This document shows positions 1 through 64,000 of a stretch of 64,000 bases of DNA, in pieces (position 1 is the stretch's first letter; every line of letters begins with the position of its first letter). The notes under the pieces were generated by a model. That model made no database searches. It saw nothing but the letters and a program-made list of their open reading frames with translations, and was not told the DNA's origin. The DNA comes from an uncultured Verrucomicrobiae bacterium (GTDB taxonomy: Bacteria > Verrucomicrobiota > Verrucomicrobiia > Chthoniobacterales > UBA10450). The position numbers were made by a program, and so were the translations under genes. Location: positions 24,187 through 88,186 of the forward strand of contig CAVXQL010000010.1 of the NCBI GenBank assembly GCA_963763995.1, in the 5' to 3' direction.

Positions 1-62
1 CGCACTCCGCTCGCGCCTGGTTCCGGGGATGGACCGAGGTGGCCACCACAAAAATGCGCTCG

Positions 63-299
63 TTACACGCCGGCCGGCTCTCGCATCGGACGAGTCACGG
101 GCGCGGGAAGTTCCTTCCCCGCGCTCACCAGTTCTTCGATTTCCCTTCGCACCATTTCCCGAAGTTCTCGATATGTCTGTTCCTCATCGTGACCGTGACA
201 CACTCCTCCCCATGGAAATAAGTCAGGGCAGTAACCGACGTAGGCAGCGTCGTCATCGCTCCAGCGAACAAACTTTAGATATTGATCTTCCGTTTTCAT
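63..299 (-). CDS. hicB: HicB-family antitoxin (type II toxin-antitoxin)
   Basis: 78-aa ORF. The stretch YVGYCPDLFPWGGVCHGHDEEQTYRELREMVRREIEELV resembles HicB/UPF0150-type antitoxins. Its ATG (297-299) overlaps the TGA (296-298) that closes the upstream hicA frame (ATGA coupling). Confidence 0.75.
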   Translation of the reverse strand: MKTEDQYLKFVRWSDDDAAYVGYCPDLFPWGGVCHGHDEEQTYRELREMVRREIEELVSAGKELPAPVTRPMREPAGV

Positions 300-497
300 T
301 TGCGCACATCCCGCAAGGCGTTCCGCACCTGCTTCTCTTGATAAGGAAGCGCGTCGTCGCCTTCTTTTCCACTAAGAATTACGGAGCCAGCGAAGCGAGG
401 GGTGGCGAAACCTGCGATGCGATCCTTTGCCGCCGGGCCAAATTTGAAATCCGCCCGCTTCAAGATCAGCAATCAAGTGACGAATCTTGCGCGGCAT
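296..497 (-). pseudogene. hicA: HicA-family mRNA-interferase toxin, frame broken by a 1-nt shift near 391-399
   Basis: N-terminal part MPRKIRHLIADLEAGGFQIWPGGKGSHRRFRHP lies in the frame of ORF 372..554. C-terminal part AGSVILSGKEGDDALPYQEKQVRNALRDVRK* lies in the +1 frame and ends at 296-298. Joined, they match the HicA/YcfA pattern GKGSH..HP..SGKDGDD..YQEK. Confidence 0.7.
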
Positions 498-843
498 ATT
501 GTTCTGGAGATGATTGCAACCCGAGGTCATTCCAGCAAGCAAACCCTGCGTCATCGATTAAGAATAAAGCCAAAATCACCCCGTCGGCTGAGATTGTTTG
601 CTGCTCGTCTCGGGATCGAACGGGATCGCCACATCGGTTTCGCCGAGAAACGCCAAGCGGCGCGGATCAGCGGTATGGGCGTCATGCGGACGAGCGCTAT
701 CGTGGTCGTTACATGGCTGCGAGGCTCCTCATCGTCGCGCCGCCGCCGAAGCGCTTTTGGCGTGCAGGAAAGCTGTGCGATTCAGGATGACAGGCGAAGA
801 GAATTGAGCTTGCTCACACATCGTCGCGCGGCAGCTTGCGGCG

Positions 844-1596
844 ATGTTGATCGACTCCGACAAACCAAACCGTACGCCGCTCGCGCTGGGTTGGGAGGCG
901 GCGCGCGCGAATGCTGTCCCCGCGTTTATCCTGCAAGCGGCGATGATCGCGCTCCTCGTTGCATATTACCTGAGCCCAACGGCCGCAGCCGCGCTAAACC
1001 ATCTCGCCGAATATAAGAGAGAGCATGGATTGGTTTTTGTCATCGTAGCATCCATCGCTGCCGGTGCCATCCTTCCGGAGCTGTTCGTCATTTGTTTTTT
1101 TCAAAAAGGGCGACTCCGCGTGCAAAACCTGCGGAATCTTTCTTTCACGATTCCGACTTGGGGCGTCGACGGAATTCTGGTTGATTTCATGTACCGCGGA
1201 ATGGCGGCTGGATTCGGTGATGTGGTGACATGGCCGGTCGTACTGGCGAAGGTTTGCGTCGATATGTTCGGCTACAATCCATTTATCGCCGCACCTGCTG
1301 AAGTGCTCGTTTACGAATGGAAAAATACGCAAATTTCATGGTCGTCGGTGCGACGGGCACTGACCTGGGACCATTACCGCGATAAGATTGTGCCGACGCT
1401 ACTCGCCACGTGGGCGGTGTGGATCCCACTGGTGGCGGTCATCTATTCGGTCCCACTCGCCTTGCAGTTTCCGCTTTTCAGTCTTGCGCTCACCTTCTGG
1501 GTACTGTTGCTGACGTATATGACAAACCGTTTTGCAGGAAAAATCGAGGCCGATGCGCCGCCGGCGCTTTCCGTGGCCGCGTCCCCGGGAGCATGA
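844..1596 (+). CDS. multi-pass membrane protein of unknown function
   Basis: 250-aa ORF with an ATG start and several hydrophobic segments (AFILQAAMIALLVAYYL, LVFVIVASIAAGAILPELFVICFF, WAVWIPLVAVIYSVPLALQFPLFSLALTFWVLLL). I recognise no family. Confidence 0.6.
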   Translation: MLIDSDKPNRTPLALGWEAARANAVPAFILQAAMIALLVAYYLSPTAAAALNHLAEYKREHGLVFVIVASIAAGAILPELFVICFFQKGRLRVQNLRNLSFTIPTWGVDGILVDFMYRGMAAGFGDVVTWPVVLAKVCVDMFGYNPFIAAPAEVLVYEWKNTQISWSSVRRALTWDHYRDKIVPTLLATWAVWIPLVAVIYSVPLALQFPLFSLALTFWVLLLTYMTNRFAGKIEADAPPALSVAASPGA

Positions 1597-2090
1597 AAGC
1601 GCACGAGATTTTTGAGAGGATATCTCCGGCGACTGCGGCCGAGATTTTTGGTTTTCTGCAAAAGGAAGAAAAGCCAGTCCTCAAGGCTGCGATCCAGGGG
1701 CTCGCTAACCAACGTAACTTGCGCGCTGTTTTCGTAGAACGAAAACCGACAGAGGAGCGTTACATCTGGATGCAGGCGGCGCTCTCGCGCAAAATCAGCG
1801 ATGGTGTGGCTACTCATTTATTGCATACCTGGCTGCTCGGCGCGCAGAAGGAAATGCTCTGTGATTTCCTCGATGCGCTTGAGATTTCACATGACGAGAA
1901 CGGAATGGTGGAAGATATCCCGGCGTCGCCTCCGAAAGAGAAAATCGAGAACGCAGTGTCAATTCTCCTCGGGAAATATCCGGCGGAATTTGTCGCGATT
2001 TACCTGCGAGTTTTCCAGTCGATGGACAGCACGGTGAATTGGCAAGCCTTGGACGAGATTCTAAGCGAAGAGCCGCGACTGAAGCTGTAG
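1593..2090 (+). CDS. hypothetical soluble protein, translationally coupled to the upstream membrane protein
   Basis: Start taken at ATG 1593, which overlaps the upstream TGA 1594-1596 (ATGA). The 165-aa product starts MKAHEIFERISPATAAEIFGFLQ. The longer ORF 1410..2090 merely overlaps the previous gene. Confidence 0.55.
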   Translation: MKAHEIFERISPATAAEIFGFLQKEEKPVLKAAIQGLANQRNLRAVFVERKPTEERYIWMQAALSRKISDGVATHLLHTWLLGAQKEMLCDFLDALEISHDENGMVEDIPASPPKEKIENAVSILLGKYPAEFVAIYLRVFQSMDSTVNWQALDEILSEEPRLKL

Positions 2091-2150
2091 CTGCCAGCGT
2101 CCTCGGCAGCGGAACAATAAACCTTCGCGGGCACAACAAATTTTCGGACT

Positions 2151-2176
2151 CTGCCTCCAGGGGCTAACGGAGGCAG
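2151..2176. terminator. stem-loop between convergent genes
   Basis: CTGCCTCC-aggggctaac-GGAGGCAG, an 8-bp perfect stem that directly abuts the stop of the HAD gene (2177). No strong U-tract follows. Confidence 0.4.
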
Positions 2177-2956
2177 CTACAATTTCATGAAGTGTCGCAG
2201 GGCTTCGTGCACGCCGGCGCCGTATTCGTTAGTCGCAACGTAACCACCGGCATCACGCACCGCCTGTTTCACGGCGGGGATCGCGTTCGCCGGGCACGCC
2301 GCAAGAGCCGCATAACGGCCATCCAGCATCGAGACGTCATTGTGATGATCGCCCGCAGCGAAGATTTGTTCGCGGGGAATCTCCAACAGTCGCGACAATT
2401 CGGAGAGTGCGGCGCCTTTATGATAGTCGGAGTGACAAAAGCGCAGATAGACTGTGTTCCGCTGATAATTGAATTTCGGTTGCTGGGCCCGCGCTTCGTC
2501 TATGAATCGCGTTACGACGTCCATCTCTTCCTCGCTCTCTGCGATTAATCCGGCCGGGCCGTTGCCTTCGTAAATAACGCGGGCTTTTGTTTTTTGATTC
2601 ACGAAATCAATCACCTCCGCCAGCACCGATGACGCCGAATTGAAAAGCTCGGAGTGGTCCTGAGCGCAGCGTTCGTTCCAATCTCCAAAAGCTTCCCACG
2701 CTCCGCCATTTTCGGCCGGTCGAAAAACATCGCGTTCGCTGGTGAGAATAAAATCGGGACGAAAAGGAAAGGAGAAATCGATAAGGCCGGTTTCGAGGAG
2801 ATCGACCGAGCGACCAGTGTTAATGGCCCACACCGCGCCGTCATCCTGGAGTTCCTTTATCGATTTCATGCACTTGCGATCGAGTACCGGATCGCTGCCG
2901 TGGGCGACCAGGGTACCATCGAAGTCGGTGCTAAGGAGGCGGATGCGGGAGCACAT
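2177..2956 (-). CDS. HAD-IIB (Cof-type) sugar-phosphate phosphatase family protein
   Basis: 259 aa. Contains the N-terminal DxD motif (LLSTDFDGTLV), the cap region, and GDHHNDVSML near the C-terminus, all typical of the HAD-IIB subfamily. Confidence 0.8.
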   Translation of the reverse strand: MCSRIRLLSTDFDGTLVAHGSDPVLDRKCMKSIKELQDDGAVWAINTGRSVDLLETGLIDFSFPFRPDFILTSERDVFRPAENGGAWEAFGDWNERCAQDHSELFNSASSVLAEVIDFVNQKTKARVIYEGNGPAGLIAESEEEMDVVTRFIDEARAQQPKFNYQRNTVYLRFCHSDYHKGAALSELSRLLEIPREQIFAAGDHHNDVSMLDGRYAALAACPANAIPAVKQAVRDAGGYVATNEYGAGVHEALRHFMKL

Positions 2957-3035
2957 GAGCGCGCTAACTTAGGAATTGCTTTTGCAAACGCAATCCGCAA
3001 CGGTTTCACGAGAAGAAGAGAGGAAGAAGAAGAGA

Positions 3036-3320
3036 ATGAAATCAGCCTACGAATTGGCAATGGAGCGCCTGGAAAAAAAGACGCCGAGCATCGCGTTGAC
3101 GGATAAACAAAAAGAGCAGATCGCCGAAATTGAATCCACTTACAAAGCACGGATTGCGGAAAAGGAGCTTTTCCTGAAAGGCGAAATAGAAAAAGCGCGC
3201 ACAGGGGGACAGTACGAGGACTTGGAACGGCTGGAAAAGCAGCTCAACGTCGAATTACGGCGGCTGCGGGAAGATTGCGAAGCGAAGAAGGAAAAGCTGC
3301 GCGCCAGTTTCAAGAATTAG
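3036..3320 (+). CDS. small coiled-coil protein of unknown function
   Basis: Start taken at ATG 3036 (MKSAYELAMERLEKK...). 94 aa, Lys/Glu-rich with heptad-like character. The upstream part of ORF 2976..3320 is low-complexity (REEERKKKR). Confidence 0.5.
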   Translation: MKSAYELAMERLEKKTPSIALTDKQKEQIAEIESTYKARIAEKELFLKGEIEKARTGGQYEDLERLEKQLNVELRRLREDCEAKKEKLRASFKN

Positions 3321-3494
3321 TCGGGTCTGCGTCCGAGGTCTTGTGCAGGTGCACGAAAATCATGGACAAAATCTCCAGAAATTGGTAAAAAATGAGACTG
3401 TCGCAGCTCGTTCTTAGCCGGTAGTCGAACGGCTGAATGTGATGGCGGCAACGCATAATAAGAGGTTTCATTATCTCTGCTGTTTTGGTTAGCG

Positions 3495-3530
3495 GAGGCG
3501 GCGGTGATGAACCGTCGCCTCTGTTTTTGT
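3495..3530 (+). terminator. intrinsic terminator-like hairpin with U-tract
   Basis: GAGGCGGCGG-tgatgaa-CCGTCGCCTC (10 bp, one G.U pair) followed by TGTTTTTGT. It lies 175 nt after the nearest upstream stop and 64 nt before the prs ATG. Confidence 0.6.
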
Positions 3531-3593
3531 AAACGGGCAGAATCAGCGATTGCCAACGTCCGTCGAGCGCGCCTAAGGTAGCGCCCCGCAATC

Positions 3594-4556
3594 ATGTTTG
3601 CTCTCCAACCCGAACTCAAAGTTTTTAGCGGCTCAGCCAATCGCGAACTGGCTCAGCGCATATGCGACTACATCGGTGTGCCCCTTGGGCAGGCTACGAT
3701 CAGTTCGTTTCCTGACGGGGAGACCTACGTCAAAATCGACGAGAATATCCGCGGCCGTGACGTCTTCATGATCCAGCCGACGTGCCCGCCGACGAACGAG
3801 CATCTGATGGAATTGCTGATTATGGTGGATGCGGCGCGACGGGCGAGCGCCGATCGCATTACAGCCGTGATTCCGTTTTTTGGTTACGCGCGGCAGGATC
3901 GAAAAGATCAGCCGCGCGTGCCGATCACGGCAAAACTCGTCGCCAATCTGCTCGTCGCCGCTGGGGTCAGCCGTGTATTGACGATGGATCTGCACGCGCA
4001 GCAGGTGCAGGGATTTTTCGATATTCCGGTCGACCACCTTTATTCGATGCCCGTCCTGATCAAGTATCTTCGCCAGAGATTAACTCGAAAAACCGTCGTC
4101 GTTTCTCCGGACATTGGCGGTTTAAAAATGGCGTCTGCCTATTCCCAGGCGCTCGGCGCCAGCCTCGCCATCGTCGCGAAACAGCGCAAGAGCGCGACGG
4201 AAACCGAAGCGCTTTATCTGATTGGTGATGTCGAAGGTTGCGACGTGCTCCTGGTCGATGATTTGACCGAGACGGCTGGCACGCTTGCGTCGGCGGCATC
4301 CATCTTGAAGAAGCATGGCGCGTTGCAAATTTACGCGGGGGTTTCCCACGCCGTGCTGGTCGATGTCGCGATTCCGAGGTTGCAAAATTCGGAAATAGAG
4401 GAATTGATTACCACGAACAGCACACCTGTGCGGCCCGTAGAAGGATTTTCCACTAGGGTGCTTTGCGTCTCCGAGCTTCTCGGTGAAGGCATGAAGCGAA
4501 TACATGGGGACGAATCGGTTTCGTCGCTGTTCAAAATCGAAAACGGCACTCAATAG
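3594..4556 (+). CDS. prs: ribose-phosphate pyrophosphokinase
   Basis: 320 aa. Contains KVFSGSANRELAQRICDYIGVPLG, the PRPP-binding loop DLHAQQVQGFFDIPVDHL, and VLLVDDLTETAGT. Confidence 0.95.
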   Translation: MFALQPELKVFSGSANRELAQRICDYIGVPLGQATISSFPDGETYVKIDENIRGRDVFMIQPTCPPTNEHLMELLIMVDAARRASADRITAVIPFFGYARQDRKDQPRVPITAKLVANLLVAAGVSRVLTMDLHAQQVQGFFDIPVDHLYSMPVLIKYLRQRLTRKTVVVSPDIGGLKMASAYSQALGASLAIVAKQRKSATETEALYLIGDVEGCDVLLVDDLTETAGTLASAASILKKHGALQIYAGVSHAVLVDVAIPRLQNSEIEELITTNSTPVRPVEGFSTRVLCVSELLGEGMKRIHGDESVSSLFKIENGTQ

Positions 4557-4565
4557 AACTTCGAC

Positions 4566-5222
4566 ATGGCTACACAAGTTAAACTTACAGCTGAACGACG
4601 GACAGGGGTCGGACGATCCGCCGTGCGCAAAATCAAGGCGAGTGGCGGCATCCCGGCGGTTATCTATGGGGCGAAGGCAAAGCCGGAATTGCTCCAGGTT
4701 TCGAAACGCGACATGAGCGCGATCCTCAGTCATTCCGCCGGTGAGAATATTCTCGTTGAGCTGGAGATTGCTGGGGAAAGCGGAAAAGCGTCGCGCCTGG
4801 CCCTCGTCCAGGAAGTACAGCATGCGCCGGTGGGTGGTCAGGTTCTCCATGTCGATTTCCACGCGGTCTCGATGGACGAAGTAATTGAGGCGGAAGTTCC
4901 GCTGGAAGCGACGGGCACGGCGAATGGTGTGAAGAACTTTGGCGGTCTGCTCGAGCAAAACCTGCGCTCGCTCGAGATCGAATGCTTGCCCCGCGATCTG
5001 CCCGATCGCATTACCGTGGATGTTTCCGAACTAAATATCGGCGACTCGATCCACGTCCGCGAGATTCCCTTGCCGCCGGGAGTGGCAACGAAAGTGCCAC
5101 CCGATCTCACCGCATTTTCAGTTCTGGCCCCGACGGTGGAAGAAGAGCCGGTCGCCGCAGTGGCCGAAGCCGCTGGCCGCCGGACCGGAAGTCATTCGCG
5201 AGAAAAAGGCGGAAGGCACTGA
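4566..5222 (+). CDS. rplY: 50S ribosomal protein L25/Ctc; the C-terminal tail probably continues in the +1 frame to 5277
   Basis: Starts MATQVKLTAERRTGVGRSAVRKIKASGGIPAVIYG. The annotated end GRRTGSHSREKGGRH* looks out of frame, whereas the +1 frame reads AAGPEVIREKKAEGTEGAAAATAAAPKEKEQKK*. Confidence 0.85.
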   Translation: MATQVKLTAERRTGVGRSAVRKIKASGGIPAVIYGAKAKPELLQVSKRDMSAILSHSAGENILVELEIAGESGKASRLALVQEVQHAPVGGQVLHVDFHAVSMDEVIEAEVPLEATGTANGVKNFGGLLEQNLRSLEIECLPRDLPDRITVDVSELNIGDSIHVREIPLPPGVATKVPPDLTAFSVLAPTVEEEPVAAVAEAAGRRTGSHSREKGGRH

Positions 5223-5309
5223 AGGCGCCGCGGCTGCCACCGCTGCCGCACCGAAGGAAAAAGAGCAGAAGAAATGACGTTCGCGTCGTTGCTTTCTGCC
5301 TGAACGATC

Positions 5310-5891
5310 TTGGAGTCGGAGCCGGTACGCATTCGATTGGTTGCCGGATTGGGTAACCCGGGCGCGGATTACGCAGGCACGCGTCACAACATCGGATTCA
5401 TGGTGGTGGATCGTCTCGCAGCGGAATTCGGCCTTCGCTGGGAACATTCGGCGAAATGGGGTGCGCTTTGGACAAAAGGCGAGCGCGTCCTGTTAGCGAA
5501 GCCAGCTAGTTATATGAATCGCAGCGGAGAGCCGCTCGCCGCGATCGCGCAGTTTTACAAGATTCCCAACGAACAAATTCTCGTCGTCCTCGATGATTTC
5601 GCGCTCCCGCTCGGGCGATTGCGTATTCGCCCGGACGGCAGTTCCGGAGGGCACAACGGTCTCGAATCGATTTTTCTTCATTTTGCGACGGAAAAGATCG
5701 CGCGCCTGCGGATTGGAATCGGAGCTGCGCCGCGCGAAGGTGCTGTTGATTACGTCCTCGGCCGCTTTTTTGAAGAGGAGCGAGGAGAGGTGGAAAAAAC
5801 AATCGCGCGGGCGGCTGAGGCGGTGAAATGGGCGATTGACAAAGGCGTGCTTTCCGCGATGAACACATTCAACAAAATTCCCGAATCATGA
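5310..5891 (+). CDS. pth: peptidyl-tRNA hydrolase
   Basis: 193 aa with a TTG start. Contains LVAGLGNPGADYAGTRHNIGF and GGHNGL motifs. Its stop overlaps the rpsF start (ATGA at 5888). Confidence 0.93.
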   Translation: MESEPVRIRLVAGLGNPGADYAGTRHNIGFMVVDRLAAEFGLRWEHSAKWGALWTKGERVLLAKPASYMNRSGEPLAAIAQFYKIPNEQILVVLDDFALPLGRLRIRPDGSSGGHNGLESIFLHFATEKIARLRIGIGAAPREGAVDYVLGRFFEEERGEVEKTIARAAEAVKWAIDKGVLSAMNTFNKIPES

Positions 5892-6217
5892 AGAACCGTT
5901 ACGAAGCGTTGCTCGTGCTGAACTCGCAGGGCAAGGAAGATACCATCAAGGACATCGTCGATCGCCTTGAGTCCGAATTTCAAAAGGAAGGCGCCGAGAT
6001 CGAGCAGGTGCAAAAGATGGACAAGCGTCAGTTTTCCTACGTCGCAGGCAAGCTCGACGCGGGCCACTACGTGAATTTTGTTTTTCACGCCGACCCGCAG
6101 CTAATCACGAAACTGCGCTCGAAATTCAAGCTCGATCCCGAGGTTTATCGCCAGCATTACCAACGCCTCCGCGAGAAGAAGGCACCGCCTGCGAAAAAGT
6201 TGGCAGCGGCCCAATAA
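5888..6217 (+). CDS. rpsF: 30S ribosomal protein S6
   Basis: 109 aa with an N-terminus MKNRYEALLVLNSQGKEDTI typical of S6. Located upstream of ssb. Confidence 0.9.
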   Translation: MKNRYEALLVLNSQGKEDTIKDIVDRLESEFQKEGAEIEQVQKMDKRQFSYVAGKLDAGHYVNFVFHADPQLITKLRSKFKLDPEVYRQHYQRLREKKAPPAKKLAAAQ

Positions 6218-6235
6218 GGCTGCTACAACGGGCGC

Positions 6236-6688
6236 ATGGCCAGTTTCAATAAAGTTATTTTGCTCGGAAACCTGACGCGCGATCCCGAGGTCCGCTATAC
6301 GCCGAAGGGTAGCGCCGTTACGGATCTCGGTCTTGCTGTAAATCGTAACTACACCACTGAAAGCGGCGAGAAGCGGGAAGAAGTGACCTACGTCGATGTC
6401 GTTCTCTGGGCTCGGCTGGCGGAGATCGCCGGCGAATATTTGAAGAAAGGCCGGCCCGTTTTGATCGAAGGTCGTCTGCAGATGGACACGTGGGACGACA
6501 AGCAAAGCGGCCAGAAGCGAACCAAGATGCGAGTGGTGGGGGAAACGATGCAGCTTCTCGGGAGCCGGCCGGGTGGCGGAAGTGGTGGCGACGCGGACGA
6601 AGGATCGCGTTCCAGCAGCGGACGAGCGACTACGCCACCGCCAAAAGCCGCGACTTCCGAGCCGGACGACGACGAGATTCCGTTTTAG
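6236..6688 (+). CDS. ssb: single-stranded DNA-binding protein
   Basis: 150 aa with an OB-fold N-terminus (MASFNKVILLGNLTRDPEVRYTPKGSAV), a Gly/Ser-rich linker and an acidic tip DDDEIPF. Confidence 0.95.
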   Translation: MASFNKVILLGNLTRDPEVRYTPKGSAVTDLGLAVNRNYTTESGEKREEVTYVDVVLWARLAEIAGEYLKKGRPVLIEGRLQMDTWDDKQSGQKRTKMRVVGETMQLLGSRPGGGSGGDADEGSRSSSGRATTPPPKAATSEPDDDEIPF

Positions 6689-6700
6689 GGAATCCGCTCT

Positions 6701-6786
6701 GTCATCCTGAGCGACGCGAGGGACCTTTCAAAAGTTCGGAAGCGCTAGCCTGCGTTAGGGAGAGCCTTCGCTCCGCTTAGGATGAC
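6701..6786. repeat. MITE-like palindromic element, copy A (GTCATCCTGAGCG ... CGCTTAGGATGAC)
   Basis: 86-bp element with terminal inverted repeats and internal GAGGGACC / CCTTCGCTCCGC boxes. Homologous copies lie at 35678-35789, 43096-43203 and 43872-43949. Confidence 0.8.
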
Positions 6787-6813
6787 AACGTCGGTTATAT
6801 TGTCGAGGAACCA

Positions 6814-7914
6814 ATGAACGCCACTGAAGCATGCATTGCGCTCAACATGCTCGCAACGATGGGCCCCGTGCGACTGCGCAAGTTGCTCGAGGTCTTCGAG
6901 ACGCCCGAGAAAATTCTGAGCGCGCGTGGAAGCGAACTCCGGGCGGTGGAGGGAATCGGCCGCGAGGTGGCTGAACAAATCGTTAACTGGGAGAAGACGA
7001 TTGACCTTCAAGCTGAATTGCAACGCATCCGCGATTTTGGCGCGGAGGTGATCACAGCAGCGTCGCCCGCGTATCCCAGGCAACTGCGCGAAATTCATTC
7101 CGCACCGATCGTCCTTTACGTTTGGGGTGATTTGACCGGCCGCGATCAACACGCCATCGGTGTCATTGGTTCGCGCCGCACGACTCATTATGGAATGGAA
7201 TCGGCTAAGAAACTTTCCTATCAGTTGGCATACGCCGGTCTAACCATTATTAGCGGTCTCGCCCGCGGGATCGATACTGCTGCGCATCAGGGTGCTCTTG
7301 CCGCCAAAGGCCGGACGATCGCGGTGATCGGCTCCGGTTTGATGAAACTTTATCCGCCGGAAAATGCCGCGCTTGCTGAAAAGATCCGGAGTGGCAACGG
7401 CGCGATCGTCTCAGAATTTTCCATGGAGATCGAACCTGATCGCCAAACCTTTCCGATGCGCAATCGAATCATCAGCGGATGGAGTCACGGAATTCTTGTT
7501 GTCGAAGCGGGCCTCAACAGCGGGGCGCTCATCACTGCGTCGCAGGCCATCGATCAGGGCCGATCGGTTTACGCTGTTCCCGGCCACATCAACGCTCCGA
7601 GCGCACAAGGATCGAATCGCCTCATCCAGCAAGGCGCGAAGCTGGTCATGGATGCGAGCGATATTCTCGACGATCTCCAAATCCTGCTTCCCGAAACGAA
7701 GCCGTCGCCCGAGGCCGCCGCCAGGCCGTTGCCTGAGCTAACGGCAGAAGAGCGCTCCGTCTATGACGCAATCGAGGCGACCGAAACATCGATCGACGCG
7801 ATCTCGACAAAATGCGAGTTGCCAAGCGCGAGCGTCTCCTCTACCCTCCTGCGCCTTGAGCTAAAGCGGCTGGTCAAACAGTTGCCCGGGAAGTATTTCG
7901 TAAAACTCGGGTAA
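6814..7914 (+). CDS. dprA: DNA-processing protein DprA
   Basis: 366 aa. Has an N-terminal SAM-like region, a Rossmann core GSRRTTHYGMESAKKLSYQLAYAGLTIISGLARGIDTAAHQGAL, and a C-terminal winged-helix-like tail. Confidence 0.92.
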   Translation: MNATEACIALNMLATMGPVRLRKLLEVFETPEKILSARGSELRAVEGIGREVAEQIVNWEKTIDLQAELQRIRDFGAEVITAASPAYPRQLREIHSAPIVLYVWGDLTGRDQHAIGVIGSRRTTHYGMESAKKLSYQLAYAGLTIISGLARGIDTAAHQGALAAKGRTIAVIGSGLMKLYPPENAALAEKIRSGNGAIVSEFSMEIEPDRQTFPMRNRIISGWSHGILVVEAGLNSGALITASQAIDQGRSVYAVPGHINAPSAQGSNRLIQQGAKLVMDASDILDDLQILLPETKPSPEAAARPLPELTAEERSVYDAIEATETSIDAISTKCELPSASVSSTLLRLELKRLVKQLPGKYFVKLG

Positions 7915-7968
7915 GCTCGTCCGCAAAGTGCTGCTGGCTTTTTCAAGGCCAACGCATCTCAGATAGCC

Positions 7969-10746
7969 ATGTCCAAATCCCTCATCATCGCCGAGAAACC
8001 CAGCGTCGCCGGGGATATCGCTCGCGTGCTCAAAGTTCCGAAGAAGGGGGATCACTTCGAAAACGAAGAGTATGTCATTTCGTCCGCCCTTGGTCATGTC
8101 GTTGAATTTCTGATGCCGGAAGACATCGACAAAAAGAAATACGGCTTCTGGCGGCTCGAGACGTTGCCGATCATTCCGGAGAAATTTGACCTTAAGCCAA
8201 TCGAGCACGTGAAGGACCGATTCGCGCATCTGAAAAAACTGATCGCGCGAAAGGACATTAGCGAAGTTGTGAATGCGTGCGATGCCGGGCGGGAAGGCGA
8301 GCTCATCTTTGTCAACCTCGCGCAGCTTGCGAAAAACAAGCACCCGGTGAAACGCCTCTGGTTGCAATCGATGACGCCGCAAGCAATTCGCGACGGTTTT
8401 CGGCATTTGCGTGATGGCGCGGAGATGGGGGCCTTTGCCGATGCCGCGCGTTCGCGCAGCGAAAGCGATTGGCTCATCGGCATCAACGGCACGCGCGCGA
8501 TCACGAAAAGAATGTTCGGCTCCCGCGCCGGTAACGTCGCTTCGGTTGGTCGTGTGCAGACGCCGACGCTGGCGATCGTTTACCAGCGCGAATTGGAGAT
8601 TCGGAATTTCAAACCGCGTGCCTACTGGCGTGTGGCCGCGAAATTTGAAATCGCCCAGGGCACTTACGAAGGCACGTATCAGCGCGCCGATTTCAGGCGC
8701 AACGACGACGAGCACGATCGCATCGATCGCATTTGGGACCGGGCTACGGCGGAAGCCGTTGTCGCCGCGTGCCAGGGGCATCCGCTCGCCAGCGTTTCCG
8801 AGGAAAAGAAAGCCAGCTCGCAAATTTCCCCGCGGCTTTACGATCTGACAACGTTGCAGCGAGAGGCCAACGGGCGCTTCGGATTTTCCGCCAAGCGCAC
8901 GCTCCAAATCGCCCAGGCACTTTACGAGCGGCACAAGATGCTGACGTATCCGCGCACCGATTCGCGCGCGTTGCCGGAGGATTACCAGCCGGTCGTGCGG
9001 GAAACGTTGGGTAACCTTGGCGGTTCGTTGCGAACGCATGCGCAGAAAGCGCTCGCTCAAGGCTATGTCCGGCCTAACAAGCGCATTTTTAATAACGCGC
9101 AGATCGGCGATCACTTTGCGATCATTCCAACCGCGTCCGAAGTGAAAAGCCTCGATGAAGCTGAAACGAAAATTTACGACATGGTGGCGCGCCGATTCAT
9201 CGCGGCATTTTTCCCGGCTGCGGAATTCGACGTGACCACGCGCTTCAGTCAGATCGCGACGCACAAATTCAAGACCGAAGGCAAAGTGCTCACCTCGGCC
9301 GGCTGGCTCGAAGTTTATGGCAAGAGCACGGTCGACGGGGATTCGGGTAAAGCGCTGCCGGCATTAGTCGCGGAAGACAAAAATAAGGCGAAGACGATCG
9401 AGGCCAACTTGGAGAGCGAATTCACGAAACCGCCGCCGCGTTACACCGAAGCGACGCTCCTTTCCGCGATGGAGACGGCGGGAAAATTAGTCGAAGACGA
9501 AGACGCGGCGGAAGCGATGAAGGAGCGCGGTCTCGGCACACCTGCGACGCGCGCGAATATTATCGATGAGTTGATCGATAAGAATTACATGGATCGCCTG
9601 CAGCGTGAACTTGTCCCGACCACAAAGGCTGAGCAGCTCATTCAATTCCTCACTGCGGTAAAGGCGACCGACATCACCAGCCCGGCGATGACGGGCGAAT
9701 GGGAACATCAACTGCGTTTGATGGAGCAGGGGAAATTTCCGCGCGAGAAATTCATGGCGGAAATCGTCGAGGAGACGAAAGGCATCGTCGAACGTGTCAA
9801 AGGATTCGAGGAAGACGATTCGATCGCGCGCGAGACCAATATTCTTTCGCCGACGGACGAGAAGCCACTGCGCGAGACCTTGCGCGGTTACAAGTCGCAA
9901 GATGGCGAGTTCATGATCTACAAGGTCATCGGCGGCCGCAAAATGGAAGAGGCCGAAGTGCGCGAGTTGGTCGAGAAGGGTGTCGTCGGACCGCTCGACG
10001 GATTCGTTTCCGCCAAGACCCGGGCCAGCTTCTCTGCCGCGCTCAAACTGGTGAAGGACGAAAAGACCGGAAAGTGGAAAGCCGAGTACGATTTTGGCGA
10101 CAAAGTCGATTTGGGGTCGGTTGAGCCCTTCTGGACCGATTCGGCGACCGGCGCGGAATTATGCGAAGTCGGCTCCAATTACGTGCTGCGCGAACGCGAA
10201 AATGGGGAATGGAAGCAATCATTCCGAGTTCCGCGTCTCATGTGCAAGAAAGAGGTTTCACGGGAGCAAGCCGTGCAGCTCGTCGAGAAGGGCAAGACCG
10301 ATTTAATCAAAGGTTTCATTTCGAAAAAAGGCCGGCCCTTCGATGCGTTTCTCGTGCGTAGCGATGCCCGAATCCGTTGGGAATTTCCGCCCCGTGCACC
10401 GAAGACCGGGAAGGACGGTAAACCCGTCGAACGCAAGCCCCGGGCCAAAGTGGATCTCTCCAAGGCCAACGTCATCGGCGAGAGCAAAGTGCACCAGGGA
10501 GAGCTGGTGGAGCTGGACGGCACGTACTACGTGCGCAAACCGGAGCAGGACAACCGGCAAGTTTTTAAATTAGCGAAGAAACTTTGCGAGCGTGAAATCA
10601 CGGCGGACGAAGTAAAAGAACTTCTCATTGAAGGAAGGTCGCCACTCATCGAAGACTTCGTTTCCAAACGCGGAAACAAGTTCGCGGCTCACCTCGTCCT
10701 CTCCAAGAAAAAAGACAAAGCCGAGTTCGAATTTCCTCCGCGTTAG
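7969..10746 (+). CDS. topB: type IA DNA topoisomerase, topoisomerase III-like, with three C-terminal Topo_C repeats
   Basis: 925 aa. Contains LIIAEKPSVA, DAGREGELIF, WLQSMT and SDWLIGINGTRA, as in TopB. The C-terminus carries three copies of the G(F)xSK(K/R)GxxFxAxLxL...(E)F(E)FPPR module. Confidence 0.88.
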   Translation: MSKSLIIAEKPSVAGDIARVLKVPKKGDHFENEEYVISSALGHVVEFLMPEDIDKKKYGFWRLETLPIIPEKFDLKPIEHVKDRFAHLKKLIARKDISEVVNACDAGREGELIFVNLAQLAKNKHPVKRLWLQSMTPQAIRDGFRHLRDGAEMGAFADAARSRSESDWLIGINGTRAITKRMFGSRAGNVASVGRVQTPTLAIVYQRELEIRNFKPRAYWRVAAKFEIAQGTYEGTYQRADFRRNDDEHDRIDRIWDRATAEAVVAACQGHPLASVSEEKKASSQISPRLYDLTTLQREANGRFGFSAKRTLQIAQALYERHKMLTYPRTDSRALPEDYQPVVRETLGNLGGSLRTHAQKALAQGYVRPNKRIFNNAQIGDHFAIIPTASEVKSLDEAETKIYDMVARRFIAAFFPAAEFDVTTRFSQIATHKFKTEGKVLTSAGWLEVYGKSTVDGDSGKALPALVAEDKNKAKTIEANLESEFTKPPPRYTEATLLSAMETAGKLVEDEDAAEAMKERGLGTPATRANIIDELIDKNYMDRLQRELVPTTKAEQLIQFLTAVKATDITSPAMTGEWEHQLRLMEQGKFPREKFMAEIVEETKGIVERVKGFEEDDSIARETNILSPTDEKPLRETLRGYKSQDGEFMIYKVIGGRKMEEAEVRELVEKGVVGPLDGFVSAKTRASFSAALKLVKDEKTGKWKAEYDFGDKVDLGSVEPFWTDSATGAELCEVGSNYVLRERENGEWKQSFRVPRLMCKKEVSREQAVQLVEKGKTDLIKGFISKKGRPFDAFLVRSDARIRWEFPPRAPKTGKDGKPVERKPRAKVDLSKANVIGESKVHQGELVELDGTYYVRKPEQDNRQVFKLAKKLCEREITADEVKELLIEGRSPLIEDFVSKRGNKFAAHLVLSKKKDKAEFEFPPR

Positions 10747-10757
10747 GACGGTTCCAC

Positions 10758-11741
10758 CTAGTCCCTCCCTTGTTGCACGATTTGGTTTAGGCGGAAGCCA
10801 TCAATGTCGGTCTTGATCTGAATCCAGATCGGGAGGTGGTCGGACATCTGAAAGGTGAACTTGTCGCGGGTGTAATTCTTGCCCGGGAAAAGTTCGTCGA
10901 TGTGGGCGTTGTCGATGAAGAAGTCGAGTGCGCCGCCGTGATTGGTGAAGTTTTCCGGCACGGTCGGGAGATGGAGGATTTGATCGTAGCGAGCGTCGAA
11001 ACCGAGGTTCGAGCCTCCAATAACGCGATCGCCGACAGTGAGCTGGACCAAGGGCTTGGGAACTTTCAAACCGTGACTAACGAGCGCACCGAAGATTGGG
11101 TCGGTGAGTTTGGGCGTGTTGAAATCGCCCACGACGAGGAGATCGTGATCTTCGATAAACTTGTTCTTGAACCGCGTGTCGATCCAATCGGAGAGCATTT
11201 GCAGTTCGGCCTGACGCGCGGCGAGGCTATCGCCCCACCGCGCATGGGTGGCGATGGCGATGAAATCGAAATTACCCGCGCGAAAGGCGCACATGTACGG
11301 GGCGCGCCAAAAAGATTGCGTCGCCAGATACTCCTCGGTTTTCTTCGAGCGCGGGGCGTCGATCTCGGCAGCCAGGCCGTTGTGGGTGACGGCGCGTCGG
11401 TCGAAGAGAAACGCGACGCGCTCCTTGTTTCCGCCACTGTCGTCGATCCAATCGGAGTAGACGATTCTCCAAGACGTGCCGAGGTAGCGGAGGACGCGTC
11501 CGAGGTCTTCCAAATTATCGCGCAACTCGACGATCGCGATGAGATCGAATTGGTTCAGAATTTCGGCGATGTAATGAATTGCCGGTTCGGTGCGGCGCAC
11601 CTTTCCAAACTCGCGAATGTTCCAAACCGCGATGTTGATCGATTCGTCGAGCTTCGACGGCGGAATTTTTGCGGCCTCGATGCGCTTTCTTAATGCGAGC
11701 AGACCGGCGGCGATTTCTGGAGTGACGGGTCCGTGATGCAT
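10758..11741 (-). CDS. endonuclease/exonuclease/phosphatase (EEP, DNase I-like) family protein
   Basis: 327 aa. Contains IAVWNIREFG, LIAIVELRD, VVGDFN and SDHLPIW motifs in EEP order. No signal peptide. Confidence 0.8.
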   Translation of the reverse strand: MHHGPVTPEIAAGLLALRKRIEAAKIPPSKLDESINIAVWNIREFGKVRRTEPAIHYIAEILNQFDLIAIVELRDNLEDLGRVLRYLGTSWRIVYSDWIDDSGGNKERVAFLFDRRAVTHNGLAAEIDAPRSKKTEEYLATQSFWRAPYMCAFRAGNFDFIAIATHARWGDSLAARQAELQMLSDWIDTRFKNKFIEDHDLLVVGDFNTPKLTDPIFGALVSHGLKVPKPLVQLTVGDRVIGGSNLGFDARYDQILHLPTVPENFTNHGGALDFFIDNAHIDELFPGKNYTRDKFTFQMSDHLPIWIQIKTDIDGFRLNQIVQQGRD

Positions 11742-11975
11742 GGCGTAATTCTCACGAGAATGTTTTACACGGTCGAGCGACCAATTGCACGCTTCTATGA
11801 TCGACCGCCGGTCGAAGCGGCGACTGACTTTGAAATTGTCAGTGCGCTACTCCGAAAATTTCGGCAACACCTGTGCGAAGATGAGGTGCCAAAAATCATT
11901 TTGAAGATTCAGAGAATATTCTCCGCAAAGCATTGACGCCACAACTTATGGTGTGTTAGTAAGGCCTCCGACACT

Positions 11976-12482
11976 ATGCGTTGTCCAAAGTGCGGATTCA
12001 GAGATGACAAGGTCATCGATTCCCGCCAATCTCGCGACAGCTCCAGCATTCGCCGCCGGCGGGTTTGCTTGCAGTGCGCATTTCGGTTTACCACCTATGA
12101 GCAAATTGAGCGCTCCGATCTCCGCGTGATCAAGCGCGACCGCACCCACGAAATCTTCGATCGTCGCAAACTCGTGAACAGTTTAGCGAAGGCCTGCGAG
12201 AAGCGATCAATCAGTCTGGTTACGCTCGAGCAGGCGGTGGACGAAATCGTGCATGAGCTCGAGACCAGCGGGCGGGAGATTCCGTCGACACTGATCGGGA
12301 CGAAGGTGCTGGAGAAATTGCGCGAAATCGATGAAGTGGCGTATCTCCGTTACGCGTCAGTGCATCGACGTTTCGAAGATGTCGATCAATTTGTCGACGC
12401 CATCCAAATGCTCGGTCGCCGTGTAAAACCGAACGCTCTTCAGCGTGAATTATTCAACGAGGAGACACATGGTCGCGTTTAA
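11976..12482 (+). CDS. nrdR: transcriptional repressor NrdR
   Basis: 168 aa with a zinc ribbon (MRCPKCGFRDDKVIDSRQ...CLQCAFRFTTYE) followed by an ATP-cone. Confidence 0.95.
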   Translation: MRCPKCGFRDDKVIDSRQSRDSSSIRRRRVCLQCAFRFTTYEQIERSDLRVIKRDRTHEIFDRRKLVNSLAKACEKRSISLVTLEQAVDEIVHELETSGREIPSTLIGTKVLEKLREIDEVAYLRYASVHRRFEDVDQFVDAIQMLGRRVKPNALQRELFNEETHGRV

Positions 12483-13029
12483 AGAGGAATTTCCTTACCT
12501 GCGCTGCGCCTCAGGTCAGCTTTTCGAGTTCAATCAGAAATGGTTGCACGCCGCGATCACGCGCGCGGCCGATCAGGCCGGATACCCGAGTTGGTGGCTG
12601 ACCGATCACATCACAGAGAGTATCGCGTTTTATCTGCGATTGAGAAACGACGAGCCAGTCGTTGCGTTCGATCAGCTTTCGCAAACCGTGCGCTATGTTC
12701 TCAAAGTCATCGGTTACAAGGAAATCGTTCCTTACTTTTCGCCGCCGCCGCCCCCGATTGCCATCTCGCTTCTGGAAATCGCGGTCGAGGCTGGGTCCGG
12801 TTATGAACTCGCTTTTTTCGACGGTCTTGAAAAGCGCATGAACGCTTTGATGCAAACTGGAACGCACACCTTAAACCTGTTTGGCCTGCAGGCGTGCGTG
12901 AAGCATCTCCGTGGTGCGAAAATGTGGAGCCGGCCTTGCGACGCTCTTCGCGAGGAAATCGTTTGTTTTATTCGGGAGAAACTCGGCTCTCTGGGCGATC
13001 CAGCCGAGCTGAACTGTTCGCTGCAGTAG
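12469..13029 (+). CDS. hypothetical protein
   Basis: Start taken at ATG 12469 (MVAFKEEFPYLRC...), which overlaps the nrdR 3' end by 14 nt. 186 aa; I recognise no family. Confidence 0.5.
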   Translation: MVAFKEEFPYLRCASGQLFEFNQKWLHAAITRAADQAGYPSWWLTDHITESIAFYLRLRNDEPVVAFDQLSQTVRYVLKVIGYKEIVPYFSPPPPPIAISLLEIAVEAGSGYELAFFDGLEKRMNALMQTGTHTLNLFGLQACVKHLRGAKMWSRPCDALREEIVCFIREKLGSLGDPAELNCSLQ

Positions 13030-13047
13030 GTCAAAGGTACGAACGGC

Positions 13048-13386
13048 ATGACCGTTTTCGAAAAGATCATTCGCCGGGAAATTCCGGCGAAAATCGTTTA
13101 CGAAGACGATGACGTAATCGCCTTTCATGATGTCAATCCGCAGGCGCCGGTGCATGTGCTCGTCATTCCCAAGCACAGCATTCAGCGACTGGCTGAGGCG
13201 ACGGTGGCCGATCAATCTCTGCTCGGGAAATTGCTGCTCACGGCAAGAATCGTGGCCGAAAAACTGGATCTTTCAAGAAGCGGGTACCGCGTTGTCATCA
13301 ATAGCGGACCAGATGCAGGTGAAAGCGTTCCGCATTTGCATCTGCACGTTTTGGGCAAACGCGCGCTTGCCTGGCCGCCGGGATAG
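13048..13386 (+). CDS. HIT-family (histidine triad) nucleotide hydrolase
   Basis: 112 aa. Contains MTVFEKIIRREIPAKIVYEDDDVIAFHDVNPQAPVHVLVIPK and the HLHLHV triad. Confidence 0.92.
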   Translation: MTVFEKIIRREIPAKIVYEDDDVIAFHDVNPQAPVHVLVIPKHSIQRLAEATVADQSLLGKLLLTARIVAEKLDLSRSGYRVVINSGPDAGESVPHLHLHVLGKRALAWPPG

Positions 13387-13423
13387 GTCGGGATGGCACG
13401 TCGCGCCATCTTGGAAATGCGGA

Positions 13424-13448
13424 GGACGCCGCAGCGCGGCGTCCCTAC
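13424..13448 (-). repeat. REP-like unit (GTAG + GC-rich hairpin)
   Basis: The bottom strand reads GTAGGGACGCCGC-gct-GCGGCGTCC. It sits between the convergent HIT and L,D-transpeptidase genes. Related units lie at 41600-41624 and 41658-41696. Confidence 0.7.
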
Positions 13449-14042
13449 CTACTCCATTACGATAACGGGGGTATCATCGGTGGCGGCTTCAAAGAAATGT
13501 TGCGCCATTTCGGCGGGCATGCGGATGCAGCCGTGTGAGGCCCGGTAGCGCGGAACGAAGCCGGCGTGCATCCCGTATCCACGAGTGAAACGCAAAAAGT
13601 ACGGCATTCTTGCTCCTTGGAACTCGGCTCCCGGAGGTCGGGGATCCTTGGTCACATCGACATTCTTTTTCACGATCTCGCCCGATTCGTCGACGTATTC
13701 GCCGTAGAGATTCGAGACATGATGCTCATCCTTCTGGATGACTCGATATTTTCCGGGCGGCGTCTCAAAACCTTTGCGGCCAGTGGAAATGTTCGATTCG
13801 CCGATCAACGTTTTTCCCTTGTAAAAGAAAGCGCGTTGTTCGTTCAGGTGAATGACAATTTTCGGAGCGCCATCGACATCGTCCCCATTCCAGTAAGCTG
13901 GCATTGGTCTCGGTGCGGCCTGCTTCGTTTTCATCACGTCCGCTTGCGCGGGCTTCTGCGCTTCCTCGAAATCGGCGCACCCTGAACAAATCAGAAGGGT
14001 GGCGAAGGCGACGCCGAAGAGTGAAAAACGCAAAGCGCTCAT
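13449..14042 (-). CDS. L,D-transpeptidase (YkuD) lipoprotein
   Basis: 197 aa with a lipobox LLICSGC and the catalytic motif SHGCIRM. Confidence 0.88.
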   Translation of the reverse strand: MSALRFSLFGVAFATLLICSGCADFEEAQKPAQADVMKTKQAAPRPMPAYWNGDDVDGAPKIVIHLNEQRAFFYKGKTLIGESNISTGRKGFETPPGKYRVIQKDEHHVSNLYGEYVDESGEIVKKNVDVTKDPRPPGAEFQGARMPYFLRFTRGYGMHAGFVPRYRASHGCIRMPAEMAQHFFEAATDDTPVIVME

Positions 14043-14178
14043 TTTGAGATACGCATATGTAATGTCGGTCCGGTCGGATTCAATTCCAAAGCCGGATCGA
14101 TAAATAGACGCGAGGCAAGCGGCGCGCCTTATTGAAAGCGCGGTTATGGGCGGACATGTGCCGTAAGGAGAGCGGCTT

Positions 14179-17100
14179 CTAGGCCACTCGGCCGCAGCAG
14201 TTCTTGTATTTCTTCCCGCTGCCGCACGGGCACGGATCGTTCCGGCCGACTTTTGGCATTCCGCGACGGACAGGCTGAAGCTCGAGTTTTACCTCCGAGC
14301 CATCGCCATTGCCTTCCACACTGGAGCCGATCTGCTCCGGCCGGCGCCCAGGGACGGGGCCGGTTGCCGTTCCTCCTGTGGGTGCTTGTTCGCGGAGGAG
14401 AAACTGCGGGAGAGTCGAGAGAAAAGTCTCGAAAGCCTGCAGATTCGATGTGCTGCGGAAAAGATTGTGCAGCACTTCGTTCTTAATGTTCGCCATCAGC
14501 TCAACGAACATGTCGTAGGCTTCGGTCTTGTATTCCACGAGCGGGTCCTTTTGCGCATAACTGCGCAAATAGACGCCTTCGCGCAGCGCATCCATGGCAT
14601 AAAGATGCTCCTGCCAGAGGCGATCAATCGCGTTGAGAATGATGTAACGCTCGAGGCTTTTCACGGCCGTCGCCTCCTCGTGGCTCGACTTGCGCTCGTA
14701 CGAGTCCTTGATCTTCTCGATCAGAAATTGCGTATTTTCCTCAACCGTGCGCGTCTCAAACTGCGCTTTGTCTTTTGTTAGGCCGAGCGGGAAGGTCGTG
14801 TTGATCCAATTCAGAAGCCCGGCGTAATTAACCTCTTCTCCGGCCGCGCCGGTGCCGAGAAATTCTTTCACCTTGGCCGGAACCGCTTCGTCGATGACTT
14901 CGAAAACGAGCTTCCGCGGTTCCTCCGAATCGATCGTGTCGTTGCGATAGGTGTAAACGACTTCGCGCTGATTGTTCATCACGTCGTCGAAATCGAGCGT
15001 GCGTTTGCGCGCGAGATAATTCCGCTGCTCCACACGCTTCTGCGCGGTCTCGACCGACTTGTTCAACCATGGATGTTCCAGCTCCTGGCCCTCTTCCAGA
15101 CCGAAGCGTTCCATGATTTTGGTCATGCGATCAGCCGCGCCGAAATTGCGCATGAGATCGTCCTCGAAGCTGACGTAGAAACGCGTCGCGCCCGGATCGC
15201 CCTGTCGCGCACAACGGCCGCGCAACTGTCGATCGATGCGACGCGATTCGTGGCGCTCGGTGCCGATGACGTAGAGCCCGCCGCGACCGGCCACCCCGTC
15301 GCCGAGTTTGATGTCGGTGCCGCGGCCCGCCATGTTCGTGGAAATCGTGACCGTGCCCGATTGTCCCGCGCGAGCCACGATCTCCGCTTCCTGCATGTGA
15401 TACTTCGCATTCAGAACGTTGTGCGGAATTTTCTCCCGCTTCAGCATGCGGCTGAGCAACTCGGAAGCTTCCACGCTGACGGTTCCGACGAGGACAGGCT
15501 GCTGCCGCGCGTGACATTCTTTGATCTCGTTGATGACCGCGTTGTATTTTTCCCGGCGAGTTTTGTAGATGCGATCGTTCGCATCCTTTCGTGCCACGGG
15601 CCGGTTCGTCGGCACCACTGAGACATCCAGTTTGTAGATGTCGTGAAATTCGCTCGCCTCCGTCTCGGCGGTGCCGGTCATGCCCGCGAGTTTGTGATAG
15701 AGCCGGAAATAATTCTGAATGGTGATTGTCGCGAGCGTCTGCGTTTCGCGATCGATTTGCACCCCTTCCTTCGCTTCCACCGCCTGATGCAAGCCGTCGC
15801 TCCAGCGCCGTCCCGGCATTTTGCGGCCGGTGTACTCATCGACGATGACAACCTTATTTTCTTCAACTACGTAAGCGACATCCTTCTCGAACAGACAATA
15901 CGCGCGCAGCAACTGCGAGATGTTGTGAATGCGCTCGCCCTGGACATCGCAAATCTGCTGCCGCTCCGCTTTCATTCGCTCTTTTTCCTCGTCGGAGAGC
16001 GCCGTGTTGACATCGATATCGGTGAATTCGCTGATCAAATCCGGTAGCACGAACGCATTCGGGTCGTCGGGATTCATGAAGCTCCGGCCTTGCTCGGAGA
16101 GATCGGTTTCGTTCGATTTCTCATCGATGGTGAAGAAAAGCTCCTCCTTCAGAGCGAAGAGGTCCTCTTTCCGTGAGTCCTGATAAAACTGCAGCTCGGC
16201 TTTATCGACCGCCTTTCGTTTCTCCGGATCCTCCATCATCCGCAAGAGCGGCTTGTTGCGCGGTTGCCCCAGTTTCACCTTGAACATAAGCAAACCGCCG
16301 GCTTCGATATCGCCCGCATCGAATTTCTCTTTCGCCTCACTCGCCAGGCGATTGCAGAGCATGTTTTGCTTGCGCACCAGCTGTTCCACCAGTGGCTTCC
16401 ATTTATCGTACTGATGTGTCGAGACCGTCGCCGGCCCGCTGATAATCAAAGGCGTGCGCGCTTCATCGATCAGAATGGAATCAACTTCGTCGACGATCGC
16501 GTAATTGTATCCGCGCTGGACCTGCTGCTCGCGCGTCGTCGCCATGCCGTTGTCGCGCAGATAATCGAAGCCGAATTCTGAGTTCGTTCCGTAGGTGATA
16601 TCCATCGCGTATTGCGCGCGACGAACTTCCGGCGATTGATCGTGCTGGATGCAACCGCAGGTCAGCCCGAGAAAGGAATAGAGCTGGCCCATCCATTCGG
16701 CGTCGCGACGGGCGAGGTAGTCGTTCACCGTCACAAGATGCGCGCCCTTCCCGGTGAGCGCGTTTAAGTAGAGCGGTAGCGTCGCGACCAAAGTCTTACC
16801 TTCGCCGGTGGCCATTTCCGCGATGCGGCCGCGATGGAGAACGATCCCGCCCACGAGCTGGACGTCGAAGTGCACCATGTTCCACGTCATCGGCTGATCG
16901 CAGACGTCAAAAGTGTGTTGGCGCTCCGTCAATCGCCGAGCGGCATTTTTCACCAACGCAAACGCCTCAGGCAAAATCTCATCCAGCTTTGCCCATTGGT
17001 CTGGCAACTCCGGAATCGCAGCAAGCTGCTGCTTCCACTCAGTCGTTTTTGCGCGAAGATCGTCGTCCGAAAGCGCCTTGAACTTTTCGTCAAACTCGTT

Positions 17101-17184
17101 AATGCGCAGTACGAGCGGGTTCAGACGCTTGATCTCGCGCTGATTCTTCGATCCGAGTATCTTCTTTAAAATCCAGCCAACCAT
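14179..17184 (-). CDS. secA: preprotein translocase ATPase SecA
   Basis: 1001 aa. Contains [14 protein letters not shown] and [19 protein letters not shown] (Walker B), plus the C-terminal zinc motif [14 protein letters not shown]. Confidence 0.98.
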
Positions 17185-17333
17185 CGGGTTTTTAATATCG
17201 ACGAGATTCTCTCACGATCAATTGTCTCCGAGATTTCGCGCAAAAGGTCGCAATTGGCGCGAAGTTCCAAAATGTTATCAGTGTGTCCGTTGTGTTCATT
17301 GTGCGAAATGCTTTTCCAGCTAGAATCGAGCGC

Positions 17334-17759
17334 ATGAAGCAAGTCATTTCCACGAAAGACGCGCCCGCAGCCGTTGGACCCTATTCGCAAGCCATCCGTT
17401 TCGGAGCGATGGTCTTTTGCGCGGGCCAAATTCCGCTCAATCCGCAAAGCGGGCAGATCGAAGTCCAGGACGTGGGCGAGCAGGCCAAGCGTGTGCTGGA
17501 GAACCTCGGCGCCGTCCTCAGGGAAGCCCGGCTCAATTTTTCCAACGTGGTGAAGACGACGGTTTTCCTGACCGACCTGGCTGATTTCCAGACGGTGAAT
17601 GAAATTTATGCCGGCTATTTTCGCGAAAATCCGCCGGCGCGATCGACCGTTCAGGTTTCCGCTTTGCCCAAGGGCGCGCGGGTCGAGATCGAAGCGATTG
17701 CGATGGCCGATGAAAACAGAGCCTTGAGCGGCAAGACGGTAGGCGATACATCCGGGTAG
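17334..17759 (+). CDS. ridA: RidA/YjgF-family enamine-imine deaminase
   Basis: Start taken at ATG 17334 (MKQVISTKDAPAAVGPYSQAI...). Contains ARSTVQVSALPKGARVEIEAIA. Confidence 0.88.
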   Translation: MKQVISTKDAPAAVGPYSQAIRFGAMVFCAGQIPLNPQSGQIEVQDVGEQAKRVLENLGAVLREARLNFSNVVKTTVFLTDLADFQTVNEIYAGYFRENPPARSTVQVSALPKGARVEIEAIAMADENRALSGKTVGDTSG

Positions 17760-17796
17760 TTCAGTCGCCGTGAAAGCGTTTTGCAGTTTTCTTTCC

Positions 17797-17945
17797 GGGG
17801 AGCGCACCCGGCTCGCGTGTCCTTCGCGGCGGCTCGCCGCGAGGAACCTTCGATTCATTCGCAGCTCTGTCGCGTGTCATGTAAAGGAAGTTCACGAGGG
17901 CGGGCCGCCCCCGCCAGCACGAGAGCCGCGTGCGCTCCCCAGAGT
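17797..17945. repeat. inverted-repeat element upstream of pyrE
   Basis: The arm GGGGAGCGCACCCGGCTCGCGTG (17797-17819) matches the reverse complement of CACGAGAGCCGCGTGCGCTCCCC (17918-17940) at 21 of 23 positions. The right 58 nt (17888-17945) recur at 25761-25818. Confidence 0.7.
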
Positions 17946-17948
17946 CGG

Positions 17949-18515
17949 ATGAGCGAAGATCTCCTCGCGTTGTTTCGCAAGACGGGAGCGTTGCTCGACG
18001 GGCATTTCGTCCTGCGCTCCGGATTGCACAGCCGCCAATTCTTCCAATGCGCAATCCTGCTCCAGCACACAGATATTGCCGCCCGGGTCTGCGGAATGCT
18101 CGCGGGCAAGATACGCGGCATCAGCTGCGACGCGGTGATTTCTCCGGCACTCGGTGGAATCATTGTCGGTCAGGAAGTGGGCCGCGCTCTTGGGAAGCGA
18201 CACATCTTTGCGGAAAAAGATGCCGGCGGCCTCGTTCTGCGGCGCGGATTCAAGATCACGCCTAACGAGACATTTGTTGTCGCTGAAGATGTGGTAACGC
18301 GCGGCGGACGTGTTCAGCAAACAATCGATATTGTACGCGAAAACGGCGGAGTGGTCGTCGCGGTAGCGGTGATCGTCGATCGCAGCGGCGGCAATCGCCC
18401 CGACTTTGGTTGTCCCTTTATCAGCTTGATCGAGATGAATGTTGAGACGTTCGCCGCGGATAGTTTACCTCCCGATCTGGCAAAGACGCCAGCGGTCAGA
18501 CCGGGAAGCAAATAG
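17949..18515 (+). CDS. pyrE: orotate phosphoribosyltransferase
   Basis: Start taken at ATG 17949 (MSEDLLALFRKTGALLDGHFVLRSGLHS). The PRPP loop is VVAEDVVTRGG. The upstream part of ORF 17781..18515 runs through the repeat. Confidence 0.9.
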   Translation: MSEDLLALFRKTGALLDGHFVLRSGLHSRQFFQCAILLQHTDIAARVCGMLAGKIRGISCDAVISPALGGIIVGQEVGRALGKRHIFAEKDAGGLVLRRGFKITPNETFVVAEDVVTRGGRVQQTIDIVRENGGVVVAVAVIVDRSGGNRPDFGCPFISLIEMNVETFAADSLPPDLAKTPAVRPGSK

Positions 18516-18540
18516 TCGCGATGCGTTGGTGAACGCTTTC

Positions 18541-18569
18541 TTGACCTGTGCAGGCGCGCCCAATAATTT
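18541..18569 (+). promoter_or_regulatory. candidate sigma-70-type promoter for sdhCAB
   Basis: TTGACC, 17-nt spacer, TAATTT; 40 nt upstream of the sdhC GTG. Confidence 0.35.
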
Positions 18570-18608
18570 CATTCATCAACCGCGCCACTGCGCGAAAATA
18601 ATTCGCCT

Positions 18609-19295
18609 GTGACTGATTTCTTCCGCTCCTCGATTGGCAAAAAGTTTGTCGTCGCGCTGACAGGCATCGTTCTGATCGCTTTCGTCATCGGTCATCTTCT
18701 CGGCAATCTGCAAATCTTCATCGGACCGGACTGGATCAATGGGTACGCCGAACATTTGCACGAGCTGGGGCCATTTCTTTGGGTGATTCGCGCCTTCCTG
18801 TTGGTCACCGTGATTCTGCATATCTACTTCACGATCCAGCTCGCGATCGAAAATCGGCGCGCGCGGCCGAAGGGCTACGTCAAAAAGGAAAACGTCAAAG
18901 CGAGTTTCGCTTCACGGCACATGGTGATGAGCGGCTTGATCGTTTTCGCGTTTATCGTTTACCATCTCGCGCATTTCACCCTGCGCGTGACCGACCCGCG
19001 TTTTGCCCTGCTCAAGAAAGATCCGCTCCATCACTACGACGTTTATTCGATGATGGTTTACGGGTTTCAGAGCTATCCCGTCTCCGGTTTCTACATCCTC
19101 GCAATGTTTTTGCTCGCGCTCCATTTGAGTCATGCTTCGTCGAGTTTCTTCCAATCGCTCGGCTTGAATGACAGGAAACTTACGCCGCAGCTCGAACGCG
19201 GCGGTCGCATTTTCGCGTGGCTGATTTTTCTCGGCTACGCCTCCATTCCCGTCGCCGTCTTGCTCGGCTGGGTGCAACCGGCACAACAGCTATGA
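18609..19295 (+). CDS. sdhC: succinate dehydrogenase/fumarate reductase cytochrome b558 subunit
   Basis: 228 aa with a GTG start, five hydrophobic helices and conserved His residues. First gene of an sdhC-A-B order as in Bacillus-type enzymes. Confidence 0.85.
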
Positions 19296-21217
19296 TCGGT
19301 CATTTGGATTCAAAGATTCCATCGGGACCGCTCGCGGGAAAATGGTCGAGTCACAAGGATCACGCCAAGCTTGTCGCGCCGAACAATCGCCGGAAATTTG
19401 AAATTATCGTGGTCGGCAGCGGTCTCGCCGGTGGATCGGCGGCGGCCACATTGGGCGAGCTTGGCTACCGAGTGAAATGCTTTTGTTATCAGGACAGTCC
19501 GCGTCGCGCCCACAGCATCGCCGCTCAGGGTGGAATCAATGCGGCCAAGAATTATCAGAACGACGGCGACAGCGTCTTTCGCCTTTTCTACGACACGATT
19601 AAAGGCGGCGATTTTCGGTCGCGCGAAGCCAACGTCTATCGTCTGGCCGAAGTCAGTAACCTGATCATCGATCAATGTGTGGAGCAGGGGGTACCGTTTG
19701 CGCGCGAATACGGCGGGCTGCTCGCAAATCGTTCCTTCGGCGGCGCACAGGTTTCACGAACATTTTATGCCCGCGGCCAAACCGGCCAGCAACTCCTTCT
19801 CGGCGCTTACCAGGCACTTTGTCGTCAGATCGCCGCCGGCACGGTGCAAATGTTTCCGCAAACTGAGATGCTCGATCTCGTCCTCGTCGACGGTCACGCC
19901 AAGGGAATCGTAACTCGCGGCCTAACGACTGGGAAAATCGAAATGCACGCCGGAGACGCGGTCGTGCTTGCCACCGGCGGATACGGCAACGTTTTTTATC
20001 TTTCGACCAACGCGCGCGGCTGCAACGTCACCGCCACGTATCGCGCTTACAAGAAGGGCGCTCTTTTCGGAAATCCCTGCTACACGCAGATTCATCCCAC
20101 CTGCATTCCTGTCTCGGGCGACTATCAGTCGAAGCTCACGCTGATGTCGGAATCGCTCCGCAATGATGGCCGGGTCTGGGTGCCGAAGAAAAGAGGGGAC
20201 AAGCGTATGCCTAACGATATCCCTGAAGGCGAGCGCGATTACTACCTGGAGAGGAAATATCCCAGCTTCGGAAATCTTGCCCCGCGCGATATTTCCTCCC
20301 GAAGCGCGAAGGAGGTTTGCGATGAAGGCCGCGGCGTCGGCGAAACAGGTCGCGGCGTTTATCTTGATTTCAAGGACGCGATCGCGCGCCTCGGCGAAGA
20401 AACGATCCGTGAACGCTACGGCAATCTATTCGAAATTTACGAGAAGATTACGAATGAAGATGCCTACAAACAGCCGATGCGGATTTATCCGGCTGTCCAT
20501 TACACGATGGGTGGCCTCTGGGTTGACTACAATTTAATGAGCAATGTCCCGGGCCTGCACGTGATCGGCGAAGCAAATTTCTCCGATCATGGCGCGAATC
20601 GATTGGGCGCAAGCGCGCTCATGCAAGGTTTGGCTGATGGATATTTCGTCCTGCCCTACACGCTGCCGATTTATCTGGCCGGTCAGATCGGCAAACGGCC
20701 GTCGACCGATCATCCCGAATTTCGCCAGGCCGAAAACGAAGTCCGCTCCCGGGTACAGAAACTCCTTAGTGTGAAAGGGACGCGCACGGTGGATTCATTT
20801 CATCGCGAGCTCGGCCATCTTCTTTGGAACAAGTGCGGAATGGCGCGAAATGCGGCTGGGTTGCGGGAAGCGTTGGCCCGCATTCCCGAACTGCGCGAGG
20901 AATTCTGGCAGAACGTGACCGTGCCGGGCGACGAGCAGGATTTCAATCAATCGCTTGAACGCGCGGGGCGGGTCGCGGATTTCCTTGAGTTCGGCGAATT
21001 GATGTGCACCGACGCGCTCGCCCGCGACGAATCGTGTGGCGGGCATTTTCGCGAAGAACATCAAACGCCGGACGGCGAAGCGTTGCGTGACGACGAAAAC
21101 TTTGCCGTTGTGTTTGCGTGGGAATATCAGGGGAACGGCCAGACAGCGGCACCGAAATTGCATCTTGAACCGCTGGAATTTGAAACCGTCGAGCTTGCGC
21201 AGAGGAGCTATAAATGA
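19292..21217 (+). CDS. sdhA: succinate dehydrogenase/fumarate reductase flavoprotein subunit
   Basis: Start taken at ATG 19292 (ATGA overlap with sdhC). Contains the FAD fold [12 protein letters not shown], the covalent-FAD His in [14 protein letters not shown], and HYTMGG. Confidence 0.95.
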
Positions 21218-21969
21218 ACTTTCGGCTGAAAATCTGGCGACAGAAAGATCGGAAGGCGAAAGGGAAATTGGTCGCCTATGAGGCGAAAGACATATCACCC
21301 CACACTTCGTTTCTGGAAATGCTCGATATTGTGAATGAGCAGCTCGTTAGCCGAAACGAGGAGCCGATTGCGTTCGATTCTGATTGTCGGGAGGGAATTT
21401 GTGGAACGTGTTCGCTCGCAATCAATGGCGAGGCCCATGGTCCGGATCATCCTGGAGCAGCGTGCCAGGTCTACATGCGCCGCTTTAAGGATGGCGCGAC
21501 GATTACAGTGGAACCGTTCCGCGCCAAGCCGTTCCCGTTGATCAAGGATTTGGTGGTCGATCGCAGTGCGCTCGATCGCATTGTGCAGGCTGGCGGATAC
21601 GTCGGTGCGAGGGCGGGTTCTGCTCCGGAAGCGAATTCGATTCCGGTGCCAAAACACGACGCCGATCTGGCGATGGAAGCGGCGGCCTGCATCGGTTGTG
21701 GAGCGTGCGCCGCCGCGTGCCCGAATGCCTCCGCCATGCTCTTTACTTCTGCGAAGGTCTCGCATCTCGCGCTTCTGCCACAGGGCGAACCGGAACGCGC
21801 GCGGCGAGTTTTGAAGATGGTTGCGGCGATGGATACCGAAGGTTTCGGCAACTGCACGAACACCTACGAATGCGAAGCGGTATGTCCGGTCGAAATCAGC
21901 GCAAGTTTCATTGCCAAGCTGAACCGCGAATACACCAAGGCCAGCTTGAGCCGAAGCGTGGGGGAATAG
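21214..21969 (+). CDS. sdhB: succinate dehydrogenase/fumarate reductase iron-sulfur subunit
   Basis: 251 aa with ATGA overlap with sdhA. Cysteine clusters [22 protein letters not shown] and [12 protein letters not shown]. Confidence 0.95.
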
Positions 21970-22015
21970 TTCATTCTCCTGCTCATAATCTTGATCGTGC
22001 TCGTAATCGTCTTCC

Positions 22016-23425
22016 TCAATTGTCAGATCGATCAGGAGCACGATCACCAGCACGAGTCGTCTGGGCCGTCGCGCGCCAGCGGACCAGTGCGACTCCGCTA
22101 AGGCAGAAGAGCAGCCAAACCGTGCCCTCGATCACGGCGGCGAGGATATCACTGAAGTAGTACGCACCGAGGTAAATTCGGCTGAAGCCAATTACGAGGA
22201 GGAGCAATATCGTTACTAGCGCGACGAGCACTCGCCACGTCCATCGCGGCACGCGCCAGAGCGAGAGAGCGGCGAGCACACCGTAGAGAGCGGTCGCGGT
22301 CATCGTATCACCGCTGGGAAGGCCGAACGTATTTTCGGCGTGAAGGACGCCACCGAACTGTGGTCGCGGACGACCGAACAATTGGGTGAGAAGGATAAAC
22401 AGCAGGGCACCTCCTGGCACCGCGAGCACGAGCAAGAGCAGGCGATACCAGCGACGATGCAGAATCAGAATGAGGGCTGTGATACCGCCGAGGAGCGACA
22501 ACCAGGCGATTGATCCGAGGGATCCAAGCCAGAGCATCGCCTCGGTCCACCCCGTCGTGGTGTGGCCTTCGAACCAGTTCGCCACCCGCAGATCCATCGA
22601 GACAACCGCATCGCGCGTCAGAATCCTCTGAACGAAACCACCAAAAATGGCTGCCGCCGCGATGAGAAGGAGAACGCCGACCGTAAGATGAATTCCGAGG
22701 AACCCTTTGGGGGAAAACCGCTGCTCGACCCAATCGATTTCCGCGGCAAACTGCTGAAGAAGCTTCACCACTCGCGGCCGCCGGCAAAATGCTTCCCACC
22801 ATCGGCGAATCTCCACTTCGCGACTGGTGAGCCAGCGCCAGAACCAGACCGTCGCGATGATTAGTCCTGCGAACAGAGCAACGAAGATGCTGGCGTGCCC
22901 GATCCATCGTTCGAGAAAATGCCAGCTTTGGCCAAACCAATAGCCGATAAGAGAAAACGTGGCGGCCCAGAGCACACAGCCGGTCGCGTTATAAAGGAGA
23001 AACTGGAGATAAGGGAGCCGGGCTGCACCTGCCAGAAACGGCATCAGCGCTCGGCCGACATGTAGGAAGTGCGCGAAGAGCACGCTGAGTCCTCCGTGCC
23101 GCTGGAAGAACGCGTCCATCCGATCGAGGCGTTCGGGTCGCAGCCAAAACGTTGGACCATGCCGTCGCAAAAAGTCGCGGCCCAGCCAGCGACCCAATTC
23201 ATAACCAATGGTGTCGCCGATGATCGCCGCCACGCTGACGATGGGAATCAGGAGTTGGAGATCGAGCACCTGCTGCGCGGCAAGAAATCCCGCTAACACG
23301 ACGAGGCTCTCACCCGGCATGAAGAAGCCGAGGAACGCCTGGCATTCCAGCACGACGATGAGGAAGACGACGACGTAACCCCAATGCTGCATTCCCGAAA
23401 GCAGCTCGGTCAGGTAACTAATCAT
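22016..23425 (-). CDS. DedA-family membrane protein fused to a PAP2 (phosphatidic acid/undecaprenyl-PP phosphatase-like) domain
   Basis: Start taken at ATG 23425 (MISYLTELLSGMQHWGYVVVFLIVVLECQAFLGFFMPGESL, a DedA signature). The C-terminal half has PAP2 motifs (PSGDTM ... SRIYLGAYYFSD). Confidence 0.75.
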   Translation of the reverse strand: MISYLTELLSGMQHWGYVVVFLIVVLECQAFLGFFMPGESLVVLAGFLAAQQVLDLQLLIPIVSVAAIIGDTIGYELGRWLGRDFLRRHGPTFWLRPERLDRMDAFFQRHGGLSVLFAHFLHVGRALMPFLAGAARLPYLQFLLYNATGCVLWAATFSLIGYWFGQSWHFLERWIGHASIFVALFAGLIIATVWFWRWLTSREVEIRRWWEAFCRRPRVVKLLQQFAAEIDWVEQRFSPKGFLGIHLTVGVLLLIAAAAIFGGFVQRILTRDAVVSMDLRVANWFEGHTTTGWTEAMLWLGSLGSIAWLSLLGGITALILILHRRWYRLLLLVLAVPGGALLFILLTQLFGRPRPQFGGVLHAENTFGLPSGDTMTATALYGVLAALSLWRVPRWTWRVLVALVTILLLLVIGFSRIYLGAYYFSDILAAVIEGTVWLLFCLSGVALVRWRATAQTTRAGDRAPDRSDN

Positions 23426-23453
23426 CGTCAAAAATTTGGCGACCCGCGAGAAT

Positions 23454-24290
23454 TTACCCGGTTGTTTGACAGGCAAATGTCCAAATCTCCGGATCGAGCT
23501 CGTCCCGGGCGCGGGCCGCGAGAGATTGGGCGGAGTTTTCGTCGCGCAAAATCGCAAAGACAGTTGAGCCGGAACCCGAAAGCAATGCGGCGGAGACCTC
23601 CGGTTGTTTGTGCAACCACATCTTTGTCTGAGCCAGGAAAACGAATTTCTCAAAGACCGGTCGCTCAAGATCGTTAACGAGTCGGAATTCGCCAAACTGT
23701 TGCGGATCGTAGATCACTTCCGGGATCTGTTTCGAATCCTGCCAGCGGGAATAGGCCCACGGAGTCGGCACGCCGAACGATGGCTTGACGAGCAATAGAG
23801 ATAGCGTTGCGGGAAGCTTGTTCGGCTCCACGATTTCGCCGCGCCCGCGACAGATCGCAGCCGATTGAAAAAGAAAAAACGGAACGTCTGATCCAATTTC
23901 AGCCGCCAGCTCGGCAAGTTCCGGCAACGCGAGATTTGCCTGATAAAAGCGATTCAAACCACGCAAAGTTGCAGCTGCGTCACTGCTTCCGCCGCCCAGG
24001 CCGGCCCCATGAGGGATTTTTTTCCGCAGCTGAATTGTCGCGTCAATTTTTTGTCCGGTCGTGCGCGAGAAAAGCGCCGCCGCGCGGATGACCAGATTAT
24101 CGGAGCCATGCGGAAGGGAAGGATCGTCGCAGCGAAAATCGATTCCCAATGTGTGCGCCGCTCCCGTGATTGTGATTTCGTCACAGAGCGAAATCGGCGT
24201 CATCAGGGTTTCGATTTCGTGAAAGCCGTCCGGACGACGGTGGCGAATTTCAAAAGAAAGATTGATCTTCGCAGGCGCGAGAAGCTGCAT
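23454..24290 (-). CDS. ispE: 4-diphosphocytidyl-2-C-methyl-D-erythritol kinase
   Basis: Start taken at ATG 24290 (MQLLAPAKINLSFEI). The GHMP motif is IPHGAGLGGGSSDAAA. Confidence 0.92.
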   Translation of the reverse strand: MQLLAPAKINLSFEIRHRRPDGFHEIETLMTPISLCDEITITGAAHTLGIDFRCDDPSLPHGSDNLVIRAAALFSRTTGQKIDATIQLRKKIPHGAGLGGGSSDAAATLRGLNRFYQANLALPELAELAAEIGSDVPFFLFQSAAICRGRGEIVEPNKLPATLSLLLVKPSFGVPTPWAYSRWQDSKQIPEVIYDPQQFGEFRLVNDLERPVFEKFVFLAQTKMWLHKQPEVSAALLSGSGSTVFAILRDENSAQSLAARARDELDPEIWTFACQTTG

Positions 24291-24329
24291 ACAATCCAAT
24301 CTGTTCACGAATTTCCGGAGAATTACAGG

Positions 24330-25028
24330 ATGAACTCGCAACTGGCCAATCGCGATCGATTGATCGTCGCCCTCGATGTCGCGACGAAAGTGCAGGCTCT
24401 CGGTTTGGTGAAAGAGCTTTCCAGCGCTGTTTCGTGGTTCAAGATCGGCCTGCAACTCTACACCGCGCTCGGTCCAGAAATCGTTGTCGCGGTAAAAGAA
24501 ACCGGCGCGAATGTTTTTCTCGATCTCAAACTTTACGACATCCCGAATACGGTTGCCCGCGCAGTGGAAGCGGCCGGCAAATTTGATGTGCAAATGCTGA
24601 CAATTCATCTGAGTGGCGGCCACGAAATGATTGAGGCGGCGGTCTCCGCACGGAGAGACGGTATGATGCTTTTTGGCGTAACGGTGCTGACCAGCTCGAC
24701 CACAGAAACATTGCGTGAAGTCGGTGTTGATTCGCCGGTTGAAGAACAGGTTCTCCGGCTTGCTTCGTTAGGCGCAGCGGCGAAGATCGATGGTTTCGTC
24801 GCGAGCCCGCTCGAGCTCAAAGCATTGCGCGGACGCCTGGGCGACAAAGGGAAGCTGGTGGTGCCAGGCGTGCGCCCGGTCGGGTCCGAGCCGGGGGATC
24901 AAAAACGGTTTATGACTCCGCGCGAAGCGCTGCAAAGTGGTGCTGACTATCTGGTGATCGGGCGACCGATTACTTCGCATCCGCGGCCACTGGAAGCCGT
25001 GGAAAAAATAATCAGCGAACTTGCCTGA
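24330..25028 (+). CDS. pyrF: orotidine-5'-phosphate decarboxylase
   Basis: Start taken at ATG 24330. Contains LIVALDV, FLDLKLYDIPNTV and YLVIGRPI motifs. Confidence 0.93.
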   Translation: MNSQLANRDRLIVALDVATKVQALGLVKELSSAVSWFKIGLQLYTALGPEIVVAVKETGANVFLDLKLYDIPNTVARAVEAAGKFDVQMLTIHLSGGHEMIEAAVSARRDGMMLFGVTVLTSSTTETLREVGVDSPVEEQVLRLASLGAAAKIDGFVASPLELKALRGRLGDKGKLVVPGVRPVGSEPGDQKRFMTPREALQSGADYLVIGRPITSHPRPLEAVEKIISELA

Positions 25029-25046
25029 CAAGGTCGCGCAACCGGC

Positions 25047-25706
25047 ATGTTCGATGAGCTCGACGTTTATGAAGATTCCGAGCGGCGGAATGCGTCTCTC
25101 AACATGGCGATTGATGAGGCGTTGCTGGAAAGTGCCACAAAGCCGACGCTTCGCTTCTACGGATGGAGGCAGCCCTCGCTATCATTTGGATATTTCGGCC
25201 GATACGATGATGCGTTGAAGGAGGGCGCGGGCCGCGATCTGGTTCGGCGTTGGACCGGGGGCGGCATTGTCCTCCACGGCGACGACCTGACGTATTCGCT
25301 CGTTATTCCAAGCCGATACCGTTCGTCTGCGTTAGCGCCGGGCGCGATCTACGCCGCGGTCCACCAGGCCATCCGCGATGTGCTCCTAGCAGAAGGGAAG
25401 GAAGCGCTGATGGCTATATCATCGCGCCCAAAAATTTCCGAAGCGTGTTTTGCGAATGCCGTAGTGGCCGATGTTCTGCTGGGCGAAACGAAAGTGGCCG
25501 GTGCGGCTCAGCGACGGACGCGGGCCGGTTTGCTCCAGCAAGGAAGCATCCAGGTTCCACAGCTTTCCGAGGCTTTTGCGGAAACTTTTGCCCGCGCGCT
25601 TTGTATGAAAAATAGCATGCGCACTCTTGCGTCTGACCTCGTGAGCCGGTCGGAGGAAATCGACAAAGCGAGGTACGCGACGGAACAATGGTTGCGGCGG
25701 CGATAA
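25047..25706 (+). CDS. biotin/lipoate A/B protein ligase family protein (LplA/LipB-like)
   Basis: 219 aa. Contains NMAIDEALLE, LRFYGWRQPSLSFGYFG, RRWTGGGIVLHGDDLTYSL and KVAGAAQRR. Confidence 0.8.
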   Translation: MFDELDVYEDSERRNASLNMAIDEALLESATKPTLRFYGWRQPSLSFGYFGRYDDALKEGAGRDLVRRWTGGGIVLHGDDLTYSLVIPSRYRSSALAPGAIYAAVHQAIRDVLLAEGKEALMAISSRPKISEACFANAVVADVLLGETKVAGAAQRRTRAGLLQQGSIQVPQLSEAFAETFARALCMKNSMRTLASDLVSRSEEIDKARYATEQWLRRR

Positions 25707-25760
25707 ATCAGCGCCCGGGGTGCTGGTTTTGGCGGCTCGCAAAAAAAATCTTACTCGTCA

Positions 25761-25818
25761 AAGTTCGCGACGACGAGCCGTCGTCGCAAGCACGCGAGCC
25801 GCGTGCGCTCCCCAGAGT
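25761..25818 (+). repeat. second copy of the 58-nt hairpin module seen at 17888-17945
   Basis: AAGTTCGCGACGACGAGCCGTCGTCGCAAGCACGCGAGCCGCGTGCGCTCCCCAGAGT here, against AAGTTCACGAGGGCGGGCCGCCCCCGCCAGCACGAGAGCCGCGTGCGCTCCCCAGAGT at the first locus. Confidence 0.75.
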
Positions 25819-25880
25819 TCGATCGACTCCGAAGGCCTTCGGGGCTCGGAACGACCGGAAAACGGTATCTCCGCCAATTG

Positions 25881-26957
25881 ATGCCTTGCTTTGACATTGG
25901 AAAATGGGCCTTCTATTCTGAGTTTGTGGAAGTTTTCTCGCCGTCCGCAGCCGCTATCCCCCCAATCGTTTCTGACGGACCGATCGCCAGCGTCGCGCGA
26001 CTCGTGCAACGCCAGCTCGACGAAGTCGAAGCGCAGATCACGCAACAGGCGACTGCATTCGATCCCGCGATCGAAGGCTACGTTGCCTATGCAGTAGGCA
26101 GTCGGGGGAAGCGTCTCCGCCCTCTCCTCGCCCTGCTCAGCGGCGGAGCGAGTGGCGGGGTCACTCCCGGACACGTCGACCTGGCCGTAATCGTCGAGCT
26201 CATTCACGTCGCCACGCTCGTGCACGACGACATCATGGACGAGGCGGAACGGCGGCGCTCGCAGCCGACGGTGAACGCGCGCTGGGGAAATTCGTTGAGC
26301 GTTCTGTTAGGCGACTGCCTGTTTGCACAGGCGCTAAATTTATCGACGAACTTCGACAATCCGGAGATCAGTCGCGCAATCGCGCGGGCCGCCAGGGATG
26401 TTTGCTCGGGCGAAATTATTCAAACGCAAAGGCGCTTCGATCTGCACCTCGCGATCGAGGATTATCTCCGCATCATCAAGATGAAGACGGGCTCGCTCTT
26501 CGCGGTGGCCGCGGAACTCGGCGCCACGATCAATGGAGCCGGAGCGGAAATGATTCGATCGATGAAGGCGTTCGGACTGAAGTTTGGGGCGGCCTATCAG
26601 ATCTACGATGACTGCCTCGACATCGCGGGCAGCGAAAATACCACCGGCAAAACCCTCGGGACCGATTTGCGGAAAGGGAAGATGACGCTTCCGGTGCTGA
26701 CGCTGCTAAAGAACACTCCGGCGATTGAACGTGAACATTGTTGCGAGCTAATCCTCGACGGAAGATCGGACGAAATTGCAGCTCTGTTGAAAATGGCTTC
26801 GGCTGATGGCGCGCTCAGCGCCTCGCTCGATGCAGGCCGCGAGTTGATTCGGGATGCCCAATGCAGTCTGGACGGCCTCGCTCCAACCGCATTCGCCGAC
26901 GCCTTGGTGCAACTCTGCGACGCACTCCGCGATTTGTTCGAACAACTGCGGTCGTAA
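25881..26957 (+). CDS. ispB: long-chain polyprenyl diphosphate synthase (IspB-like)
   Basis: Contains the DDxxD motifs LVHDDIMDE and QIYDDCLD. The start is uncertain: ATG 25881 was chosen, and GTG near 25926 is also possible. Confidence 0.85.
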   Translation: MPCFDIGKWAFYSEFVEVFSPSAAAIPPIVSDGPIASVARLVQRQLDEVEAQITQQATAFDPAIEGYVAYAVGSRGKRLRPLLALLSGGASGGVTPGHVDLAVIVELIHVATLVHDDIMDEAERRRSQPTVNARWGNSLSVLLGDCLFAQALNLSTNFDNPEISRAIARAARDVCSGEIIQTQRRFDLHLAIEDYLRIIKMKTGSLFAVAAELGATINGAGAEMIRSMKAFGLKFGAAYQIYDDCLDIAGSENTTGKTLGTDLRKGKMTLPVLTLLKNTPAIEREHCCELILDGRSDEIAALLKMASADGALSASLDAGRELIRDAQCSLDGLAPTAFADALVQLCDALRDLFEQLRS

Positions 26958-27015
26958 AAATTGTAGTCAGGCCGCGGCAACAGCAAGCACTGTAGAATTT
27001 GCTTCTTCCCTTCAA

Positions 27016-27711
27016 ATGCCTCAGCTGAAAATCCGCGAAATGCCGGAGCCGGAGCGGCCGCGGGAAAAGTTGATGGCTCACGGTGCGGCGGCGCTGACCG
27101 ATCCGGAGCTGATCGCGATCCTTTTGCGCACGGGTGTGCGCGGGGCGAATGCGATCGAAGTCGCCCGTGAACTATTGGAAAGATACAAATCGCTCGGCGA
27201 CTTGAGCAGGTGCACGGTTAAGGAGCTTGCTGCCATCCGCGGGATCGGGAACGCGAAAGCGGTGCAGTTGGTTGCTGCTTTCGGTCTTGGTCAAAGATTG
27301 GCGCAAGAGTCTTTCGTCCGAAAGAAGATTGATTCGCCCGAATTGGTCTGTGCTCTCGTCGGCTCCGAAATGCGAATGCTGCACAAGGAATCGCTCCGCA
27401 TCATTCTGCTCGATACTCGCTATCACATGCTGCGGATCGAGGAAGTTTCGCTCGGCAGCCTCAACGAAAGCATCGCGCACCCCCGCGATGTCTTTCGACC
27501 GGCCATCATTTTCTCTGCATACGCCGTCATCGTGGTGCACAATCACCCGTCGGGTGATCCATCCCCGAGCCAGGCTGATCACAGCCTAACGAGACGATTA
27601 TCGGAGGCAGCAGAGCTCTTGCAGATCAAGCTGCTCGATCACATTATCATCGGCGCGCCGGCGGAGGGACGGGCGCCGTATTTCAGTTTCAAGGAAGCGG
27701 GTGTGCTGTGA
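27016..27711 (+). CDS. radC: RadC-family JAB-domain protein (UPF0758)
   Basis: Start taken at ATG 27016 (MPQLKIREMPEPERPREKL). Contains an HhH region and the JAMM motif HNHPSGDPSPSQAD. Confidence 0.9.
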   Translation: MPQLKIREMPEPERPREKLMAHGAAALTDPELIAILLRTGVRGANAIEVARELLERYKSLGDLSRCTVKELAAIRGIGNAKAVQLVAAFGLGQRLAQESFVRKKIDSPELVCALVGSEMRMLHKESLRIILLDTRYHMLRIEEVSLGSLNESIAHPRDVFRPAIIFSAYAVIVVHNHPSGDPSPSQADHSLTRRLSEAAELLQIKLLDHIIIGAPAEGRAPYFSFKEAGVL

Positions 27712-28508
27712 AAATTCATCCCACGGCGATTGTCGATCCGGCGGCGAAAATCGGGAGCGATGTCGAGATAGGTCCTTACTCGGTCATCAGCGCGGAGGCG
27801 ATCATCGGCGAAGGATGCGTTATCCAGTCTCACGTGGTGATTGAAGGATCGGTGGAGATCGGGGTCGATAATTTCATTGGACATGGGGCGATCATCGGCG
27901 CGGCGCCGCAGGATCTTTCTTTCAATCTCCAAACCCACAGCGGTGTTCGCATCGGAAATGATAACGTCATTCGCGAACACTGCACGATTCACCGCGGGAC
28001 CGTGGAGGGAAGCATGACCACGCTGGGCGCCAAAAATTTCCTAATGGTCGGCGGGCACGTCGGTCACAACTGTAACATTGGCAGCAATGTGATCATCGCG
28101 AACAATTGCCTCCTCGGCGGCTATGTCGAGATTCAGGATAGCGCTTTTCTCGGCGGCGGGTGCGTCTTTCATCAATTCGTGCGTGTGGGAAGACTCGCCA
28201 TCACGCAGGGCGGCTCAGCCTTCAGCGTGCACATTCCGCCGTTCGTGATGGCGGCACTGCTCAATTACGCCATCGGATTAAATGTGATCGGCTTGAAGCG
28301 CGCGGGCTTCACCGGGAAGGAACGCGATGAACTCAAAGCTGTCTTTAAGCTGCTTTACACAAGCGGCCTGAATAAAAGCCAGGCCTTGGAGCGCGCGGCG
28401 GAAACAAAATGGGGAGCGCCCGCTCAGGAATTCCTGGATTTCGTAGCGAGTGCAAAAAAGCGTGGGATTTGCGCGTATCGAGGAAGCGATCGGAAACTTG
28501 CGGACTAG
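27708..28508 (+). CDS. lpxA: acyl-ACP--UDP-N-acetylglucosamine O-acyltransferase
   Basis: 266 aa with a GTG start overlapping the radC stop (GTGA). Hexapeptide repeats and an LpxA C-terminal helical domain. Confidence 0.92.
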   Translation: MKIHPTAIVDPAAKIGSDVEIGPYSVISAEAIIGEGCVIQSHVVIEGSVEIGVDNFIGHGAIIGAAPQDLSFNLQTHSGVRIGNDNVIREHCTIHRGTVEGSMTTLGAKNFLMVGGHVGHNCNIGSNVIIANNCLLGGYVEIQDSAFLGGGCVFHQFVRVGRLAITQGGSAFSVHIPPFVMAALLNYAIGLNVIGLKRAGFTGKERDELKAVFKLLYTSGLNKSQALERAAETKWGAPAQEFLDFVASAKKRGICAYRGSDRKLAD

Positions 28509-28511
28509 CAA

Positions 28512-29177
28512 CTAGTCAAGTGCCAGGAGCGCGAGCATACGACCGGTGCGTCCTTTTTCCGCACGATAGGAGTAGTAGCGATTCAAATCACAAGCCGTGC
28601 AGATGTTGCAATCGTTTACCGCGGTGACACCAGTTTCGCGACACTGCTGTGCGATTTCCGCCGCGAAATCGATCTCGTAATGTGGCGGCCGGATGCAGGG
28701 ACTGAGCTGCACCACCACATCGGTCGGCGCTGATCCAAACGTCTCGCGCATCTGCGCGATCGCGCGGCTCACGATTCCGAGTTCGGTCCCTTTCTTGCCG
28801 GAATGGACCAAGCCGATGCAGCGGCGAACCGGATCGGCGAGAAAAATTGCACAGCAATCTGCGACGTAAATACCAAGAGAGGCTCCGGGTTGATTCGTGA
28901 TCATACCGTCACATTCGGCAAAGCACACATCCGCCGAAGGGGGGCGATCGATCACCGCGACGCGATTGCCGTGAACCTGTTGTGCGGTAAGAAAAGGCCC
29001 GCGGTCAATCGCAAGCGACCGGCGGATTTCGCGATGTGCCGCATCGAGCCGATCAAGCGCCTGCGCTTTGTCGTAGGACACTTCGATTCCGGGCATGCGT
29101 CCAATAAAAGCGTGGCGGCATGCCGGAATCGCAGCAAGTGCGGGGAACTGTTCGACCGCAGATGAGCTCGCCTGCAC
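28512..29177 (-). CDS. pgeF: YfiH/PgeF (DUF152) family purine-nucleoside/peptidoglycan-editing enzyme
   Basis: 221 aa. Contains QVHGNRV, VADCCAIFL, VHSGKKGT and a C-terminal YYSYRA motif. Confidence 0.85.
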   Translation of the reverse strand: MQASSSAVEQFPALAAIPACRHAFIGRMPGIEVSYDKAQALDRLDAAHREIRRSLAIDRGPFLTAQQVHGNRVAVIDRPPSADVCFAECDGMITNQPGASLGIYVADCCAIFLADPVRRCIGLVHSGKKGTELGIVSRAIAQMRETFGSAPTDVVVQLSPCIRPPHYEIDFAAEIAQQCRETGVTAVNDCNICTACDLNRYYSYRAEKGRTGRMLALLALD

Positions 29178-29201
29178 TGGTTTGGCGTGGACGGTTCGGG
29201 A

Positions 29202-29651
29202 CTAGGCGCTCGAATGGCTGGCCTTGTCGTCGGTCTCCAGCCAGGTAAAGATCGAAGTTCTCTCCGGATCGAGCCCGAGCTTTTGGCATTCCTCTATGAA
29301 ATAATCCTGCTTCTCGGGGTTATCCAACAACGTGGCTCTATCCATTTCGTCAGCCCAACCCTGTACTTCGTCCGGCGACTGCTGTTCGCCGTGATTGTCG
29401 AGCCATCGAGCCATTTCCATATCGCTTGCGCCTTTCTCAATCTCCGCTTTGAAATCGGACCCCTTCACACCTTTGAATCCGAAGAGCACGTTGTCCAAGA
29501 GGGAGTCAAAATGATACTCGCCGATATTCCCGCTTATCAACGCGCGACATTTATCGATCGTGCGTCCGAGAATCGCGTATCCACCCACCCGGACCCTGGG
29601 ACTGCGCGGCGCGACCTTGGTTAGGTCCAAGCCTGCAACCTTTGTTTCCAT
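29202..29651 (-). CDS. DUF5069-family protein
   Basis: Start taken at ATG 29651 (METKVAGLDLTKVAPRSPRVRVGGYAILGRTIDKCRA), which resembles DUF5069. Confidence 0.65.
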   Translation of the reverse strand: METKVAGLDLTKVAPRSPRVRVGGYAILGRTIDKCRALISGNIGEYHFDSLLDNVLFGFKGVKGSDFKAEIEKGASDMEMARWLDNHGEQQSPDEVQGWADEMDRATLLDNPEKQDYFIEECQKLGLDPERTSIFTWLETDDKASHSSA

Positions 29652-29772
29652 GAGAAAAAAGGCTAGGGAGAATTGATTGAGCTGCAACTCGTGGAAGAAA
29701 ATCGCAGGGTCACAAAATCGAAATGCTTTGAAAGAAGAAGTGATCTGGCTGCTCCATGCGTAAGCTTGTGAT

Positions 29773-30825
29773 ATGTCTCGGCTTTTCGCGCTCTGCCTGA
29801 CGATCGCGCTAGCGGCTCAACGACTGCACGCCGCGCCGCCCATCGCCGCGCCCCCACCCGGGAAATTGTATCACGGATTTTATTACGATGGACCGGCAAC
29901 GAATGAACACGATGTCACCGCGGCGGACGTGTCGCAATACGAAGAGGCCGTCGGGAAAAAGACCGCGTGGGTTTTCTTTTCCCACAACTGGTTTGAATCG
30001 AGAAAATTTCCTGCGGCAATGTGCACCTGGATTCGAGATCTCGGAAAGGTCCCGTACGTCCGCTTGATGCTGCGCTCGGACCTCGACCAGAATCATGCCG
30101 AGAAGATTTTTAGCCTCGATAACATCATCGCCGGCAAATTCGACGAAGACCTGAGGTTATGGGCGCGGGAGGCAAAAGCATTCGGTTCACCCATTTTGAT
30201 CGAGTGGGGCACGGAGCCGAACGGACAATGGTTTGCCTGGAACGGAAGATGGAACGGCGGCGCGAAGAAGGGGCCCGCGCGCTTCGTCGCAGCGTATCGC
30301 CACATCGTCGATCTGATGCGGGCGGAAGGCGCCGACAACCTGCAATGGGTCTGGCACGTCAACTGGTTCGATGAGCCGGAAGCGAAATGGAATCGCTTCG
30401 AGAATTATTATCCGGGCGACTCCTACTGCGATTGGATCGGTATCAGCGCCTACGGTCCGCTCACCCCGACAACGCGCGATGGCATCGAAGGTTTGCGCTT
30501 CGAGATGCGCGAAGCCTACCCACGCCTCGTAAAGCTGGCGCCGGGCAAGCCGATCATCGTGGCCGAGTTCGGTTGCGATCTGCACAATCATCGCGTTCGC
30601 GCCGACGAGTGGGCAAAGTCGGCGCTCGACGACTTGTTCTCAGGACGCTGGCCGGCCGTGATCGGTTTCTGCTGGTGGAACGAAGCGTGGGAAAACGACG
30701 ATCATAAAATGCACGATACTGACATGAACATCCTGCATGACGCAGCCCTAACGAATGTATTTCGGAGCGAATTCGAGCGGCACGCGGATAAGATTCAGGA
30801 AACGCCAATTCTGGCTCTCCATTAG
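29773..30825 (+). CDS. secreted glycoside hydrolase, GH26-like (mannanase-like)
   Basis: 350 aa with a signal peptide MSRLFALCLTIALAAQRLHA. Contains ILIEWGTEPNGQWFAWNG and WVWHVNW motifs reminiscent of GH26. Confidence 0.55.
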   Translation: MSRLFALCLTIALAAQRLHAAPPIAAPPPGKLYHGFYYDGPATNEHDVTAADVSQYEEAVGKKTAWVFFSHNWFESRKFPAAMCTWIRDLGKVPYVRLMLRSDLDQNHAEKIFSLDNIIAGKFDEDLRLWAREAKAFGSPILIEWGTEPNGQWFAWNGRWNGGAKKGPARFVAAYRHIVDLMRAEGADNLQWVWHVNWFDEPEAKWNRFENYYPGDSYCDWIGISAYGPLTPTTRDGIEGLRFEMREAYPRLVKLAPGKPIIVAEFGCDLHNHRVRADEWAKSALDDLFSGRWPAVIGFCWWNEAWENDDHKMHDTDMNILHDAALTNVFRSEFERHADKIQETPILALH

Positions 30826-30879
30826 AGATCAAGAACGCTCCGGATTGCGCGGCGCGATTGGCGGTCGCATACTCAACGC

Positions 30880-31287
30880 ATGGTCAACATCTCCGTCGAG
30901 TATACGGGCGGTTTGCATTGCAACGCCATTCACGAACCGTCGAAATCAAAGCTCCCGACCGATGCTCCGACTGACAATCAAGGGAAGGGCGAAGCGTTTT
31001 CGCCGACCGACCTCGTCGCGACCGCGCTCGGAACTTGCATCGCGACAACGATGGCGATCGTGGCCGAACGTCATCAAATCGATCTGAAGGGAATGACCGT
31101 GAGTGTGGCGAAAGAAATGGCGAATGACCCCCGCCGCATCGGCCGGCTCGTTACCGAGGTGCACGTGCCGTTGCCTTCCAATCACCCGCAGCGTGAGCTT
31201 TTAGAAAAGACGGCGCTAGGCTGCCCGGTGCACCGGAGTCTGCCCTCCGAGGTAAAACGACCGACCGAATTTTTCTGGGAAGGCTAG
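30880..31287 (+). CDS. OsmC-family peroxiredoxin-like protein
   Basis: 135 aa. Contains PTDLVATALGTCIATTM and ALGCPVHRSL, the two conserved Cys motifs. Confidence 0.85.
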   Translation: MVNISVEYTGGLHCNAIHEPSKSKLPTDAPTDNQGKGEAFSPTDLVATALGTCIATTMAIVAERHQIDLKGMTVSVAKEMANDPRRIGRLVTEVHVPLPSNHPQRELLEKTALGCPVHRSLPSEVKRPTEFFWEG

Positions 31288-31374
31288 TGGGTTGGCCGGC
31301 GACGCGCCTGCCCTAACGACAACAAGTCGCGCAGTTCGCGATTTGTTCGGGGCAGCGTCCGCTTGTCGTATTTC

Positions 31375-32421
31375 CTACTGCCCGAGCACCCAGGCGAAGA
31401 TTAATGGCGCACAAATCGTGGCATCGCTTTCGACCACGAACTTCGGAGTCGAGGCCGCGAGCTTGCCCCACGTGATCTTCTCGTTCGGCACGGCGCCAGA
31501 GTAGCTGCCGTAGCTCGTCGTCGAATCGCTGATTTGACAGAAATAACCCCACAGCGGCACTCCGGTGCGCTCCAGATCCTGGTGCAGCATCGGGACGACG
31601 CAGATCGGGAAATCGCCGGCAATGCCGCCCCCGATCTGAAAGAAACCGATTGAGCCCTCGCGGTTGCGCAGCTTCTTCGCGTTCTTCGTGTAGTAGTCCG
31701 CGAGCCGGGTCATGTATTCGATGCCCGTCCGCACGGTGTGCACGTTCCTCACGTCGCCGCGTATCACCGCCGCCGCATACATGTTGCCGAGTGTCGCATC
31801 CTCCCAGCCCGGAACGATGATCGGCAGATTCTTTTCGGAGGCCGCGAGCAGCCAGGAATGCTGCGGGTCGATCTGATAGCTCTTCTTCAGCTTACCGCTG
31901 CGAAGAATCTTATACATGAACTCATGCGGAAAATAATGCTCTCCAGAGCGGTCGGCCGCGATCCACTCTTCGAGCACCGCCTTCTCGATCCGCCTCATCG
32001 CCTCCATCTCCGGGATGCACGTGTCGGTCACGCGATTCATGTGCCGGGCGAGTAGTTTCTGCTCGTCCTGCGGCGTCAGCTCCCGATAGTGCGGCACCCG
32101 CTCGTAATGATCGTGCGCGACGAGATTAAAAATATCCTCTTCGAGGTTTGCGCCGGTAGAGACGATCAGGTGCACCTTTTCGCGACGGATCATCTCGGCC
32201 AATGAGATGCCGAGCTCGGCCGTTGACATTGCGCCCGCGAGCGTCACCAGCATCTTGCCGCCGGCGGCGAGGTGTTCTTCATACCCCTTGGCCGCGTCGA
32301 GCAACGCGGCGGCGTTAAAGTGGCGATAATTCCGCGCGATGAATTTCGAGACTGGGCCTTTTTTTGCCGCGAGTGCGGCGTTGATCTCTTCCGGGCTTTT
32401 TGAGCGTCGTTTGGTTTGCAT
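31375..32421 (-). CDS. deoxyhypusine synthase-like protein
   Basis: 348 aa. Contains TLAGAMSTAELG, VSTGANLEEDIF and GGGIAGDF motifs typical of the DHS family. Confidence 0.8.
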   Translation of the reverse strand: MQTKRRSKSPEEINAALAAKKGPVSKFIARNYRHFNAAALLDAAKGYEEHLAAGGKMLVTLAGAMSTAELGISLAEMIRREKVHLIVSTGANLEEDIFNLVAHDHYERVPHYRELTPQDEQKLLARHMNRVTDTCIPEMEAMRRIEKAVLEEWIAADRSGEHYFPHEFMYKILRSGKLKKSYQIDPQHSWLLAASEKNLPIIVPGWEDATLGNMYAAAVIRGDVRNVHTVRTGIEYMTRLADYYTKNAKKLRNREGSIGFFQIGGGIAGDFPICVVPMLHQDLERTGVPLWGYFCQISDSTTSYGSYSGAVPNEKITWGKLAASTPKFVVESDATICAPLIFAWVLGQ

Positions 32422-32429
32422 TGCTTCGG

Positions 32430-33371
32430 TCAGGCGGGATACAGCCAGCGCATGTAATCAGCCACGCCGGCTTCCAGCGGAAAGCGCGGCTCATATTGCA
32501 ATGCGGCGCGCACCGCGGACAAATCCGCCTGCGTGAAATTCTGATAATGTGCGTGTGGGTTCTCGATATATTCCGGCTCGAAGCTCGTGCCAAGGGTGTC
32601 ATTGAGAATCTTGATCAGCTCGTTGAAGGACCGTGCCTGACCGGCGCCGAGATTGTAAATGCCGCTCTGGCGCGCTTCGAAGCCACGCAGGCAACCGCTC
32701 ACGATGTCCTTTACGTAGACGAAATCGCGCTGCTGTTCGCCGTGTTTGAAAATGCGTGGCCGCTGTCCCGCCGTCATCTGCTGCGCGAGATGGTAGACCA
32801 TGCTCGCGGGCACGCCTTTGTGCGCTTCACGCGGGCCATAGACGTTGAAGAAGCGAAGGCCGACGATGATCCAATCTTTGGCTTCCGCTGTGGCGCGGCG
32901 CGCTAGGTTGTCCATGATGGCCTTGGAGAAAGCGTAGATGTTCGCCGGGGCGGCGCCGCTGCTTTCACTGCTCGCTTCCCTGGTCGAACCGTAGGTGGAG
33001 GCGGAGGAGGCGAAGACGATGCGCGTCTTGTTCGGGCGCGCGAATTTCAGTAACCGTCGGAAGCTTTCCACGTTGTCGTGGGTTTGCTCGAATTGATCGT
33101 GATTTGTCGTGTCCGTGATCGAGGCGAGGTGAAAAATGGCGTCGAATTTTTCGTCGCCGAACTGCTGTCGCCAATCCAACGCGGCCAGATTTTGCGCAAT
33201 GAAATCGCCGGTGTAACCGGCGAGATTCTTGAAGTCACCGGAGCGGAAATCGTCGATTACCGTCAGGCGCGACTTGGGAAATTCGTCCTGCAATGCGAGC
33301 ACGAGATTCGATCCAATGAATCCCGCGCCGCCGGTGACAAGCAGGTTAAGTGATAAGGAGGGGTTTGGCAT
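32430..33371 (-). CDS. hldD: ADP-L-glycero-D-manno-heptose 6-epimerase
   Basis: Start taken at ATG 33371 (MPNPSLSLNLLVTGGAGFIGSNLV). Contains ASSASTYG and the C-terminal YQNFTQADLS. The longer ORF 32430..33851 runs through the riboswitch region. Confidence 0.82.
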   Translation of the reverse strand: MPNPSLSLNLLVTGGAGFIGSNLVLALQDEFPKSRLTVIDDFRSGDFKNLAGYTGDFIAQNLAALDWRQQFGDEKFDAIFHLASITDTTNHDQFEQTHDNVESFRRLLKFARPNKTRIVFASSASTYGSTREASSESSGAAPANIYAFSKAIMDNLARRATAEAKDWIIVGLRFFNVYGPREAHKGVPASMVYHLAQQMTAGQRPRIFKHGEQQRDFVYVKDIVSGCLRGFEARQSGIYNLGAGQARSFNELIKILNDTLGTSFEPEYIENPHAHYQNFTQADLSAVRAALQYEPRFPLEAGVADYMRWLYPA

Positions 33372-33459
33372 GCAGCGCCTACTATCGGCGCGATTGATTA
33401 AATAATTCTTGAGCGCGCAAGCGCAAGCGGCTATTGCTCGCGGCAGTTCTTTGCGAGTT

Positions 33460-33645
33460 TGATCAGTGGATCGGCGCGAGAAATCCCGTGTGAATCGGGA
33501 GCAGTTGCGCTGCTGTAACTGGATACGACTTCCCATGAGCCAATCGTTTCCCGAAAGCATTCGGGATCGGTGAAGGCGGGAAGAAGGTGCGCGTGAGTCG
33601 TTAGGCGAACGCCAGAAGCCAGGAGCCAGAATATTTGCCCGCTCC
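33460..33645 (+). promoter_or_regulatory. cobalamin (B12) riboswitch
   Basis: AGAAAUCCCGUGUGAAUCGGGAGCAGUUGCGCUGCUGUAAC closely parallels the E. coli btuB leader core GGGAAUCCAGUGCGAAUCUGGAGCUGACGCGCAGCGGUAAG. A B12-box-like GAAGCCAGGAGCC..UUGCC lies at 33615-33640. The element sits upstream of a BtuB-like receptor. Boundaries are approximate. Confidence 0.7.
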
Positions 33646-33773
33646 ACCTCATTCGAGTCGCCGCGTGTGCGGACGACCCGAAAAAACTTCTTCGCGAAAA
33701 AGAAGAATGAGAGCTGTGGACGATCTGGTGCAACCGGCCAAGTCCGCCTCTCTGTAAATGGAGGAAACTTGTT

Positions 33774-35669
33774 ATGCGGCAGATCAATATTAGAAGGTTG
33801 GTGACGGTGTGCATTGCTGGAGCGCTGCTCGCGCTTTCTTTTCCTGCTCACGCGCAGGATGCGGCTTCATCCGAGATCTCGAGCGAAAGTGAACCGATCG
33901 TGGTGAGCGCGACTCGACTTCCCATCCCGGAAGATGAATCGCCTTCGAGCGTGAGCGTGATCACGGATGAAATTATCGAGCAAAAACAAATTCGGCGCGT
34001 GGCGGACGCGTTACGGGAAGTTCCCGGATTGTCGGTCGTGGAAACTGGGACGGCGGGACAGCAGACCTCGGTCTTCATCCGCGGTTTGCGTAGCGAGCAC
34101 ACGCAGGTTTTGATCGACGGGATTCCGATCAACCAGGGACTTCAGGGAGCCTTTAACTTTGCCGACTTAACCACCGACAACATCGCTCGGATCGAGGTTG
34201 TTCGCGGACCGCAGAGCACTTTATACGGTCCACGCGCGCTGGCAGGGGTGATTCAGATCTTTACCAAGCAGGGCAGCGGGCCACCGACAGGCGAGTTCAG
34301 CGCGGAAGCTGGATCGTTCGACACGTTTCGCGAAACCTTCCAGAGCTCGGGCTCGGTTCGGCAGTTCGATTATTCCGTCGGACTGAGCCGCCTCGATACG
34401 GATTATGAACGGCCGAACAATCAGTATCGCCTGAGCAACGGCCTCGTGAACATCGGCTGGACGCCTAACGAACAATGGAGAATCAGCGGCTTGTTTGCCT
34501 ATTCGCTCGCTGACGCTGGGAATCCGAATTCGATCTTCGATCCGAAGCCATTCGATAATCTTTTGACCGAACGCTGGCTGGTCGCTCCACGGGTTGATTT
34601 CAAGCCGGTCGATTGGTGGGACCACCAGTTGATCGTCAGCTACGATCACGAACGGCAGGTGAACGATCCGAACGACGACGGTTTCGTCGGCCCGACGCGC
34701 GCGCTGTTCAAACGCTTGACCGTCGACTATCAAAACGATCTCAAAGCGGCATCGTGGCTCACGCTGACCTCGGGGTTTTTCTATAGTGATGTCGACGCGG
34801 GCCAGGAACGGCCATTCGTTTCACAGGACTTCGGGCCGCAGCCGACCTTCGTCAGCGATCACACGGAAGAGACCGCGGTATTCCTGCAGGCGAGCATCAC
34901 GCCATGTGAAGGTTTGTTGCTCGTAGCCGGTGGACGCTACGATTATTTCAATCAATTCGGCGGCATCTGGACTTATCGCATCGCCGGAAGTTACAGAATC
35001 AAACCGACGGACACGATCTTGCATTCGAGCATTGCGACTGGCTTCAGTCCGCCCAGCAGTCAGGATAAGATCTTCGGCAACAACTTTGGCCTGGAGCCGG
35101 AAAAAGATCGCGGGTTTGACGTGGGAATTGAACAGCACTTTTGGGGAGGGCGAGGCTTCGTTGGCCTGACGTATTTTCACAACGACTTGTCGAACCTGAT
35201 CGGCTATAACGGGCTCTTCGACACCTTGAATCTGGGCGCCGCGTTGACGCAGGGACTGGAAAGCGAGATGCAGATTCGACCGATGCCCGATCTCAGTTTC
35301 TCGGCGACGTACACATACCTCGATGCGGAGAAAACGTCGGCGGTAGACATTAATCAACCACAGGGCGCGCGATTGCCGCGCCGGCCGCGCAATGAGTTTT
35401 ATGTTTCGGCATCATACCTGTGGTGCAAAAAATTGCGGACGACTGTGGAAGCAAAATTTGTCAATGCGCGGGAGGAGCTGAGTTTCGGCGCCCCGAACTT
35501 CGATATTGAGGATTACTCTTTTGTGAATTTCGCGGCCGAATACGAAATCAATCCCCACCTCACGATCTTTGGTCGGATCGACAACGTGACGAATGAGCAG
35601 TACGCCGAGGTGTTTGGTTTCCCGGCGTTGGGGCGGGGCGCGTATGCAGGAGTGAAGGTGCGGTTCTAG
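33774..35669 (+). CDS. btuB: TonB-dependent outer-membrane receptor, BtuB-like
   Basis: 631 aa with a signal peptide, a TonB box (EPIVVSATR), a plug domain (VPGLSVVETGTAGQQTSVFIRGL) and a C-terminal beta-barrel ending in ..GVKVRF. Confidence 0.88.
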   Translation: MRQINIRRLVTVCIAGALLALSFPAHAQDAASSEISSESEPIVVSATRLPIPEDESPSSVSVITDEIIEQKQIRRVADALREVPGLSVVETGTAGQQTSVFIRGLRSEHTQVLIDGIPINQGLQGAFNFADLTTDNIARIEVVRGPQSTLYGPRALAGVIQIFTKQGSGPPTGEFSAEAGSFDTFRETFQSSGSVRQFDYSVGLSRLDTDYERPNNQYRLSNGLVNIGWTPNEQWRISGLFAYSLADAGNPNSIFDPKPFDNLLTERWLVAPRVDFKPVDWWDHQLIVSYDHERQVNDPNDDGFVGPTRALFKRLTVDYQNDLKAASWLTLTSGFFYSDVDAGQERPFVSQDFGPQPTFVSDHTEETAVFLQASITPCEGLLLVAGGRYDYFNQFGGIWTYRIAGSYRIKPTDTILHSSIATGFSPPSSQDKIFGNNFGLEPEKDRGFDVGIEQHFWGGRGFVGLTYFHNDLSNLIGYNGLFDTLNLGAALTQGLESEMQIRPMPDLSFSATYTYLDAEKTSAVDINQPQGARLPRRPRNEFYVSASYLWCKKLRTTVEAKFVNAREELSFGAPNFDIEDYSFVNFAAEYEINPHLTIFGRIDNVTNEQYAEVFGFPALGRGAYAGVKVRF

Positions 35670-35677
35670 TCATGCAT

Positions 35678-35789
35678 GTCATCCCGAGCCGCGGAGACGG
35701 CGAGGGACCTCATATTCGTTTGTAGAGCGCGCGTCGGGTGAGGCGATCAATCATGCTTATGCGAGGTCCTTCGCTCCGCTCAGGATGAC
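35678..35789. repeat. MITE-like palindromic element, copy B
   Basis: GTCATCCCGAGCC...GAGGGACCT...AGGTCCTTCGCTCCGCTCAGGATGAC, 112 bp, immediately after the btuB stop. Confidence 0.8.
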
Positions 35790-35857
35790 TGCGAGAGGGC
35801 GATGGGTGTATCTGGTGCTCGCTTGAACATGCGACGCACTGCTGGTAATCGCTAAGA

Positions 35858-37074
35858 GTGCGCCCGGAACTTTATCTCGCGGTTGGTTTTATCGTTGGTG
35901 TGGCGTTAGGCGCTTGCGTTTTCCTGCTCTCACGCCGTCGTCGTTCCGGCGAAGCAGAACTCATTCAGCGTTTGGAACTACTCGATCGCGCGCAAGAGAG
36001 AGCCGAGCGCATGTTGCGAGAAGAAATGTCGCGCGGCCGGGAAGAAAACGCGCAATCGGCCAAGACACAGCGCGACGAACTTACTTCCTCGCTGGAGAGC
36101 GTCCGTTCGATTGTCGATCTGCGCCTGAAACAATTGCAGGAAGACAATTCCCGACAGATCGAAAAAATGCGCGCGACGGTTGACGAGAAATTGCAAGGCA
36201 CACTGGAGAAGAGGCTGACGGAATCGTTCAAGCTCGTGAGCGAGAGGCTCGAGCAGGTGCACCGGGGACTCGGCGCCATGCAGCAACTGGCGAGCGATGT
36301 CGGTGGATTGCAGCGTGTCCTGACGAATGTGAAGACGCGTGGCGGCTGGGGCGAAGTCCAGCTGGGTGCGCTCCTCGGGCAAATCCTAACGACAGACCAA
36401 TTCGCGTGCAATGTAAGGACGCGTGATGAGAGTGGGGAGACGGTAGAATTCGCAATCAAATTGCCGGGCGATGAAAACGGTGCGCCGGTTTGGCTTCCGA
36501 TCGACGCAAAATTCCCGATCGAAGATTATCATCGACTAATCGCGGCGCAGGAGATTGCGGACGTGCCGGCGGTGGATGCTGCGATGCGCAGCCTGGAAAC
36601 GCAGTTGAAAAAATGCGCGAAAGATATTTGCGCGAAGTACATCAACCCGCCGAAGACGACGGACTTCGCCCTCATGTTTCTGCCGACGGAAGGACTTTAT
36701 GCCGAAGCTGATGCGCCGCGTTGGCCTGGTCGAGCAGGTGCAGCGCGATTGCCGGGTGGTGTTTGCTGGGCCGACGACACTGGCGGCGTTGCTCAACAGC
36801 TTGCAAATGGGATTTCGCACTCTCGCCATTCAAAATCGTTCTAGCGAAGTCTGGAATTTGCTAGCGCGCGGTGAAAAATGAGTTCGGGAAATTCGGCGAT
36901 GCCTTGTCGAAAGTAAAACATAAACTCGATCAGGCATCGAGCGACATGGACAAAGTTGCTAAACATTCTCAAAGAATCACAAAAAGCCTGAACGACGTGG
37001 AGGAACTGCCTACGAATCCGCAGCCACTGTTGCCGGAGTTACTAGCGGAGCCGGAAGAAGAAGAACCAGATTAG
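35858..37074 (+). pseudogene. rmuC: DNA recombination protein RmuC, split over three frames by two +1 shifts (about 36707 and 36866)
   Basis: Frame A (35858-): TM plus coiled coil ...FLPTEGLYAE. Frame B (ORF 36699..36881): LMRRVGLVEQVQRDCRVVFAGPTTLAALLNSLQMGFRTLAIQNRSSEVWNLLA. Frame C (36871..37074): VKNEFGKFGDALSKVKHKLDQ... Joined, the three parts give a colinear RmuC. Confidence 0.85.
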
Positions 37075-37107
37075 CGTGCACGTTCGCCCAAGCACTGCCA
37101 TTTCAAT

Positions 37108-37590
37108 TCAATATCGCGCTCGAAGCCAATTCGAGAATTCGAATCCGACCGACGCAATCGCAGCTATCGCGGCCAACAGAGCAATCAGAGTCGCGATCAG
37201 TGTTACAAACATAGCTTGCTGCCGCTCGATTGCCTCAAGTTCGGATTCGATGTTTCCGATCACTCCATTGATCCACGCGCGTAATGGCTCAAACGTTAAC
37301 CCCAAATCAAGTCTCGTTCCAAATACGCGCGGAGGAGGTATGGCCTCTCGTAAAATCCGTGCAGCCCTGACTTCTGCTATGTACTCGGAACGCTCGATCA
37401 CGCGATCTCGAAATAGTCTTAATTTCATCTCTGCCGCCTCTCGAGTGCCTTCAGGCCCAACCCAACTGGATTGCAGTGCGTCCAACTCCTTGGGCAGTTC
37501 CAAAGCGTCGAGAAGTAGAGCATCTAGATTTTCGATAGCGCTGCTCCAAGGCAACAGGTCGGGGAACCTCCGCGGCCATCGGCGTTTCAT
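37108..37590 (-). CDS. hypothetical tail-anchored protein
   Basis: 160 aa with a helical N-terminal part and one C-terminal TM (FVTLIATLIALLAAIAAIASVGF). I recognise no family. Five 60-nt windows counted by hand gave 47-58% GC, mean about 51%. Confidence 0.45.
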   Translation of the reverse strand: MKRRWPRRFPDLLPWSSAIENLDALLLDALELPKELDALQSSWVGPEGTREAAEMKLRLFRDRVIERSEYIAEVRAARILREAIPPPRVFGTRLDLGLTFEPLRAWINGVIGNIESELEAIERQQAMFVTLIATLIALLAAIAAIASVGFEFSNWLRARY

Positions 37591-37648
37591 CGGAAAGGTA
37601 TTATTAACCTTTTTGGCGTCGAACCTTCAATGCTGATTTGCCCGGCAG

Positions 37649-39703
37649 TTACGGCCGCGGTGCGAGCGAGGCGACAATTTGATCGAAGCGCGGATCCCCT
37701 CGCAACGGATCCCAAAACGGATCAAGCCGGATTTCGCCGTAGGACACGCCGGCCGGCATCTTGGCGAGAATTTTGAGTTGCTCGATCGCCAGGTTGCGCT
37801 CACCGATCCACGCGCAGATCACCGCATAGTAATAAAGAATCTCCGTGCCGTTGAGCGCGTCTTTCGTTACCGGTAGAAGCTTGATTGCCCGGCGCGCCTT
37901 GTCGAGCGCCTCTTCTTTTCGTCCGAGCGAAGCATCGATCAACCCGAGGAAGCAGAGCTCGGAGCCGTCGTTAGGGTCGGACTGGACGAGTTTCTCCTGC
38001 TGCGAGCGCGCGTTCTCAAATGCGGCGCGGGCACCGGCTGCGTCTCCTTTCATCCGGGCAACCAACCCTTGCGCGTAGGCTCGGTTGAACTCGACCGCGC
38101 CTATGCTTCTTCCGCGCAACGTACTCTCGACCAGTGTTCCCAGGACTTGATCGGCGGCGACGGGATCACGCCGGTACAAATCGACAAAGAAACGCCCGCG
38201 TGCCAAATCTCCCGCTGACGCGGGGTCGTCCGCGAGAATCTTTTCGAGAGCGGCGCGCCATGATCGCGTGTCAGCTTGTTCATGGAAATCGATCCAACCG
38301 GGAAGCAGAAGGGTGTAGTTGTTCTTTGATTCAAGGGTTAGGCCACGAGCGGCTACCTCTCTGGCTTGTTTATATTCGCGCGAACAAAGAAAAGTGAATC
38401 CAGCGCCGAAAAGGAGATCACGGTTTCGCGGATCCAACTCCATCGCGCGCATGAAGTCGTGCCCGGCTTCCGACCAACGCCCCTGTCTTCGATCAATGTA
38501 GCCGCGCCATTCGAAGATGCGTGCATTGTTTGGCATCGTGCGGACGGCAATGGCAAGCTCATCCCGGGCGTGGTCGTAATCGAGGTAGCCGTAATATAAG
38601 TGCACCGCCAGGGCGAGATGTGCTTCGCCCGAATCTGGTTTCAATCGGAAAGCCGAATTGATCGCAGCGTTGGCCAGGGCCAGGCGCTCGGGCGTGTGAT
38701 CGATGTCGTTCCAATAGATCTCGTCGTGGGCCTCCGCCAACTCGCAATATGCCAGAAGAAAGGCCGGGTCCCGGGCGATCGCCTGGTTGAGCAATTCCAC
38801 AGCTTGGAAAAGGTTTTTCGCGCTGTTGAGGCCGTAGTATGAGGCCTCATCGACCCAGGACCTGGCGTGAACATAGAAGTCGTAGGCGACAATGTCCTTG
38901 GTTGGTCGCTCTTCAATGGCTGCTCTTTCGCTAAGCGAGAGCTTCGCCTGAAGCTGATCGGCGATAGCCTTGGCAATCTCGCTTTGAATGGCGAATACAT
39001 CGGCGAGGTCACGGTCGTAACTCTGCGCCCACAGTTGCGTGTCGGTTCTGGCATCAATCAATTCTGCGTTCACTCGCACCTTTCCGTCGGCGCGTTGGAC
39101 ACGACCTTCCAGCAGATACGTTACGCCGAGTTGTTTTCCGATCTCGCGCAGATTCCGAGCAATCCCGCTTTTGTACTGCATCACGCTCGTATGGCTTATC
39201 ACTTTCAAGTCTGCGATCTTGGCGAGATCGGTCAGAATTTCGTTCTGCACCCCGTCGGCAAAATATGCGTTCTCTTGGTTCGCACTGAGGTTTTCGAATG
39301 GCAGCACCGCGATGCTTTTGTCTGGAACCGAGGGCGCACTGGGAGAAACAATCGGATGAATTCGCTCGAAAATCAGAATCGCGACGACGACGAGCAGGAC
39401 ACCGATAATCAGAAAATCGAGCTTGCGACCGGTCCGGCGGGTGATGGCCTCGTTAGGCGCGATCTGTTCGGTGCGCTTGATTCCTTCGGGGGTCATTTCG
39501 AATATCCAGGAGAAAATCAGCGCTATCGGAAAACCGATTGCTGACAGGAGAACAACAAGCCGAACCGCCCAATTGGGGATGTCGAAGAACGGAAAGACCT
39601 GGCTCGCAATTTGTATGAGCAGCCATGCGACAACGCCGTAGGCCATCGCAACCCTGTAAACGTTGCGCCGCCTTAGCTCGGCCAAGAAGTTATTCAGACG
39701 CAC
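37649..39703 (-). CDS. membrane-anchored TolB-N-like plus TPR-repeat protein
   Basis: 684 aa. N-terminal RRNVYRVAMAYGVVAWLLIQIA helix, SIAVLPFENLS...FADGVQNEILTDLAKI module, then multiple TPR repeats. Confidence 0.75.
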   Translation of the reverse strand: MRLNNFLAELRRRNVYRVAMAYGVVAWLLIQIASQVFPFFDIPNWAVRLVVLLSAIGFPIALIFSWIFEMTPEGIKRTEQIAPNEAITRRTGRKLDFLIIGVLLVVVAILIFERIHPIVSPSAPSVPDKSIAVLPFENLSANQENAYFADGVQNEILTDLAKIADLKVISHTSVMQYKSGIARNLREIGKQLGVTYLLEGRVQRADGKVRVNAELIDARTDTQLWAQSYDRDLADVFAIQSEIAKAIADQLQAKLSLSERAAIEERPTKDIVAYDFYVHARSWVDEASYYGLNSAKNLFQAVELLNQAIARDPAFLLAYCELAEAHDEIYWNDIDHTPERLALANAAINSAFRLKPDSGEAHLALAVHLYYGYLDYDHARDELAIAVRTMPNNARIFEWRGYIDRRQGRWSEAGHDFMRAMELDPRNRDLLFGAGFTFLCSREYKQAREVAARGLTLESKNNYTLLLPGWIDFHEQADTRSWRAALEKILADDPASAGDLARGRFFVDLYRRDPVAADQVLGTLVESTLRGRSIGAVEFNRAYAQGLVARMKGDAAGARAAFENARSQQEKLVQSDPNDGSELCFLGLIDASLGRKEEALDKARRAIKLLPVTKDALNGTEILYYYAVICAWIGERNLAIEQLKILAKMPAGVSYGEIRLDPFWDPLRGDPRFDQIVASLAPRP

Positions 39704-39748
39704 TGCCTGGTTTATCCGAAAATTTCACGGATCCACGACAAGTCCATC

Positions 39749-41512
39749 TTACAATACTTCGTCCCACTTCGCCTGATCCTTGAGCATGATCTCGCGCAGC
39801 AGCCGGAGTGGAGGCATGCCGTGCTTGAGCATTTCGTCGTGGAATTTTTTCAGGGAGAAATTCTCGCCTTCCTGCGCCTTGTAATCTTCGCGCAGCTTCA
39901 GGATCTGCCACTTTCCCAGCGTGTAGTTCAAGTAGCCCGGATCGAAGGTGCCGCGCATCGCTTCGGAGCGGGCCGGTTTCTCCTCATAATAGCAATTATC
40001 CTGGAAAAATTTCGTCGCCTCATCCACCGACATGCCCTGTGTGTGCATCTTGATCGAAACGCAGAGCCGGCACAGGCGCAGAAGCGCTTCATCGGCCTGC
40101 GCCATCCGATATTTGGCCGCGCGAACCGTCTGCTCGGGTGTCGCGTCGGAACAATTACAACTGCCGAAGCCTTCATCGAGCATCATCTTTTCTGTGTAGT
40201 GCGCCCAGCCTTCGATAAAGGCGTAGCTTCCGAAAATCTTCTCAAGTTTCGTCGCGGACGAAGCGTTCAAATGCAGGAATTGGACGTAATGCCCCGGGTA
40301 GGCTTCGTGAATCGAGACGAGATCGCTGGTGTAATAGTTGAACGATGTGAGCCATTCCTCTTTTTGTTTCTCCGGCCAATCCTTTTCCGCTGGAGTGACA
40401 TAATAAAAAGCTTCGGTCGCCTTCTTCTCGAACGGCCCGGGCGTGTCCATCGACGCGAAACTGGTTGCACGGGAAAATTGCGGCGTCTCGGTGACCTTTG
40501 GGCGCACGTCGGATGGAATCGCGATGATCTTATGATCGACCAGATATTTGCGAATCTTGTCCAGATCCTTGGCTACGTCCGGAATCAAGCTGTCCGGCTT
40601 GGGATGTTCTTTCTGGATCTCCTTGAAAACTTCGATCGGCGACTTTTGCGGGTCGATGATTTTCGCGGCTGCGGCAAAGATATCCTGCTCCTCTTTCAAT
40701 TTTTGCAGTCCCATCTCGAGGATTTTCTCCGGCGGGAGGTCAACCAATTCCGTGTTCGCGAGCAGCCGCCGATATTTTTCCTTGCCTAGCGCGAAGTCCG
40801 GTGTCGCCTTGGGCAGTTTCTCTTTTGTGAGCCAGCTGGCGTAGTCCTCGAGCGCCGCCGTCGCCTTGCGGTTTGTGTGACGAAATTGAGCGCTGAGCTG
40901 CTCGTCCTTCAGATCCTTGAGCGCCTCAACCAAATCCTTTCGCAGAAAATCCGCGGAGCCTCGCGCGATCTGGATGGCTAGCTCAACGAGCGGCTTTGGT
41001 AGCGTCTCCTGCAAATTGGTTCTTGCTGCAAGCATGATATTTGGAACCTGATTCTCGATCGCGATAATGCTGTGCACGCGATCCTCGAGCGGCGCGAAGT
41101 TGCGCTTGACGTAAATATTGATGTCGAAGCCGGCGACATACGTCATCGGATTTCGCTCGTAGGTCCCCATATCCTGAATCTTGAAGAGGTCACCTCTGAT
41201 CGCCGCCAGCAGGATGCGGAGGTCGACTGAGGCACGCGGACTTAGCTTGCTCGGATCGAATTTCTGGAGGCGGTCGAGAAAGCGTTGCAGTCGGGCAATC
41301 TCAGCATCGATCGCGAGCCGATTATAATCGGTAATCTTGCCATCATATTGATGGAAACCGAGCGCGGTCGCCCGAAGCGGCCTCGCCGCCAGGTAACCTT
41401 GGATGTATTCCTCAGCGACCTTATCGAAAACGGCATCCTCGTTCTCTGCAGCGCCAAGATTACCGAAACCTGCGACCAGGCAGGTCAGAGAAAGAATCAG
41501 CAATTTTCTCAT
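39749..41512 (-). CDS. DUF885-family secreted protein
   Basis: Start taken at ATG 41512 (MRKLLILSLTCLVAGFGNLGA signal peptide). Contains the HEAYPGHYVQ motif. Confidence 0.85.
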   Translation of the reverse strand: MRKLLILSLTCLVAGFGNLGAAENEDAVFDKVAEEYIQGYLAARPLRATALGFHQYDGKITDYNRLAIDAEIARLQRFLDRLQKFDPSKLSPRASVDLRILLAAIRGDLFKIQDMGTYERNPMTYVAGFDINIYVKRNFAPLEDRVHSIIAIENQVPNIMLAARTNLQETLPKPLVELAIQIARGSADFLRKDLVEALKDLKDEQLSAQFRHTNRKATAALEDYASWLTKEKLPKATPDFALGKEKYRRLLANTELVDLPPEKILEMGLQKLKEEQDIFAAAAKIIDPQKSPIEVFKEIQKEHPKPDSLIPDVAKDLDKIRKYLVDHKIIAIPSDVRPKVTETPQFSRATSFASMDTPGPFEKKATEAFYYVTPAEKDWPEKQKEEWLTSFNYYTSDLVSIHEAYPGHYVQFLHLNASSATKLEKIFGSYAFIEGWAHYTEKMMLDEGFGSCNCSDATPEQTVRAAKYRMAQADEALLRLCRLCVSIKMHTQGMSVDEATKFFQDNCYYEEKPARSEAMRGTFDPGYLNYTLGKWQILKLREDYKAQEGENFSLKKFHDEMLKHGMPPLRLLREIMLKDQAKWDEVL

Positions 41513-41599
41513 ATTCAGATTGCGCAGGAATCTAGGGAAATGAATTCCCGGGCGCATCTCTTATTTGTGAGATGACAACCGAGAGCTGTGATTTGCAGG

Positions 41600-41696
41600 G
41601 TAGGGACAGCGCGCTGCGCTGTCCGAATCGCTGGGTCGGGAGACTGTGCGGCTCCGTGGACGCCGCCGGCTCCGGATATACGCGCGGCGTCCCTAC
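41600..41696. repeat. REPIN-like doublet of inverted GTAG-hairpin units
   Basis: Unit 1 is GTAGGGACAGCGC-gct-GCGCTGTCC (41600-41624). Unit 2 is the reverse-oriented GGACGCCGC...GCGGCGTCCCTAC (41658-41696). Confidence 0.7.
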
Positions 41697-41783
41697 CAAC
41701 ACAGCGTTCGCCTGGCGATACGAGGTCCCAATTGATAAAATTTCGCCGTGGACGATGATTGCTGTCCCGAAGAATCCTATAGC

Positions 41784-43085
41784 ATGAAGCGCCCCCTTTT
41801 CTTTAGCACGCTCGTTGGCCTGCTTGGTTTAAGCGTTTTTTTCGCCGTCCACTTCAATAGCGCGCGCGCCGCGGACACAGACGACGATTCCGGTTACTCT
41901 CAGATCGCGGTCTTTGCCCGGGCGGTGCAATTAATCAGGCAGGACTACGTCGACGGCAACAAGGTCAGCTACCAGGGATTAATTTACGCGGCGCTGAGAG
42001 GGATGCTCTCATCGCTCGATCCGCACAGTCAATTTCTGGATCCAAACGACTTTAAGGACATGCAGGACGACACCCGTAGCCGCTTCAACGGGCTCGGCAT
42101 CGAGGTCTCGGTAAAGAATGGAGTACTTACCGTAATCGCTCCAATGGAGGGCACGCCGGCCGCGAAAGCGGGAATCGTTTCCGGCGATCAGATTTTGAAA
42201 ATCAACGGGTCTTCGACGGAACGAATGGAGCTCCAGGACGCGGTCAACGTCCTGCGCGGGCGTCCGGGTCAGCCGGCCACGCTGACGATCCTCCATCCCT
42301 CGACCAAGGAGATCAAAGAATACAAACTCGATCGCGCCGAGATCAAGATCGAGAGCGTGAAGGGCGCGCGGTTGCTGGATCCGGAGCTAAGCGGACAATT
42401 CAAGATCGGTTACGTGCGGCTGGTGCAATTCAACGATCCGACCGCCGAGGAACTATCGAAAGCGCTCGATGAGCTGCAGAAGCAGGGAATGCAGGGGCTC
42501 ATCCTCGACCTGCGGAATAATCCCGGCGGTCTTTTGAACAGTGCCGTCGATGTCTGTGCGCAATTTCTTCCGCCGGGAACGCAAGTCGTTTCCACGCAAG
42601 GCCGCACGGCCTCGCAGCAGCGCGATTACGCCACGTCATCTAGCACGAAGGAGCGGCCGCGTTTTCCGCTGGCTGTTCTGGTCAACGAGGGCAGCGCGAG
42701 CGGGGCAGAAATTGTTTCTGGTGCGCTGAAGGATTTGCATCGTGCCGTCATCGTCGGCGAGACTACCTTCGGAAAGGGCTCCGTGCAAAACGTAATGCAA
42801 TTGCCGGACGGCTCGGCGTTGCGCTTTACGACTGCGAAATATTACACTCCCGGCAAGCAGGTCATCCAGGGCAACGGAATTGTCCCAAATATTCGGGTGC
42901 CGATGACAAATGAACAGGAGCGGATGCTTTTCTCACTCAGGAGTTCGGGCAACGTGAAACCGGAGGAAGAAAAAGCACTCATCAAGACCAAAGATCCGCA
43001 GATGATGCGGGCGATCGACGCGCTCAAGGGCGTCATGATTTACGCCGAACAAACCGCGCCCAAAGTGGAGGGAGCGAAAAAGTAG
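41784..43085 (+). CDS. ctpA: carboxyl-terminal processing (S41) peptidase
   Basis: Start taken at ATG 41784, followed by a signal peptide. PDZ domain (GIEVSVKNGVLTVIAPMEGTPAAKAGI) and catalytic region ILDLRNNPGG ... GSASGAEIV. Confidence 0.9.
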   Translation: MKRPLFFSTLVGLLGLSVFFAVHFNSARAADTDDDSGYSQIAVFARAVQLIRQDYVDGNKVSYQGLIYAALRGMLSSLDPHSQFLDPNDFKDMQDDTRSRFNGLGIEVSVKNGVLTVIAPMEGTPAAKAGIVSGDQILKINGSSTERMELQDAVNVLRGRPGQPATLTILHPSTKEIKEYKLDRAEIKIESVKGARLLDPELSGQFKIGYVRLVQFNDPTAEELSKALDELQKQGMQGLILDLRNNPGGLLNSAVDVCAQFLPPGTQVVSTQGRTASQQRDYATSSSTKERPRFPLAVLVNEGSASGAEIVSGALKDLHRAVIVGETTFGKGSVQNVMQLPDGSALRFTTAKYYTPGKQVIQGNGIVPNIRVPMTNEQERMLFSLRSSGNVKPEEEKALIKTKDPQMMRAIDALKGVMIYAEQTAPKVEGAKK

Positions 43086-43095
43086 CAGCGCGCTC

Positions 43096-43203
43096 GTCAT
43101 TCCGAGCGCAACGTACTGGAGTCGAGGAATCCCGGCGCGCTCCGAGAAGGTAGGAGAACGCGCGGTTGGTGGTGTGGGATGTCTCGACGACGCTCGACAT
43201 GAC
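43096..43203. repeat. MITE-like palindromic element, copy C
   Basis: GTCATTCCGAGCG...GTCGAGGAATCCC...TCTCGACGACGCTCGACATGAC. Its terminal ATG (43199-43201) is the tsaD start codon. Confidence 0.75.
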
Positions 43204-44261
43204 GATTCTAGCGCTGGAGACATCTTGTGACGAAACCGCTGTCGCCATCTTGCGCGAGAAAGAATTGCTTGCCAGCGAAGTGGCTTCGCAAATCGGCCGA
43301 GCACCAGCCCTACGGCGGCGTGGTTCCCGAAGTTGCCTCGCGAAATCATCTCAGGCACGCGCCGCTGCTGCTTGAGCGCGCGATAAAACGAGCTGGAATT
43401 TCGCTCGCGGAAATTGATGGCTTTGCCGCGACCAGTGGACCGGGCCTGGCCAGTTCCCTGATGATTGGCACCTCGATTGCCAAGGGTCTTGCCATCGGGT
43501 TCGGCAAACCCTACCTCGCGATCAATCATCTCGAAGGGCACTTGCTTTCGCCATTTTTCGGAGGCGAAATTGAAATCCAGCGAAATGTTTCATTGATCGT
43601 TAGCGGCGGGCACACGCTGCTGATCGAAGTAAATGGGATGGCCGATTACCGTCTGCTCGGACGTACGGTCGACGATGCTGCGGGAGAGGCGTTCGATAAA
43701 GTGGCGAAGATGCTCGGCCTCGGTTATCCGGGCGGACCAGAAATTGAAATGCGAGCGCGCGCCGGCGATCCGACGCGGTTCGATTTGCCGCGGAGCATGC
43801 TCGACTCCGGCGACCACAATTTCAGTTTCAGCGGGTTAAAAACAGCCATGCGCTACCTGCTGGCGAAGCTTGTTATCCCCAGTGAAGTCGAGGGATCCCG
43901 GGGAGCTTCCAGTAACATGGCGGGATCCCTCGGCTTCGCTCTGGATGACAAGCTGTTAGCCGACCTCTGCGCCTCTTTTCAGCGTGCGGTGATCGAAGTG
44001 CTCGTGCGAAAAACGCTGAAAGCAGCACGCGCCTGCCGGTTAAAAGTCGTGACGGTGAGCGGCGGTGTAAGTTGTAATCGGGAATTGCGAGTTCAGGTGA
44101 CCACAGCCTGCGAGCGCGAAGCAATCCAGGTTCTTTTTGCCGCACCCGAGCTCTGCACCGATAACGCGGCGATGATTGCTTTCGTCGCTGCGTTACGCCT
44201 CGATGCGGGATTTGGCTCCAACGTCACGGACGAAATCGATCCGAATCTCGCGCTCGCGTGA
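43199..44261 (+). CDS. tsaD: tRNA N6-adenosine threonylcarbamoyltransferase TsaD; frame interrupted by one extra base at 43295
   Basis: MTILALETSCDETAVAILREKELLASEVASQI (frame of ORF 43166..43375) continues as AEHQPYGGVVPEVASRNHL... in ORF 43227..44261. Deleting G43295 gives a colinear TsaD. A 26-codon repeat insertion is also present (43872-43949). Confidence 0.9.
43872..43949. repeat. MITE-like palindromic element, copy D, inserted in frame inside tsaD
   Basis: GTTATCCCCAGTGAAGTCGAGGGATCCC...GGGATCCCTCGGCTTCGCTCTGGATGAC. It is 78 bp, exactly 26 codons, and reads VIPSEVEGSRGASSNMAGSLGFALDD. Confidence 0.8.
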
Positions 44262-44271
44262 TTTCCACTCA

Positions 44272-45153
44272 CTAATACTCGCGTTCAAGAAGGTAATTCG
44301 ATAACGCATGCAATGCCTCGGCTCTTGTACCGAATACCGGCAATGAATTGTGCGCCCGGCGCGTCAGTTTCCTAGCCTCCATGCGCGATTGTTCAAGCCC
44401 GATCACGGCGGGATACGTCGCCTTCTTCGCGGCGATGTCTTTCCCGGCGCTCTTCCCCAGCTTCTCGGAAGTCTGCGTGACGTCGAGAATGTCGTCGATC
44501 ACCTGGAAAGCCAAGCCGAGCGCGCGACCAAATTTTGTGATTGCGGCCATCTGTTTTTCGTTCGCGTTGGCGCTCATCGCGCCGAGTCGGACCGATGTCG
44601 TCAGAATGGCAGCCGTCTTGTTTTCGTGGATGTAACGAAGTTGCGCGCGATCCGTCTTGTGACCTTCGGCTTCGAGATCAGCGACTTGACCAGCGATCAG
44701 TCTTCGGCTGCCCGCTGCGACGGCGAGTTCGCTCATGATCTGGCGAAGATTGTAGCGTCGAGTCGGCGTCGCGTTTGCGGCAATTTCGAATGCGACGGTC
44801 AAGAGCGCGTCGCCGGCGAGAATCGCGACCCCGTCGCCAAAAACCTTGTGACATGTCGCGCGGCCGCGCCGGAAGTCATCGTTATCCATGCTCGGCAAAT
44901 CATCGTGCACGAGAGAATACGTATGAATGCACTCGAGCGCGCAGGCGAGCGGAAGCGCGGCGGTCGTTTTTCCCCCGCAGGCTTCCGCCGCCGCCAAACA
45001 GAGGATTGGCCGCAGCCGTTTGCCTCCGGCAAAAAGGCTGTAACGCATCGCCTGGTGGATTGTGGCCGGTTTGGTCGAGGCTTTCGGCAGAAATCGGTCG
45101 AGGGCGTGGTCTACCTCCTTCTGGCGGGTGGCGAGGTAAACGGGCAAGTCCAC
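44272..45153 (-). CDS. ispA: (2E,6E)-farnesyl/geranylgeranyl diphosphate synthase
   Basis: 293 aa with DDxxD motifs LVHDDLPSMDNDDFRRG and QVIDDILD. Confidence 0.9.
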   Translation of the reverse strand: MDLPVYLATRQKEVDHALDRFLPKASTKPATIHQAMRYSLFAGGKRLRPILCLAAAEACGGKTTAALPLACALECIHTYSLVHDDLPSMDNDDFRRGRATCHKVFGDGVAILAGDALLTVAFEIAANATPTRRYNLRQIMSELAVAAGSRRLIAGQVADLEAEGHKTDRAQLRYIHENKTAAILTTSVRLGAMSANANEKQMAAITKFGRALGLAFQVIDDILDVTQTSEKLGKSAGKDIAAKKATYPAVIGLEQSRMEARKLTRRAHNSLPVFGTRAEALHALSNYLLEREY

Positions 45154-45210
45154 GATGGCGCGAGTTTCGAAATTTTCGCGCCTCTGCGCAAATCGAATTA
45201 TCGTTTTGTT

Positions 45211-45284
45211 GTAGCGGCGGTCTCTGACCGTCGCATCCTTCCGCAGGCTTCTGCCAATCGGCGACGGCCAGAGACCGCCGCTAC
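45211..45284. repeat. REPIN-like inverted doublet starting with GTAG
   Basis: GTAGCGGCGGTCTCTGACCGTCGC (45211-45234) matches the reverse complement of GCGACGGCCAGAGACCGCCGCTAC (45261-45284) at 23 of 24 positions, with a 26-nt spacer. It lies in the divergent ispA / ECF sigma intergenic region. Confidence 0.75.
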
Positions 45285-45351
45285 ACGAGGAGATAGTGGC
45301 AAAATACTTCTTAATTTTTTGTAAGCCGGCGGGTTAAGACTGGTGAAGTAA

Positions 45352-45909
45352 ATGCGCGCCGCGAACGAACCGGGATTGGAATCTGACCGGATGCAGGCAC
45401 TTCTTCGCCGTTTTGAACTTCCGCTTTTGCAATATGCCACTCGAATCATGGGCGATCGTGACCGGGCGCGTGACGTTGTGCAGGAAACATTCGTCCAACT
45501 CCAGCGCGATGGCTCTGAACTGCATGACGACGCGCCGGCGAAATGGCTTTTCACCGTTTGCCGCAATCGAGCGCTCAACGTCTGCCGAAAGGAAAAGCGC
45601 ATGACCTACCTTGATCACGAACTTCTGGAAGCGCGCGAAGGTGATGCGCCGCTGCCGTTCGAGCGCATGGAACAACAAGAGGCAAGCGGGTTTTTGCTCC
45701 GCATCGTCGCCACGCTCCCGCCGCGCCAGCAGGAAGTGCTGCAATTGAAATTTCAAAATGACCTCAGTTATCAGGAAATCAGTGAAATCACGAAACTCTC
45801 GGCCAGCAACGTTGGCGTGATCATTCACAACGCGCTCAAGACGCTGCGCGAACGCTATGGGCAAGCTTCGAAGGATTTCCTGCCATTCAACCCACGCATC
45901 GCTTCATGA
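45352..45909 (+). CDS. ECF-type RNA polymerase sigma-70 factor
   Basis: 185 aa with region 2 (DRARDVVQETFVQL) and region 4 (LSYQEISEITKLSASNVGVIIHNALKTLRE). Confidence 0.9.
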   Translation: MRAANEPGLESDRMQALLRRFELPLLQYATRIMGDRDRARDVVQETFVQLQRDGSELHDDAPAKWLFTVCRNRALNVCRKEKRMTYLDHELLEAREGDAPLPFERMEQQEASGFLLRIVATLPPRQQEVLQLKFQNDLSYQEISEITKLSASNVGVIIHNALKTLRERYGQASKDFLPFNPRIAS

Positions 45910-47855
45910 AAATCAATCTTGATGATCCCAAACTAACTGCTTACGCGCTGGACGAACTTTCCGGTGTGGAGAAATCGGCGATAGAAGCCGCGATCGCCGC
46001 GTCGCCGGAAGCGCAGCGCCTTATCGAGGAAACGTGTGAAGTTGCGCAAGCATTGAAGAACGAATTCGTCGCCGATCTGAAGCAAGACGCGCCAGCGTCG
46101 ACCAACTTGATCGACATTCGCGATGATCCGTGGTTTTGGTCAATCGCGCGTCCGCTCACAATCGCTGCCGTGATTGCCATCTGCGCCGTGATCGGTGCGA
46201 TTGCGTTTGGAACTTATCGGTTACGTGGACATATCGATCGACCCGGTTTCCTGGCCGGTGCGGACCGTTCGCACCGGCTCGACCACGGAGGAGTAGGCTT
46301 GCCGGTCGGACCGATGCCGACTGTTTTTGCGGAAGTCGATGCCGAAGCGGATAAATTCGAATCCAAATCTTCGGCGACAATCGCTCAAGGGGGCATTCGC
46401 GCGCCGAGCGGGGAATTCAATACGGCGGCGTATGATCGCATCGTCGACAACTCGTTTCTCGAAGCGAAATCGAATCCCCTCTCGACTTTCTCGATCGACG
46501 TCGATACCGCGTCGTATTCGAACATCCGGAGGTTCATCAATGATGGGTCGCTTCCGCCAAAGGATGCGGTGCGCGTGGAGGAAATGATCAATTATTTCTC
46601 CTACAATTATCCGCAGCCGGAAGGCGGCAATCCGTTCTCAATCAATCTCGAGGCGACGAGTTGCCCATGGGAACCGGCGCATCGGTTGGTGCGGATCGGA
46701 TTGAAAGGGCGCGAGATTGCTGCGGATAAACGCGGCCCGAGCAATCTCGTTTTCCTCCTCGACGTCTCCGGTTCAATGGATTCGCCGAAACGTCTGCCAC
46801 TGGTGAAGCAATCGATGCGGCTGCTGGTGGACAAGCTAACGGAGAATGATCGCGTCGCGATCGTCGTTTACGCTGGTGCATCCGGATTGGCGCTTCCATC
46901 GACCACAGGAGATCACAAGGAGCAGATTTTTTCCGCTCTCGAAAATCTTCAGGCAGGCGGCTCGACCAACGGCGCGGAAGGCATCGAATTGGCCTATAAG
47001 ATCGCGTCGGAAAATTTCGTCAAAGGTGGAGTCAACCGCGTGATCCTCGCGACCGACGGCGATTTCAATGTCGGCGTCACGAGCCAGGGCGATCTAATCC
47101 GGTTGATCGAGGAGAAAGCGAAGAGCGGGGTTTTCCTGAGCGTGCTCGGGGTCGGCACGGACAACTACAAGGATTCGACGATGCAGAAGCTCGCCGACAA
47201 GGGAAACGGCAATTACGCGTATCTCGATTCGCTCGATGAAGCCCGCAAGGTGCTGGTGCAACAAATGAATGGCACGCTCGTGACCATTGCGAAGGACGTG
47301 AAAATTCAGGTCGAGTTCAATCCAGCGCTGGTCGCCTCCTACCGGTTGATCGGTTACGAAAAGCGGATGCTGCGCAAGGAGGATTTCAACAACGACAAGA
47401 TCGATGCCGGCGAAATTGGCGCCGGGCATACCGTGACCGCGTTATACGAAGTGGTCCCGGTCGGTTCGAGCATCGATCCAGCGGCGAGCGTTCCTCCGGT
47501 TGATCCTTTGAAATATCAGGAAGAGCGCAAGGCCACGCTTCCCGAGGGGGAGCGGCTGCACGAAATGCTGACGGTGAAGTTGCGTTACAAGAAACCGGAC
47601 GGGGACAAGAGCGAATTGACTGAGCGCTCATTGACCGAAAGCAGCGCGAAATTCGAGAATGCGTCGTCCGACTTGAAGTTCGCAGCCGCTGTCGCCGAAT
47701 TCGGGATGATTCTGCGTGGCTCGGAATACAAGGGCAACGGGACACTGGGCGCAGTACTTGAGTGGGCCGAGGAAGGCCGGGGACAGGATACTAATGGTTA
47801 CCGCGCGGGATTCATTGAACTCGTGCGCAAGGCGCAGGCGCTGAGCAAAGGATAA
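45906..47855 (+). CDS. anti-sigma-like N-terminus, one TM, and periplasmic vWA domain (YfbK-like)
   Basis: 649 aa with ATGA overlap with the sigma gene. N-terminus DDPKLTAYALDELSG, one TM, FSIDVDTASYSNIRRFIN, and the MIDAS motif FLLDVSGSM...GGSTNG. Confidence 0.85.
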   Translation: MKINLDDPKLTAYALDELSGVEKSAIEAAIAASPEAQRLIEETCEVAQALKNEFVADLKQDAPASTNLIDIRDDPWFWSIARPLTIAAVIAICAVIGAIAFGTYRLRGHIDRPGFLAGADRSHRLDHGGVGLPVGPMPTVFAEVDAEADKFESKSSATIAQGGIRAPSGEFNTAAYDRIVDNSFLEAKSNPLSTFSIDVDTASYSNIRRFINDGSLPPKDAVRVEEMINYFSYNYPQPEGGNPFSINLEATSCPWEPAHRLVRIGLKGREIAADKRGPSNLVFLLDVSGSMDSPKRLPLVKQSMRLLVDKLTENDRVAIVVYAGASGLALPSTTGDHKEQIFSALENLQAGGSTNGAEGIELAYKIASENFVKGGVNRVILATDGDFNVGVTSQGDLIRLIEEKAKSGVFLSVLGVGTDNYKDSTMQKLADKGNGNYAYLDSLDEARKVLVQQMNGTLVTIAKDVKIQVEFNPALVASYRLIGYEKRMLRKEDFNNDKIDAGEIGAGHTVTALYEVVPVGSSIDPAASVPPVDPLKYQEERKATLPEGERLHEMLTVKLRYKKPDGDKSELTERSLTESSAKFENASSDLKFAAAVAEFGMILRGSEYKGNGTLGAVLEWAEEGRGQDTNGYRAGFIELVRKAQALSKG

Positions 47856-47860
47856 GAGCG

Positions 47861-48832
47861 CTAGATATTTTCCGTTGCTTCGATGACGCTCGCGGGCTTC
47901 GTGCGCATTGCGAGGAACGCGCCGAGGAGCAGAATCCCCGCGCTCCAAAGTTGCGCATGACTGAGGCGTTCGCCGAAAATCCAGGCGGAGAGAGCGAGCG
48001 CTCCGGCGGGACAAAGAAGCTGCAGCGTTTGCGAAAGCGCGACGCCAATCTCGCGGATGGCGATGTAATATAAGACGTGCGCCATGCTGATGCAGGTGAC
48101 GGCAGAGATTACGAGGATGACGTTGACGTGGGGCGTTACGTGCAGCGGCGTCGAAATATCGCCGAAGGCAACCGTCAGCGGAAAGAGCATGGCGGATGTG
48201 AGGAAACTGACGACGCCGAAGCTGCGAACGGAGCCGAACTCCGCAGAGGGACGTTTCACGAGCACGCCGTAAAGCGCCCAGCAAAAACTGGCGGTGAAGG
48301 CAATCGCGAGGCCGCGGAGTGGAATGTGTCCCGATTGCCAGCCCGGCTGAAAAATTAGTACGCCGACCGCGCCGAGCAAGCCAAGGACTGTCCCGACTTG
48401 AAACTGCCATTGCCGGATGACCCAACGTTCCTCTGGGAAAAAAATGAGGGCGAGGAGCGCAGTGATGATAACAGACGAGCGGATGAAGATCGCGTACACC
48501 CCCGGCCCCATATAATTTAGCGAAACAGTCTGTGTGATTTGATGGATCACGTTCGGCAACGACGGAACGAGGCAAAGGCCAATGATCCGCCAATTAAGCC
48601 CCGGGCCGTCTTTCCAAAAACGGTGAATGACGAAAGGCGCGACCGCCAGGAATGCGACGGAATAGCGGTAAAAGTTTTGCGCCCATGGATCGTAGTAGCG
48701 ATTGAGATAGAATTGAAAGAGCGACGGCATCGACCAAATGGCGATCGTCGCAAAAAGAGCGAGGTAACCTCTCGAGAGATTGTGCTTCTGTAATCTGGCG
48801 TTTTCCGGTTTGGTCGCGTGCGGAATTCGCAT
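47861..48832 (-). CDS. EamA/DMT-family transporter
   Basis: About 10 TM helices. Start taken at ATG 48832; TTG 48850 is also possible. Confidence 0.8.
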   Translation of the reverse strand: MRIPHATKPENARLQKHNLSRGYLALFATIAIWSMPSLFQFYLNRYYDPWAQNFYRYSVAFLAVAPFVIHRFWKDGPGLNWRIIGLCLVPSLPNVIHQITQTVSLNYMGPGVYAIFIRSSVIITALLALIFFPEERWVIRQWQFQVGTVLGLLGAVGVLIFQPGWQSGHIPLRGLAIAFTASFCWALYGVLVKRPSAEFGSVRSFGVVSFLTSAMLFPLTVAFGDISTPLHVTPHVNVILVISAVTCISMAHVLYYIAIREIGVALSQTLQLLCPAGALALSAWIFGERLSHAQLWSAGILLLGAFLAMRTKPASVIEATENI

Positions 48833-48918
48833 CACCGGGAAATACAGCAATTTAATTTGCTCGCCTACAAACGATTAATTTCGCAGAACGTAGTTTGACA
48901 AGGGGAGGGATAAATAAT

Positions 48919-49857
48919 TTGAAAAATCGAACATTCATGATCGCGGCAGTGGCGCTTTTCTTCGCCGCGCAAAGCGGCACGGGATTTGCGAAGGAGAAGA
49001 AGGGGAGGGGCGCAGCTTCGGAGGCGACCGAACATTCTAAACAAGGAGTTGCGCTCGTCCAAGCGGGCAAATTCCAGGAGGCGATCCTTGAGTTTACCAA
49101 GGTCATCGAGGTGGATCCCAAGAATCCGCGTAATTACGGCAATCGAGGGACGGCTTATCGCGCGGCGGGAAGATTTCCTGAAGCGCTGGCCGATTTCTCA
49201 AAGATGATCGAGCTCGCGCCGAAAGATGCCAGCGGCTATTTCGAGCGCGGCCAGACTAACGTCATCATGAGCCAGTTCGCGGCCGCGATTCCCGATCTGG
49301 ACAAGACGATCGAGTTGAGGCCGGATCTGGTGGTGGCCTACAAGTTCCGCGGCTTCGCCGAGCTTGGACTCAGCGAATTCGATAAGGCCATCGCGGATTT
49401 CGATAAGGCGATCGAAAAAAACCCGGACGAGCCGCAGCTTTATGAACGACGCGGTTTTGCCAAGCGGAGTCTCAAGCGGTGGGACGAGGCATTGGCCGAT
49501 TACACGACGGCTATCGAGAAGAACCCAAACGATGCCGACTTTTACAACAAGCGCGCCTACACCTATGCGCTCATGAATCAGTACGCGAAGGCGATTCCCG
49601 ATTTGGAAACTGCGTTGAAACTAAAGCCCGGTGACTTCGACACGACCGACCGCTTGCGCTTCGCGCGGGCTCAGATCGCCCCTCCGCCGCCACCCACTCC
49701 TACGCCAGCGCCTACGCCAGAACCTCCCGGCCTCGTCACGCCGCTGAACATCGGAATTGCGGTCGCGGCGCTTCTCGTCCTTATCGTTATCATTGTGCTC
49801 ATCGTGCGTATGCGCGCGCGCGGAAAGCCCGAGCCCACGAGTAGCAGAATCCGCTAG
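48919..49857 (+). CDS. TPR-repeat protein with signal peptide and C-terminal Pro-rich linker plus TM
   Basis: Start taken at TTG 48919, 10 nt after GGGGAGGG (MKNRTFMIAAVALFFAAQSGTGFA); ATG 48937 is an alternative. Repeated TPR units, then PPPPPTPTPAPTPEPP and a TM. Confidence 0.75.
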   Translation: MKNRTFMIAAVALFFAAQSGTGFAKEKKGRGAASEATEHSKQGVALVQAGKFQEAILEFTKVIEVDPKNPRNYGNRGTAYRAAGRFPEALADFSKMIELAPKDASGYFERGQTNVIMSQFAAAIPDLDKTIELRPDLVVAYKFRGFAELGLSEFDKAIADFDKAIEKNPDEPQLYERRGFAKRSLKRWDEALADYTTAIEKNPNDADFYNKRAYTYALMNQYAKAIPDLETALKLKPGDFDTTDRLRFARAQIAPPPPPTPTPAPTPEPPGLVTPLNIGIAVAALLVLIVIIVLIVRMRARGKPEPTSSRIR

Positions 49858-49930
49858 CAGTTTGTAATTACGGGCCGGCGGGCGGTCGGTGGGTGGTGGC
49901 TGGCAACGCCACGGCGGCAAAGAAATTTCT

Positions 49931-49958
49931 TTGACACTCCAAACCGGGCTGATAGCTT
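49931..49958 (+). promoter_or_regulatory. candidate sigma-70-type promoter upstream of tRNA-Thr/tuf
   Basis: TTGACA, 16-nt spacer, TAGCTT; about 155 nt upstream of the tRNA. Confidence 0.35.
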
Positions 49959-50113
49959 GGCCACGCTTTTTGCAGAACGAAGGAGGTCCCACGGTCGTTC
50001 AAAACGCAAGGTTTGACGCGGCTCTGGGACTTTTAGGTCTCTGGCAGAAAGCAACCGGTTCGTCGTTAGGCTCCATGACGGAGGCGCGGCGAGCAATGAA
50101 ATGACGAAAAGCG

Positions 50114-50189
<76 letters not shown>

Positions 50190-50255
50190 GAGTGAGCTTG
50201 GGACCGGCAGAAAAACGCAGCTTAAAAGACACAGCATTTAACCAGGAGAATCGAG

Positions 50256-51440
50256 ATGGCTAAGGAAGCATTTAAACGCGACAAACCGCACATCAATGTC
50301 GGCACGATCGGTCACGTGGACCATGGCAAAACCACCCTCACCGCAGCAATCACGACCGTGCTCGCGAAAAAAGGAATGGCGGAAATACGCGCCTACGATT
50401 CGATCGACAATGCGCCGGAAGAAAAAGAGCGCGGCATTACGATCAATACGGCGCACGTCGAATATCAGAGCGACAAGCGCCACTACGCGCACGTCGATTG
50501 CCCCGGCCACGCTGACTATGTCAAGAACATGATCACGGGTGCCGCGCAGATGGACGGCGCGATTCTCGTTGTCTCGGCTGCTGATGGTCCGATGCCGCAG
50601 ACGCGCGAGCACATCCTGCTGGCGCGACAGGTCGGTGTGCCTGCGATCGTTGTTTTCCTGAACAAGGTCGACATGGTCGACGATCCGGAGTTGCTCGATC
50701 TCGTCGAAATGGAAGTGCGCGATCTGCTCACGCAATATGAATATCCGGGCGACAAGATTCCAATCGTTAAGGGGAGCGCGCTCAAGGCGCTGGAGGGCGA
50801 TGCCGATGCGCAGGCGCAAATTCTCGCGCTCGTCGCGGCGGTGGATGATTACATCCCGGTGCCGGATCGTCCGATCGATCAGCCATTCCTCATGCCGGTG
50901 GAAGACGTGTTTAACATTGAAGGTCGCGGTACGGTCGCGACCGGTCGTGTCGAGCGCGGCATCCTCAAGAAAATGGAGGAAGTGGAAATCGTTGGCATCA
51001 AGGACACGGCGAAGACGACTGCGACCGATATCGAAATGTTCCGCAAACTTCTCGACGAGGCGCGCGCGGGCGACAACGTCGGCGTGCTCCTGCGCGGCGT
51101 GAAGAAGGAAGATGTCGAGCGCGGCCAGGTGATTGCCAAGCCGGGCAGCATCACGCCGCATCGCAAATTCAAAGCGGAAGTTTACGTGCTGAGCAAAGAA
51201 GAAGGCGGCCGTCACACGCCGTTCTTCACCAATTATCGACCGCAATTTTATTTCCGCACGACCGACGTGACCGGCAGCGTAAAGCTGGCGGAAGGCGTGG
51301 AAATGGTCATGCCGGGCGACAACGTTTCGGTCGAAGTCGAGCTCGGGACGCCGATCGCGATGGAGAAAACAATTCGTTTCGCGATTCGTGAAGGCGGCAA
51401 AACCGTCGGCGCCGGTCGCGTAAGTGAGATTCTGGACTAA
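50256..51440 (+). CDS. tuf: elongation factor Tu
   Basis: 394 aa containing [18 protein letters not shown] and NKVD motifs. Confidence 0.99.
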
Positions 51441-51529
51441 GAAACTTTCCTCTTCCGCCTCCTTTAAGTCTCCCGTGGCTTGAAGGGTGTTCGAGACAGA
51501 GGAAGATTGAGAGGAAGCGGAAGATTATT

Positions 51530-51602
51530 AGGTCAGTAGCTCAATTGGTAGAGTAGCGGTCTCCAAAACCGTCGGTTGGGGGTTCGAGTCCCTCCTGACC
51601 TG
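51530..51602 (+). tRNA. tRNA-Trp (anticodon CCA)
   Basis: Acceptor AGGTCAG/CTGACCT, anticodon loop CTCCAAA, T loop TTCGAGT. It occupies the canonical position between tuf and secE. Confidence 0.9.
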
Positions 51603-51694
51603 TTTTTAGAGGTGATTCGTCAAAATTGTTAAATGGTTAAAACGCCGCCGCTCCCCAACTTTCCTAATGCCATAACCCTTGTAAGTTTTTTCCC

Positions 51695-51913
51695 ATGATC
51701 GCACGCACGAAAAGTTTTCTCACCGAGGTAAAAGTCGAGCTGCAGAAATGTTCCTGGCCCTGGGAATCGAAGGAGAAAGGGATCCGGCGTTACAAGGAAC
51801 TGACGGATTCAACTCTGGTCGTGATCATCGCCATGTTGCTGCTCGGCGGTTACGTGGCGCTTTTTGATTTTATTCTGATTAACTTCATCCACTTCTTTAC
51901 CCGCGCGCAGTAA
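51695..51913 (+). CDS. secE: preprotein translocase subunit SecE
   Basis: 72 aa. Contains FLTEVKVELQKCSWP and a single C-terminal TM. Followed by nusG. Confidence 0.88.
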   Translation: MIARTKSFLTEVKVELQKCSWPWESKEKGIRRYKELTDSTLVVIIAMLLLGGYVALFDFILINFIHFFTRAQ

Positions 51914-51918
51914 TCAAA

Positions 51919-52488
51919 ATGGCGAACGTTCTGGCACCGAAGGATCAGTGGTTTGTCGTGCACGTGCTTTCCGGACAGGAAAACAAAGTGCGCGAAAACA
52001 TTGAGCGTCGCGTCAAGACGGAGGAAATGGGTGACGTCGTATTCGAAGTGCTTGTTCCGACGGAGCGCGTTTCCGAGATCAAGCGCGGAAAGAAAAGTGA
52101 GACGACACGAAAATTTTTCCCCGGTTACCTCATCGTCAACATGCACCTTCTCGACGAGAACAATCAACTCGTTGGGCGAACCTGGTATTTCATTCGTGAT
52201 ACGCCCGGCGTCATCGGGTTTGCCGGGACGAAAGATCGTCCAATCCCGATGCGGCAATCCGAGGTGGACAACATGCTGGCGCAAATGCGCGAGCGCGAAG
52301 AAAAGGTAAAACCGAAGGTCAGCTTTGAAGTCGGTGAGACGGTGAAAGTGGCCGATGGACCGTTCCAAAATCAGAACGGCATCGTCGAAGAAATCGATCC
52401 GGATCGCGGCAAGCTGCGCGTATCGGTCACGATCTTCGGTCGGGCCACGCCGGTAGAGTTGGAGTATTGGCAGGTAGAACGCGGATAG
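51919..52488 (+). CDS. nusG: transcription termination/antitermination factor NusG
   Basis: 189 aa. NGN domain (WFVVHVLSGQENKV) and KOW domain (FEVGETVKVADGPFQNQNGIVEEID). Confidence 0.96.
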   Translation: MANVLAPKDQWFVVHVLSGQENKVRENIERRVKTEEMGDVVFEVLVPTERVSEIKRGKKSETTRKFFPGYLIVNMHLLDENNQLVGRTWYFIRDTPGVIGFAGTKDRPIPMRQSEVDNMLAQMREREEKVKPKVSFEVGETVKVADGPFQNQNGIVEEIDPDRGKLRVSVTIFGRATPVELEYWQVERG

Positions 52489-52497
52489 AGGAATTGT

Positions 52498-52923
52498 ATG
52501 GCCAAAGAAATCGTAGCTCACATCAAATTACAGATCCCGGCGGGGCAGGCGAATCCGGCGCCACCAGTCGGTACCGCGCTCGGACCGCGCGGCGTCAACA
52601 TCATGGCGTTCTGCAAAGAATTTAACGCCGCCACGCAAAAGCAGGCCGGTGACATTTTGCCGGTCGTCATCACCGTCTTCAAGGATAAGTCGTTTACCTT
52701 TATCACGAAAACGCCGCCTGCGGCGATCCTGTTGAAGAAAGCCGCGAACATCGCGGCCGGTTCGAAAGAGCCGAACAAGACAAAGGTCGGCAAAGTCACG
52801 CGCAAGCAGGTGATGGACATCGTGAAGTTGAAGGGCAAAGACCTCAACTCGCGCAGCGACGAAGCCGGGTTCCGGGTCATCGCCGGCACGGCTCGCCAGA
52901 TGGGCCTTGAGATCGTCGATTAA
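52498..52923 (+). CDS. rplK: 50S ribosomal protein L11
   Basis: 141 aa containing [35 protein letters not shown]. Confidence 0.98.
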
Positions 52924-52961
52924 CGTCGACTTCCGGAATCCCCGCCGGCATTTGTAGGGCC

Positions 52962-53462
52962 GTGCCCGTTCTCCCTCCAGACGAAGAGACCAGGATAATT
53001 GTTCGCGAACGATTGCGGTTGTTAACGATCGGGTTCTACGTGCGCGGCGGAATGATAGCGGCCTTCAGTTGTTTTTTCCTGCTTTACGTTTTCCTGTTCC
53101 TTGGCGTTTCCTTCATGCCAGAGTCGGCGTGGAACCCTCCTCCCGCTCCAGGAACATCACCAACACCATTTGCCACTTTGTCGCCAGCACTTCATTCTTC
53201 GAAACCGGAAACACCGCCGATGATCATCTTCCGAATCATGGCTGGTATTATGGGTGGAATGGTATTGCTAGGTTGGACGTTGGCGGCTTTTACTGCGTAC
53301 GCTGGCCGGTGCATTCAGAGGCGTAAATCCAAAGTCCTGATATACGTGATGGCGGCGGCAAACTGCGTGTTCATCCCCTACGGAACCCTTCTCGGCGTGT
53401 TCACGTTCATTGTCCTCGGATCGCCTGCCGCGGCCGAGGAGTTCAAGCCAACGGGCCGTTAG
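52962..53462 (+). CDS. hypothetical four-TM membrane protein
   Basis: 166 aa with a GTG start and hydrophobic helices plus a Pro-rich loop. The reading frame is supported only by length and hydropathy. Confidence 0.45.
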   Translation: MPVLPPDEETRIIVRERLRLLTIGFYVRGGMIAAFSCFFLLYVFLFLGVSFMPESAWNPPPAPGTSPTPFATLSPALHSSKPETPPMIIFRIMAGIMGGMVLLGWTLAAFTAYAGRCIQRRKSKVLIYVMAAANCVFIPYGTLLGVFTFIVLGSPAAAEEFKPTGR

Positions 53463-53468
53463 ACGCGA

Positions 53469-55161
53469 TCAGTTACCGTTTACGTTTTCGCTCGCGCCCA
53501 AATATTCCCAGCGCTGCAACGCGATCGGGACGTTGCCGTTCTTCCAGACAAAATCGTGGAACGCACGCAGATCGAATTTTTCTCCCTGCTGCATTCGGGC
53601 CTCAGCGAGAAACTTTGTGATCTGAAGTTTGCCGATTTGGTAGGTTAGCCCCTGGCCGGGAGCAGTTGAAAATGCGATTGCTTCCTGGCGCGCAGTGTTG
53701 GCGTCCATCGGAACTTTTTCTTCGAGGTATTTTGCCGCTTGTTCGAGCATGAATTCGCCGAGCGCGAGCTTCACATCCACTTCCACGCGGAGCGCGCGCA
53801 GGCGCATGAAGTTGTAAATGATCTCGCGCGTATGCGGGCTGTCGTCGAAGAGACCGGCCTGCAACATCATTTCCTCGGCGTAAAAGCCGATGCCCTCGTT
53901 TACGCCGGAATCGTAGTAATGACGGCGGATCGGGTCTTCGTGTTTCCACGAGAGGCAGAGCTGAAAGTAATGACCGGGAATTCCTTCGTGGACACAGATC
54001 GGTCGCGAATCCACCGCGGTCGCGCGCCAGAAATACCCCAGGTTCGGCGAAGGCGGGCTGACGTAACGAATGCAGTTTTCCTTCAAGCGCGATGGCGACG
54101 TGAAGTCGTCAGTCTCGCTGAAACCGAGCGCGACGCAAGTATTCCGGCATCGGACGCAGCGTGTAATGTTGTACCCAAACGGGCACGGTGAGAATGCCTC
54201 GCGTTTCCAGAAAATCGCGAATCTGCAGTTCCTTGGCGGCCGCATCTTTTATCCAACTCTCGGTATCCTTGACCAATTGGAGCGGTGGAACATCACGGTT
54301 GCGTTGTTTTTCGTAGGCTTCGAAAGCGACCGCGCGATTCCATTCCTGGCGGCCCATGGCCAGAAGTTGCTCGGGCGAGTAAGGGTAGAGCGCGACGTTT
54401 TTCAGAAAGAAAACAAATGCATCACGACCGAGAGCAGTTTCCTTCGGCAGCGACAGCAGACGTTCCTGCAGGTTCGCACGGAAATGCTCAAGCGCGTCGA
54501 CCGCGTCATCGGTCGCGCCATTCAGTTCTTTTTCGTTGAGAGTCGTGGCGGGGCGAAGGGACACAGCCATTTTACGCAGACGTTCCCGAATGCCATCGAG
54601 TGCTTGAATCGCAACCGCCGCGAATGGCGCCGGCGGGTTCTCCAGATTTGTTTCGCCCTCCCGCAAAATCGCCGGAATGTTTTCGATGCGCGAGAGAATT
54701 TCTTTGCTTTGCGCTTCGTTGTACGGCGCGGGCACGGTCAAGGCTTCGGCCAGGGCCGTGAGCGTCTGCTCGATGTAGAAGGTGGGATCGCGTTTCCAAC
54801 GCGGATTGATGTCGAGTTCCCAGCGCACGCGCGACAATGCCGAACCGATCAAGCGATAATCGACCTGCATTGGAATCGGCCACGCAGTGGGATCAATTTT
54901 TTTCCACCGCGCTTCAAAGTCTGCGAGATCTCTTCGATGATGATCGATCGCGCTTCGCGACCAATCGCGTGTTCCGCCCGGCCGCTCGATCCGATTCACG
55001 TCATCGCCCGTGAAAGGCGCGTACTTTGTCCGCCACGCCCAAAAATCATCGGCGAGTTTTTTCAGCGCGCCATTATTCGAAGGTGCCGATCCAGTTTGGC
55101 AATTTGCGTCCGACACAAGAAGTCCGAGCCCCAAAAGCAGTGCTGCAACAGCGTTCCTCAT
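53469..55161 (-). pseudogene. DUF885-family secreted protein, frame broken near 54136
   Basis: The 5' part (55161 down to about 54139) has signal peptide MRNAVAALLLGLGLLVSDA and ends ...VQHYTLRPMPEY. The 3' part (ORF 53469..54245) reads ..VALGFSETDDFTSP...HEGIPGHYFQ. The two are colinear with the intact paralog at 39749-41512 once one base is removed. Confidence 0.8.
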
Positions 55162-55292
55162 AACGACAACTTCGATCGGCTGCGAGTCTTGCGAACGATC
55201 ATAGTTCGGCAAAGCAAAATCGAATTTCTGGACATCTTCGTTTCCAAGCCGCAAACCTTGCTTTGCAAAGAACAAATTCTTATACCGATCGG

Positions 55293-56636
55293 ATGAATAA
55301 CCGATTTCGCAGTCGATTTGGTCATCGAGTTTTTGTTTTGCTGGCGTTTCTCGGGCTCTTTGTTTCTCCCCTGACGGCGGCGGAGTCGATCATCGCGCTA
55401 AAGGCGGCGCGTCTCTTCGACGGCAAATCGAAAACGCTTATGACCAATGGCGTCGTGCTCATCGAAGGGAATTTGATCAAGGACGCTGGCAGTGATTTGC
55501 CCATTCCATCCGACGCACAGGTGATCGATCTTGGCGATGCGACTTTGTCACCGGGGTTCATGGACGCACATACCCATCTGACGCTCGATTACTCGGGCAA
55601 CTACAATGAGCGGCGTCTGAAGGAGCTGGATATGAACGTGTCGGAGATGGCTTACGAATGTTTGGCTCGTGCGACGGCGACGATTGAAGCCGGGTTTACT
55701 TCGGTGCGTGATGTCGGCAGCAGGATCACGAACACTCACGACTTTCCCGACGTCTCGTTGCGAAATGCAATCAATCGCGGTTTAGTCGTCGGTCCACGCA
55801 TGCTCGTGGCCACGCATGGCATTGGCGCGACGGGCGGGCATTTCGATCCCTTCAACGGCTTTCGCGATATGCTATTTGGGCGCGAGCCGGATTGGACGGA
55901 TGGCATCGCCGATGGCCCGGATGAAATTCGGAAAGCGGTGCGTTACGAAATAAAAAACGGCGCGGATGTGATCAAGGCCGCGGTCTCCGGCGGCGTGCTC
56001 TCGTTAAAGGACGAGGTAGACGTTCCGCAGTTCACTCCTGCAGAGATGGCGGCGCTGGTCGATGAAACGCATCGGTTGCGCAAAAAAGTGGCGGTCCATT
56101 GTCACGGCGATCAGGCGGCGCGGGAAGCGATCACGGCGGGGGTTGATTCGATCGAGCACGGTTCCTTCATGAAAGCGGACACGCTGAACCTGATGAAGAG
56201 CAAGGGCACTTATCTTACCCCCACTTTGTTGGCAACCGAGTACATCATGCCGCGGGTGAAGACCTATCCGCCCGAAGTGCAGGTGAAGGCGCATGCCGCG
56301 GCTGCGGCGCGCTCGGAAATGTTTCGGAATGCAGTGAAGATTGGCGTGAGAATTTCATTCGGAACGGATGCAGGCGTGTTTCCGCACGGACAAAACGCGA
56401 AGGAATTCGCTCTCATGACCAGCTTCGGGATGACTCCGATCGATGCGTTGCGCTCGGCCACATCGGTGGATGCAGAGCTATTCGGCGTTTCGCAAAAGTT
56501 GGGCACGCTGGAGAAGGGGAAGCTGGCGGATATTGTCGCAATGCCCGGAGATCCGACGAAGGATATCACGGCGACGGAGCGGGTTTCATTCGTGATGAAA
56601 GATGGCAAGATTATCAAGAATTCGGCGACGCCCTAG
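55293..56636 (+). CDS. secreted amidohydrolase-family metallo-hydrolase
   Basis: Start taken at ATG 55293, followed by a signal peptide. Contains PGFMDAHTHL (HxH), VAVHCHG and the SFGTDAG Asp motif. Confidence 0.85.
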   Translation: MNNRFRSRFGHRVFVLLAFLGLFVSPLTAAESIIALKAARLFDGKSKTLMTNGVVLIEGNLIKDAGSDLPIPSDAQVIDLGDATLSPGFMDAHTHLTLDYSGNYNERRLKELDMNVSEMAYECLARATATIEAGFTSVRDVGSRITNTHDFPDVSLRNAINRGLVVGPRMLVATHGIGATGGHFDPFNGFRDMLFGREPDWTDGIADGPDEIRKAVRYEIKNGADVIKAAVSGGVLSLKDEVDVPQFTPAEMAALVDETHRLRKKVAVHCHGDQAAREAITAGVDSIEHGSFMKADTLNLMKSKGTYLTPTLLATEYIMPRVKTYPPEVQVKAHAAAAARSEMFRNAVKIGVRISFGTDAGVFPHGQNAKEFALMTSFGMTPIDALRSATSVDAELFGVSQKLGTLEKGKLADIVAMPGDPTKDITATERVSFVMKDGKIIKNSATP

Positions 56637-56652
56637 CTGGCGCGAAGTTTCC

Positions 56653-56680
56653 TTGACAGGGAAACGCTGACGGCTAGGTT
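56653..56680 (+). promoter_or_regulatory. candidate sigma-70-type promoter for rplA-rplJ-rplL
   Basis: TTGACA, 16-nt spacer, TAGGTT; about 80 nt upstream of the rplA ATG. Confidence 0.35.
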
Positions 56681-56761
56681 ACGCGCCCTCACCGCTCCAA
56701 TCGCGGGAGAAAATACTAAATCAGGAGAGTCTTTGCCGGCTCGTTGGAACTGAAATTATTC

Positions 56762-57463
56762 ATGCAAAAAAATCGTAGTAAACGTTATCGCGCCGCCGCC
56801 GAACAGGTGGACCGGAGCAAGACCTATAATCTACCGGAAGCGGTTTCGACATTGAAGAAACTGCCGCCAACGAAGTTCGATCAGACCGTCACCATGGCGT
56901 TTCGGTTAGGCGTCGATCCGAAGCAATCCGATCAGATGGTACGAGGCACCTGCCCTCTTCCTCACGGCAGCGGGAAAGCCGTGCGCGTGCTGGTTTTTGC
57001 GGAAGGCCAGGCGGCGAAGGCGGCGAAGGATGCTGGTGCGGAATTTGTTGGCTTCAAGGACATGGTTCAAAAATGCCAGGAAGGCTTTCAGGATTTCGAT
57101 GTCGCGATTGCGACGCCGGCGGCGATGGCGGAAGTCCGCAAACTCGGCAAGGTGCTTGGTCCACGCGGCCTGATGCCGAATCCGAAGACCGGCACGGTGA
57201 CTGACGATACCGCGAAAGCGGTAGGGGAAGTGAAGGCAGGTCGAGTGGAATTCAAGCTCGACAAGAACGGCAACGTGGCGGTGCCGGTGGGAAAATTTTC
57301 ATTCGACGAAAAAGCTTTGGTGGAAAACGGGACGGCCGTGATCGAAGCGGTGGTTCGCGCTCGTCCGGCGACCGCCAAGGGGAAATTTGTGGAAGGGATG
57401 ACGCTGAGCGCGACGATGTCGCCTGGCCTGCACCTCGATCCTTCGCCGTATCTCACCACGTAG
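56762..57463 (+). CDS. rplA: 50S ribosomal protein L1
   Basis: Start taken at ATG 56762 ([17 protein letters not shown]). Contains [25 protein letters not shown]. Confidence 0.97.
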
Positions 57464-57499
57464 CGGTCTCAACTTAACAACACGTAACTTTCTTCCATC

Positions 57500-58150
57500 A
57501 TGAGACCTGAAAAAGCCCTGATCGTTTCCGACCTTGCGGAAAAACTGACGGCCTCTCCCTTTTTGCTGGTGACCGATTATCAGCGAATGAAGGTCGACCA
57601 GTTCGGCGAATTGCGGAATCGCCTGGCACCGACTGGCGCTGAAGTGCATGTGATCAAGAACAGTTTCTTGAAGCGCGCAATGGCGGATAGTGGTTTCCCG
57701 GATGTCGCGGACAAACTGACTGGTCAAACGGCGGTTGTCACGGGCCGAGCCGATGTCGCACCTGTGGCTAAAGTGCTCAAGACTTTCGCGGCTGAATTCA
57801 AGGTCGCATCGCTGAAAATTGGCGTGATCAATCGCGAGATTTTGTCGACTGCCGATGTCGAGGCGCTGGCCGACCTGCCGGCGCGCGACGTTTTACTTGC
57901 TCAGCTTCTTGGCGTTTTGCTTGCACCGGCGACGAAACTTGTTCGCGTGCTGAATGAACCCGCGTCTTCCCTGGCGCGACTCTTGAGCGCGAAGGCGGAA
58001 AAAGGGGATGCGAAAGTCGCGGCTGAGAAACCTGTTGCGGCCGAGGCTGCGGCCAGTCCAAGTGAGCCGAGTAGCGAATCCGCTCCGACTGAACCGAAAA
58101 CAGAATCAACTGAAGGAGAAGCGCCGGCCCCCGAAGCGGTCGGCTCGTAA
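57500..58150 (+). CDS. rplJ: 50S ribosomal protein L10 with Ala/Glu/Pro-rich C-terminal extension
   Basis: 216 aa with an L10 core to about residue 170, then KAEKGDAKVAAEKPVAAEAAASPSEPSSESAPTEPKTESTEGEAPAPEAVGS. Confidence 0.93.
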   Translation: MRPEKALIVSDLAEKLTASPFLLVTDYQRMKVDQFGELRNRLAPTGAEVHVIKNSFLKRAMADSGFPDVADKLTGQTAVVTGRADVAPVAKVLKTFAAEFKVASLKIGVINREILSTADVEALADLPARDVLLAQLLGVLLAPATKLVRVLNEPASSLARLLSAKAEKGDAKVAAEKPVAAEAAASPSEPSSESAPTEPKTESTEGEAPAPEAVGS

Positions 58151-58276
58151 AAACGAAGAAAATTTCACCGCGTCGCGATTGGCGCGGAGAAGAAAAAACA
58201 AACAACCGTCCGGTCCGGCAGCTGCCGGGCTTAATTCTCCGAAGGCTTTCGGATGCGGCGACTAGAGGAAAATAAA

Positions 58277-58663
58277 ATGGCAGATACAAATGCAATTGTG
58301 GAGCAACTCAGCGGCCTGACCGTTCTCGAGGTTGCCGGTCTGGTGAAGCAACTCGAAGAGAAGTGGGGCGTGAGCGCAGCGGCGCCAGTCGCCATGGCTG
58401 CGCCCGCGGCAGGCGGCGGCGGTGCGGCGGCAGCTCCCGCGGAAGAGAAAACGACTTTCGAAGTCATTCTGAAAGAAATGGGCGCGAACAAAATCGGCGT
58501 GATCAAGGAAGTGCGCGGCGCAGTGCCGGGTCTTGGCCTGGCCGAGGCGAAAGCGCTTGTCGAAGGCGCGCCAAAGACTCTGAAGGAAGGCGTGACCAAG
58601 GCCGAAGCCGAAGAGATCAAGAAGAAGATCGAAGCGGCCGGCGCGAAAGTCGAAATCAAGTAG
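58277..58663 (+). CDS. rplL: 50S ribosomal protein L7/L12
   Basis: Start taken at ATG 58277 ([32 protein letters not shown]), followed by an Ala/Gly hinge and the C-terminal domain. Confidence 0.97.
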
Positions 58664-58989
58664 ATCCAATTTTGATGGAGGGGCACTCCCGGATCGTCCA
58701 CTTAACCAGTGGGTGAACGCGATCGGACGTGTCCCTTCATCAAGAAAGAATTTGCGCGGCGGCGGATTCTCTTTATCATTCTTTTTCGTTAGAAGTAGTC
58801 AGCCTTATTTTTAACCCTTCACTCGACGGCAGAAGCACAAATCGGCAACAGAACAGCGGAGGTCAATTTGACAGCCTGCTGTTTTGCTGTCATTTTTGCG
58901 CCCCTCGCTTTCGGTTAACGCCGTAAATCCTGCACCCCCGCGGTCCCCGTCCGCGATTCGGCGAACGGTGCAACTATTGGTTAGTAATT

Positions 58990-61900
58990 ATGTCAGAACG
59001 TATCTACTTCGGAACCATTAAAGAGGGAATTGAGCCTCCCAACCTGATCGAGGTTCAACTTAATTCCTACGTCGATTTCCTGCAAAAGGATGTTCCGTTT
59101 TCCAAGCGGAAAATGACCGGTTTGCAGGCCGTCTTTAAGGAAGTTTTTCCGATCGAGAGTTACGACGAAAAGGCAACCCTTGATTTCAGCCACTATGAGA
59201 TCGGCGAACCAAAGCTGAGCGCGCTCGAAGCGCAGCGCGAAGGCCAAACTTTTAGCGCGCCACTGCACGTCACCTTTCAACTCCGCGAAGAAAAGGGGAC
59301 AAAGGAGGAAAAAGTTTACATGGGCGAGATCCCGCTCATGACGCCGCAGGGCACGTTCGTGATCAATGGCGCCGAGCGCGTCGTCGTTAGCCAATTGCAT
59401 CGGTCGCCGGGAATCGCGTTCGAGTCGAGCATTCACTTGAACGGGAAAGTCCTCTACAGTTTCCGCATTATCCCGGATCGCGGTTCCTGGATCGAAGTGC
59501 AGTTCGATACCAGCGATCTCCTGTATATTTATCTCGATCGCCGCAAACGCCGTCGCAAATTTCTCGCCACCACTTTCCTCCGCGCTCTCGGATACGGCCC
59601 GGATGAAGATGTCATCAAACTTTTTTACACAATCGAGAAGCTGAAGCTGAGTGAGAAGCTGGAAGAGGAAGCGCTTGCGACCAAGGTTTTGATCGCGGAT
59701 GTGCTCGACGGCGAAGTGACCGTTGCGCGTGCCTTCGAGCCGCTGACGCTGGCGACCGTTCGCCAGATCATGGCTCTCGGCGTTCATGACGTGCAGGTGA
59801 TCGATATTTCCAACGACGACTCTGTCGTCAAGGCGTTGAAAAAGGATCCCGCGCATGATCAGGAAGAAGCGCTCAAAGATATTTACCGGAAGCTGCGGCC
59901 CGGCGACCCCCCGACGGTGGCGAATGCCCGCGCATTGCTGAAGCGCCTCTTCTTTGATCCGAAAAAATACGATCTTGGCCGCGTCGGTCGCTACAAGCTC
60001 AATCAGAAGCTCGGGATCGATGTCGACCTCGCCGAACGCATTCTGACGGATAAGGACTTCATCGCCGCGATCAAGTACCTGATCAACCTGCGCCGCGGTG
60101 AGGGGACGCTCGATGACATCGACCATTTGGGCAGCCGTCGCGTCCGAACGGTTGGCGAGTTGCTCGCGAATCAGTGCCGCGTCGGGCTCGCGAGGACGGA
60201 GCGTTTGGTGAAGGAGCGCATGACGCTGTTCGACGTCAACATCGACGGCATGACACCGCAGAAGTTAATCAACCCCAAGGCGCTGAGCGCAGTGGTTCGA
60301 GATTTCTTTGGCCGGTCGCAACTTTCGCAATTCATGGATCAAACCAATCCGCTCGCGGAACTGACGCACAAACGGCGTCTTTCCGCCCTCGGACCCGGCG
60401 GTTTGAGCCGCGATCGCGCCGGCTTCGAAGTACGCGACGTTCATCCATCTCACTACGGGCGCATTTGCCCGATCGAAACGCCGGAAGGCCCGAACATCGG
60501 GCTCATTAGTTCGATGAGCACGTTTGCGCGGATCAATGAGTTTGGCTTCATTGAAACGCCATATCGTAAGGTGGAAAAAGGCCGCGTCACTGATCAGATC
60601 GATTATTTGACCGGAGATCGCGAAGAGAATTTTCTGGTCGCGCAAGCGAACGCACCAATGGACGCGAAAGGCCATTTCACGGGCGAGAAAGTTTCCGTTC
60701 GGTATCGCGGCGACTTCCTCGAAGTCGAACCTTCAAAAGTCCACTACATGGATGTGTCGCCGAAGCAGTTGGTTTCGGTGGCGGCTGGTCTGATTCCGTT
60801 CCTCGAGCACGATGACGCTAATCGCGCGCTGATGGGTTCAAACATGCAGCGGCAGGGCGTTCCATTGATTGTTTCGGAATCGCCTCTCGTCGGAACCGGT
60901 CTGGAAGGCAAGGTTGCGCGCGATTCACACGCCGTCGTTTTGGCAACCGAAAGCGGCAAAGTTGCTTCAGTAACGGCGGACCAGATCGTGGTCACAAAAG
61001 ACGGCCACATGCCCGAAGGGCGCAAGAAGTTGAAGACCGATCATGAAGCCGGCGTGCAGGTTTATGAGATGCGGAAATTCATGCGCTCGAATGCGGGTAC
61101 CTGCGTGAATCAAAAACCGATCGTGAAGAAAGGGCAGCACGTGAAGAAAGGGCAAGTCATCGCCGACGGCCCAAATACCGACCAGGGTGAGCTCGCACTT
61201 GGTCGCAACGTCCTCGTCGCATTCATGCCGTGGAACGGCTACAACTTCGAAGATGCGATCATGATCTCGGAGAAGGTCGTGAAGGAGGACATCTACACCT
61301 CCATTCACATTGACGAATTCGAAATCGGAGCTCGAGACACGAAACTGGGTCCGGAAGAAATCACGCGCGATATTCCCAATGTCAGCGAGGAAGCGTTGCG
61401 TAATTTGGGACCTGATGGCGTGGTGCGGGTGGGCGCCGAAGTGAAGCCAGGCGATATTCTTGTCGGCAAAATTACGCCGAAGAGCGAGACGGAGCTGGCG
61501 CCGGAAGAACGATTGCTCCGCGCGATTTTCGGCGAAAAGGCGGCGGACGTGAAAGACACTTCGCTGACGGTTCCTTCCGGGACCTACGGCATCGTTATGG
61601 ACGTGAAAGTTTCGTCGCGTCGCGAAGTTGCACGCGAAAAGCTCACGCCCACGGAAACGAAGCGTCAGCTCAAATCGATTACGGAAGAGCATCGGAAGAA
61701 AAAAGACGAGTTGACCGAGCAATTGACGGATTCGCTTTCGAACATCCTTCTCGGCGAAAAAATTCCGCTCGATGTCGTCAACGCCGAAACGGGGGAAATC
61801 ATTATTCCTGCCAATCGCAAGATCACGAAGACGCTGCTGCGCAAACTCGCGAACGTTTACGATCACATCGAAATCGATCCGAGCCCGATCCGAAACAAGA

Positions 61901-62784
61901 TTCGCGAGATCATTGCGTCCTACGAACACAAATTTGCCGAGCTCGAACTCGATCGAGAGCGTTCGATGGATCGCGTTGAAAGCGGCGATGACATCGATCC
62001 CGGCATCATCAAGCAGGTTAAAGTTTTCATCGCCAGCAAACGCAAGCTCAGCGTTGGCGACAAGATGGCCGGCCGCCACGGGAACAAGGGCGTTGTCGCC
62101 CGAATCGTGCCGGAAGAAGACATGCCGTTTCTGGCGGACGGAACACCGGTCGAGATCGTGCTCAATCCGCTCGGAGTGCCGAGCCGTATGAACGTCGGTC
62201 AGGTGCTCGAAACGCACCTGGGCGTCGCTGCCAAAGCGCTCGGCTTCAAAGTTGCCACTCCCGTGTTCGACGGAATCGCTGAACCCAAAATCCGTGAGTA
62301 TTTGAACGACGCGAAAAAAGTCGATGGTTTTACCTGGGTGCAGGAAACCGGCAAGGCGAAACTGAATGACGGGCGCACCGGCGATCCGTTCGATCAGGAA
62401 GTCGTCGTTGGCTATATCTACATGATGAAGCTCGGCCACTTGGTCGCGGACAAGATCCATGCCCGTGCGGTTGGTCCGTACTCGCTCGTCACGCAGCAAC
62501 CGCTCGGCGGCAAGGCGCAATACGGCGGCCAGCGCTTCGGCGAAATGGAAGTGTGGGCCCTCGAAGCCTACGGCGCGGCTTACACTTTGCAGGAATTGCT
62601 GACCGTGAAATCCGACGATGTGCAAGGGCGGACGCGGATCTACGAATCCATCGTCAAGGGCGATAACTCGCTCGAGGCGGGGACACCCGAATCTTTCAAT
62701 GTGTTGATCAAGGAAATGCAGTCGTTAGGCCTCGACGTCAAAGTCGGCGGTCAGGCGCCAGCATTCCTTGAGAGCGTAGCTTAA
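58990..62784 (+). CDS. rpoB: DNA-directed RNA polymerase subunit beta
   Basis: 1264 aa containing [26 protein letters not shown] and [13 protein letters not shown] motifs. Confidence 0.99.
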
Positions 62785-62812
62785 TTTTTTTGAAACAAGA
62801 TCTCATAAAATC

Positions 62813-64000
<1,188 letters not shown>

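Follow-up and report, generated by a model that had tools for sequence, protein, structure and literature searches.

A short, lineage-restricted DNA word in genes of uncultured soil Verrucomicrobia that may work like a DNA uptake sequence

In a group of uncultured soil Verrucomicrobia, the 9-mer TCGTTAGGC occurs in genes at 15 to 60 times the frequency expected by chance; it is constrained at the DNA level, independent of orientation and reading frame, subject to turnover, and patchily distributed across the phylogeny. The DNA-uptake sequences of Neisseria and Haemophilus are the most familiar examples of a word excess irrespective of frame, strand and codon rarity, and we see roughly even chances that TCGTTAGGC, restricted to its lineage, functions in a similar way and is spread by biased uptake and recombination. 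In the literature, we found neither a description of this word nor a report of natural competence in Verrucomicrobia.

The window, a stretch of 64,000 nucleotides, is ordinary chromosome of a Chthoniobacterales bacterium (Verrucomicrobiota). Both strands together contain 14 exact copies of the octamer TCGTTAGG (Table 1) against 0.79 expected from dinucleotide-preserving shuffles (maximum 4 in 100 shuffles), and Markov-1 and Markov-3 models alike rank it as the most over-represented 8-mer of the window (z ~12-13). An earlier note on this DNA had reported these copies and their excess over chance; our recount confirmed every coordinate and strand, as well as the extension of ten copies by one base, which yields TCGTTAGGC. 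Its tally of about 24 GTTAGG hexamers, 14 of them directly preceded by TC, proved exact, and the near-synonymous TCGTTCGG, which it had seen only about twice, occurs three times against 6.5 expected. The copies lie in nine genes and, as had been described, in the frames CCT-AAC-GA (five times), C-CTA-ACG-A (four) and TCG-TTA-GG (two). Three copies had been called non-coding; the number is three or two, depending on whether position 33598 falls in a real N-terminal extension, this copy being either coding (P-N-D/E frame) or divergently intergenic before the TonB-receptor gene. The uneven spread is real, with 12 of the 14 copies at 18-40 kb (scan-statistic p ~0.0017), and the word-free first 18 kb (1-18 kb) hold, besides the one-mismatch copy in secA, three further one-mismatch copies at 2226, 9072 and 11075.

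Table 1. Word copies and related features of the window
Feature	Position	Strand	Context
Word copy TCGTTAGGC	18261..18268	-	Phosphoribosyltransferase-domain gene 17781-18515 (+); CCT AAC GAg (P-N-E)
Word copy	19921..19928	-	sdhA 19217-21217 (+); GGC CTA ACG ACT (G-L-T-T)
Word copy	20210..20217	-	sdhA; CCT AAC GAT (P-N-D)
Word copy	24765..24772	+	pyrF 24009-25028 (+); TCG TTA GGC (S-L-G)
Word copy	27585..27592	-	radC 26854-27711 (+); AGC CTA ACG AGA (S-L-T-R)
Word copy TCGTTAGGG	30747..30754	-	GH26-like gene 29773-30825 (+); x-L-T frame
Intergenic word copy TCGTTAGGG	31312..31319	-	Between convergent osmC-like 30880-31287 (+) and deoxyhypusine-synthase-like 31375-32421 (-)
Word copy	33598..33605	+	5' extension of epimerase ORF 32430-33851 (-), upstream of its Pfam domain
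Word copy	34464..34471	-	TonB-dependent receptor gene 33774-35669 (+); P-N-D/E frame
Word copy TCGTTAGGA	36385..36392	-	rmuC 35858-36844 (+); x-L-T frame
Word copy TCGTTAGGG	37968..37975	+	TPR/FlgO-domain gene 37649-39703 (-); sense CCT AAC GA
Second copy of the same gene	39450..39457	+	TPR/FlgO-domain gene 37649-39703 (-); sense CCT AAC GA
Intergenic word copy	50063..50070	+	44 nt upstream of tRNA-Thr 50114-50189
Word copy	62722..62729	+	rpoB 58990-62784 (+), C-terminus; TCG TTA GGC (S-L-G)
One-mismatch copy TTGTTAGGC	14775..14783	+	secA (antisense); the L168 ortholog has a perfect copy
dprA	6814..7914	+	Directly after ssb 6236-6688; context gene, putative link

The word is far more abundant in a number of relatives. 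Across 17 loci (232 kb), TCGTTAGGC was found 114 times against 1.8 expected, TCGTTAGGG 33 times against 0.9, and the commonest one-mismatch variant, TTGTTAGGC, 15 times against 1.0; 245 kb from other relatives contained no copy, and 1.04 Mb from other phyla contained eight. The signal is a sharp 9-mer, TCGTTAGG(C>G), and, in line with the unconserved flanks noticed earlier in the window, the copies of the relatives show neither flank conservation nor phased AT-rich stretches. These relatives, whose sequences come from separate sources (MFD, JGI metagenomes, GenBank WGS, ENA, Logan), carry the word densely at each sampled locus (rpoB, lpxA and dprA regions), at 0.4 to 2.5 copies per kb; the word is scarcer in rpoB, rpoC and ribosomal genes. 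The Chi-like density of one copy per 4.6 kb that had been noted describes this genome only, a low-density member of the clade that has retained TCGTTAGGC patchily. The close relatives L002, L084 and L094 are without any such word, and the sister genome L003 has an unrelated one, AAGATCGACAAT, whose 20 copies within 22.5 kb divide equally between the strands (10 each) and likewise arise through synonymous recoding. In the relative L167, a REP-like intergenic repeat yields an abundant word.

The word shows neither a replication-strand nor a transcription-strand bias: the strand counts are 6/8 in the window, 8/13 in L001 and 15/13 in L087, and a strand skew is absent both from the window, along the whole of which the cumulative GC skew climbs, and from the relatives. 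The preference of genic copies for one sense strand (9 of 11) described earlier holds for the window and vanishes in the pooled data (TCGTTAGG-sense 60, CCTAACGA-sense 55); like the Chi-like density, it is a local fluctuation and not a property of the word. Coding DNA holds 78% of the pooled copies, across all four stop-free reading contexts, and the density of intergenic copies is about twice that of coding copies. No inverted word pairs serving as terminators were found, and no hairpin includes the intergenic copy at 31312.

The earlier note had proposed selection on the DNA word and had named codon-preserving shuffles as the check that could overturn it. Such shuffles (500, within genes or pooled) gave 0.92 +/- 0.92 genic copies in the window, with a maximum of 4-5, against the 12 observed; in two other sets, 18 copies stood against 0.5 and 26 against 1.2. 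Ortholog comparisons show that copies are created by substitutions alone, without indels. Some substitutions are silent and bring in the rarest codons, TTA, CTA, AGG and CCT, as with GTG CGC to GTT AGG in rpoC of L001 or CTC to TTA in rpoB, and these multi-nucleotide recodings include triple synonymous changes into rare codons; others are mild residue changes. Conservation at orthologous positions, a further check suggested at the outset, is strong: 44 of 78 ortholog cells with the same residues retain the exact word, where codon usage would predict 1.1, and these exact copies persist although synonymous sites are nearly saturated between the orthologs. Because the counts far exceed those of codon shuffles, rare codons are recruited and retention exceeds codon usage, the data support the view that the word itself, rather than the encoded residues, is selected or driven; all three lines of evidence, independent of one another, agree with the original proposal.

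Turnover of copies is ongoing, some sites being occupied in the window only and others being common to all relatives and missing from the window. The copy at 18261 has a perfect counterpart in L168, that at 20210 in sdhA is shared with L161, L164, L165 and L167, and that at 27585 in radC with L082, L083, L087, L091, L092, L161, L162, L164 and L165, other relatives encoding the same radC residues by CTG/CTC ACC/ACG. At the rpoB site (62722), L001 has the identical word, and L002, L003 and L004 read TCGTTGGG, AGCCTCGG and TCGCTCGG, so that the codons alone differ and the residues are unchanged; at 50063, GCGAGACG is aligned in L002. The copies at 19921 in sdhA and 24765 in pyrF are confined to the window. 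At the sdhA site the five relatives encode S-L-I/V-T, so that the word arrived there together with a change from I/V to T; at the pyrF site the relatives have R/K/N/T/G-L-G, with Leu mostly as CTC or TTG. The secA site at 14775 is either a decayed copy or a precursor, given the perfect copy of its L168 ortholog.

Among the mechanisms listed in the earlier note, a DNA uptake sequence fits these properties best. We propose that the competence machinery of these Chthoniobacterales includes a surface receptor that would favour DNA fragments bearing the word. Such fragments would be taken up more frequently and, through DprA and RecA working on the entering single strand, also recombined into the chromosome more frequently. 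Since such fragments would enter the chromosome more often, mutations that create or perfect a copy would be over-transmitted in the population (molecular drive). The word would build up where proteins tolerate it, in intergenic DNA, at synonymous positions despite the rarest codons, and at tolerant residues, while highly constrained or highly expressed genes would resist it; copies would be eroded by mutation, mostly TCG to TTG, and where a lineage had lost or exchanged the specificity of its receptor, the word would disappear or another would be built up. dprA, whose product is a recombination mediator for incoming single-stranded DNA, is the only competence gene seen in the window and the sampled loci. 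Its conservation in the clade is unusually high (>120 clusters at 84-97% identity), equal to that of prs and rpsF and above that of lpxA, rplY, pth and ssb in the same genome pair, and in L169 a prepilin-type N_methyl protein is encoded near it. The significant clustering in the window, which a simple uptake drive does not predict, counts against this reading, as do the patchiness, the unrelated word of L003 and the lack of terminator-like inverted pairs and of phased AT-rich flanks.

It is unlikely, but deserves to be weighed, that TCGTTAGGC is a HIP1-like word kept up by a sequence-specific modification or repair system, in which a methyltransferase or nuclease, coupled to short-patch repair or gene conversion, would turn near-cognate sites into the exact word or shield existing copies from mutation; the word would then build up within each cell line with no need for uptake. 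Roughly one copy per kb inside genes, conservation beyond the codon level, patchiness, the unrelated words of sister genomes and the great excess of perfect over one-mismatch copies would all agree with it, and the fast exchange and loss of specificity genes of modification systems would explain the patchiness. However, the word is not palindromic, its nine specified bases exceed the usual methyltransferase sites, its commonest variant, TTGTTAGGC, is the very C-to-T product that T:G-correcting repair should remove, and no such system was identified within the 64 kb. A Chi-like but orientation-independent signal of self-recognition or recombination, read by a nuclease-helicase or defence system, which would mark DNA as self, attenuate degradation and hence be kept in many copies by selection, appears improbable to us. 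Species-specific short words do exist for RecBCD and AddAB, and the strong, lineage-specific excess in core genes and the absence from unrelated genomes are in its favour; yet Chi and the FtsK-orienting KOPS words, both named in the earlier note, are disfavoured because the word lacks replication- and transcription-strand bias, even where the GC skew of the window is uniformly positive. Furthermore, a 60-fold excess with up to 2.5 copies per kb is far above Chi levels, selection on any single one among thousands of copies would not be strong enough to maintain rare codons if there were no drive, and a search for viral contigs with dispersed copies, admittedly a weak test, turned up none.

The uneven spread within the window and a sharp, asymmetric motif of a length readable by a DNA-binding domain would suit a role in chromosome organisation, with selection keeping unevenly placed sites to which an abundant protein of the nucleoid-associated, SMC-loading or occlusion type binds. 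We regard this as very improbable, as the relatives are dense at every sampled locus, known systems of this kind use tens to hundreds of sites and not thousands, and close relatives are entirely without the word. Hardly any credence remains for a trivial cause, be it systematic error in sequencing or assembly where a site is modified, a dispersed mobile element or REP repeat, or a side effect of the amino acids and codons in use. Several carriers are indeed nanopore MAGs (MFD bins), and the L167 repeat does produce an abundant word; but the word recurs in assemblies of unrelated projects, the copies encode conserved residues and are hence not miscalls, conserved flanks and indels are absent, and codon-preserving shuffles do not reproduce the counts, which together refute this explanation.

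The uptake signal sequence (USS) of the Pasteurellaceae has a 9-bp core, AAGTGCGGT or ACAAGCGGT, at about one copy per kb, in either orientation, mostly genic and in several frames; USS and DUS densities lie in the same range as the 0.9-2.5 copies per kb of our dense relatives. TCGTTAGGC shares with the USS the short asymmetric core, the density, the indifference to orientation and frame, the mostly genic placement, the particular tripeptides and codon choices that are imposed, the rarity of one-mismatch copies and the restriction to a lineage. It differs in lacking the phased AT-rich flanks of Haemophilus, in belonging to another phylum in which some close relatives have no word or an unrelated one, and in the low density of the window genome (one copy per 4.6 kb); moreover, we infer the uptake bias here. 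The DUS of the Neisseriaceae, GCCGTCTGAA and its dialects, is read by the minor pilin ComP. It is present in thousands of copies, often within coding sequences (PMC11893778). Like TCGTTAGGC, it is hyper-abundant, orientation-independent, variable among related lineages, and both coding and non-coding. In contrast, its dialects are one or two bases apart, whereas AAGATCGACAAT of L003 is unrelated to TCGTTAGGC; inverted pairs act as terminators in Neisseria and not here; and the receptor for TCGTTAGGC is putative. In comparison with both families, the distribution of the verrucomicrobial word is patchier.

Cyanobacterial HIP1, GCGATCGC, is a hyper-abundant genic octamer maintained beyond codon expectation and patchy among lineages, traits that TCGTTAGGC has as well; HIP1 is, however, palindromic and includes a methylation site, and TCGTTAGGC is asymmetric and without a known methyltransferase link. 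Chi and the KOPS/AIMS words are likewise species-specific 5-8-mers found in excess in core genes. Their orientation strongly follows replication and their excess is only a few-fold, in contrast to the roughly 60-fold excess without strand bias reported here. NTS repeats modulate transformation, and 2% of them lie inside genes (PMC11893778). NTS/dRS3 repeats, which are cut by Ssn nucleases, and REP/MITE elements resemble the word in reaching hundreds of copies per genome, but they are palindromic, 20-30 bp or longer and nearly never genic; the repeat of L167 exemplifies this class within the clade, unlike TCGTTAGGC, which is a bare 9-mer with 78% of its copies in genes.

The octamer TCGTTAGG (reverse complement CCTAACGA) occurs in the window in 14 exact copies, and a computational recount found every one of them at the position and on the strand that the earlier note had read by eye; the extension to the 9-mer TCGTTAGGC in ten copies, the 24 GTTAGG hexamers, the reading frames and the nine word-carrying genes were likewise as described there. 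The impression of over-representation was well founded, since dinucleotide-preserving shuffles yield 0.79 copies (maximum 4 in 100 shuffles), and TCGTTAGG ranks first for excess among the 8-mers of the window under both first-order and third-order Markov models. The test set beforehand as able to refute the claim, a shuffling of synonymous codons either within genes or pooled over genes that keeps proteins and codon usage, gave 0.92 +/- 0.92 genic copies (500 shuffles, maximum 4-5) against 12 observed, and a by-product of amino-acid or codon usage is thereby ruled out. By gene content, the window represents ordinary chromosomal DNA (prs, rplY, pth, rpsF, ssb, dprA, topA, secA, sdhAB, pyrF, lipB, ispB, radC, lpxA, rmuC, tuf, a ribosomal protein cluster, rpoB), and its cumulative GC skew runs upward from end to end, so that it probably lies on one replichore. 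RpoB places it in the Verrucomicrobiota, order Chthoniobacterales, with soil MAGs as the nearest genomes (93-95% identity); the organisms that carry the word are known only as MAGs.

The same word is found in homologous loci of relatives, partly at far higher density than the 14 copies in 64 kb of the window (see the table; the lpxA loci stem from metagenomic and MAG contigs), and the dprA region of two relatives holds 4 and 8 copies per 21 kb. In 232 kb of pooled carrier DNA, TCGTTAGGC was observed 114 times (1.8 expected) and TCGTTAGGG 33 times (0.9 expected), and the commonest single-mismatch form, TTGTTAGGC, 15 times (1.0 expected). No copy was found in 245 kb from other relatives, and 56 loci from other phyla (1.04 Mb) hold eight copies in total. 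A logo of 161 distinct copies is a sharp 9-mer, TCGTTAGG(C>G), with zero information in the flanks outside these nine bases. Together with ortholog alignments free of indels, this bears out the view that the flanks are unconserved and rules out a longer repeat or a mobile element. The carriers were assembled in different projects and on more than one sequencing platform, which excludes an assembly artefact. Since a nanopore MAG was the earliest carrier to be identified, miscalls at a methylated motif were considered; this idea is ruled out by the presence of the word in assemblies of several projects and platforms and by copies that encode conserved residues (S-L-G in RpoB, V-R in RpoC).

Locations, copy numbers and frequencies of the features discussed (L-numbers are homologous loci in relatives)
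Feature	Locus	Position (strand) or extent	Count or frequency
TCGTTAGG at rpoB, 95% RpoB identity	L001	23.8 kb	21 copies
TCGTTAGG at rpoB, 95% RpoB identity	L002	~24 kb	0 copies
TCGTTAGG at rpoB, 93% RpoB identity	L003	~24 kb	0 copies
TCGTTAGG at lpxA	L087	20.8 kb	28 copies
TCGTTAGG at lpxA	L093	13 kb	14 copies
TCGTTAGG at lpxA	L088	2.75 kb	7 copies
TCGTTAGG at lpxA	L091	4.6 kb	7 copies
TCGTTAGG at lpxA	L120	2.5 kb	7 copies
TCGTTAGG at lpxA	L086	2.4 kb	5 copies
TCGTTAGG at lpxA	L161, L162, L164, L165	20.8 kb each	8-11 copies each
Context TCG TTA GGn (S-L-G)	pooled		39 genic copies
Context nTC GTT AGG (x-V-R)	pooled		21 genic copies
Context CCT AAC GAn (P-N-D/E)	pooled		30 genic copies
Context nnC CTA ACG Ann (x-L-T-x)	pooled		25 genic copies
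Codon TTA			4.7 per 1000 codons
Codon CTA			3.5 per 1000 codons
Codon AGG			2.3 per 1000 codons
Codon CCT			5.0 per 1000 codons
ssb	window	6236-6688	
dprA	window	6814-7914	
topA (925 aa)	window	7969-10746	
Nucleotide similarity to L168 breaks off / returns	window	about 8504 / 10758	
Single-mismatch copy in topA	window	9072	
TTGTTAGGC aligned with a perfect copy in L168	window	14775	
Cu-oxidase_4-domain gene (labelled yfiH)	window	28512-29177	
rplK	window	52498-52923	
Non-ribosomal genes between rplK and rplA	window	52962-56636	
rplA	window	56744-57463	
Prepilin-type protein (299 aa)	L169	3339-4238	
GATCGACA	L003 (CATPAW010000139.1, Chthoniobacterales MAG)	1-22550	20 copies in 22.5 kb
REP-like repeat with AATGTGGGAG	L167	4163-4248, 6865-7251, 17142-17205	
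AGCAGGTGC(A)/GCACCTGCT, e.g.	window	4000, 6003, 27205, 36252, 36733 (+); 325, 1291, 23266 (-)	8 copies
GTAGGCTTCG	window	14515, 30511, 40298, 54313, 62563	5 copies

The word occurs in both orientations at similar frequency and shows no bias towards a replication or transcription strand. In the window, where GC skew is positive throughout, six copies lie on the plus and eight on the minus strand, and two relatives are similarly balanced when counted by locus strand (15/13 in L087, 8/13 in L001). The earlier note had seen a sense-strand preference in nine of the 11 genic copies of the window; in a pooled set of 147 copies TCGTTAGG is read on the sense strand 60 times and CCTAACGA 55 times, so that the preference is a local fluctuation, and these counts rule out a function at the RNA level.

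In the same 147 copies, the stop-containing frames are never used. Most copies (78%) are genic, and the intergenic 22% fall in 11% of the DNA. The codons that the word requires had been called uncommon, and they are indeed the rarest in these genomes. Codon-aligned ortholog tables reveal that copies arise via substitutions only, never via indels, and that many of them are purely synonymous. For instance, TCG TTA GGC stands at the end of RpoB in the window and in L001, in place of the TCG TTG GGC, AGC CTC GGT or TCG CTC GGC of relatives, and the V-R of L001 RpoC is written GTT AGG where four relatives use GTG CGC, GTG CGT, GTG CGG or GTT CGC; the latter site thus required as many as three synonymous changes towards the word in one step. 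Some copies cost a mild residue change (P-A-E to P-N-E, F-V-A to F-V-R, I/V to T). The highly conserved and highly expressed ribosomal protein genes, rpoB and rpoC are poor in copies, also in L001, a genome dense in the word.

Conservation of the word beyond the encoded residues, a check suggested by the earlier note, was assessed in genome-by-site pairs in which the same residues are encoded and the word is present in another genome. The exact word was found in 44 of 78 such pairs, against 1.1 expected from codon usage. Shared ancestry inflates the 44, but ordinary retention of codons would account for only about 15. The word is kept despite nearly saturated synonymous sites: where two genomes encode the same residue, they also use the same codon with a frequency of 0.45-0.50 if one of them is the window and of 0.52-0.61 if both belong to the closer relatives. 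Turnover of individual copies is likewise evident: those in pyrF and in sdhA (19921) occur only in the window, the copies in sdhC and in the Cu-oxidase_4-domain gene are present in all five closer relatives and missing from the window, and one window TTGTTAGGC aligns with a perfect copy in L168. In a rough tree built from IspB, RadC and LpxA, the carriers fall into two clades, that of the window with 0.2-0.5 copies per kb and a second one with 0.7-2.5 per kb, and in an intervening clade the word is almost absent. With a difference of about 40% in the compared proteins between one carrier clade and the other, the word is therefore old, and on this tree it has been lost repeatedly.

The uneven spread over the window, with 12 of the 14 copies in 18-40 kb, withstood a scan statistic (p about 0.0017). 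The word-free stretch from 1 to 18 kb is core DNA (prs, rplY, pth, rpsF, ssb, dprA, topA, secA), keeps its synteny with L168 (83-87% identity) and harbours four copies with a single mismatch, which belong to the two most frequent decay types; these features rule out a foreign island. The highly expressed tuf-rpoB cluster at 50-64 kb is word-poor even in dense genomes, and in the relative on contig ERZ25039533:contig_10428 the two regions do not differ in density, with 8 copies each. From this regional comparison, the genome of the window is therefore a sparse, partly eroded carrier, in which patchiness may reflect chance, local erosion or imported tracts. One allele replacement stands out, that of topA: the window TopA is only 48-50% identical to the TopA proteins of L168 and L169 (829-832 aa), its neighbours DprA and SecA reach 97% and 96% identity to those of L168, and nucleotide similarity to L168 breaks off within the gene and returns behind it. 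The pattern resembles an exchange of the allele through homologous recombination in the flanks. The window allele has one single-mismatch copy and no perfect one; those of L168 and L169 have one and two perfect copies, respectively. Separately, the non-ribosomal genes between rplK and rplA, among them an amidohydrolase gene and, on the minus strand, a DUF885 fragment, are arranged in the same way in L003, and L001 has a homologous segment downstream of rpoC.

L003, which lacks TCGTTAGG, has a word of its own. Its GATCGACA (extended consensus (A/T)(A/G)GATCGACAAT) lies ten times on each strand, has unconserved flanks and, in rpoC, likewise arises through synonymous recoding; this word of L003, AAGATCGACAAT, is unrelated to TCGTTAGGC. 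No comparable word was found in the loci L002, L004 and L015. The abundant AATGTGGGAG of the relative L167 was left out of the comparison because it comes from a palindromic, REP-like repeat between genes, AATGTGGGAG(G/C)G(A/G)CCTTAGTG, which forms inverted and tandem clusters; this is another class than that of the 9-mer. Within the window, the runner-up in over-representation is AGCAGGTGC(A)/GCACCTGCT (0.3-0.7 copies expected); the core, GCAGGTG, has a moderate frequency in many loci of Verrucomicrobia, with a preference for the rpoB-sense strand (about 66 vs 34, counted over the window plus L001-L016). Either a word of the Chi-like or orienting kind or a mere coding-strand effect could lie behind it. 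GTAGGCTTCG (about 0.1 expected) also has unconserved flanks, and at least two of its copies sit at conserved coding positions common to relatives otherwise without it (rpoB in L002 and L004, secA in L168); its excess may be a coincidence of conserved residues.

Any explanation of the word has to account jointly for a bare, asymmetric 9-mer with up to 1-2.5 copies per kb, independent of orientation and frame; for copies that run against codon usage and sometimes protein sequence, with enrichment in unconstrained DNA; for perfect copies in large excess over near-copies; and for lineage restriction with loss and replacement. Among the mechanisms that the earlier note had listed, an uptake word is favoured by these combined properties, and Chi or FtsK-orienting words fare badly. 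A Chi or KOPS/AIMS word would need co-orientation with replication; it is disfavoured by the six and eight copies per strand under a skew that rises throughout, by the balance in relatives and by an excess that is too large. Dispersed repeats of the REP, MITE or NTS type are longer intergenic hairpin elements and are excluded by nine bare bases, a largely genic location and sites without indels. The main rival is a HIP1-like word, kept by a sequence-specific modification or repair system without DNA uptake, and we consider it improbable. Such a system would explain the patchiness and the unrelated word of L003 well; however, words of the HIP1 type are palindromes with a methyltransferase target, whereas TCGTTAGGC is not its own reverse complement and is not of methyltransferase length, and the C-to-T decay product TTGTTAGGC is the commonest near-copy. 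Other known kinds of words rank lower still, and the remainder goes to an unknown mechanism.

One form of the latter, in our view less likely than not, would be a sequence-specific intracellular drive that writes the word without DNA uptake, possibly by templated short-patch conversion of near-matches or by self-marking to which a repair or defence nuclease responds. The module that sets its specificity would have been exchanged or lost among sister lineages, so that some have TCGTTAGGC, one has AAGATCGACAAT and the others have no such word. When viral contigs were scanned for the 9-mer in direct pairs, tandem repeats and chance pairs were the only hits, a result without bearing on the phages of this clade.

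That the word would work like a DNA uptake sequence is, in our judgment of the assembled properties, about evenly balanced between true and false. Some circumstantial support for transformation, albeit weak, comes from the gene order rpsF-ssb-dprA-topA, in which a conserved dprA adjoins ssb. DprA is unusually conserved over the Chthoniobacterales (>120 protein clusters at 84-97% identity); for the same genome pair its conservation matches that of Prs and RpsF and exceeds that of LpxA, RplY, Pth and SSB. This evidence is weak because dprA is widespread among bacteria without known competence. In the word-bearing relative L169, a protein with a weak match to the prepilin-type N-terminal methylation domain (PF07963) is encoded a few kb upstream of prs-ssb-dprA. 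Among the genes of the competence machinery, the DNA covered includes dprA, with comEC, comEA and pilQ outside it.

A full-text search on the word itself retrieved no prior description of it, and full-text searches likewise retrieved no uptake sequence in Verrucomicrobia or Udaeobacter and no relevant 'DUS-like' or 'USS-like' word. Sequence-specific uptake words have, to our knowledge, been established for no more than two proteobacterial families, which serve as models for the evolution of such words. If the uptake reading is true, the word would be a third, independent case, in another phylum and among uncultured soil bacteria, and would indicate natural transformation with self-preference in soil Verrucomicrobia. 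Dense, sparse, word-free and alternative-word lineages side by side would then constitute a natural experiment in the birth, decay and replacement of a word, and the word would provide a sequence tag with which metagenomic contigs can be assigned to these lineages and foreign DNA in them spotted. If uptake is not the cause, an unknown process that overrides codon usage and even protein sequence would write a 9-mer thousands of times.

The uptake sequences of the Pasteurellaceae (USS) and Neisseriaceae (DUS), in which a bias of uptake, together with the homologous recombination that follows it, acts as molecular drive, are defined by the same combination of properties. Because preferential uptake is the property that defines this family, we describe the word as uptake-sequence-like and do not file it as a member. 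Like a DUS or USS (9-12 bp), the word is short and hyper-abundant, with roughly one or more copies per kb in dense relatives, is independent of orientation, lies within genes in several frames where it shapes the choice of codons and residues, and is enriched where constraint is low. As to lineages, the word is common to two clades, is absent or nearly so from an intervening clade, is absent from L002, and is replaced by an unrelated word in L003.

Follow-up and report, generated by a model that had tools for sequence, protein, structure and literature searches.

A palindromic repeat read in frame within verrucomicrobial tsaD is probably a tolerated passenger

Within the window, the whole stretch of 64,000 nucleotides that was analysed, the tsaD gene contains a near-perfect palindromic element of 78 bp at positions 43872..43949 of the forward strand, which is read in frame and encodes residues V225 to D250 of TsaD (VIPSEVEGSRGASSNMAGSLGFALDD). 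We consider it probable, at roughly 0.78, that this element is a tolerated passenger, a non-autonomous palindromic repeat that inserted into tsaD and was filtered by purifying selection, rather than an adapted module. In the following, G000 denotes the genome under study, that of a soil-type verrucomicrobium, G001 its congener and f1 their bacterial family, which by inference belongs to the order Chthoniobacterales.

Position 43872 is located 645 nt, or 215 codons, past the start of the frame-B open reading frame 43227..44261 and thus on a codon boundary, and the element is translated without a stop into 26 residues in the context ...GLKTAMRYLLAKL-VIPSEVEGSRGASSNMAGSLGFALDD-KLLADLCASFQRAVIEV.... 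Coordinates, codon boundary and translation therefore bear out the in-frame palindrome of 26 codons that a sequence-only reading had reported. As evidenced by a repeat search, the palindrome consists of arms at 43867-43900 and 43921-43954, each of 34 nt, that are 85% complementary and enclose a loop of 20 nt, and the RNA of positions 43860-43960 folds at -63.3 kcal/mol, compared with -33 ± 3.5 kcal/mol for shuffled sequences (z -8.76; 0/200 shuffles equal). On the forward strand, the left arm of the element proper (GTTATCCCCAGTGAAGTCGAGGGATCCCG, 43872..43900) encodes VIPSEVEGSR and the right arm (CGGGATCCCTCGGCTTCGCTCTGGATGAC, 43921..43949) encodes (A)GSLGFALDD, while the central loop (43901..43920) contains GGAGCTTCCAGTAA, which is reverse-complemented in the orthologous copy of G001. 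The flank AAGCT at 43867..43871 recurs at 43950..43954, likewise on the forward strand, and via AAGCTT lengthens the palindrome by 5 bp. Only G000 has this repeated flank at its tsaD copy, and it lacks the 21 nt (GLSVPTC) found ahead of the element in G001, G019, G020 and G208. The two flanks gave rise to the idea of a translational bypass or excision of the hairpin, which we rejected, as no stop follows the putative "take-off" codon and G001, G019 and G020 have no such repetition of the flanks. The element has no terminator-like tail, and the only match in Rfam, a plant miRNA precursor that scored 25 bits where the gathering score is 197, was sub-threshold and treated as due to chance because of the long hairpin.

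The host gene (43199..44261, forward strand) encodes the tRNA N6-adenosine threonylcarbamoyltransferase TsaD, identified with a Pfam E-value of 2.7e-81 when read across one frameshift. The profile PF00814 is matched over its full length with the conserved metal and ATP motifs present, T. maritima TsaD is the top sequence match in the PDB (1.6e-82), and an AF2 model shares its fold with E. coli YgjD (TM 0.90/0.95), placing the protein in the TsaD/Kae1/Qri7 family of t6A synthase catalytic subunits. In an alignment of 51 sequences, the TsaD positions H110, H114, D159, G162, E163, D166, K167 and D321 are invariant. Because tsaD is the single match in a search of its own genome, which also has intact tsaB, tsaE and tsaC, the enzyme presumably has to function with the insert.

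The AF2 model has a mean pLDDT of 94 and a pTM of 0.91, and its sole weak stretch is the insert itself, modelled as coil between helices 211-224 and 250-278; in blocks of ten residues over 221-250 the pLDDT is 75, 51 and 67, against values above 90 for the rest of the model. The insert is thus predicted to be a flexible surface loop compatible with the TsaD fold, in agreement with the variable surface loop that had been proposed. T. maritima TsaD aligns with residues 1-222 and 254-350 only, and the linker from helix α7 to the next helix comprises 31 residues here versus 7 in T. maritima. Mapping of the sequence onto the published T. maritima numbering places α7 at residues 211-224 (210-223 in TmTsaD), with Tyr219 (Tm Tyr218) five residues upstream of the insert, which begins at the C-terminal end of this helix. 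In the 2026 structure of TsaB2D with tRNA (PMC13276492), α7 contacts the D-stem of the tRNA. As the insert starts at the end of a D-stem-binding helix it may affect tRNA handling, and its location is not an innocuous one.

The tsaD element is one member of a dispersed repeat family, GTCATCCYGAGCG...CGCTCRGGATGAC, for which an nhmmer profile was derived from 50 half-elements. This profile finds and pairs both ends of 43872-43949, the left terminus with four mismatches to the consensus and the right one with an E-value of 0.0064, and the element has the two 13-nt termini as well as the inner (A/G)GYCGARGGAYC box, in inverted orientation, so that the assignment to a palindrome family made from the letters alone stands. 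Its nearest paralogue is an 83-bp copy at C2:513282-513364, with GTCGAGGGAT and AACATGGCGGGAT..CTCGGCTTCGCTC in common. The complete copies in G000 number about 26, in addition to about 60 halves that are weaker or stand alone. Three further copies in the window, all on the forward strand, are one of 108 bp (43096..43203) that fills the spacer between ctpA and tsaD and whose right terminus CGACATGAC includes the ATG of tsaD, an intergenic one of 112 bp (35678..35789) whose G001 orthologue has virtually identical arms but a diverged loop, and an intergenic one of 86 bp (6701..6786). The earlier argument that the tsaD copy is the shortest of its family, and hence was selected for tolerance, fails because equally short intergenic copies exist: the complete copies genome-wide span 59-158 bp and include intergenic ones of 77, 78, 79 and 80 bp, and the tsaD copy is the shortest within the window only. 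A length bias toward multiples of three, which had been suggested as a check, is unconvincing (13 of 26 copies, P=0.058).

None of the 26 complete copies is flanked by direct repeats, which would indicate a target-site duplication, although a T precedes 19 and an A follows 18 of them. An autonomous partner element with the same termini was sought and not seen in G000; in this copy-poor genome, half-sites at a distance of 1.2-4 kb flank the genes for EF-P, a KpsF-like protein and other ordinary genes, not transposases. Two Y1_Tnp matches are found in G000, at C4:341613 and C8:125682, with no family half-site within 15 kb of either gene and hence no RAYT association.

Three of the 26 complete copies and one half-copy are intragenic (about 4 of about 30). 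Besides tsaD, in-frame copies are located in uvrC, inside the UvrC_RNaseH domain, and in a fadB/J-like gene, and a dnaE2-like gene holds an in-frame half copy, so that the genome survey called for by the sequence-only reading did return further cases of stop-free palindromes in intact genes, as in the RPE-like class. The uvrC element is present in G000, G013, G003, G009 and G007, while G001 retains only LRSTQED. An "ORF-friendly" design of the family was considered and rejected, as open frames are not in excess among the intergenic copies (2.09 of 6 open, versus 1.79 in shuffles).

We further studied the distribution of the family and of the insert. The terminal 24-mer is present in 55 of 61 sampled f1 genomes, with 0-156 half-sites per genome and more than 120 in copy-rich ones such as G197, G002 and G003, and gave one stray match in 150 other Verrucomicrobiota genomes; the family is essentially absent outside f1. 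At the tsaD site, the linker comprises 15-16 residues, as in LLPKLKGDYLADLCAS, in the basal f1 genera represented by G003 and G004 as well as in six further families of the order, and inserts of the VIPSEVEGS type are found in G000, G001, G019 and G020. The 26 residues are thus lineage-specific, as had been anticipated, and the opposite case of an insert in relatives devoid of the repeat family was not seen: G005, G024 and G008 lack both the 24-mer and the 26 residues. An insert of exactly 78 nt with the same right junction occurs in five genomes from three genera (G000, G001, G019, G020 and G208), and at 4-fold sites tsaD of G000 differs by 45% from that of G001 and by about 60% from those of G019 and G020. 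Judged by these alignments, the 78-nt copies are orthologous and the insertion is old. Much of the stem is gone in the G019 copy, G006 contains the decay product GTCATTTCGACCGACGCTCGCGATGAC, and only terminal stumps of the element remain in tsaD of G018, G021, G005 and G002.

According to a TsaD gene tree, a single-gene tree with open forks, the distribution of the insert needs several independent insertions or several near-precise losses. A single origin for all insert-bearing genera was rejected on the basis of this tree and of presence and absence within the genera g23, g121 and g125; both argue for several events, the number of which a single-gene tree is too weak to give. In other genera, two unrelated palindrome families, both of them dispersed repeats in the respective genomes, are inserted in frame in two TsaD loops, and in G008, G022, G219 and G194 the same TsaD loop as here is occupied by an unrelated GTAG-tagged palindrome, TTGTAGGGCG...CGCCCTACAA. 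The same loop is thus colonised repeatedly, by the family described here and by a GTAG-type palindrome.

A comparison of the elements of G000 and G001 yields 20 differences in forward orientation and 12 if one of them is reverse-complemented, and in the central loop 14 of 20 positions differ in the former case and 6 of 20 in the latter, which shows that this loop is inverted between the two congeners. The arms have stayed complementary and differ at 6 of 58 positions (10%, versus 45% at 4-fold sites), and at 3 of 19 third-codon positions, versus 42% in the rest of tsaD. The three differences in the left arm are all synonymous, whereas those in the right arm, also three, are all non-synonymous with none at a third position. 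Arm conservation is found at the nucleotide level. As the intergenic orthologous copy at 35678-35789 evolves equally slowly, slow arm evolution is a property of the repeat family and not of the TsaD loop, and the domestication that had been proposed for the loop loses its ground. Note that the arms have changed less than would be expected of a purely neutral passenger; their slow change is probably due to gene conversion between arms or between copies, or to a family-wide sequence constraint.

Two alternatives concern the question whether there is an insertion into a working gene at all. If tsaD were a pseudogene, the insert would merely be part of its decay, and a +1 frameshift at about 43295-43298 indeed cuts off the first 31 codons, counted from the ATG at 43199, from the remainder of the gene. 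It divides MTILALETSCDET...ASQ from EHQPYGGVVPE... at the site ATCGGCCGAG (43292..43301, forward strand), where G000 has one surplus base in comparison to G001 (ATC-GCGGCG); this frameshift was overlooked in the sequence-only reading. Since similar 1-bp indels relative to G001 occur in other essential genes of the assembly, including an rpoB-like ORF, it is most likely an assembly error. The remaining reading frame is open, the protein is 90% identical to that of G001, and a divergence of 42% at third versus 4-9% at first and second codon positions indicates strong purifying selection on tsaD. With the catalytic positions invariant, no second tsaD in the genome, its partner genes tsaB, tsaE and tsaC intact, and the same insert in the intact tsaD genes of G001, G019, G020 and G208, decay of the gene is highly improbable. 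The other alternative, namely that the loop is native and variable and owes its resemblance to the repeat to chance or convergence, could draw on the fact that linker length differs among bacteria, E. coli TsaD being about 7 residues longer than the T. maritima protein at this point. We regard its probability as close to nil, given that both termini and the inner boxes fit the family profile, that the element forms a 29-bp stem and is restricted to the bacterial family in whose genomes the repeat occurs, and that the 26 residues are missing from the relatives G005, G024 and G008, which have no 24-mer.

The remaining alternatives accept the insertion and invoke a function for it. Selection on the hairpin within tsaD, either as mRNA, through its stability, its processing or pausing of translation, or as DNA to which a nucleoid protein or a transposase binds, would account for the slow and partly compensatory evolution of the arms. 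Beyond arm divergence far below that of neutral sites and a strong fold (z -8.8), it is favored by the finding that the paired cells of four orthologues amount to 82.8%, versus 32-46% with slid partner columns, and that both sides have changed in the three pairs 17:62, 25:54 and 27:52. Yet the covariation is weak, with the signal matched in 35-38 of 500 shuffles of these four sequences only, and the two-sided changes are subfamily signatures of other copies (GTCGAGGGATCC versus GCGAGGGACC) that conversion between copies would produce as well. The stem is largely lost in G019, neither a terminator-like tail nor an Rfam family is associated with the hairpin, and many genera dispense with the element, so that we consider this reading unlikely. 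Somewhat less credible still is a domesticated loop, in which the 26 residues would have acquired a role in TsaD and be maintained through selection at the peptide level, for instance as an acidic flexible arm next to α7 that modulates how the tRNA D-arm is bound or released, or how TsaE and tRNA are exchanged. It would fit the placement of the insert directly after the helix along the D-stem, so close to Tyr219, its persistence across several genera whose synonymous sites have diverged by about 60%, and the recurrence of the arm-encoded peptides VIPSE.EGS and SL.FA.DD. Against it, conservation is seen at the nucleotide level and all right-arm differences alter the protein, loop inversion has replaced the central third of the peptide outright, and the insert is devoid of structure in the AF2 model. 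In addition, the element was lost or reduced to stumps in many genera, the same loop holds unrelated palindromes elsewhere, and arm conservation is no different in the intergenic orthologous copy. More speculative than either is the combination in which the arms are selected inside an essential gene and their recombination flips the loop, giving two alternative 26-residue acidic-arm variants next to α7, an invertible coding cassette that tunes the interaction of t6A synthase with tRNA; repeated colonisation of the loop by two unrelated palindrome families would then reflect a selectable benefit and not tolerance, and we deem this very unlikely.

For the tolerated passenger that we favor, the following course of events can be envisaged. 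The 78 bp are a copy of a non-autonomous, MITE- or REP-like palindromic repeat, built from conserved 13-nt termini, complementary arms of 25-35 nt and a variable loop, without target duplication, that spread through one family of the Chthoniobacterales. A copy would have landed in tsaD of an ancestor of several genera, in the linker between α7 and the next helix, and have survived because its length is a multiple of three, its read frame is free of stops and the linker tolerates extra residues; having survived in frame, it would be transcribed and translated with the gene, giving a flexible, acidic surface loop of 26 residues with a net charge of -3. Recombination between the arms may have inverted the central loop in the G000 lineage relative to the congener, and hairpin-mediated deletions may have left the stumps in other genera. 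With intergenic copies not enriched for open frames, few copies within genes and unrelated palindromes also found in TsaD loops, the pattern is one of survivorship rather than design.

Selfish palindromes can thus persist in essential genes as extra protein loops, and the tsaD insertion provides a clear time series across genera, being intact, inverted, eroded or reduced to stumps. Independent hits by different repeat families map the permissive sites of TsaD, namely the linker behind α7 and the loop downstream of the HxxxH metal motif, and such natural insertion variants are useful for probing the room at the tRNA-binding face. For annotation, the repeats account for odd segments of the type VIPSE.EGS, HPERSEG or ..AQDD and for the varying length of conserved proteins in these genomes.

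The tsaD element represents an RPE-like or intragenic-REP-like insertion, of a kind previously described in Rickettsia and Opitutus and here extended to a free-living, mostly uncultured verrucomicrobial family. It is consequently not as unusual as had been claimed, since in-frame palindromes in housekeeping genes are documented for the Rickettsia RPEs and for the GTAG REPs of Opitutus terrae (PMC10969869, PMC3733652). As far as the accounts of the RPEs go (Ogata et al. 2000/2002; PMC10969869, PMC3733652), these are palindromic elements in frame in Rickettsia housekeeping genes, and the family described here resembles them in being short, palindromic, dispersed, found in frame in unrelated housekeeping genes and not associated with a transposase, in its compatibility with protein fold and function, and in being common to related species. 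By description it is a different sequence family, for which different termini are expected, and its hosts are free-living Verrucomicrobiota rather than obligate intracellular Alphaproteobacteria. RPEs are about 100-150 bp long and in some families nearly half intragenic, in contrast to the low intragenic fraction found here and the lack of an open-frame excess in intergenic copies. Intragenic REPs with GTAG/CGTC tags are most numerous in Opitutus terrae, a member of the same phylum, and in R. conorii (Di Nocera et al. 2013, PMC3733652). They too are palindromes in the coding regions of known proteins, among them the DNA-repair genes uvrA and uvrB, that encode 20-30 residues, and the second palindrome of the TsaD loop bears the GTAG tag. 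The tsaD element starts with GTCATCC and has no GTAG/CGTC tag, and with 59-158 bp and arms of 25-35 nt its family exceeds the 20-40 bp of classic REPs, nor does either Y1_Tnp gene of G000 adjoin a family copy. Intragenic bacterial MITEs, finally, are exemplified by the ERIC/RU elements (Delihas 2007, PMC2759123) and by QMITE1 of Coxiella (PMC5896051). The family differs from them in the lack of a target-site duplication and of a parent insertion sequence seen in G000, but it shares with MITEs the size range (70-300 bp), the terminal inverted repeats, the many dispersed copies without coding capacity of their own, and the occasional in-frame fusion with host ORFs.

The palindromic repeat within tsaD occupies 78 nt (window 43872-43949) and lies on a codon boundary, 645 nt into the long open reading frame 43227..44261. 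Its stop-free translation, VIPSEVEGSRGASSNMAGSLGFALDD, is preceded by ...GLKTAMRYLLAKL, followed by KLLADLCASFQ... and carries a net charge of -3. The repeat search delimited arms of 34 nt (43867-43900 and 43921-43954), 85% complementary and enclosing a loop of 20 nt, and the RNA fold of the region has a free energy of -63.3 kcal/mol, while dinucleotide shuffles give -33 +/- 3.5 (z -8.8). As evidenced by arms and fold, the structure is far from chance, and the sequence-only reading had described it correctly as a 78-bp palindrome, in frame and without stops.

The host gene is tsaD (Pfam E-value 2.7e-81; T. maritima TsaD, 1.6e-82). It is single in the genome under study, G000, where tsaE, tsaB and tsaC/sua5 were all found; the host is a verrucomicrobium, probably of the order Chthoniobacterales, and the nearest named TsaD, from a Chthoniobacteraceae MAG, is 58% identical. 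The assembled gene contains one surplus base at ~43295-43298, within 43292-43301 (ATCGGCCGAG versus ATC-GCGGCG in the congener G001), and the canonical N-terminus MTILALETSCDET...ASQ (ATG at 43199) is therefore out of frame with EHQPYGGVVPE..., the first 31 codons standing in a separate frame from the remainder. At least five other genes of G000 change frame across 80 kb of synteny with G001, and the three frame-switch junctions inspected at the DNA level were all single-base indels in long conserved ORFs, at window ~18954, ~27687 and ~62112 (contig C10 ~43140, ~51873 and ~86298), one of them in an rpoB-like gene (CC versus CCC). Between G000 and G001 the rest of tsaD diverges by 4-9% at the first two codon positions and by 42% at the third, which points to strong purifying selection. 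In view of this selection and of the indels in other genes, the frameshift is most likely an assembly error. The G000 assembly thus appears indel-prone, a caveat on every frame-based argument in this genome, and its frameshifted genes should not be called pseudogenes without reads.

For structure prediction the frameshift was bridged with a four-letter codon and an alignment of 50 homologues was used. The resulting AlphaFold model (mean pLDDT 94, pTM 0.91) superimposes on E. coli YgjD with TM scores of 0.90/0.95, and its sole weak stretch is the insert, residues 225-250, a coil between helices 211-224 and 250-278. Consecutive 10-residue blocks of residues 221-250 have mean pLDDT values of 75, 51 and 67, falling below 50 at 237-243. 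The alignment with T. maritima TsaD covers residues 1-222 and 254-350, so that the T. maritima protein has 7 residues where that of G000 has 31. As the numbering in G000 is that of T. maritima plus one, helix 211-224 corresponds to T. maritima helix alpha7 (Ala210-Glu223). In the tRNA-bound TmTsaB2D structures reported from cryo-EM in 2026, this helix runs along the D-stem, with contacts by the FSFSGLK motif, Thr214 and Tyr218 (PMC13276492). By this alignment the insert begins 5 residues past the Tyr contact, where the D-stem-reading helix ends.

The TsaD genes of 40 relatives were aligned, and the claim that the 26 residues are lineage-specific held: the six other aligned families of the order have a short linker of 15-16 residues before DLCAS, e.g. 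AVRYLLPKLKGDYLA, as do the basal genera (G003 and G004) of f1, the family of G000. Four relatives, G001 of the same genus and G019, G020 and G208, carry the element at a right junction identical to that in G000. Its length is exactly 78 nt in all five genomes despite a two- to three-fold length variation among family copies elsewhere, which indicates one old insertion. This insertion is of considerable age: tsaD divergence at 4-fold sites is 45% for the pair G000-G001 and ~60% for G000 compared with G019 or G020. A 21-nt segment (GLSVPTC-like) 5' of the element is common to the four relatives and was lost in G000. Longer elements of the same family occupy the linker in G009, G223, G210, G217, G007, G222 and G196, a stump remains in G006 (GTCATTTCGACCGACGCTCGCGATGAC), and further remnants are found in G018, G021, G005, G002 and G202, so that a series from intact copies through to stumps extends across genera. 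In a single-gene TsaD tree built with loops masked the carriers are scattered, and three genera combine a carrier with a species of ancestral-type or short linker (G210 versus G023 in g23, G194 versus G215 in g121, G219 versus G198 in g125). This suggests several gains or near-precise losses, their number being beyond a single-gene tree.

The same linker also holds a different, GTAG-tagged palindrome, TTGTAGGGCG...CGCCCTACAA, in frame and unrelated to the window's repeat family, in G008, G022, G219 and G194 (loci L008, L010, L145 and L144); it is dispersed in the carrier genomes, with 11-14 copies of a 12-mer versus 0-2 in controls. A third palindrome family (GTGGCA..GGCTTCCAGCC..), dispersed in G013 and G022, occupies, in frame, the loop that follows HLLSPFF in both (L019 and L010). 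An insertion of ~15 residues occurs in that loop in G217 (L147). TsaD of f1 has thus been invaded independently by three families of dispersed palindromes, which lie in two loops; one of these, the linker adjoining the tRNA D-stem helix, was colonised repeatedly.

Copies of the window's repeat family were sought by a loose paired-termini search, followed by an nhmmer profile from 50 half-elements. The 3.64-Mb genome of G000 contains ~26 complete copies of 59-158 bp, that in tsaD included, plus ~60 halves that are weaker or solitary. The consensus of the half-element reads GTCATCCYGAGCG(N)AGYCGARGGAYC, with a long-terminus variant GTCATCCTGAGCCGCGCAGACGGCGAAGGA. Among paralogues, C2:513282-513364 is closest to the tsaD copy. 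This range of lengths removes the argument that tsaD holds the shortest copy. Complete copies in G000 show no target duplication, although the preceding base is T in 19/26 and the following base A in 18/26; no transposase was found between paired termini, and neither of the two Y1-transposase genes has a copy nearby. The terminal 24-mer occurs in 55/61 f1 genomes sampled (33/36 genera; 0-156 half-sites per genome), with a single stray match in the 150 genomes sampled from the rest of the phylum. Copy number is highly uneven within one genus, the 24-mer being counted 10 times in G000 and 86 times in G001. Within the 80 kb of synteny, G001 has ~12 complete copies, against 4 in the window. Among the latter, a 108-bp copy (43096-43203) takes up the spacer between ctpA and tsaD and, by its right terminus, provides the start codon (ATG) of tsaD. 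The G001 spacer holds a different, 62-bp copy ending ~26 nt before the start codon, and the arrangement is thus not conserved within the genus.

A survey of G000 did reveal further in-frame copies: in uvrC, within the RNase H endonuclease domain (C14:220613-220716, minus strand; CHPERSKGSPQ...LRSAQDD), in a gene for a fadB/J-like multifunctional enzyme (C8:28109-28188, minus strand;.HPERSEG...AQ(D/E)D) and, as a half-copy, in a dnaE2-like polymerase ORF (C7:~633017, minus strand). The uvrC insertion is common to four other genera (G013, G003, G009 and G007), while G001 retains the right-end stump LRSTQED only. A length bias toward multiples of three was unconvincing (13/26 complete copies, P=0.058), and intergenic copies of G000 showed no enrichment for open frames. 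Since ~1/3 of frames are open by chance, a tolerated in-frame insertion is no rarity once insertion events are numerous.

Is the element, then, domesticated as a TsaD loop? The arms are indeed conserved between G000 and G001, with 6/58 positions different (10%; 3/19 at third-codon positions); in the rest of tsaD the divergence is 45% (4-fold sites) and 42% (third positions). All changes in the left arm are synonymous, however, and all those in the right arm non-synonymous, which places the constraint on the nucleotides rather than the peptide. In the four orthologues compared, 82.8% of stem cells are paired, versus 32-46% after sliding; three stem pairs changed on both sides, but shuffle controls are only marginal (35-38/500), and these changes coincide with subfamily signatures of the repeat. 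The intergenic copy at 35678-35789, which has an orthologue in G001, likewise combines arms that are nearly the same in both genomes with a loop that has diverged, although its neighborhood as a whole is better conserved than the tsaD region. Window 35478-35989, the end of a TonB-dependent-receptor-like gene plus spacer, is ~93-95% identical to G001, far closer than the tsaD region, which suggests that the two species have diverged unevenly or have recombined. Counted by eye, the tsaD copy of G000 matches the paralogue at C2:513282 at 27/30 positions in its right half, versus 24/30 for the G001 orthologue. Taken together, arm conservation, the nucleotide-level pattern, the intergenic copy and the paralogue match lead us to favor homogenisation, which would proceed by conversion between arms and between copies, or a DNA-level constraint on the whole family over adaptation of the TsaD loop; domestication is left unsupported. 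The element as a whole differs between G000 and G001 at 20 positions in forward orientation and at 12 as reverse complement, the 20-nt loop at 14 and 6, respectively, and GGAGCTTCCAGTAA is common to both loops in opposite orientation. The loop has thus been inverted in place; the simplest route would be recombination between the two arms or template switching from one to the other.

The in-frame palindrome in tsaD is real and well delimited, but the phenomenon is already known elsewhere and cannot be called unusual. The Rickettsia RPEs are characterised by just such palindromic repeats, inserted in frame into housekeeping genes (reviewed in PMC10969869), and Di Nocera et al. found intragenic GTAG REPs to be most numerous in Opitutus terrae, a verrucomicrobium, uvrA included (PMC3733652); further intragenic cases are ERIC/RU (PMC2759123) and Coxiella QMITE copies (PMC5896051). 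The window's family carries neither a GTAG nor a CGTC tag, and it lacks target duplications and a visible transposase partner. It fits a MITE/REP-like orphan palindrome that works like the RPEs of Rickettsia.
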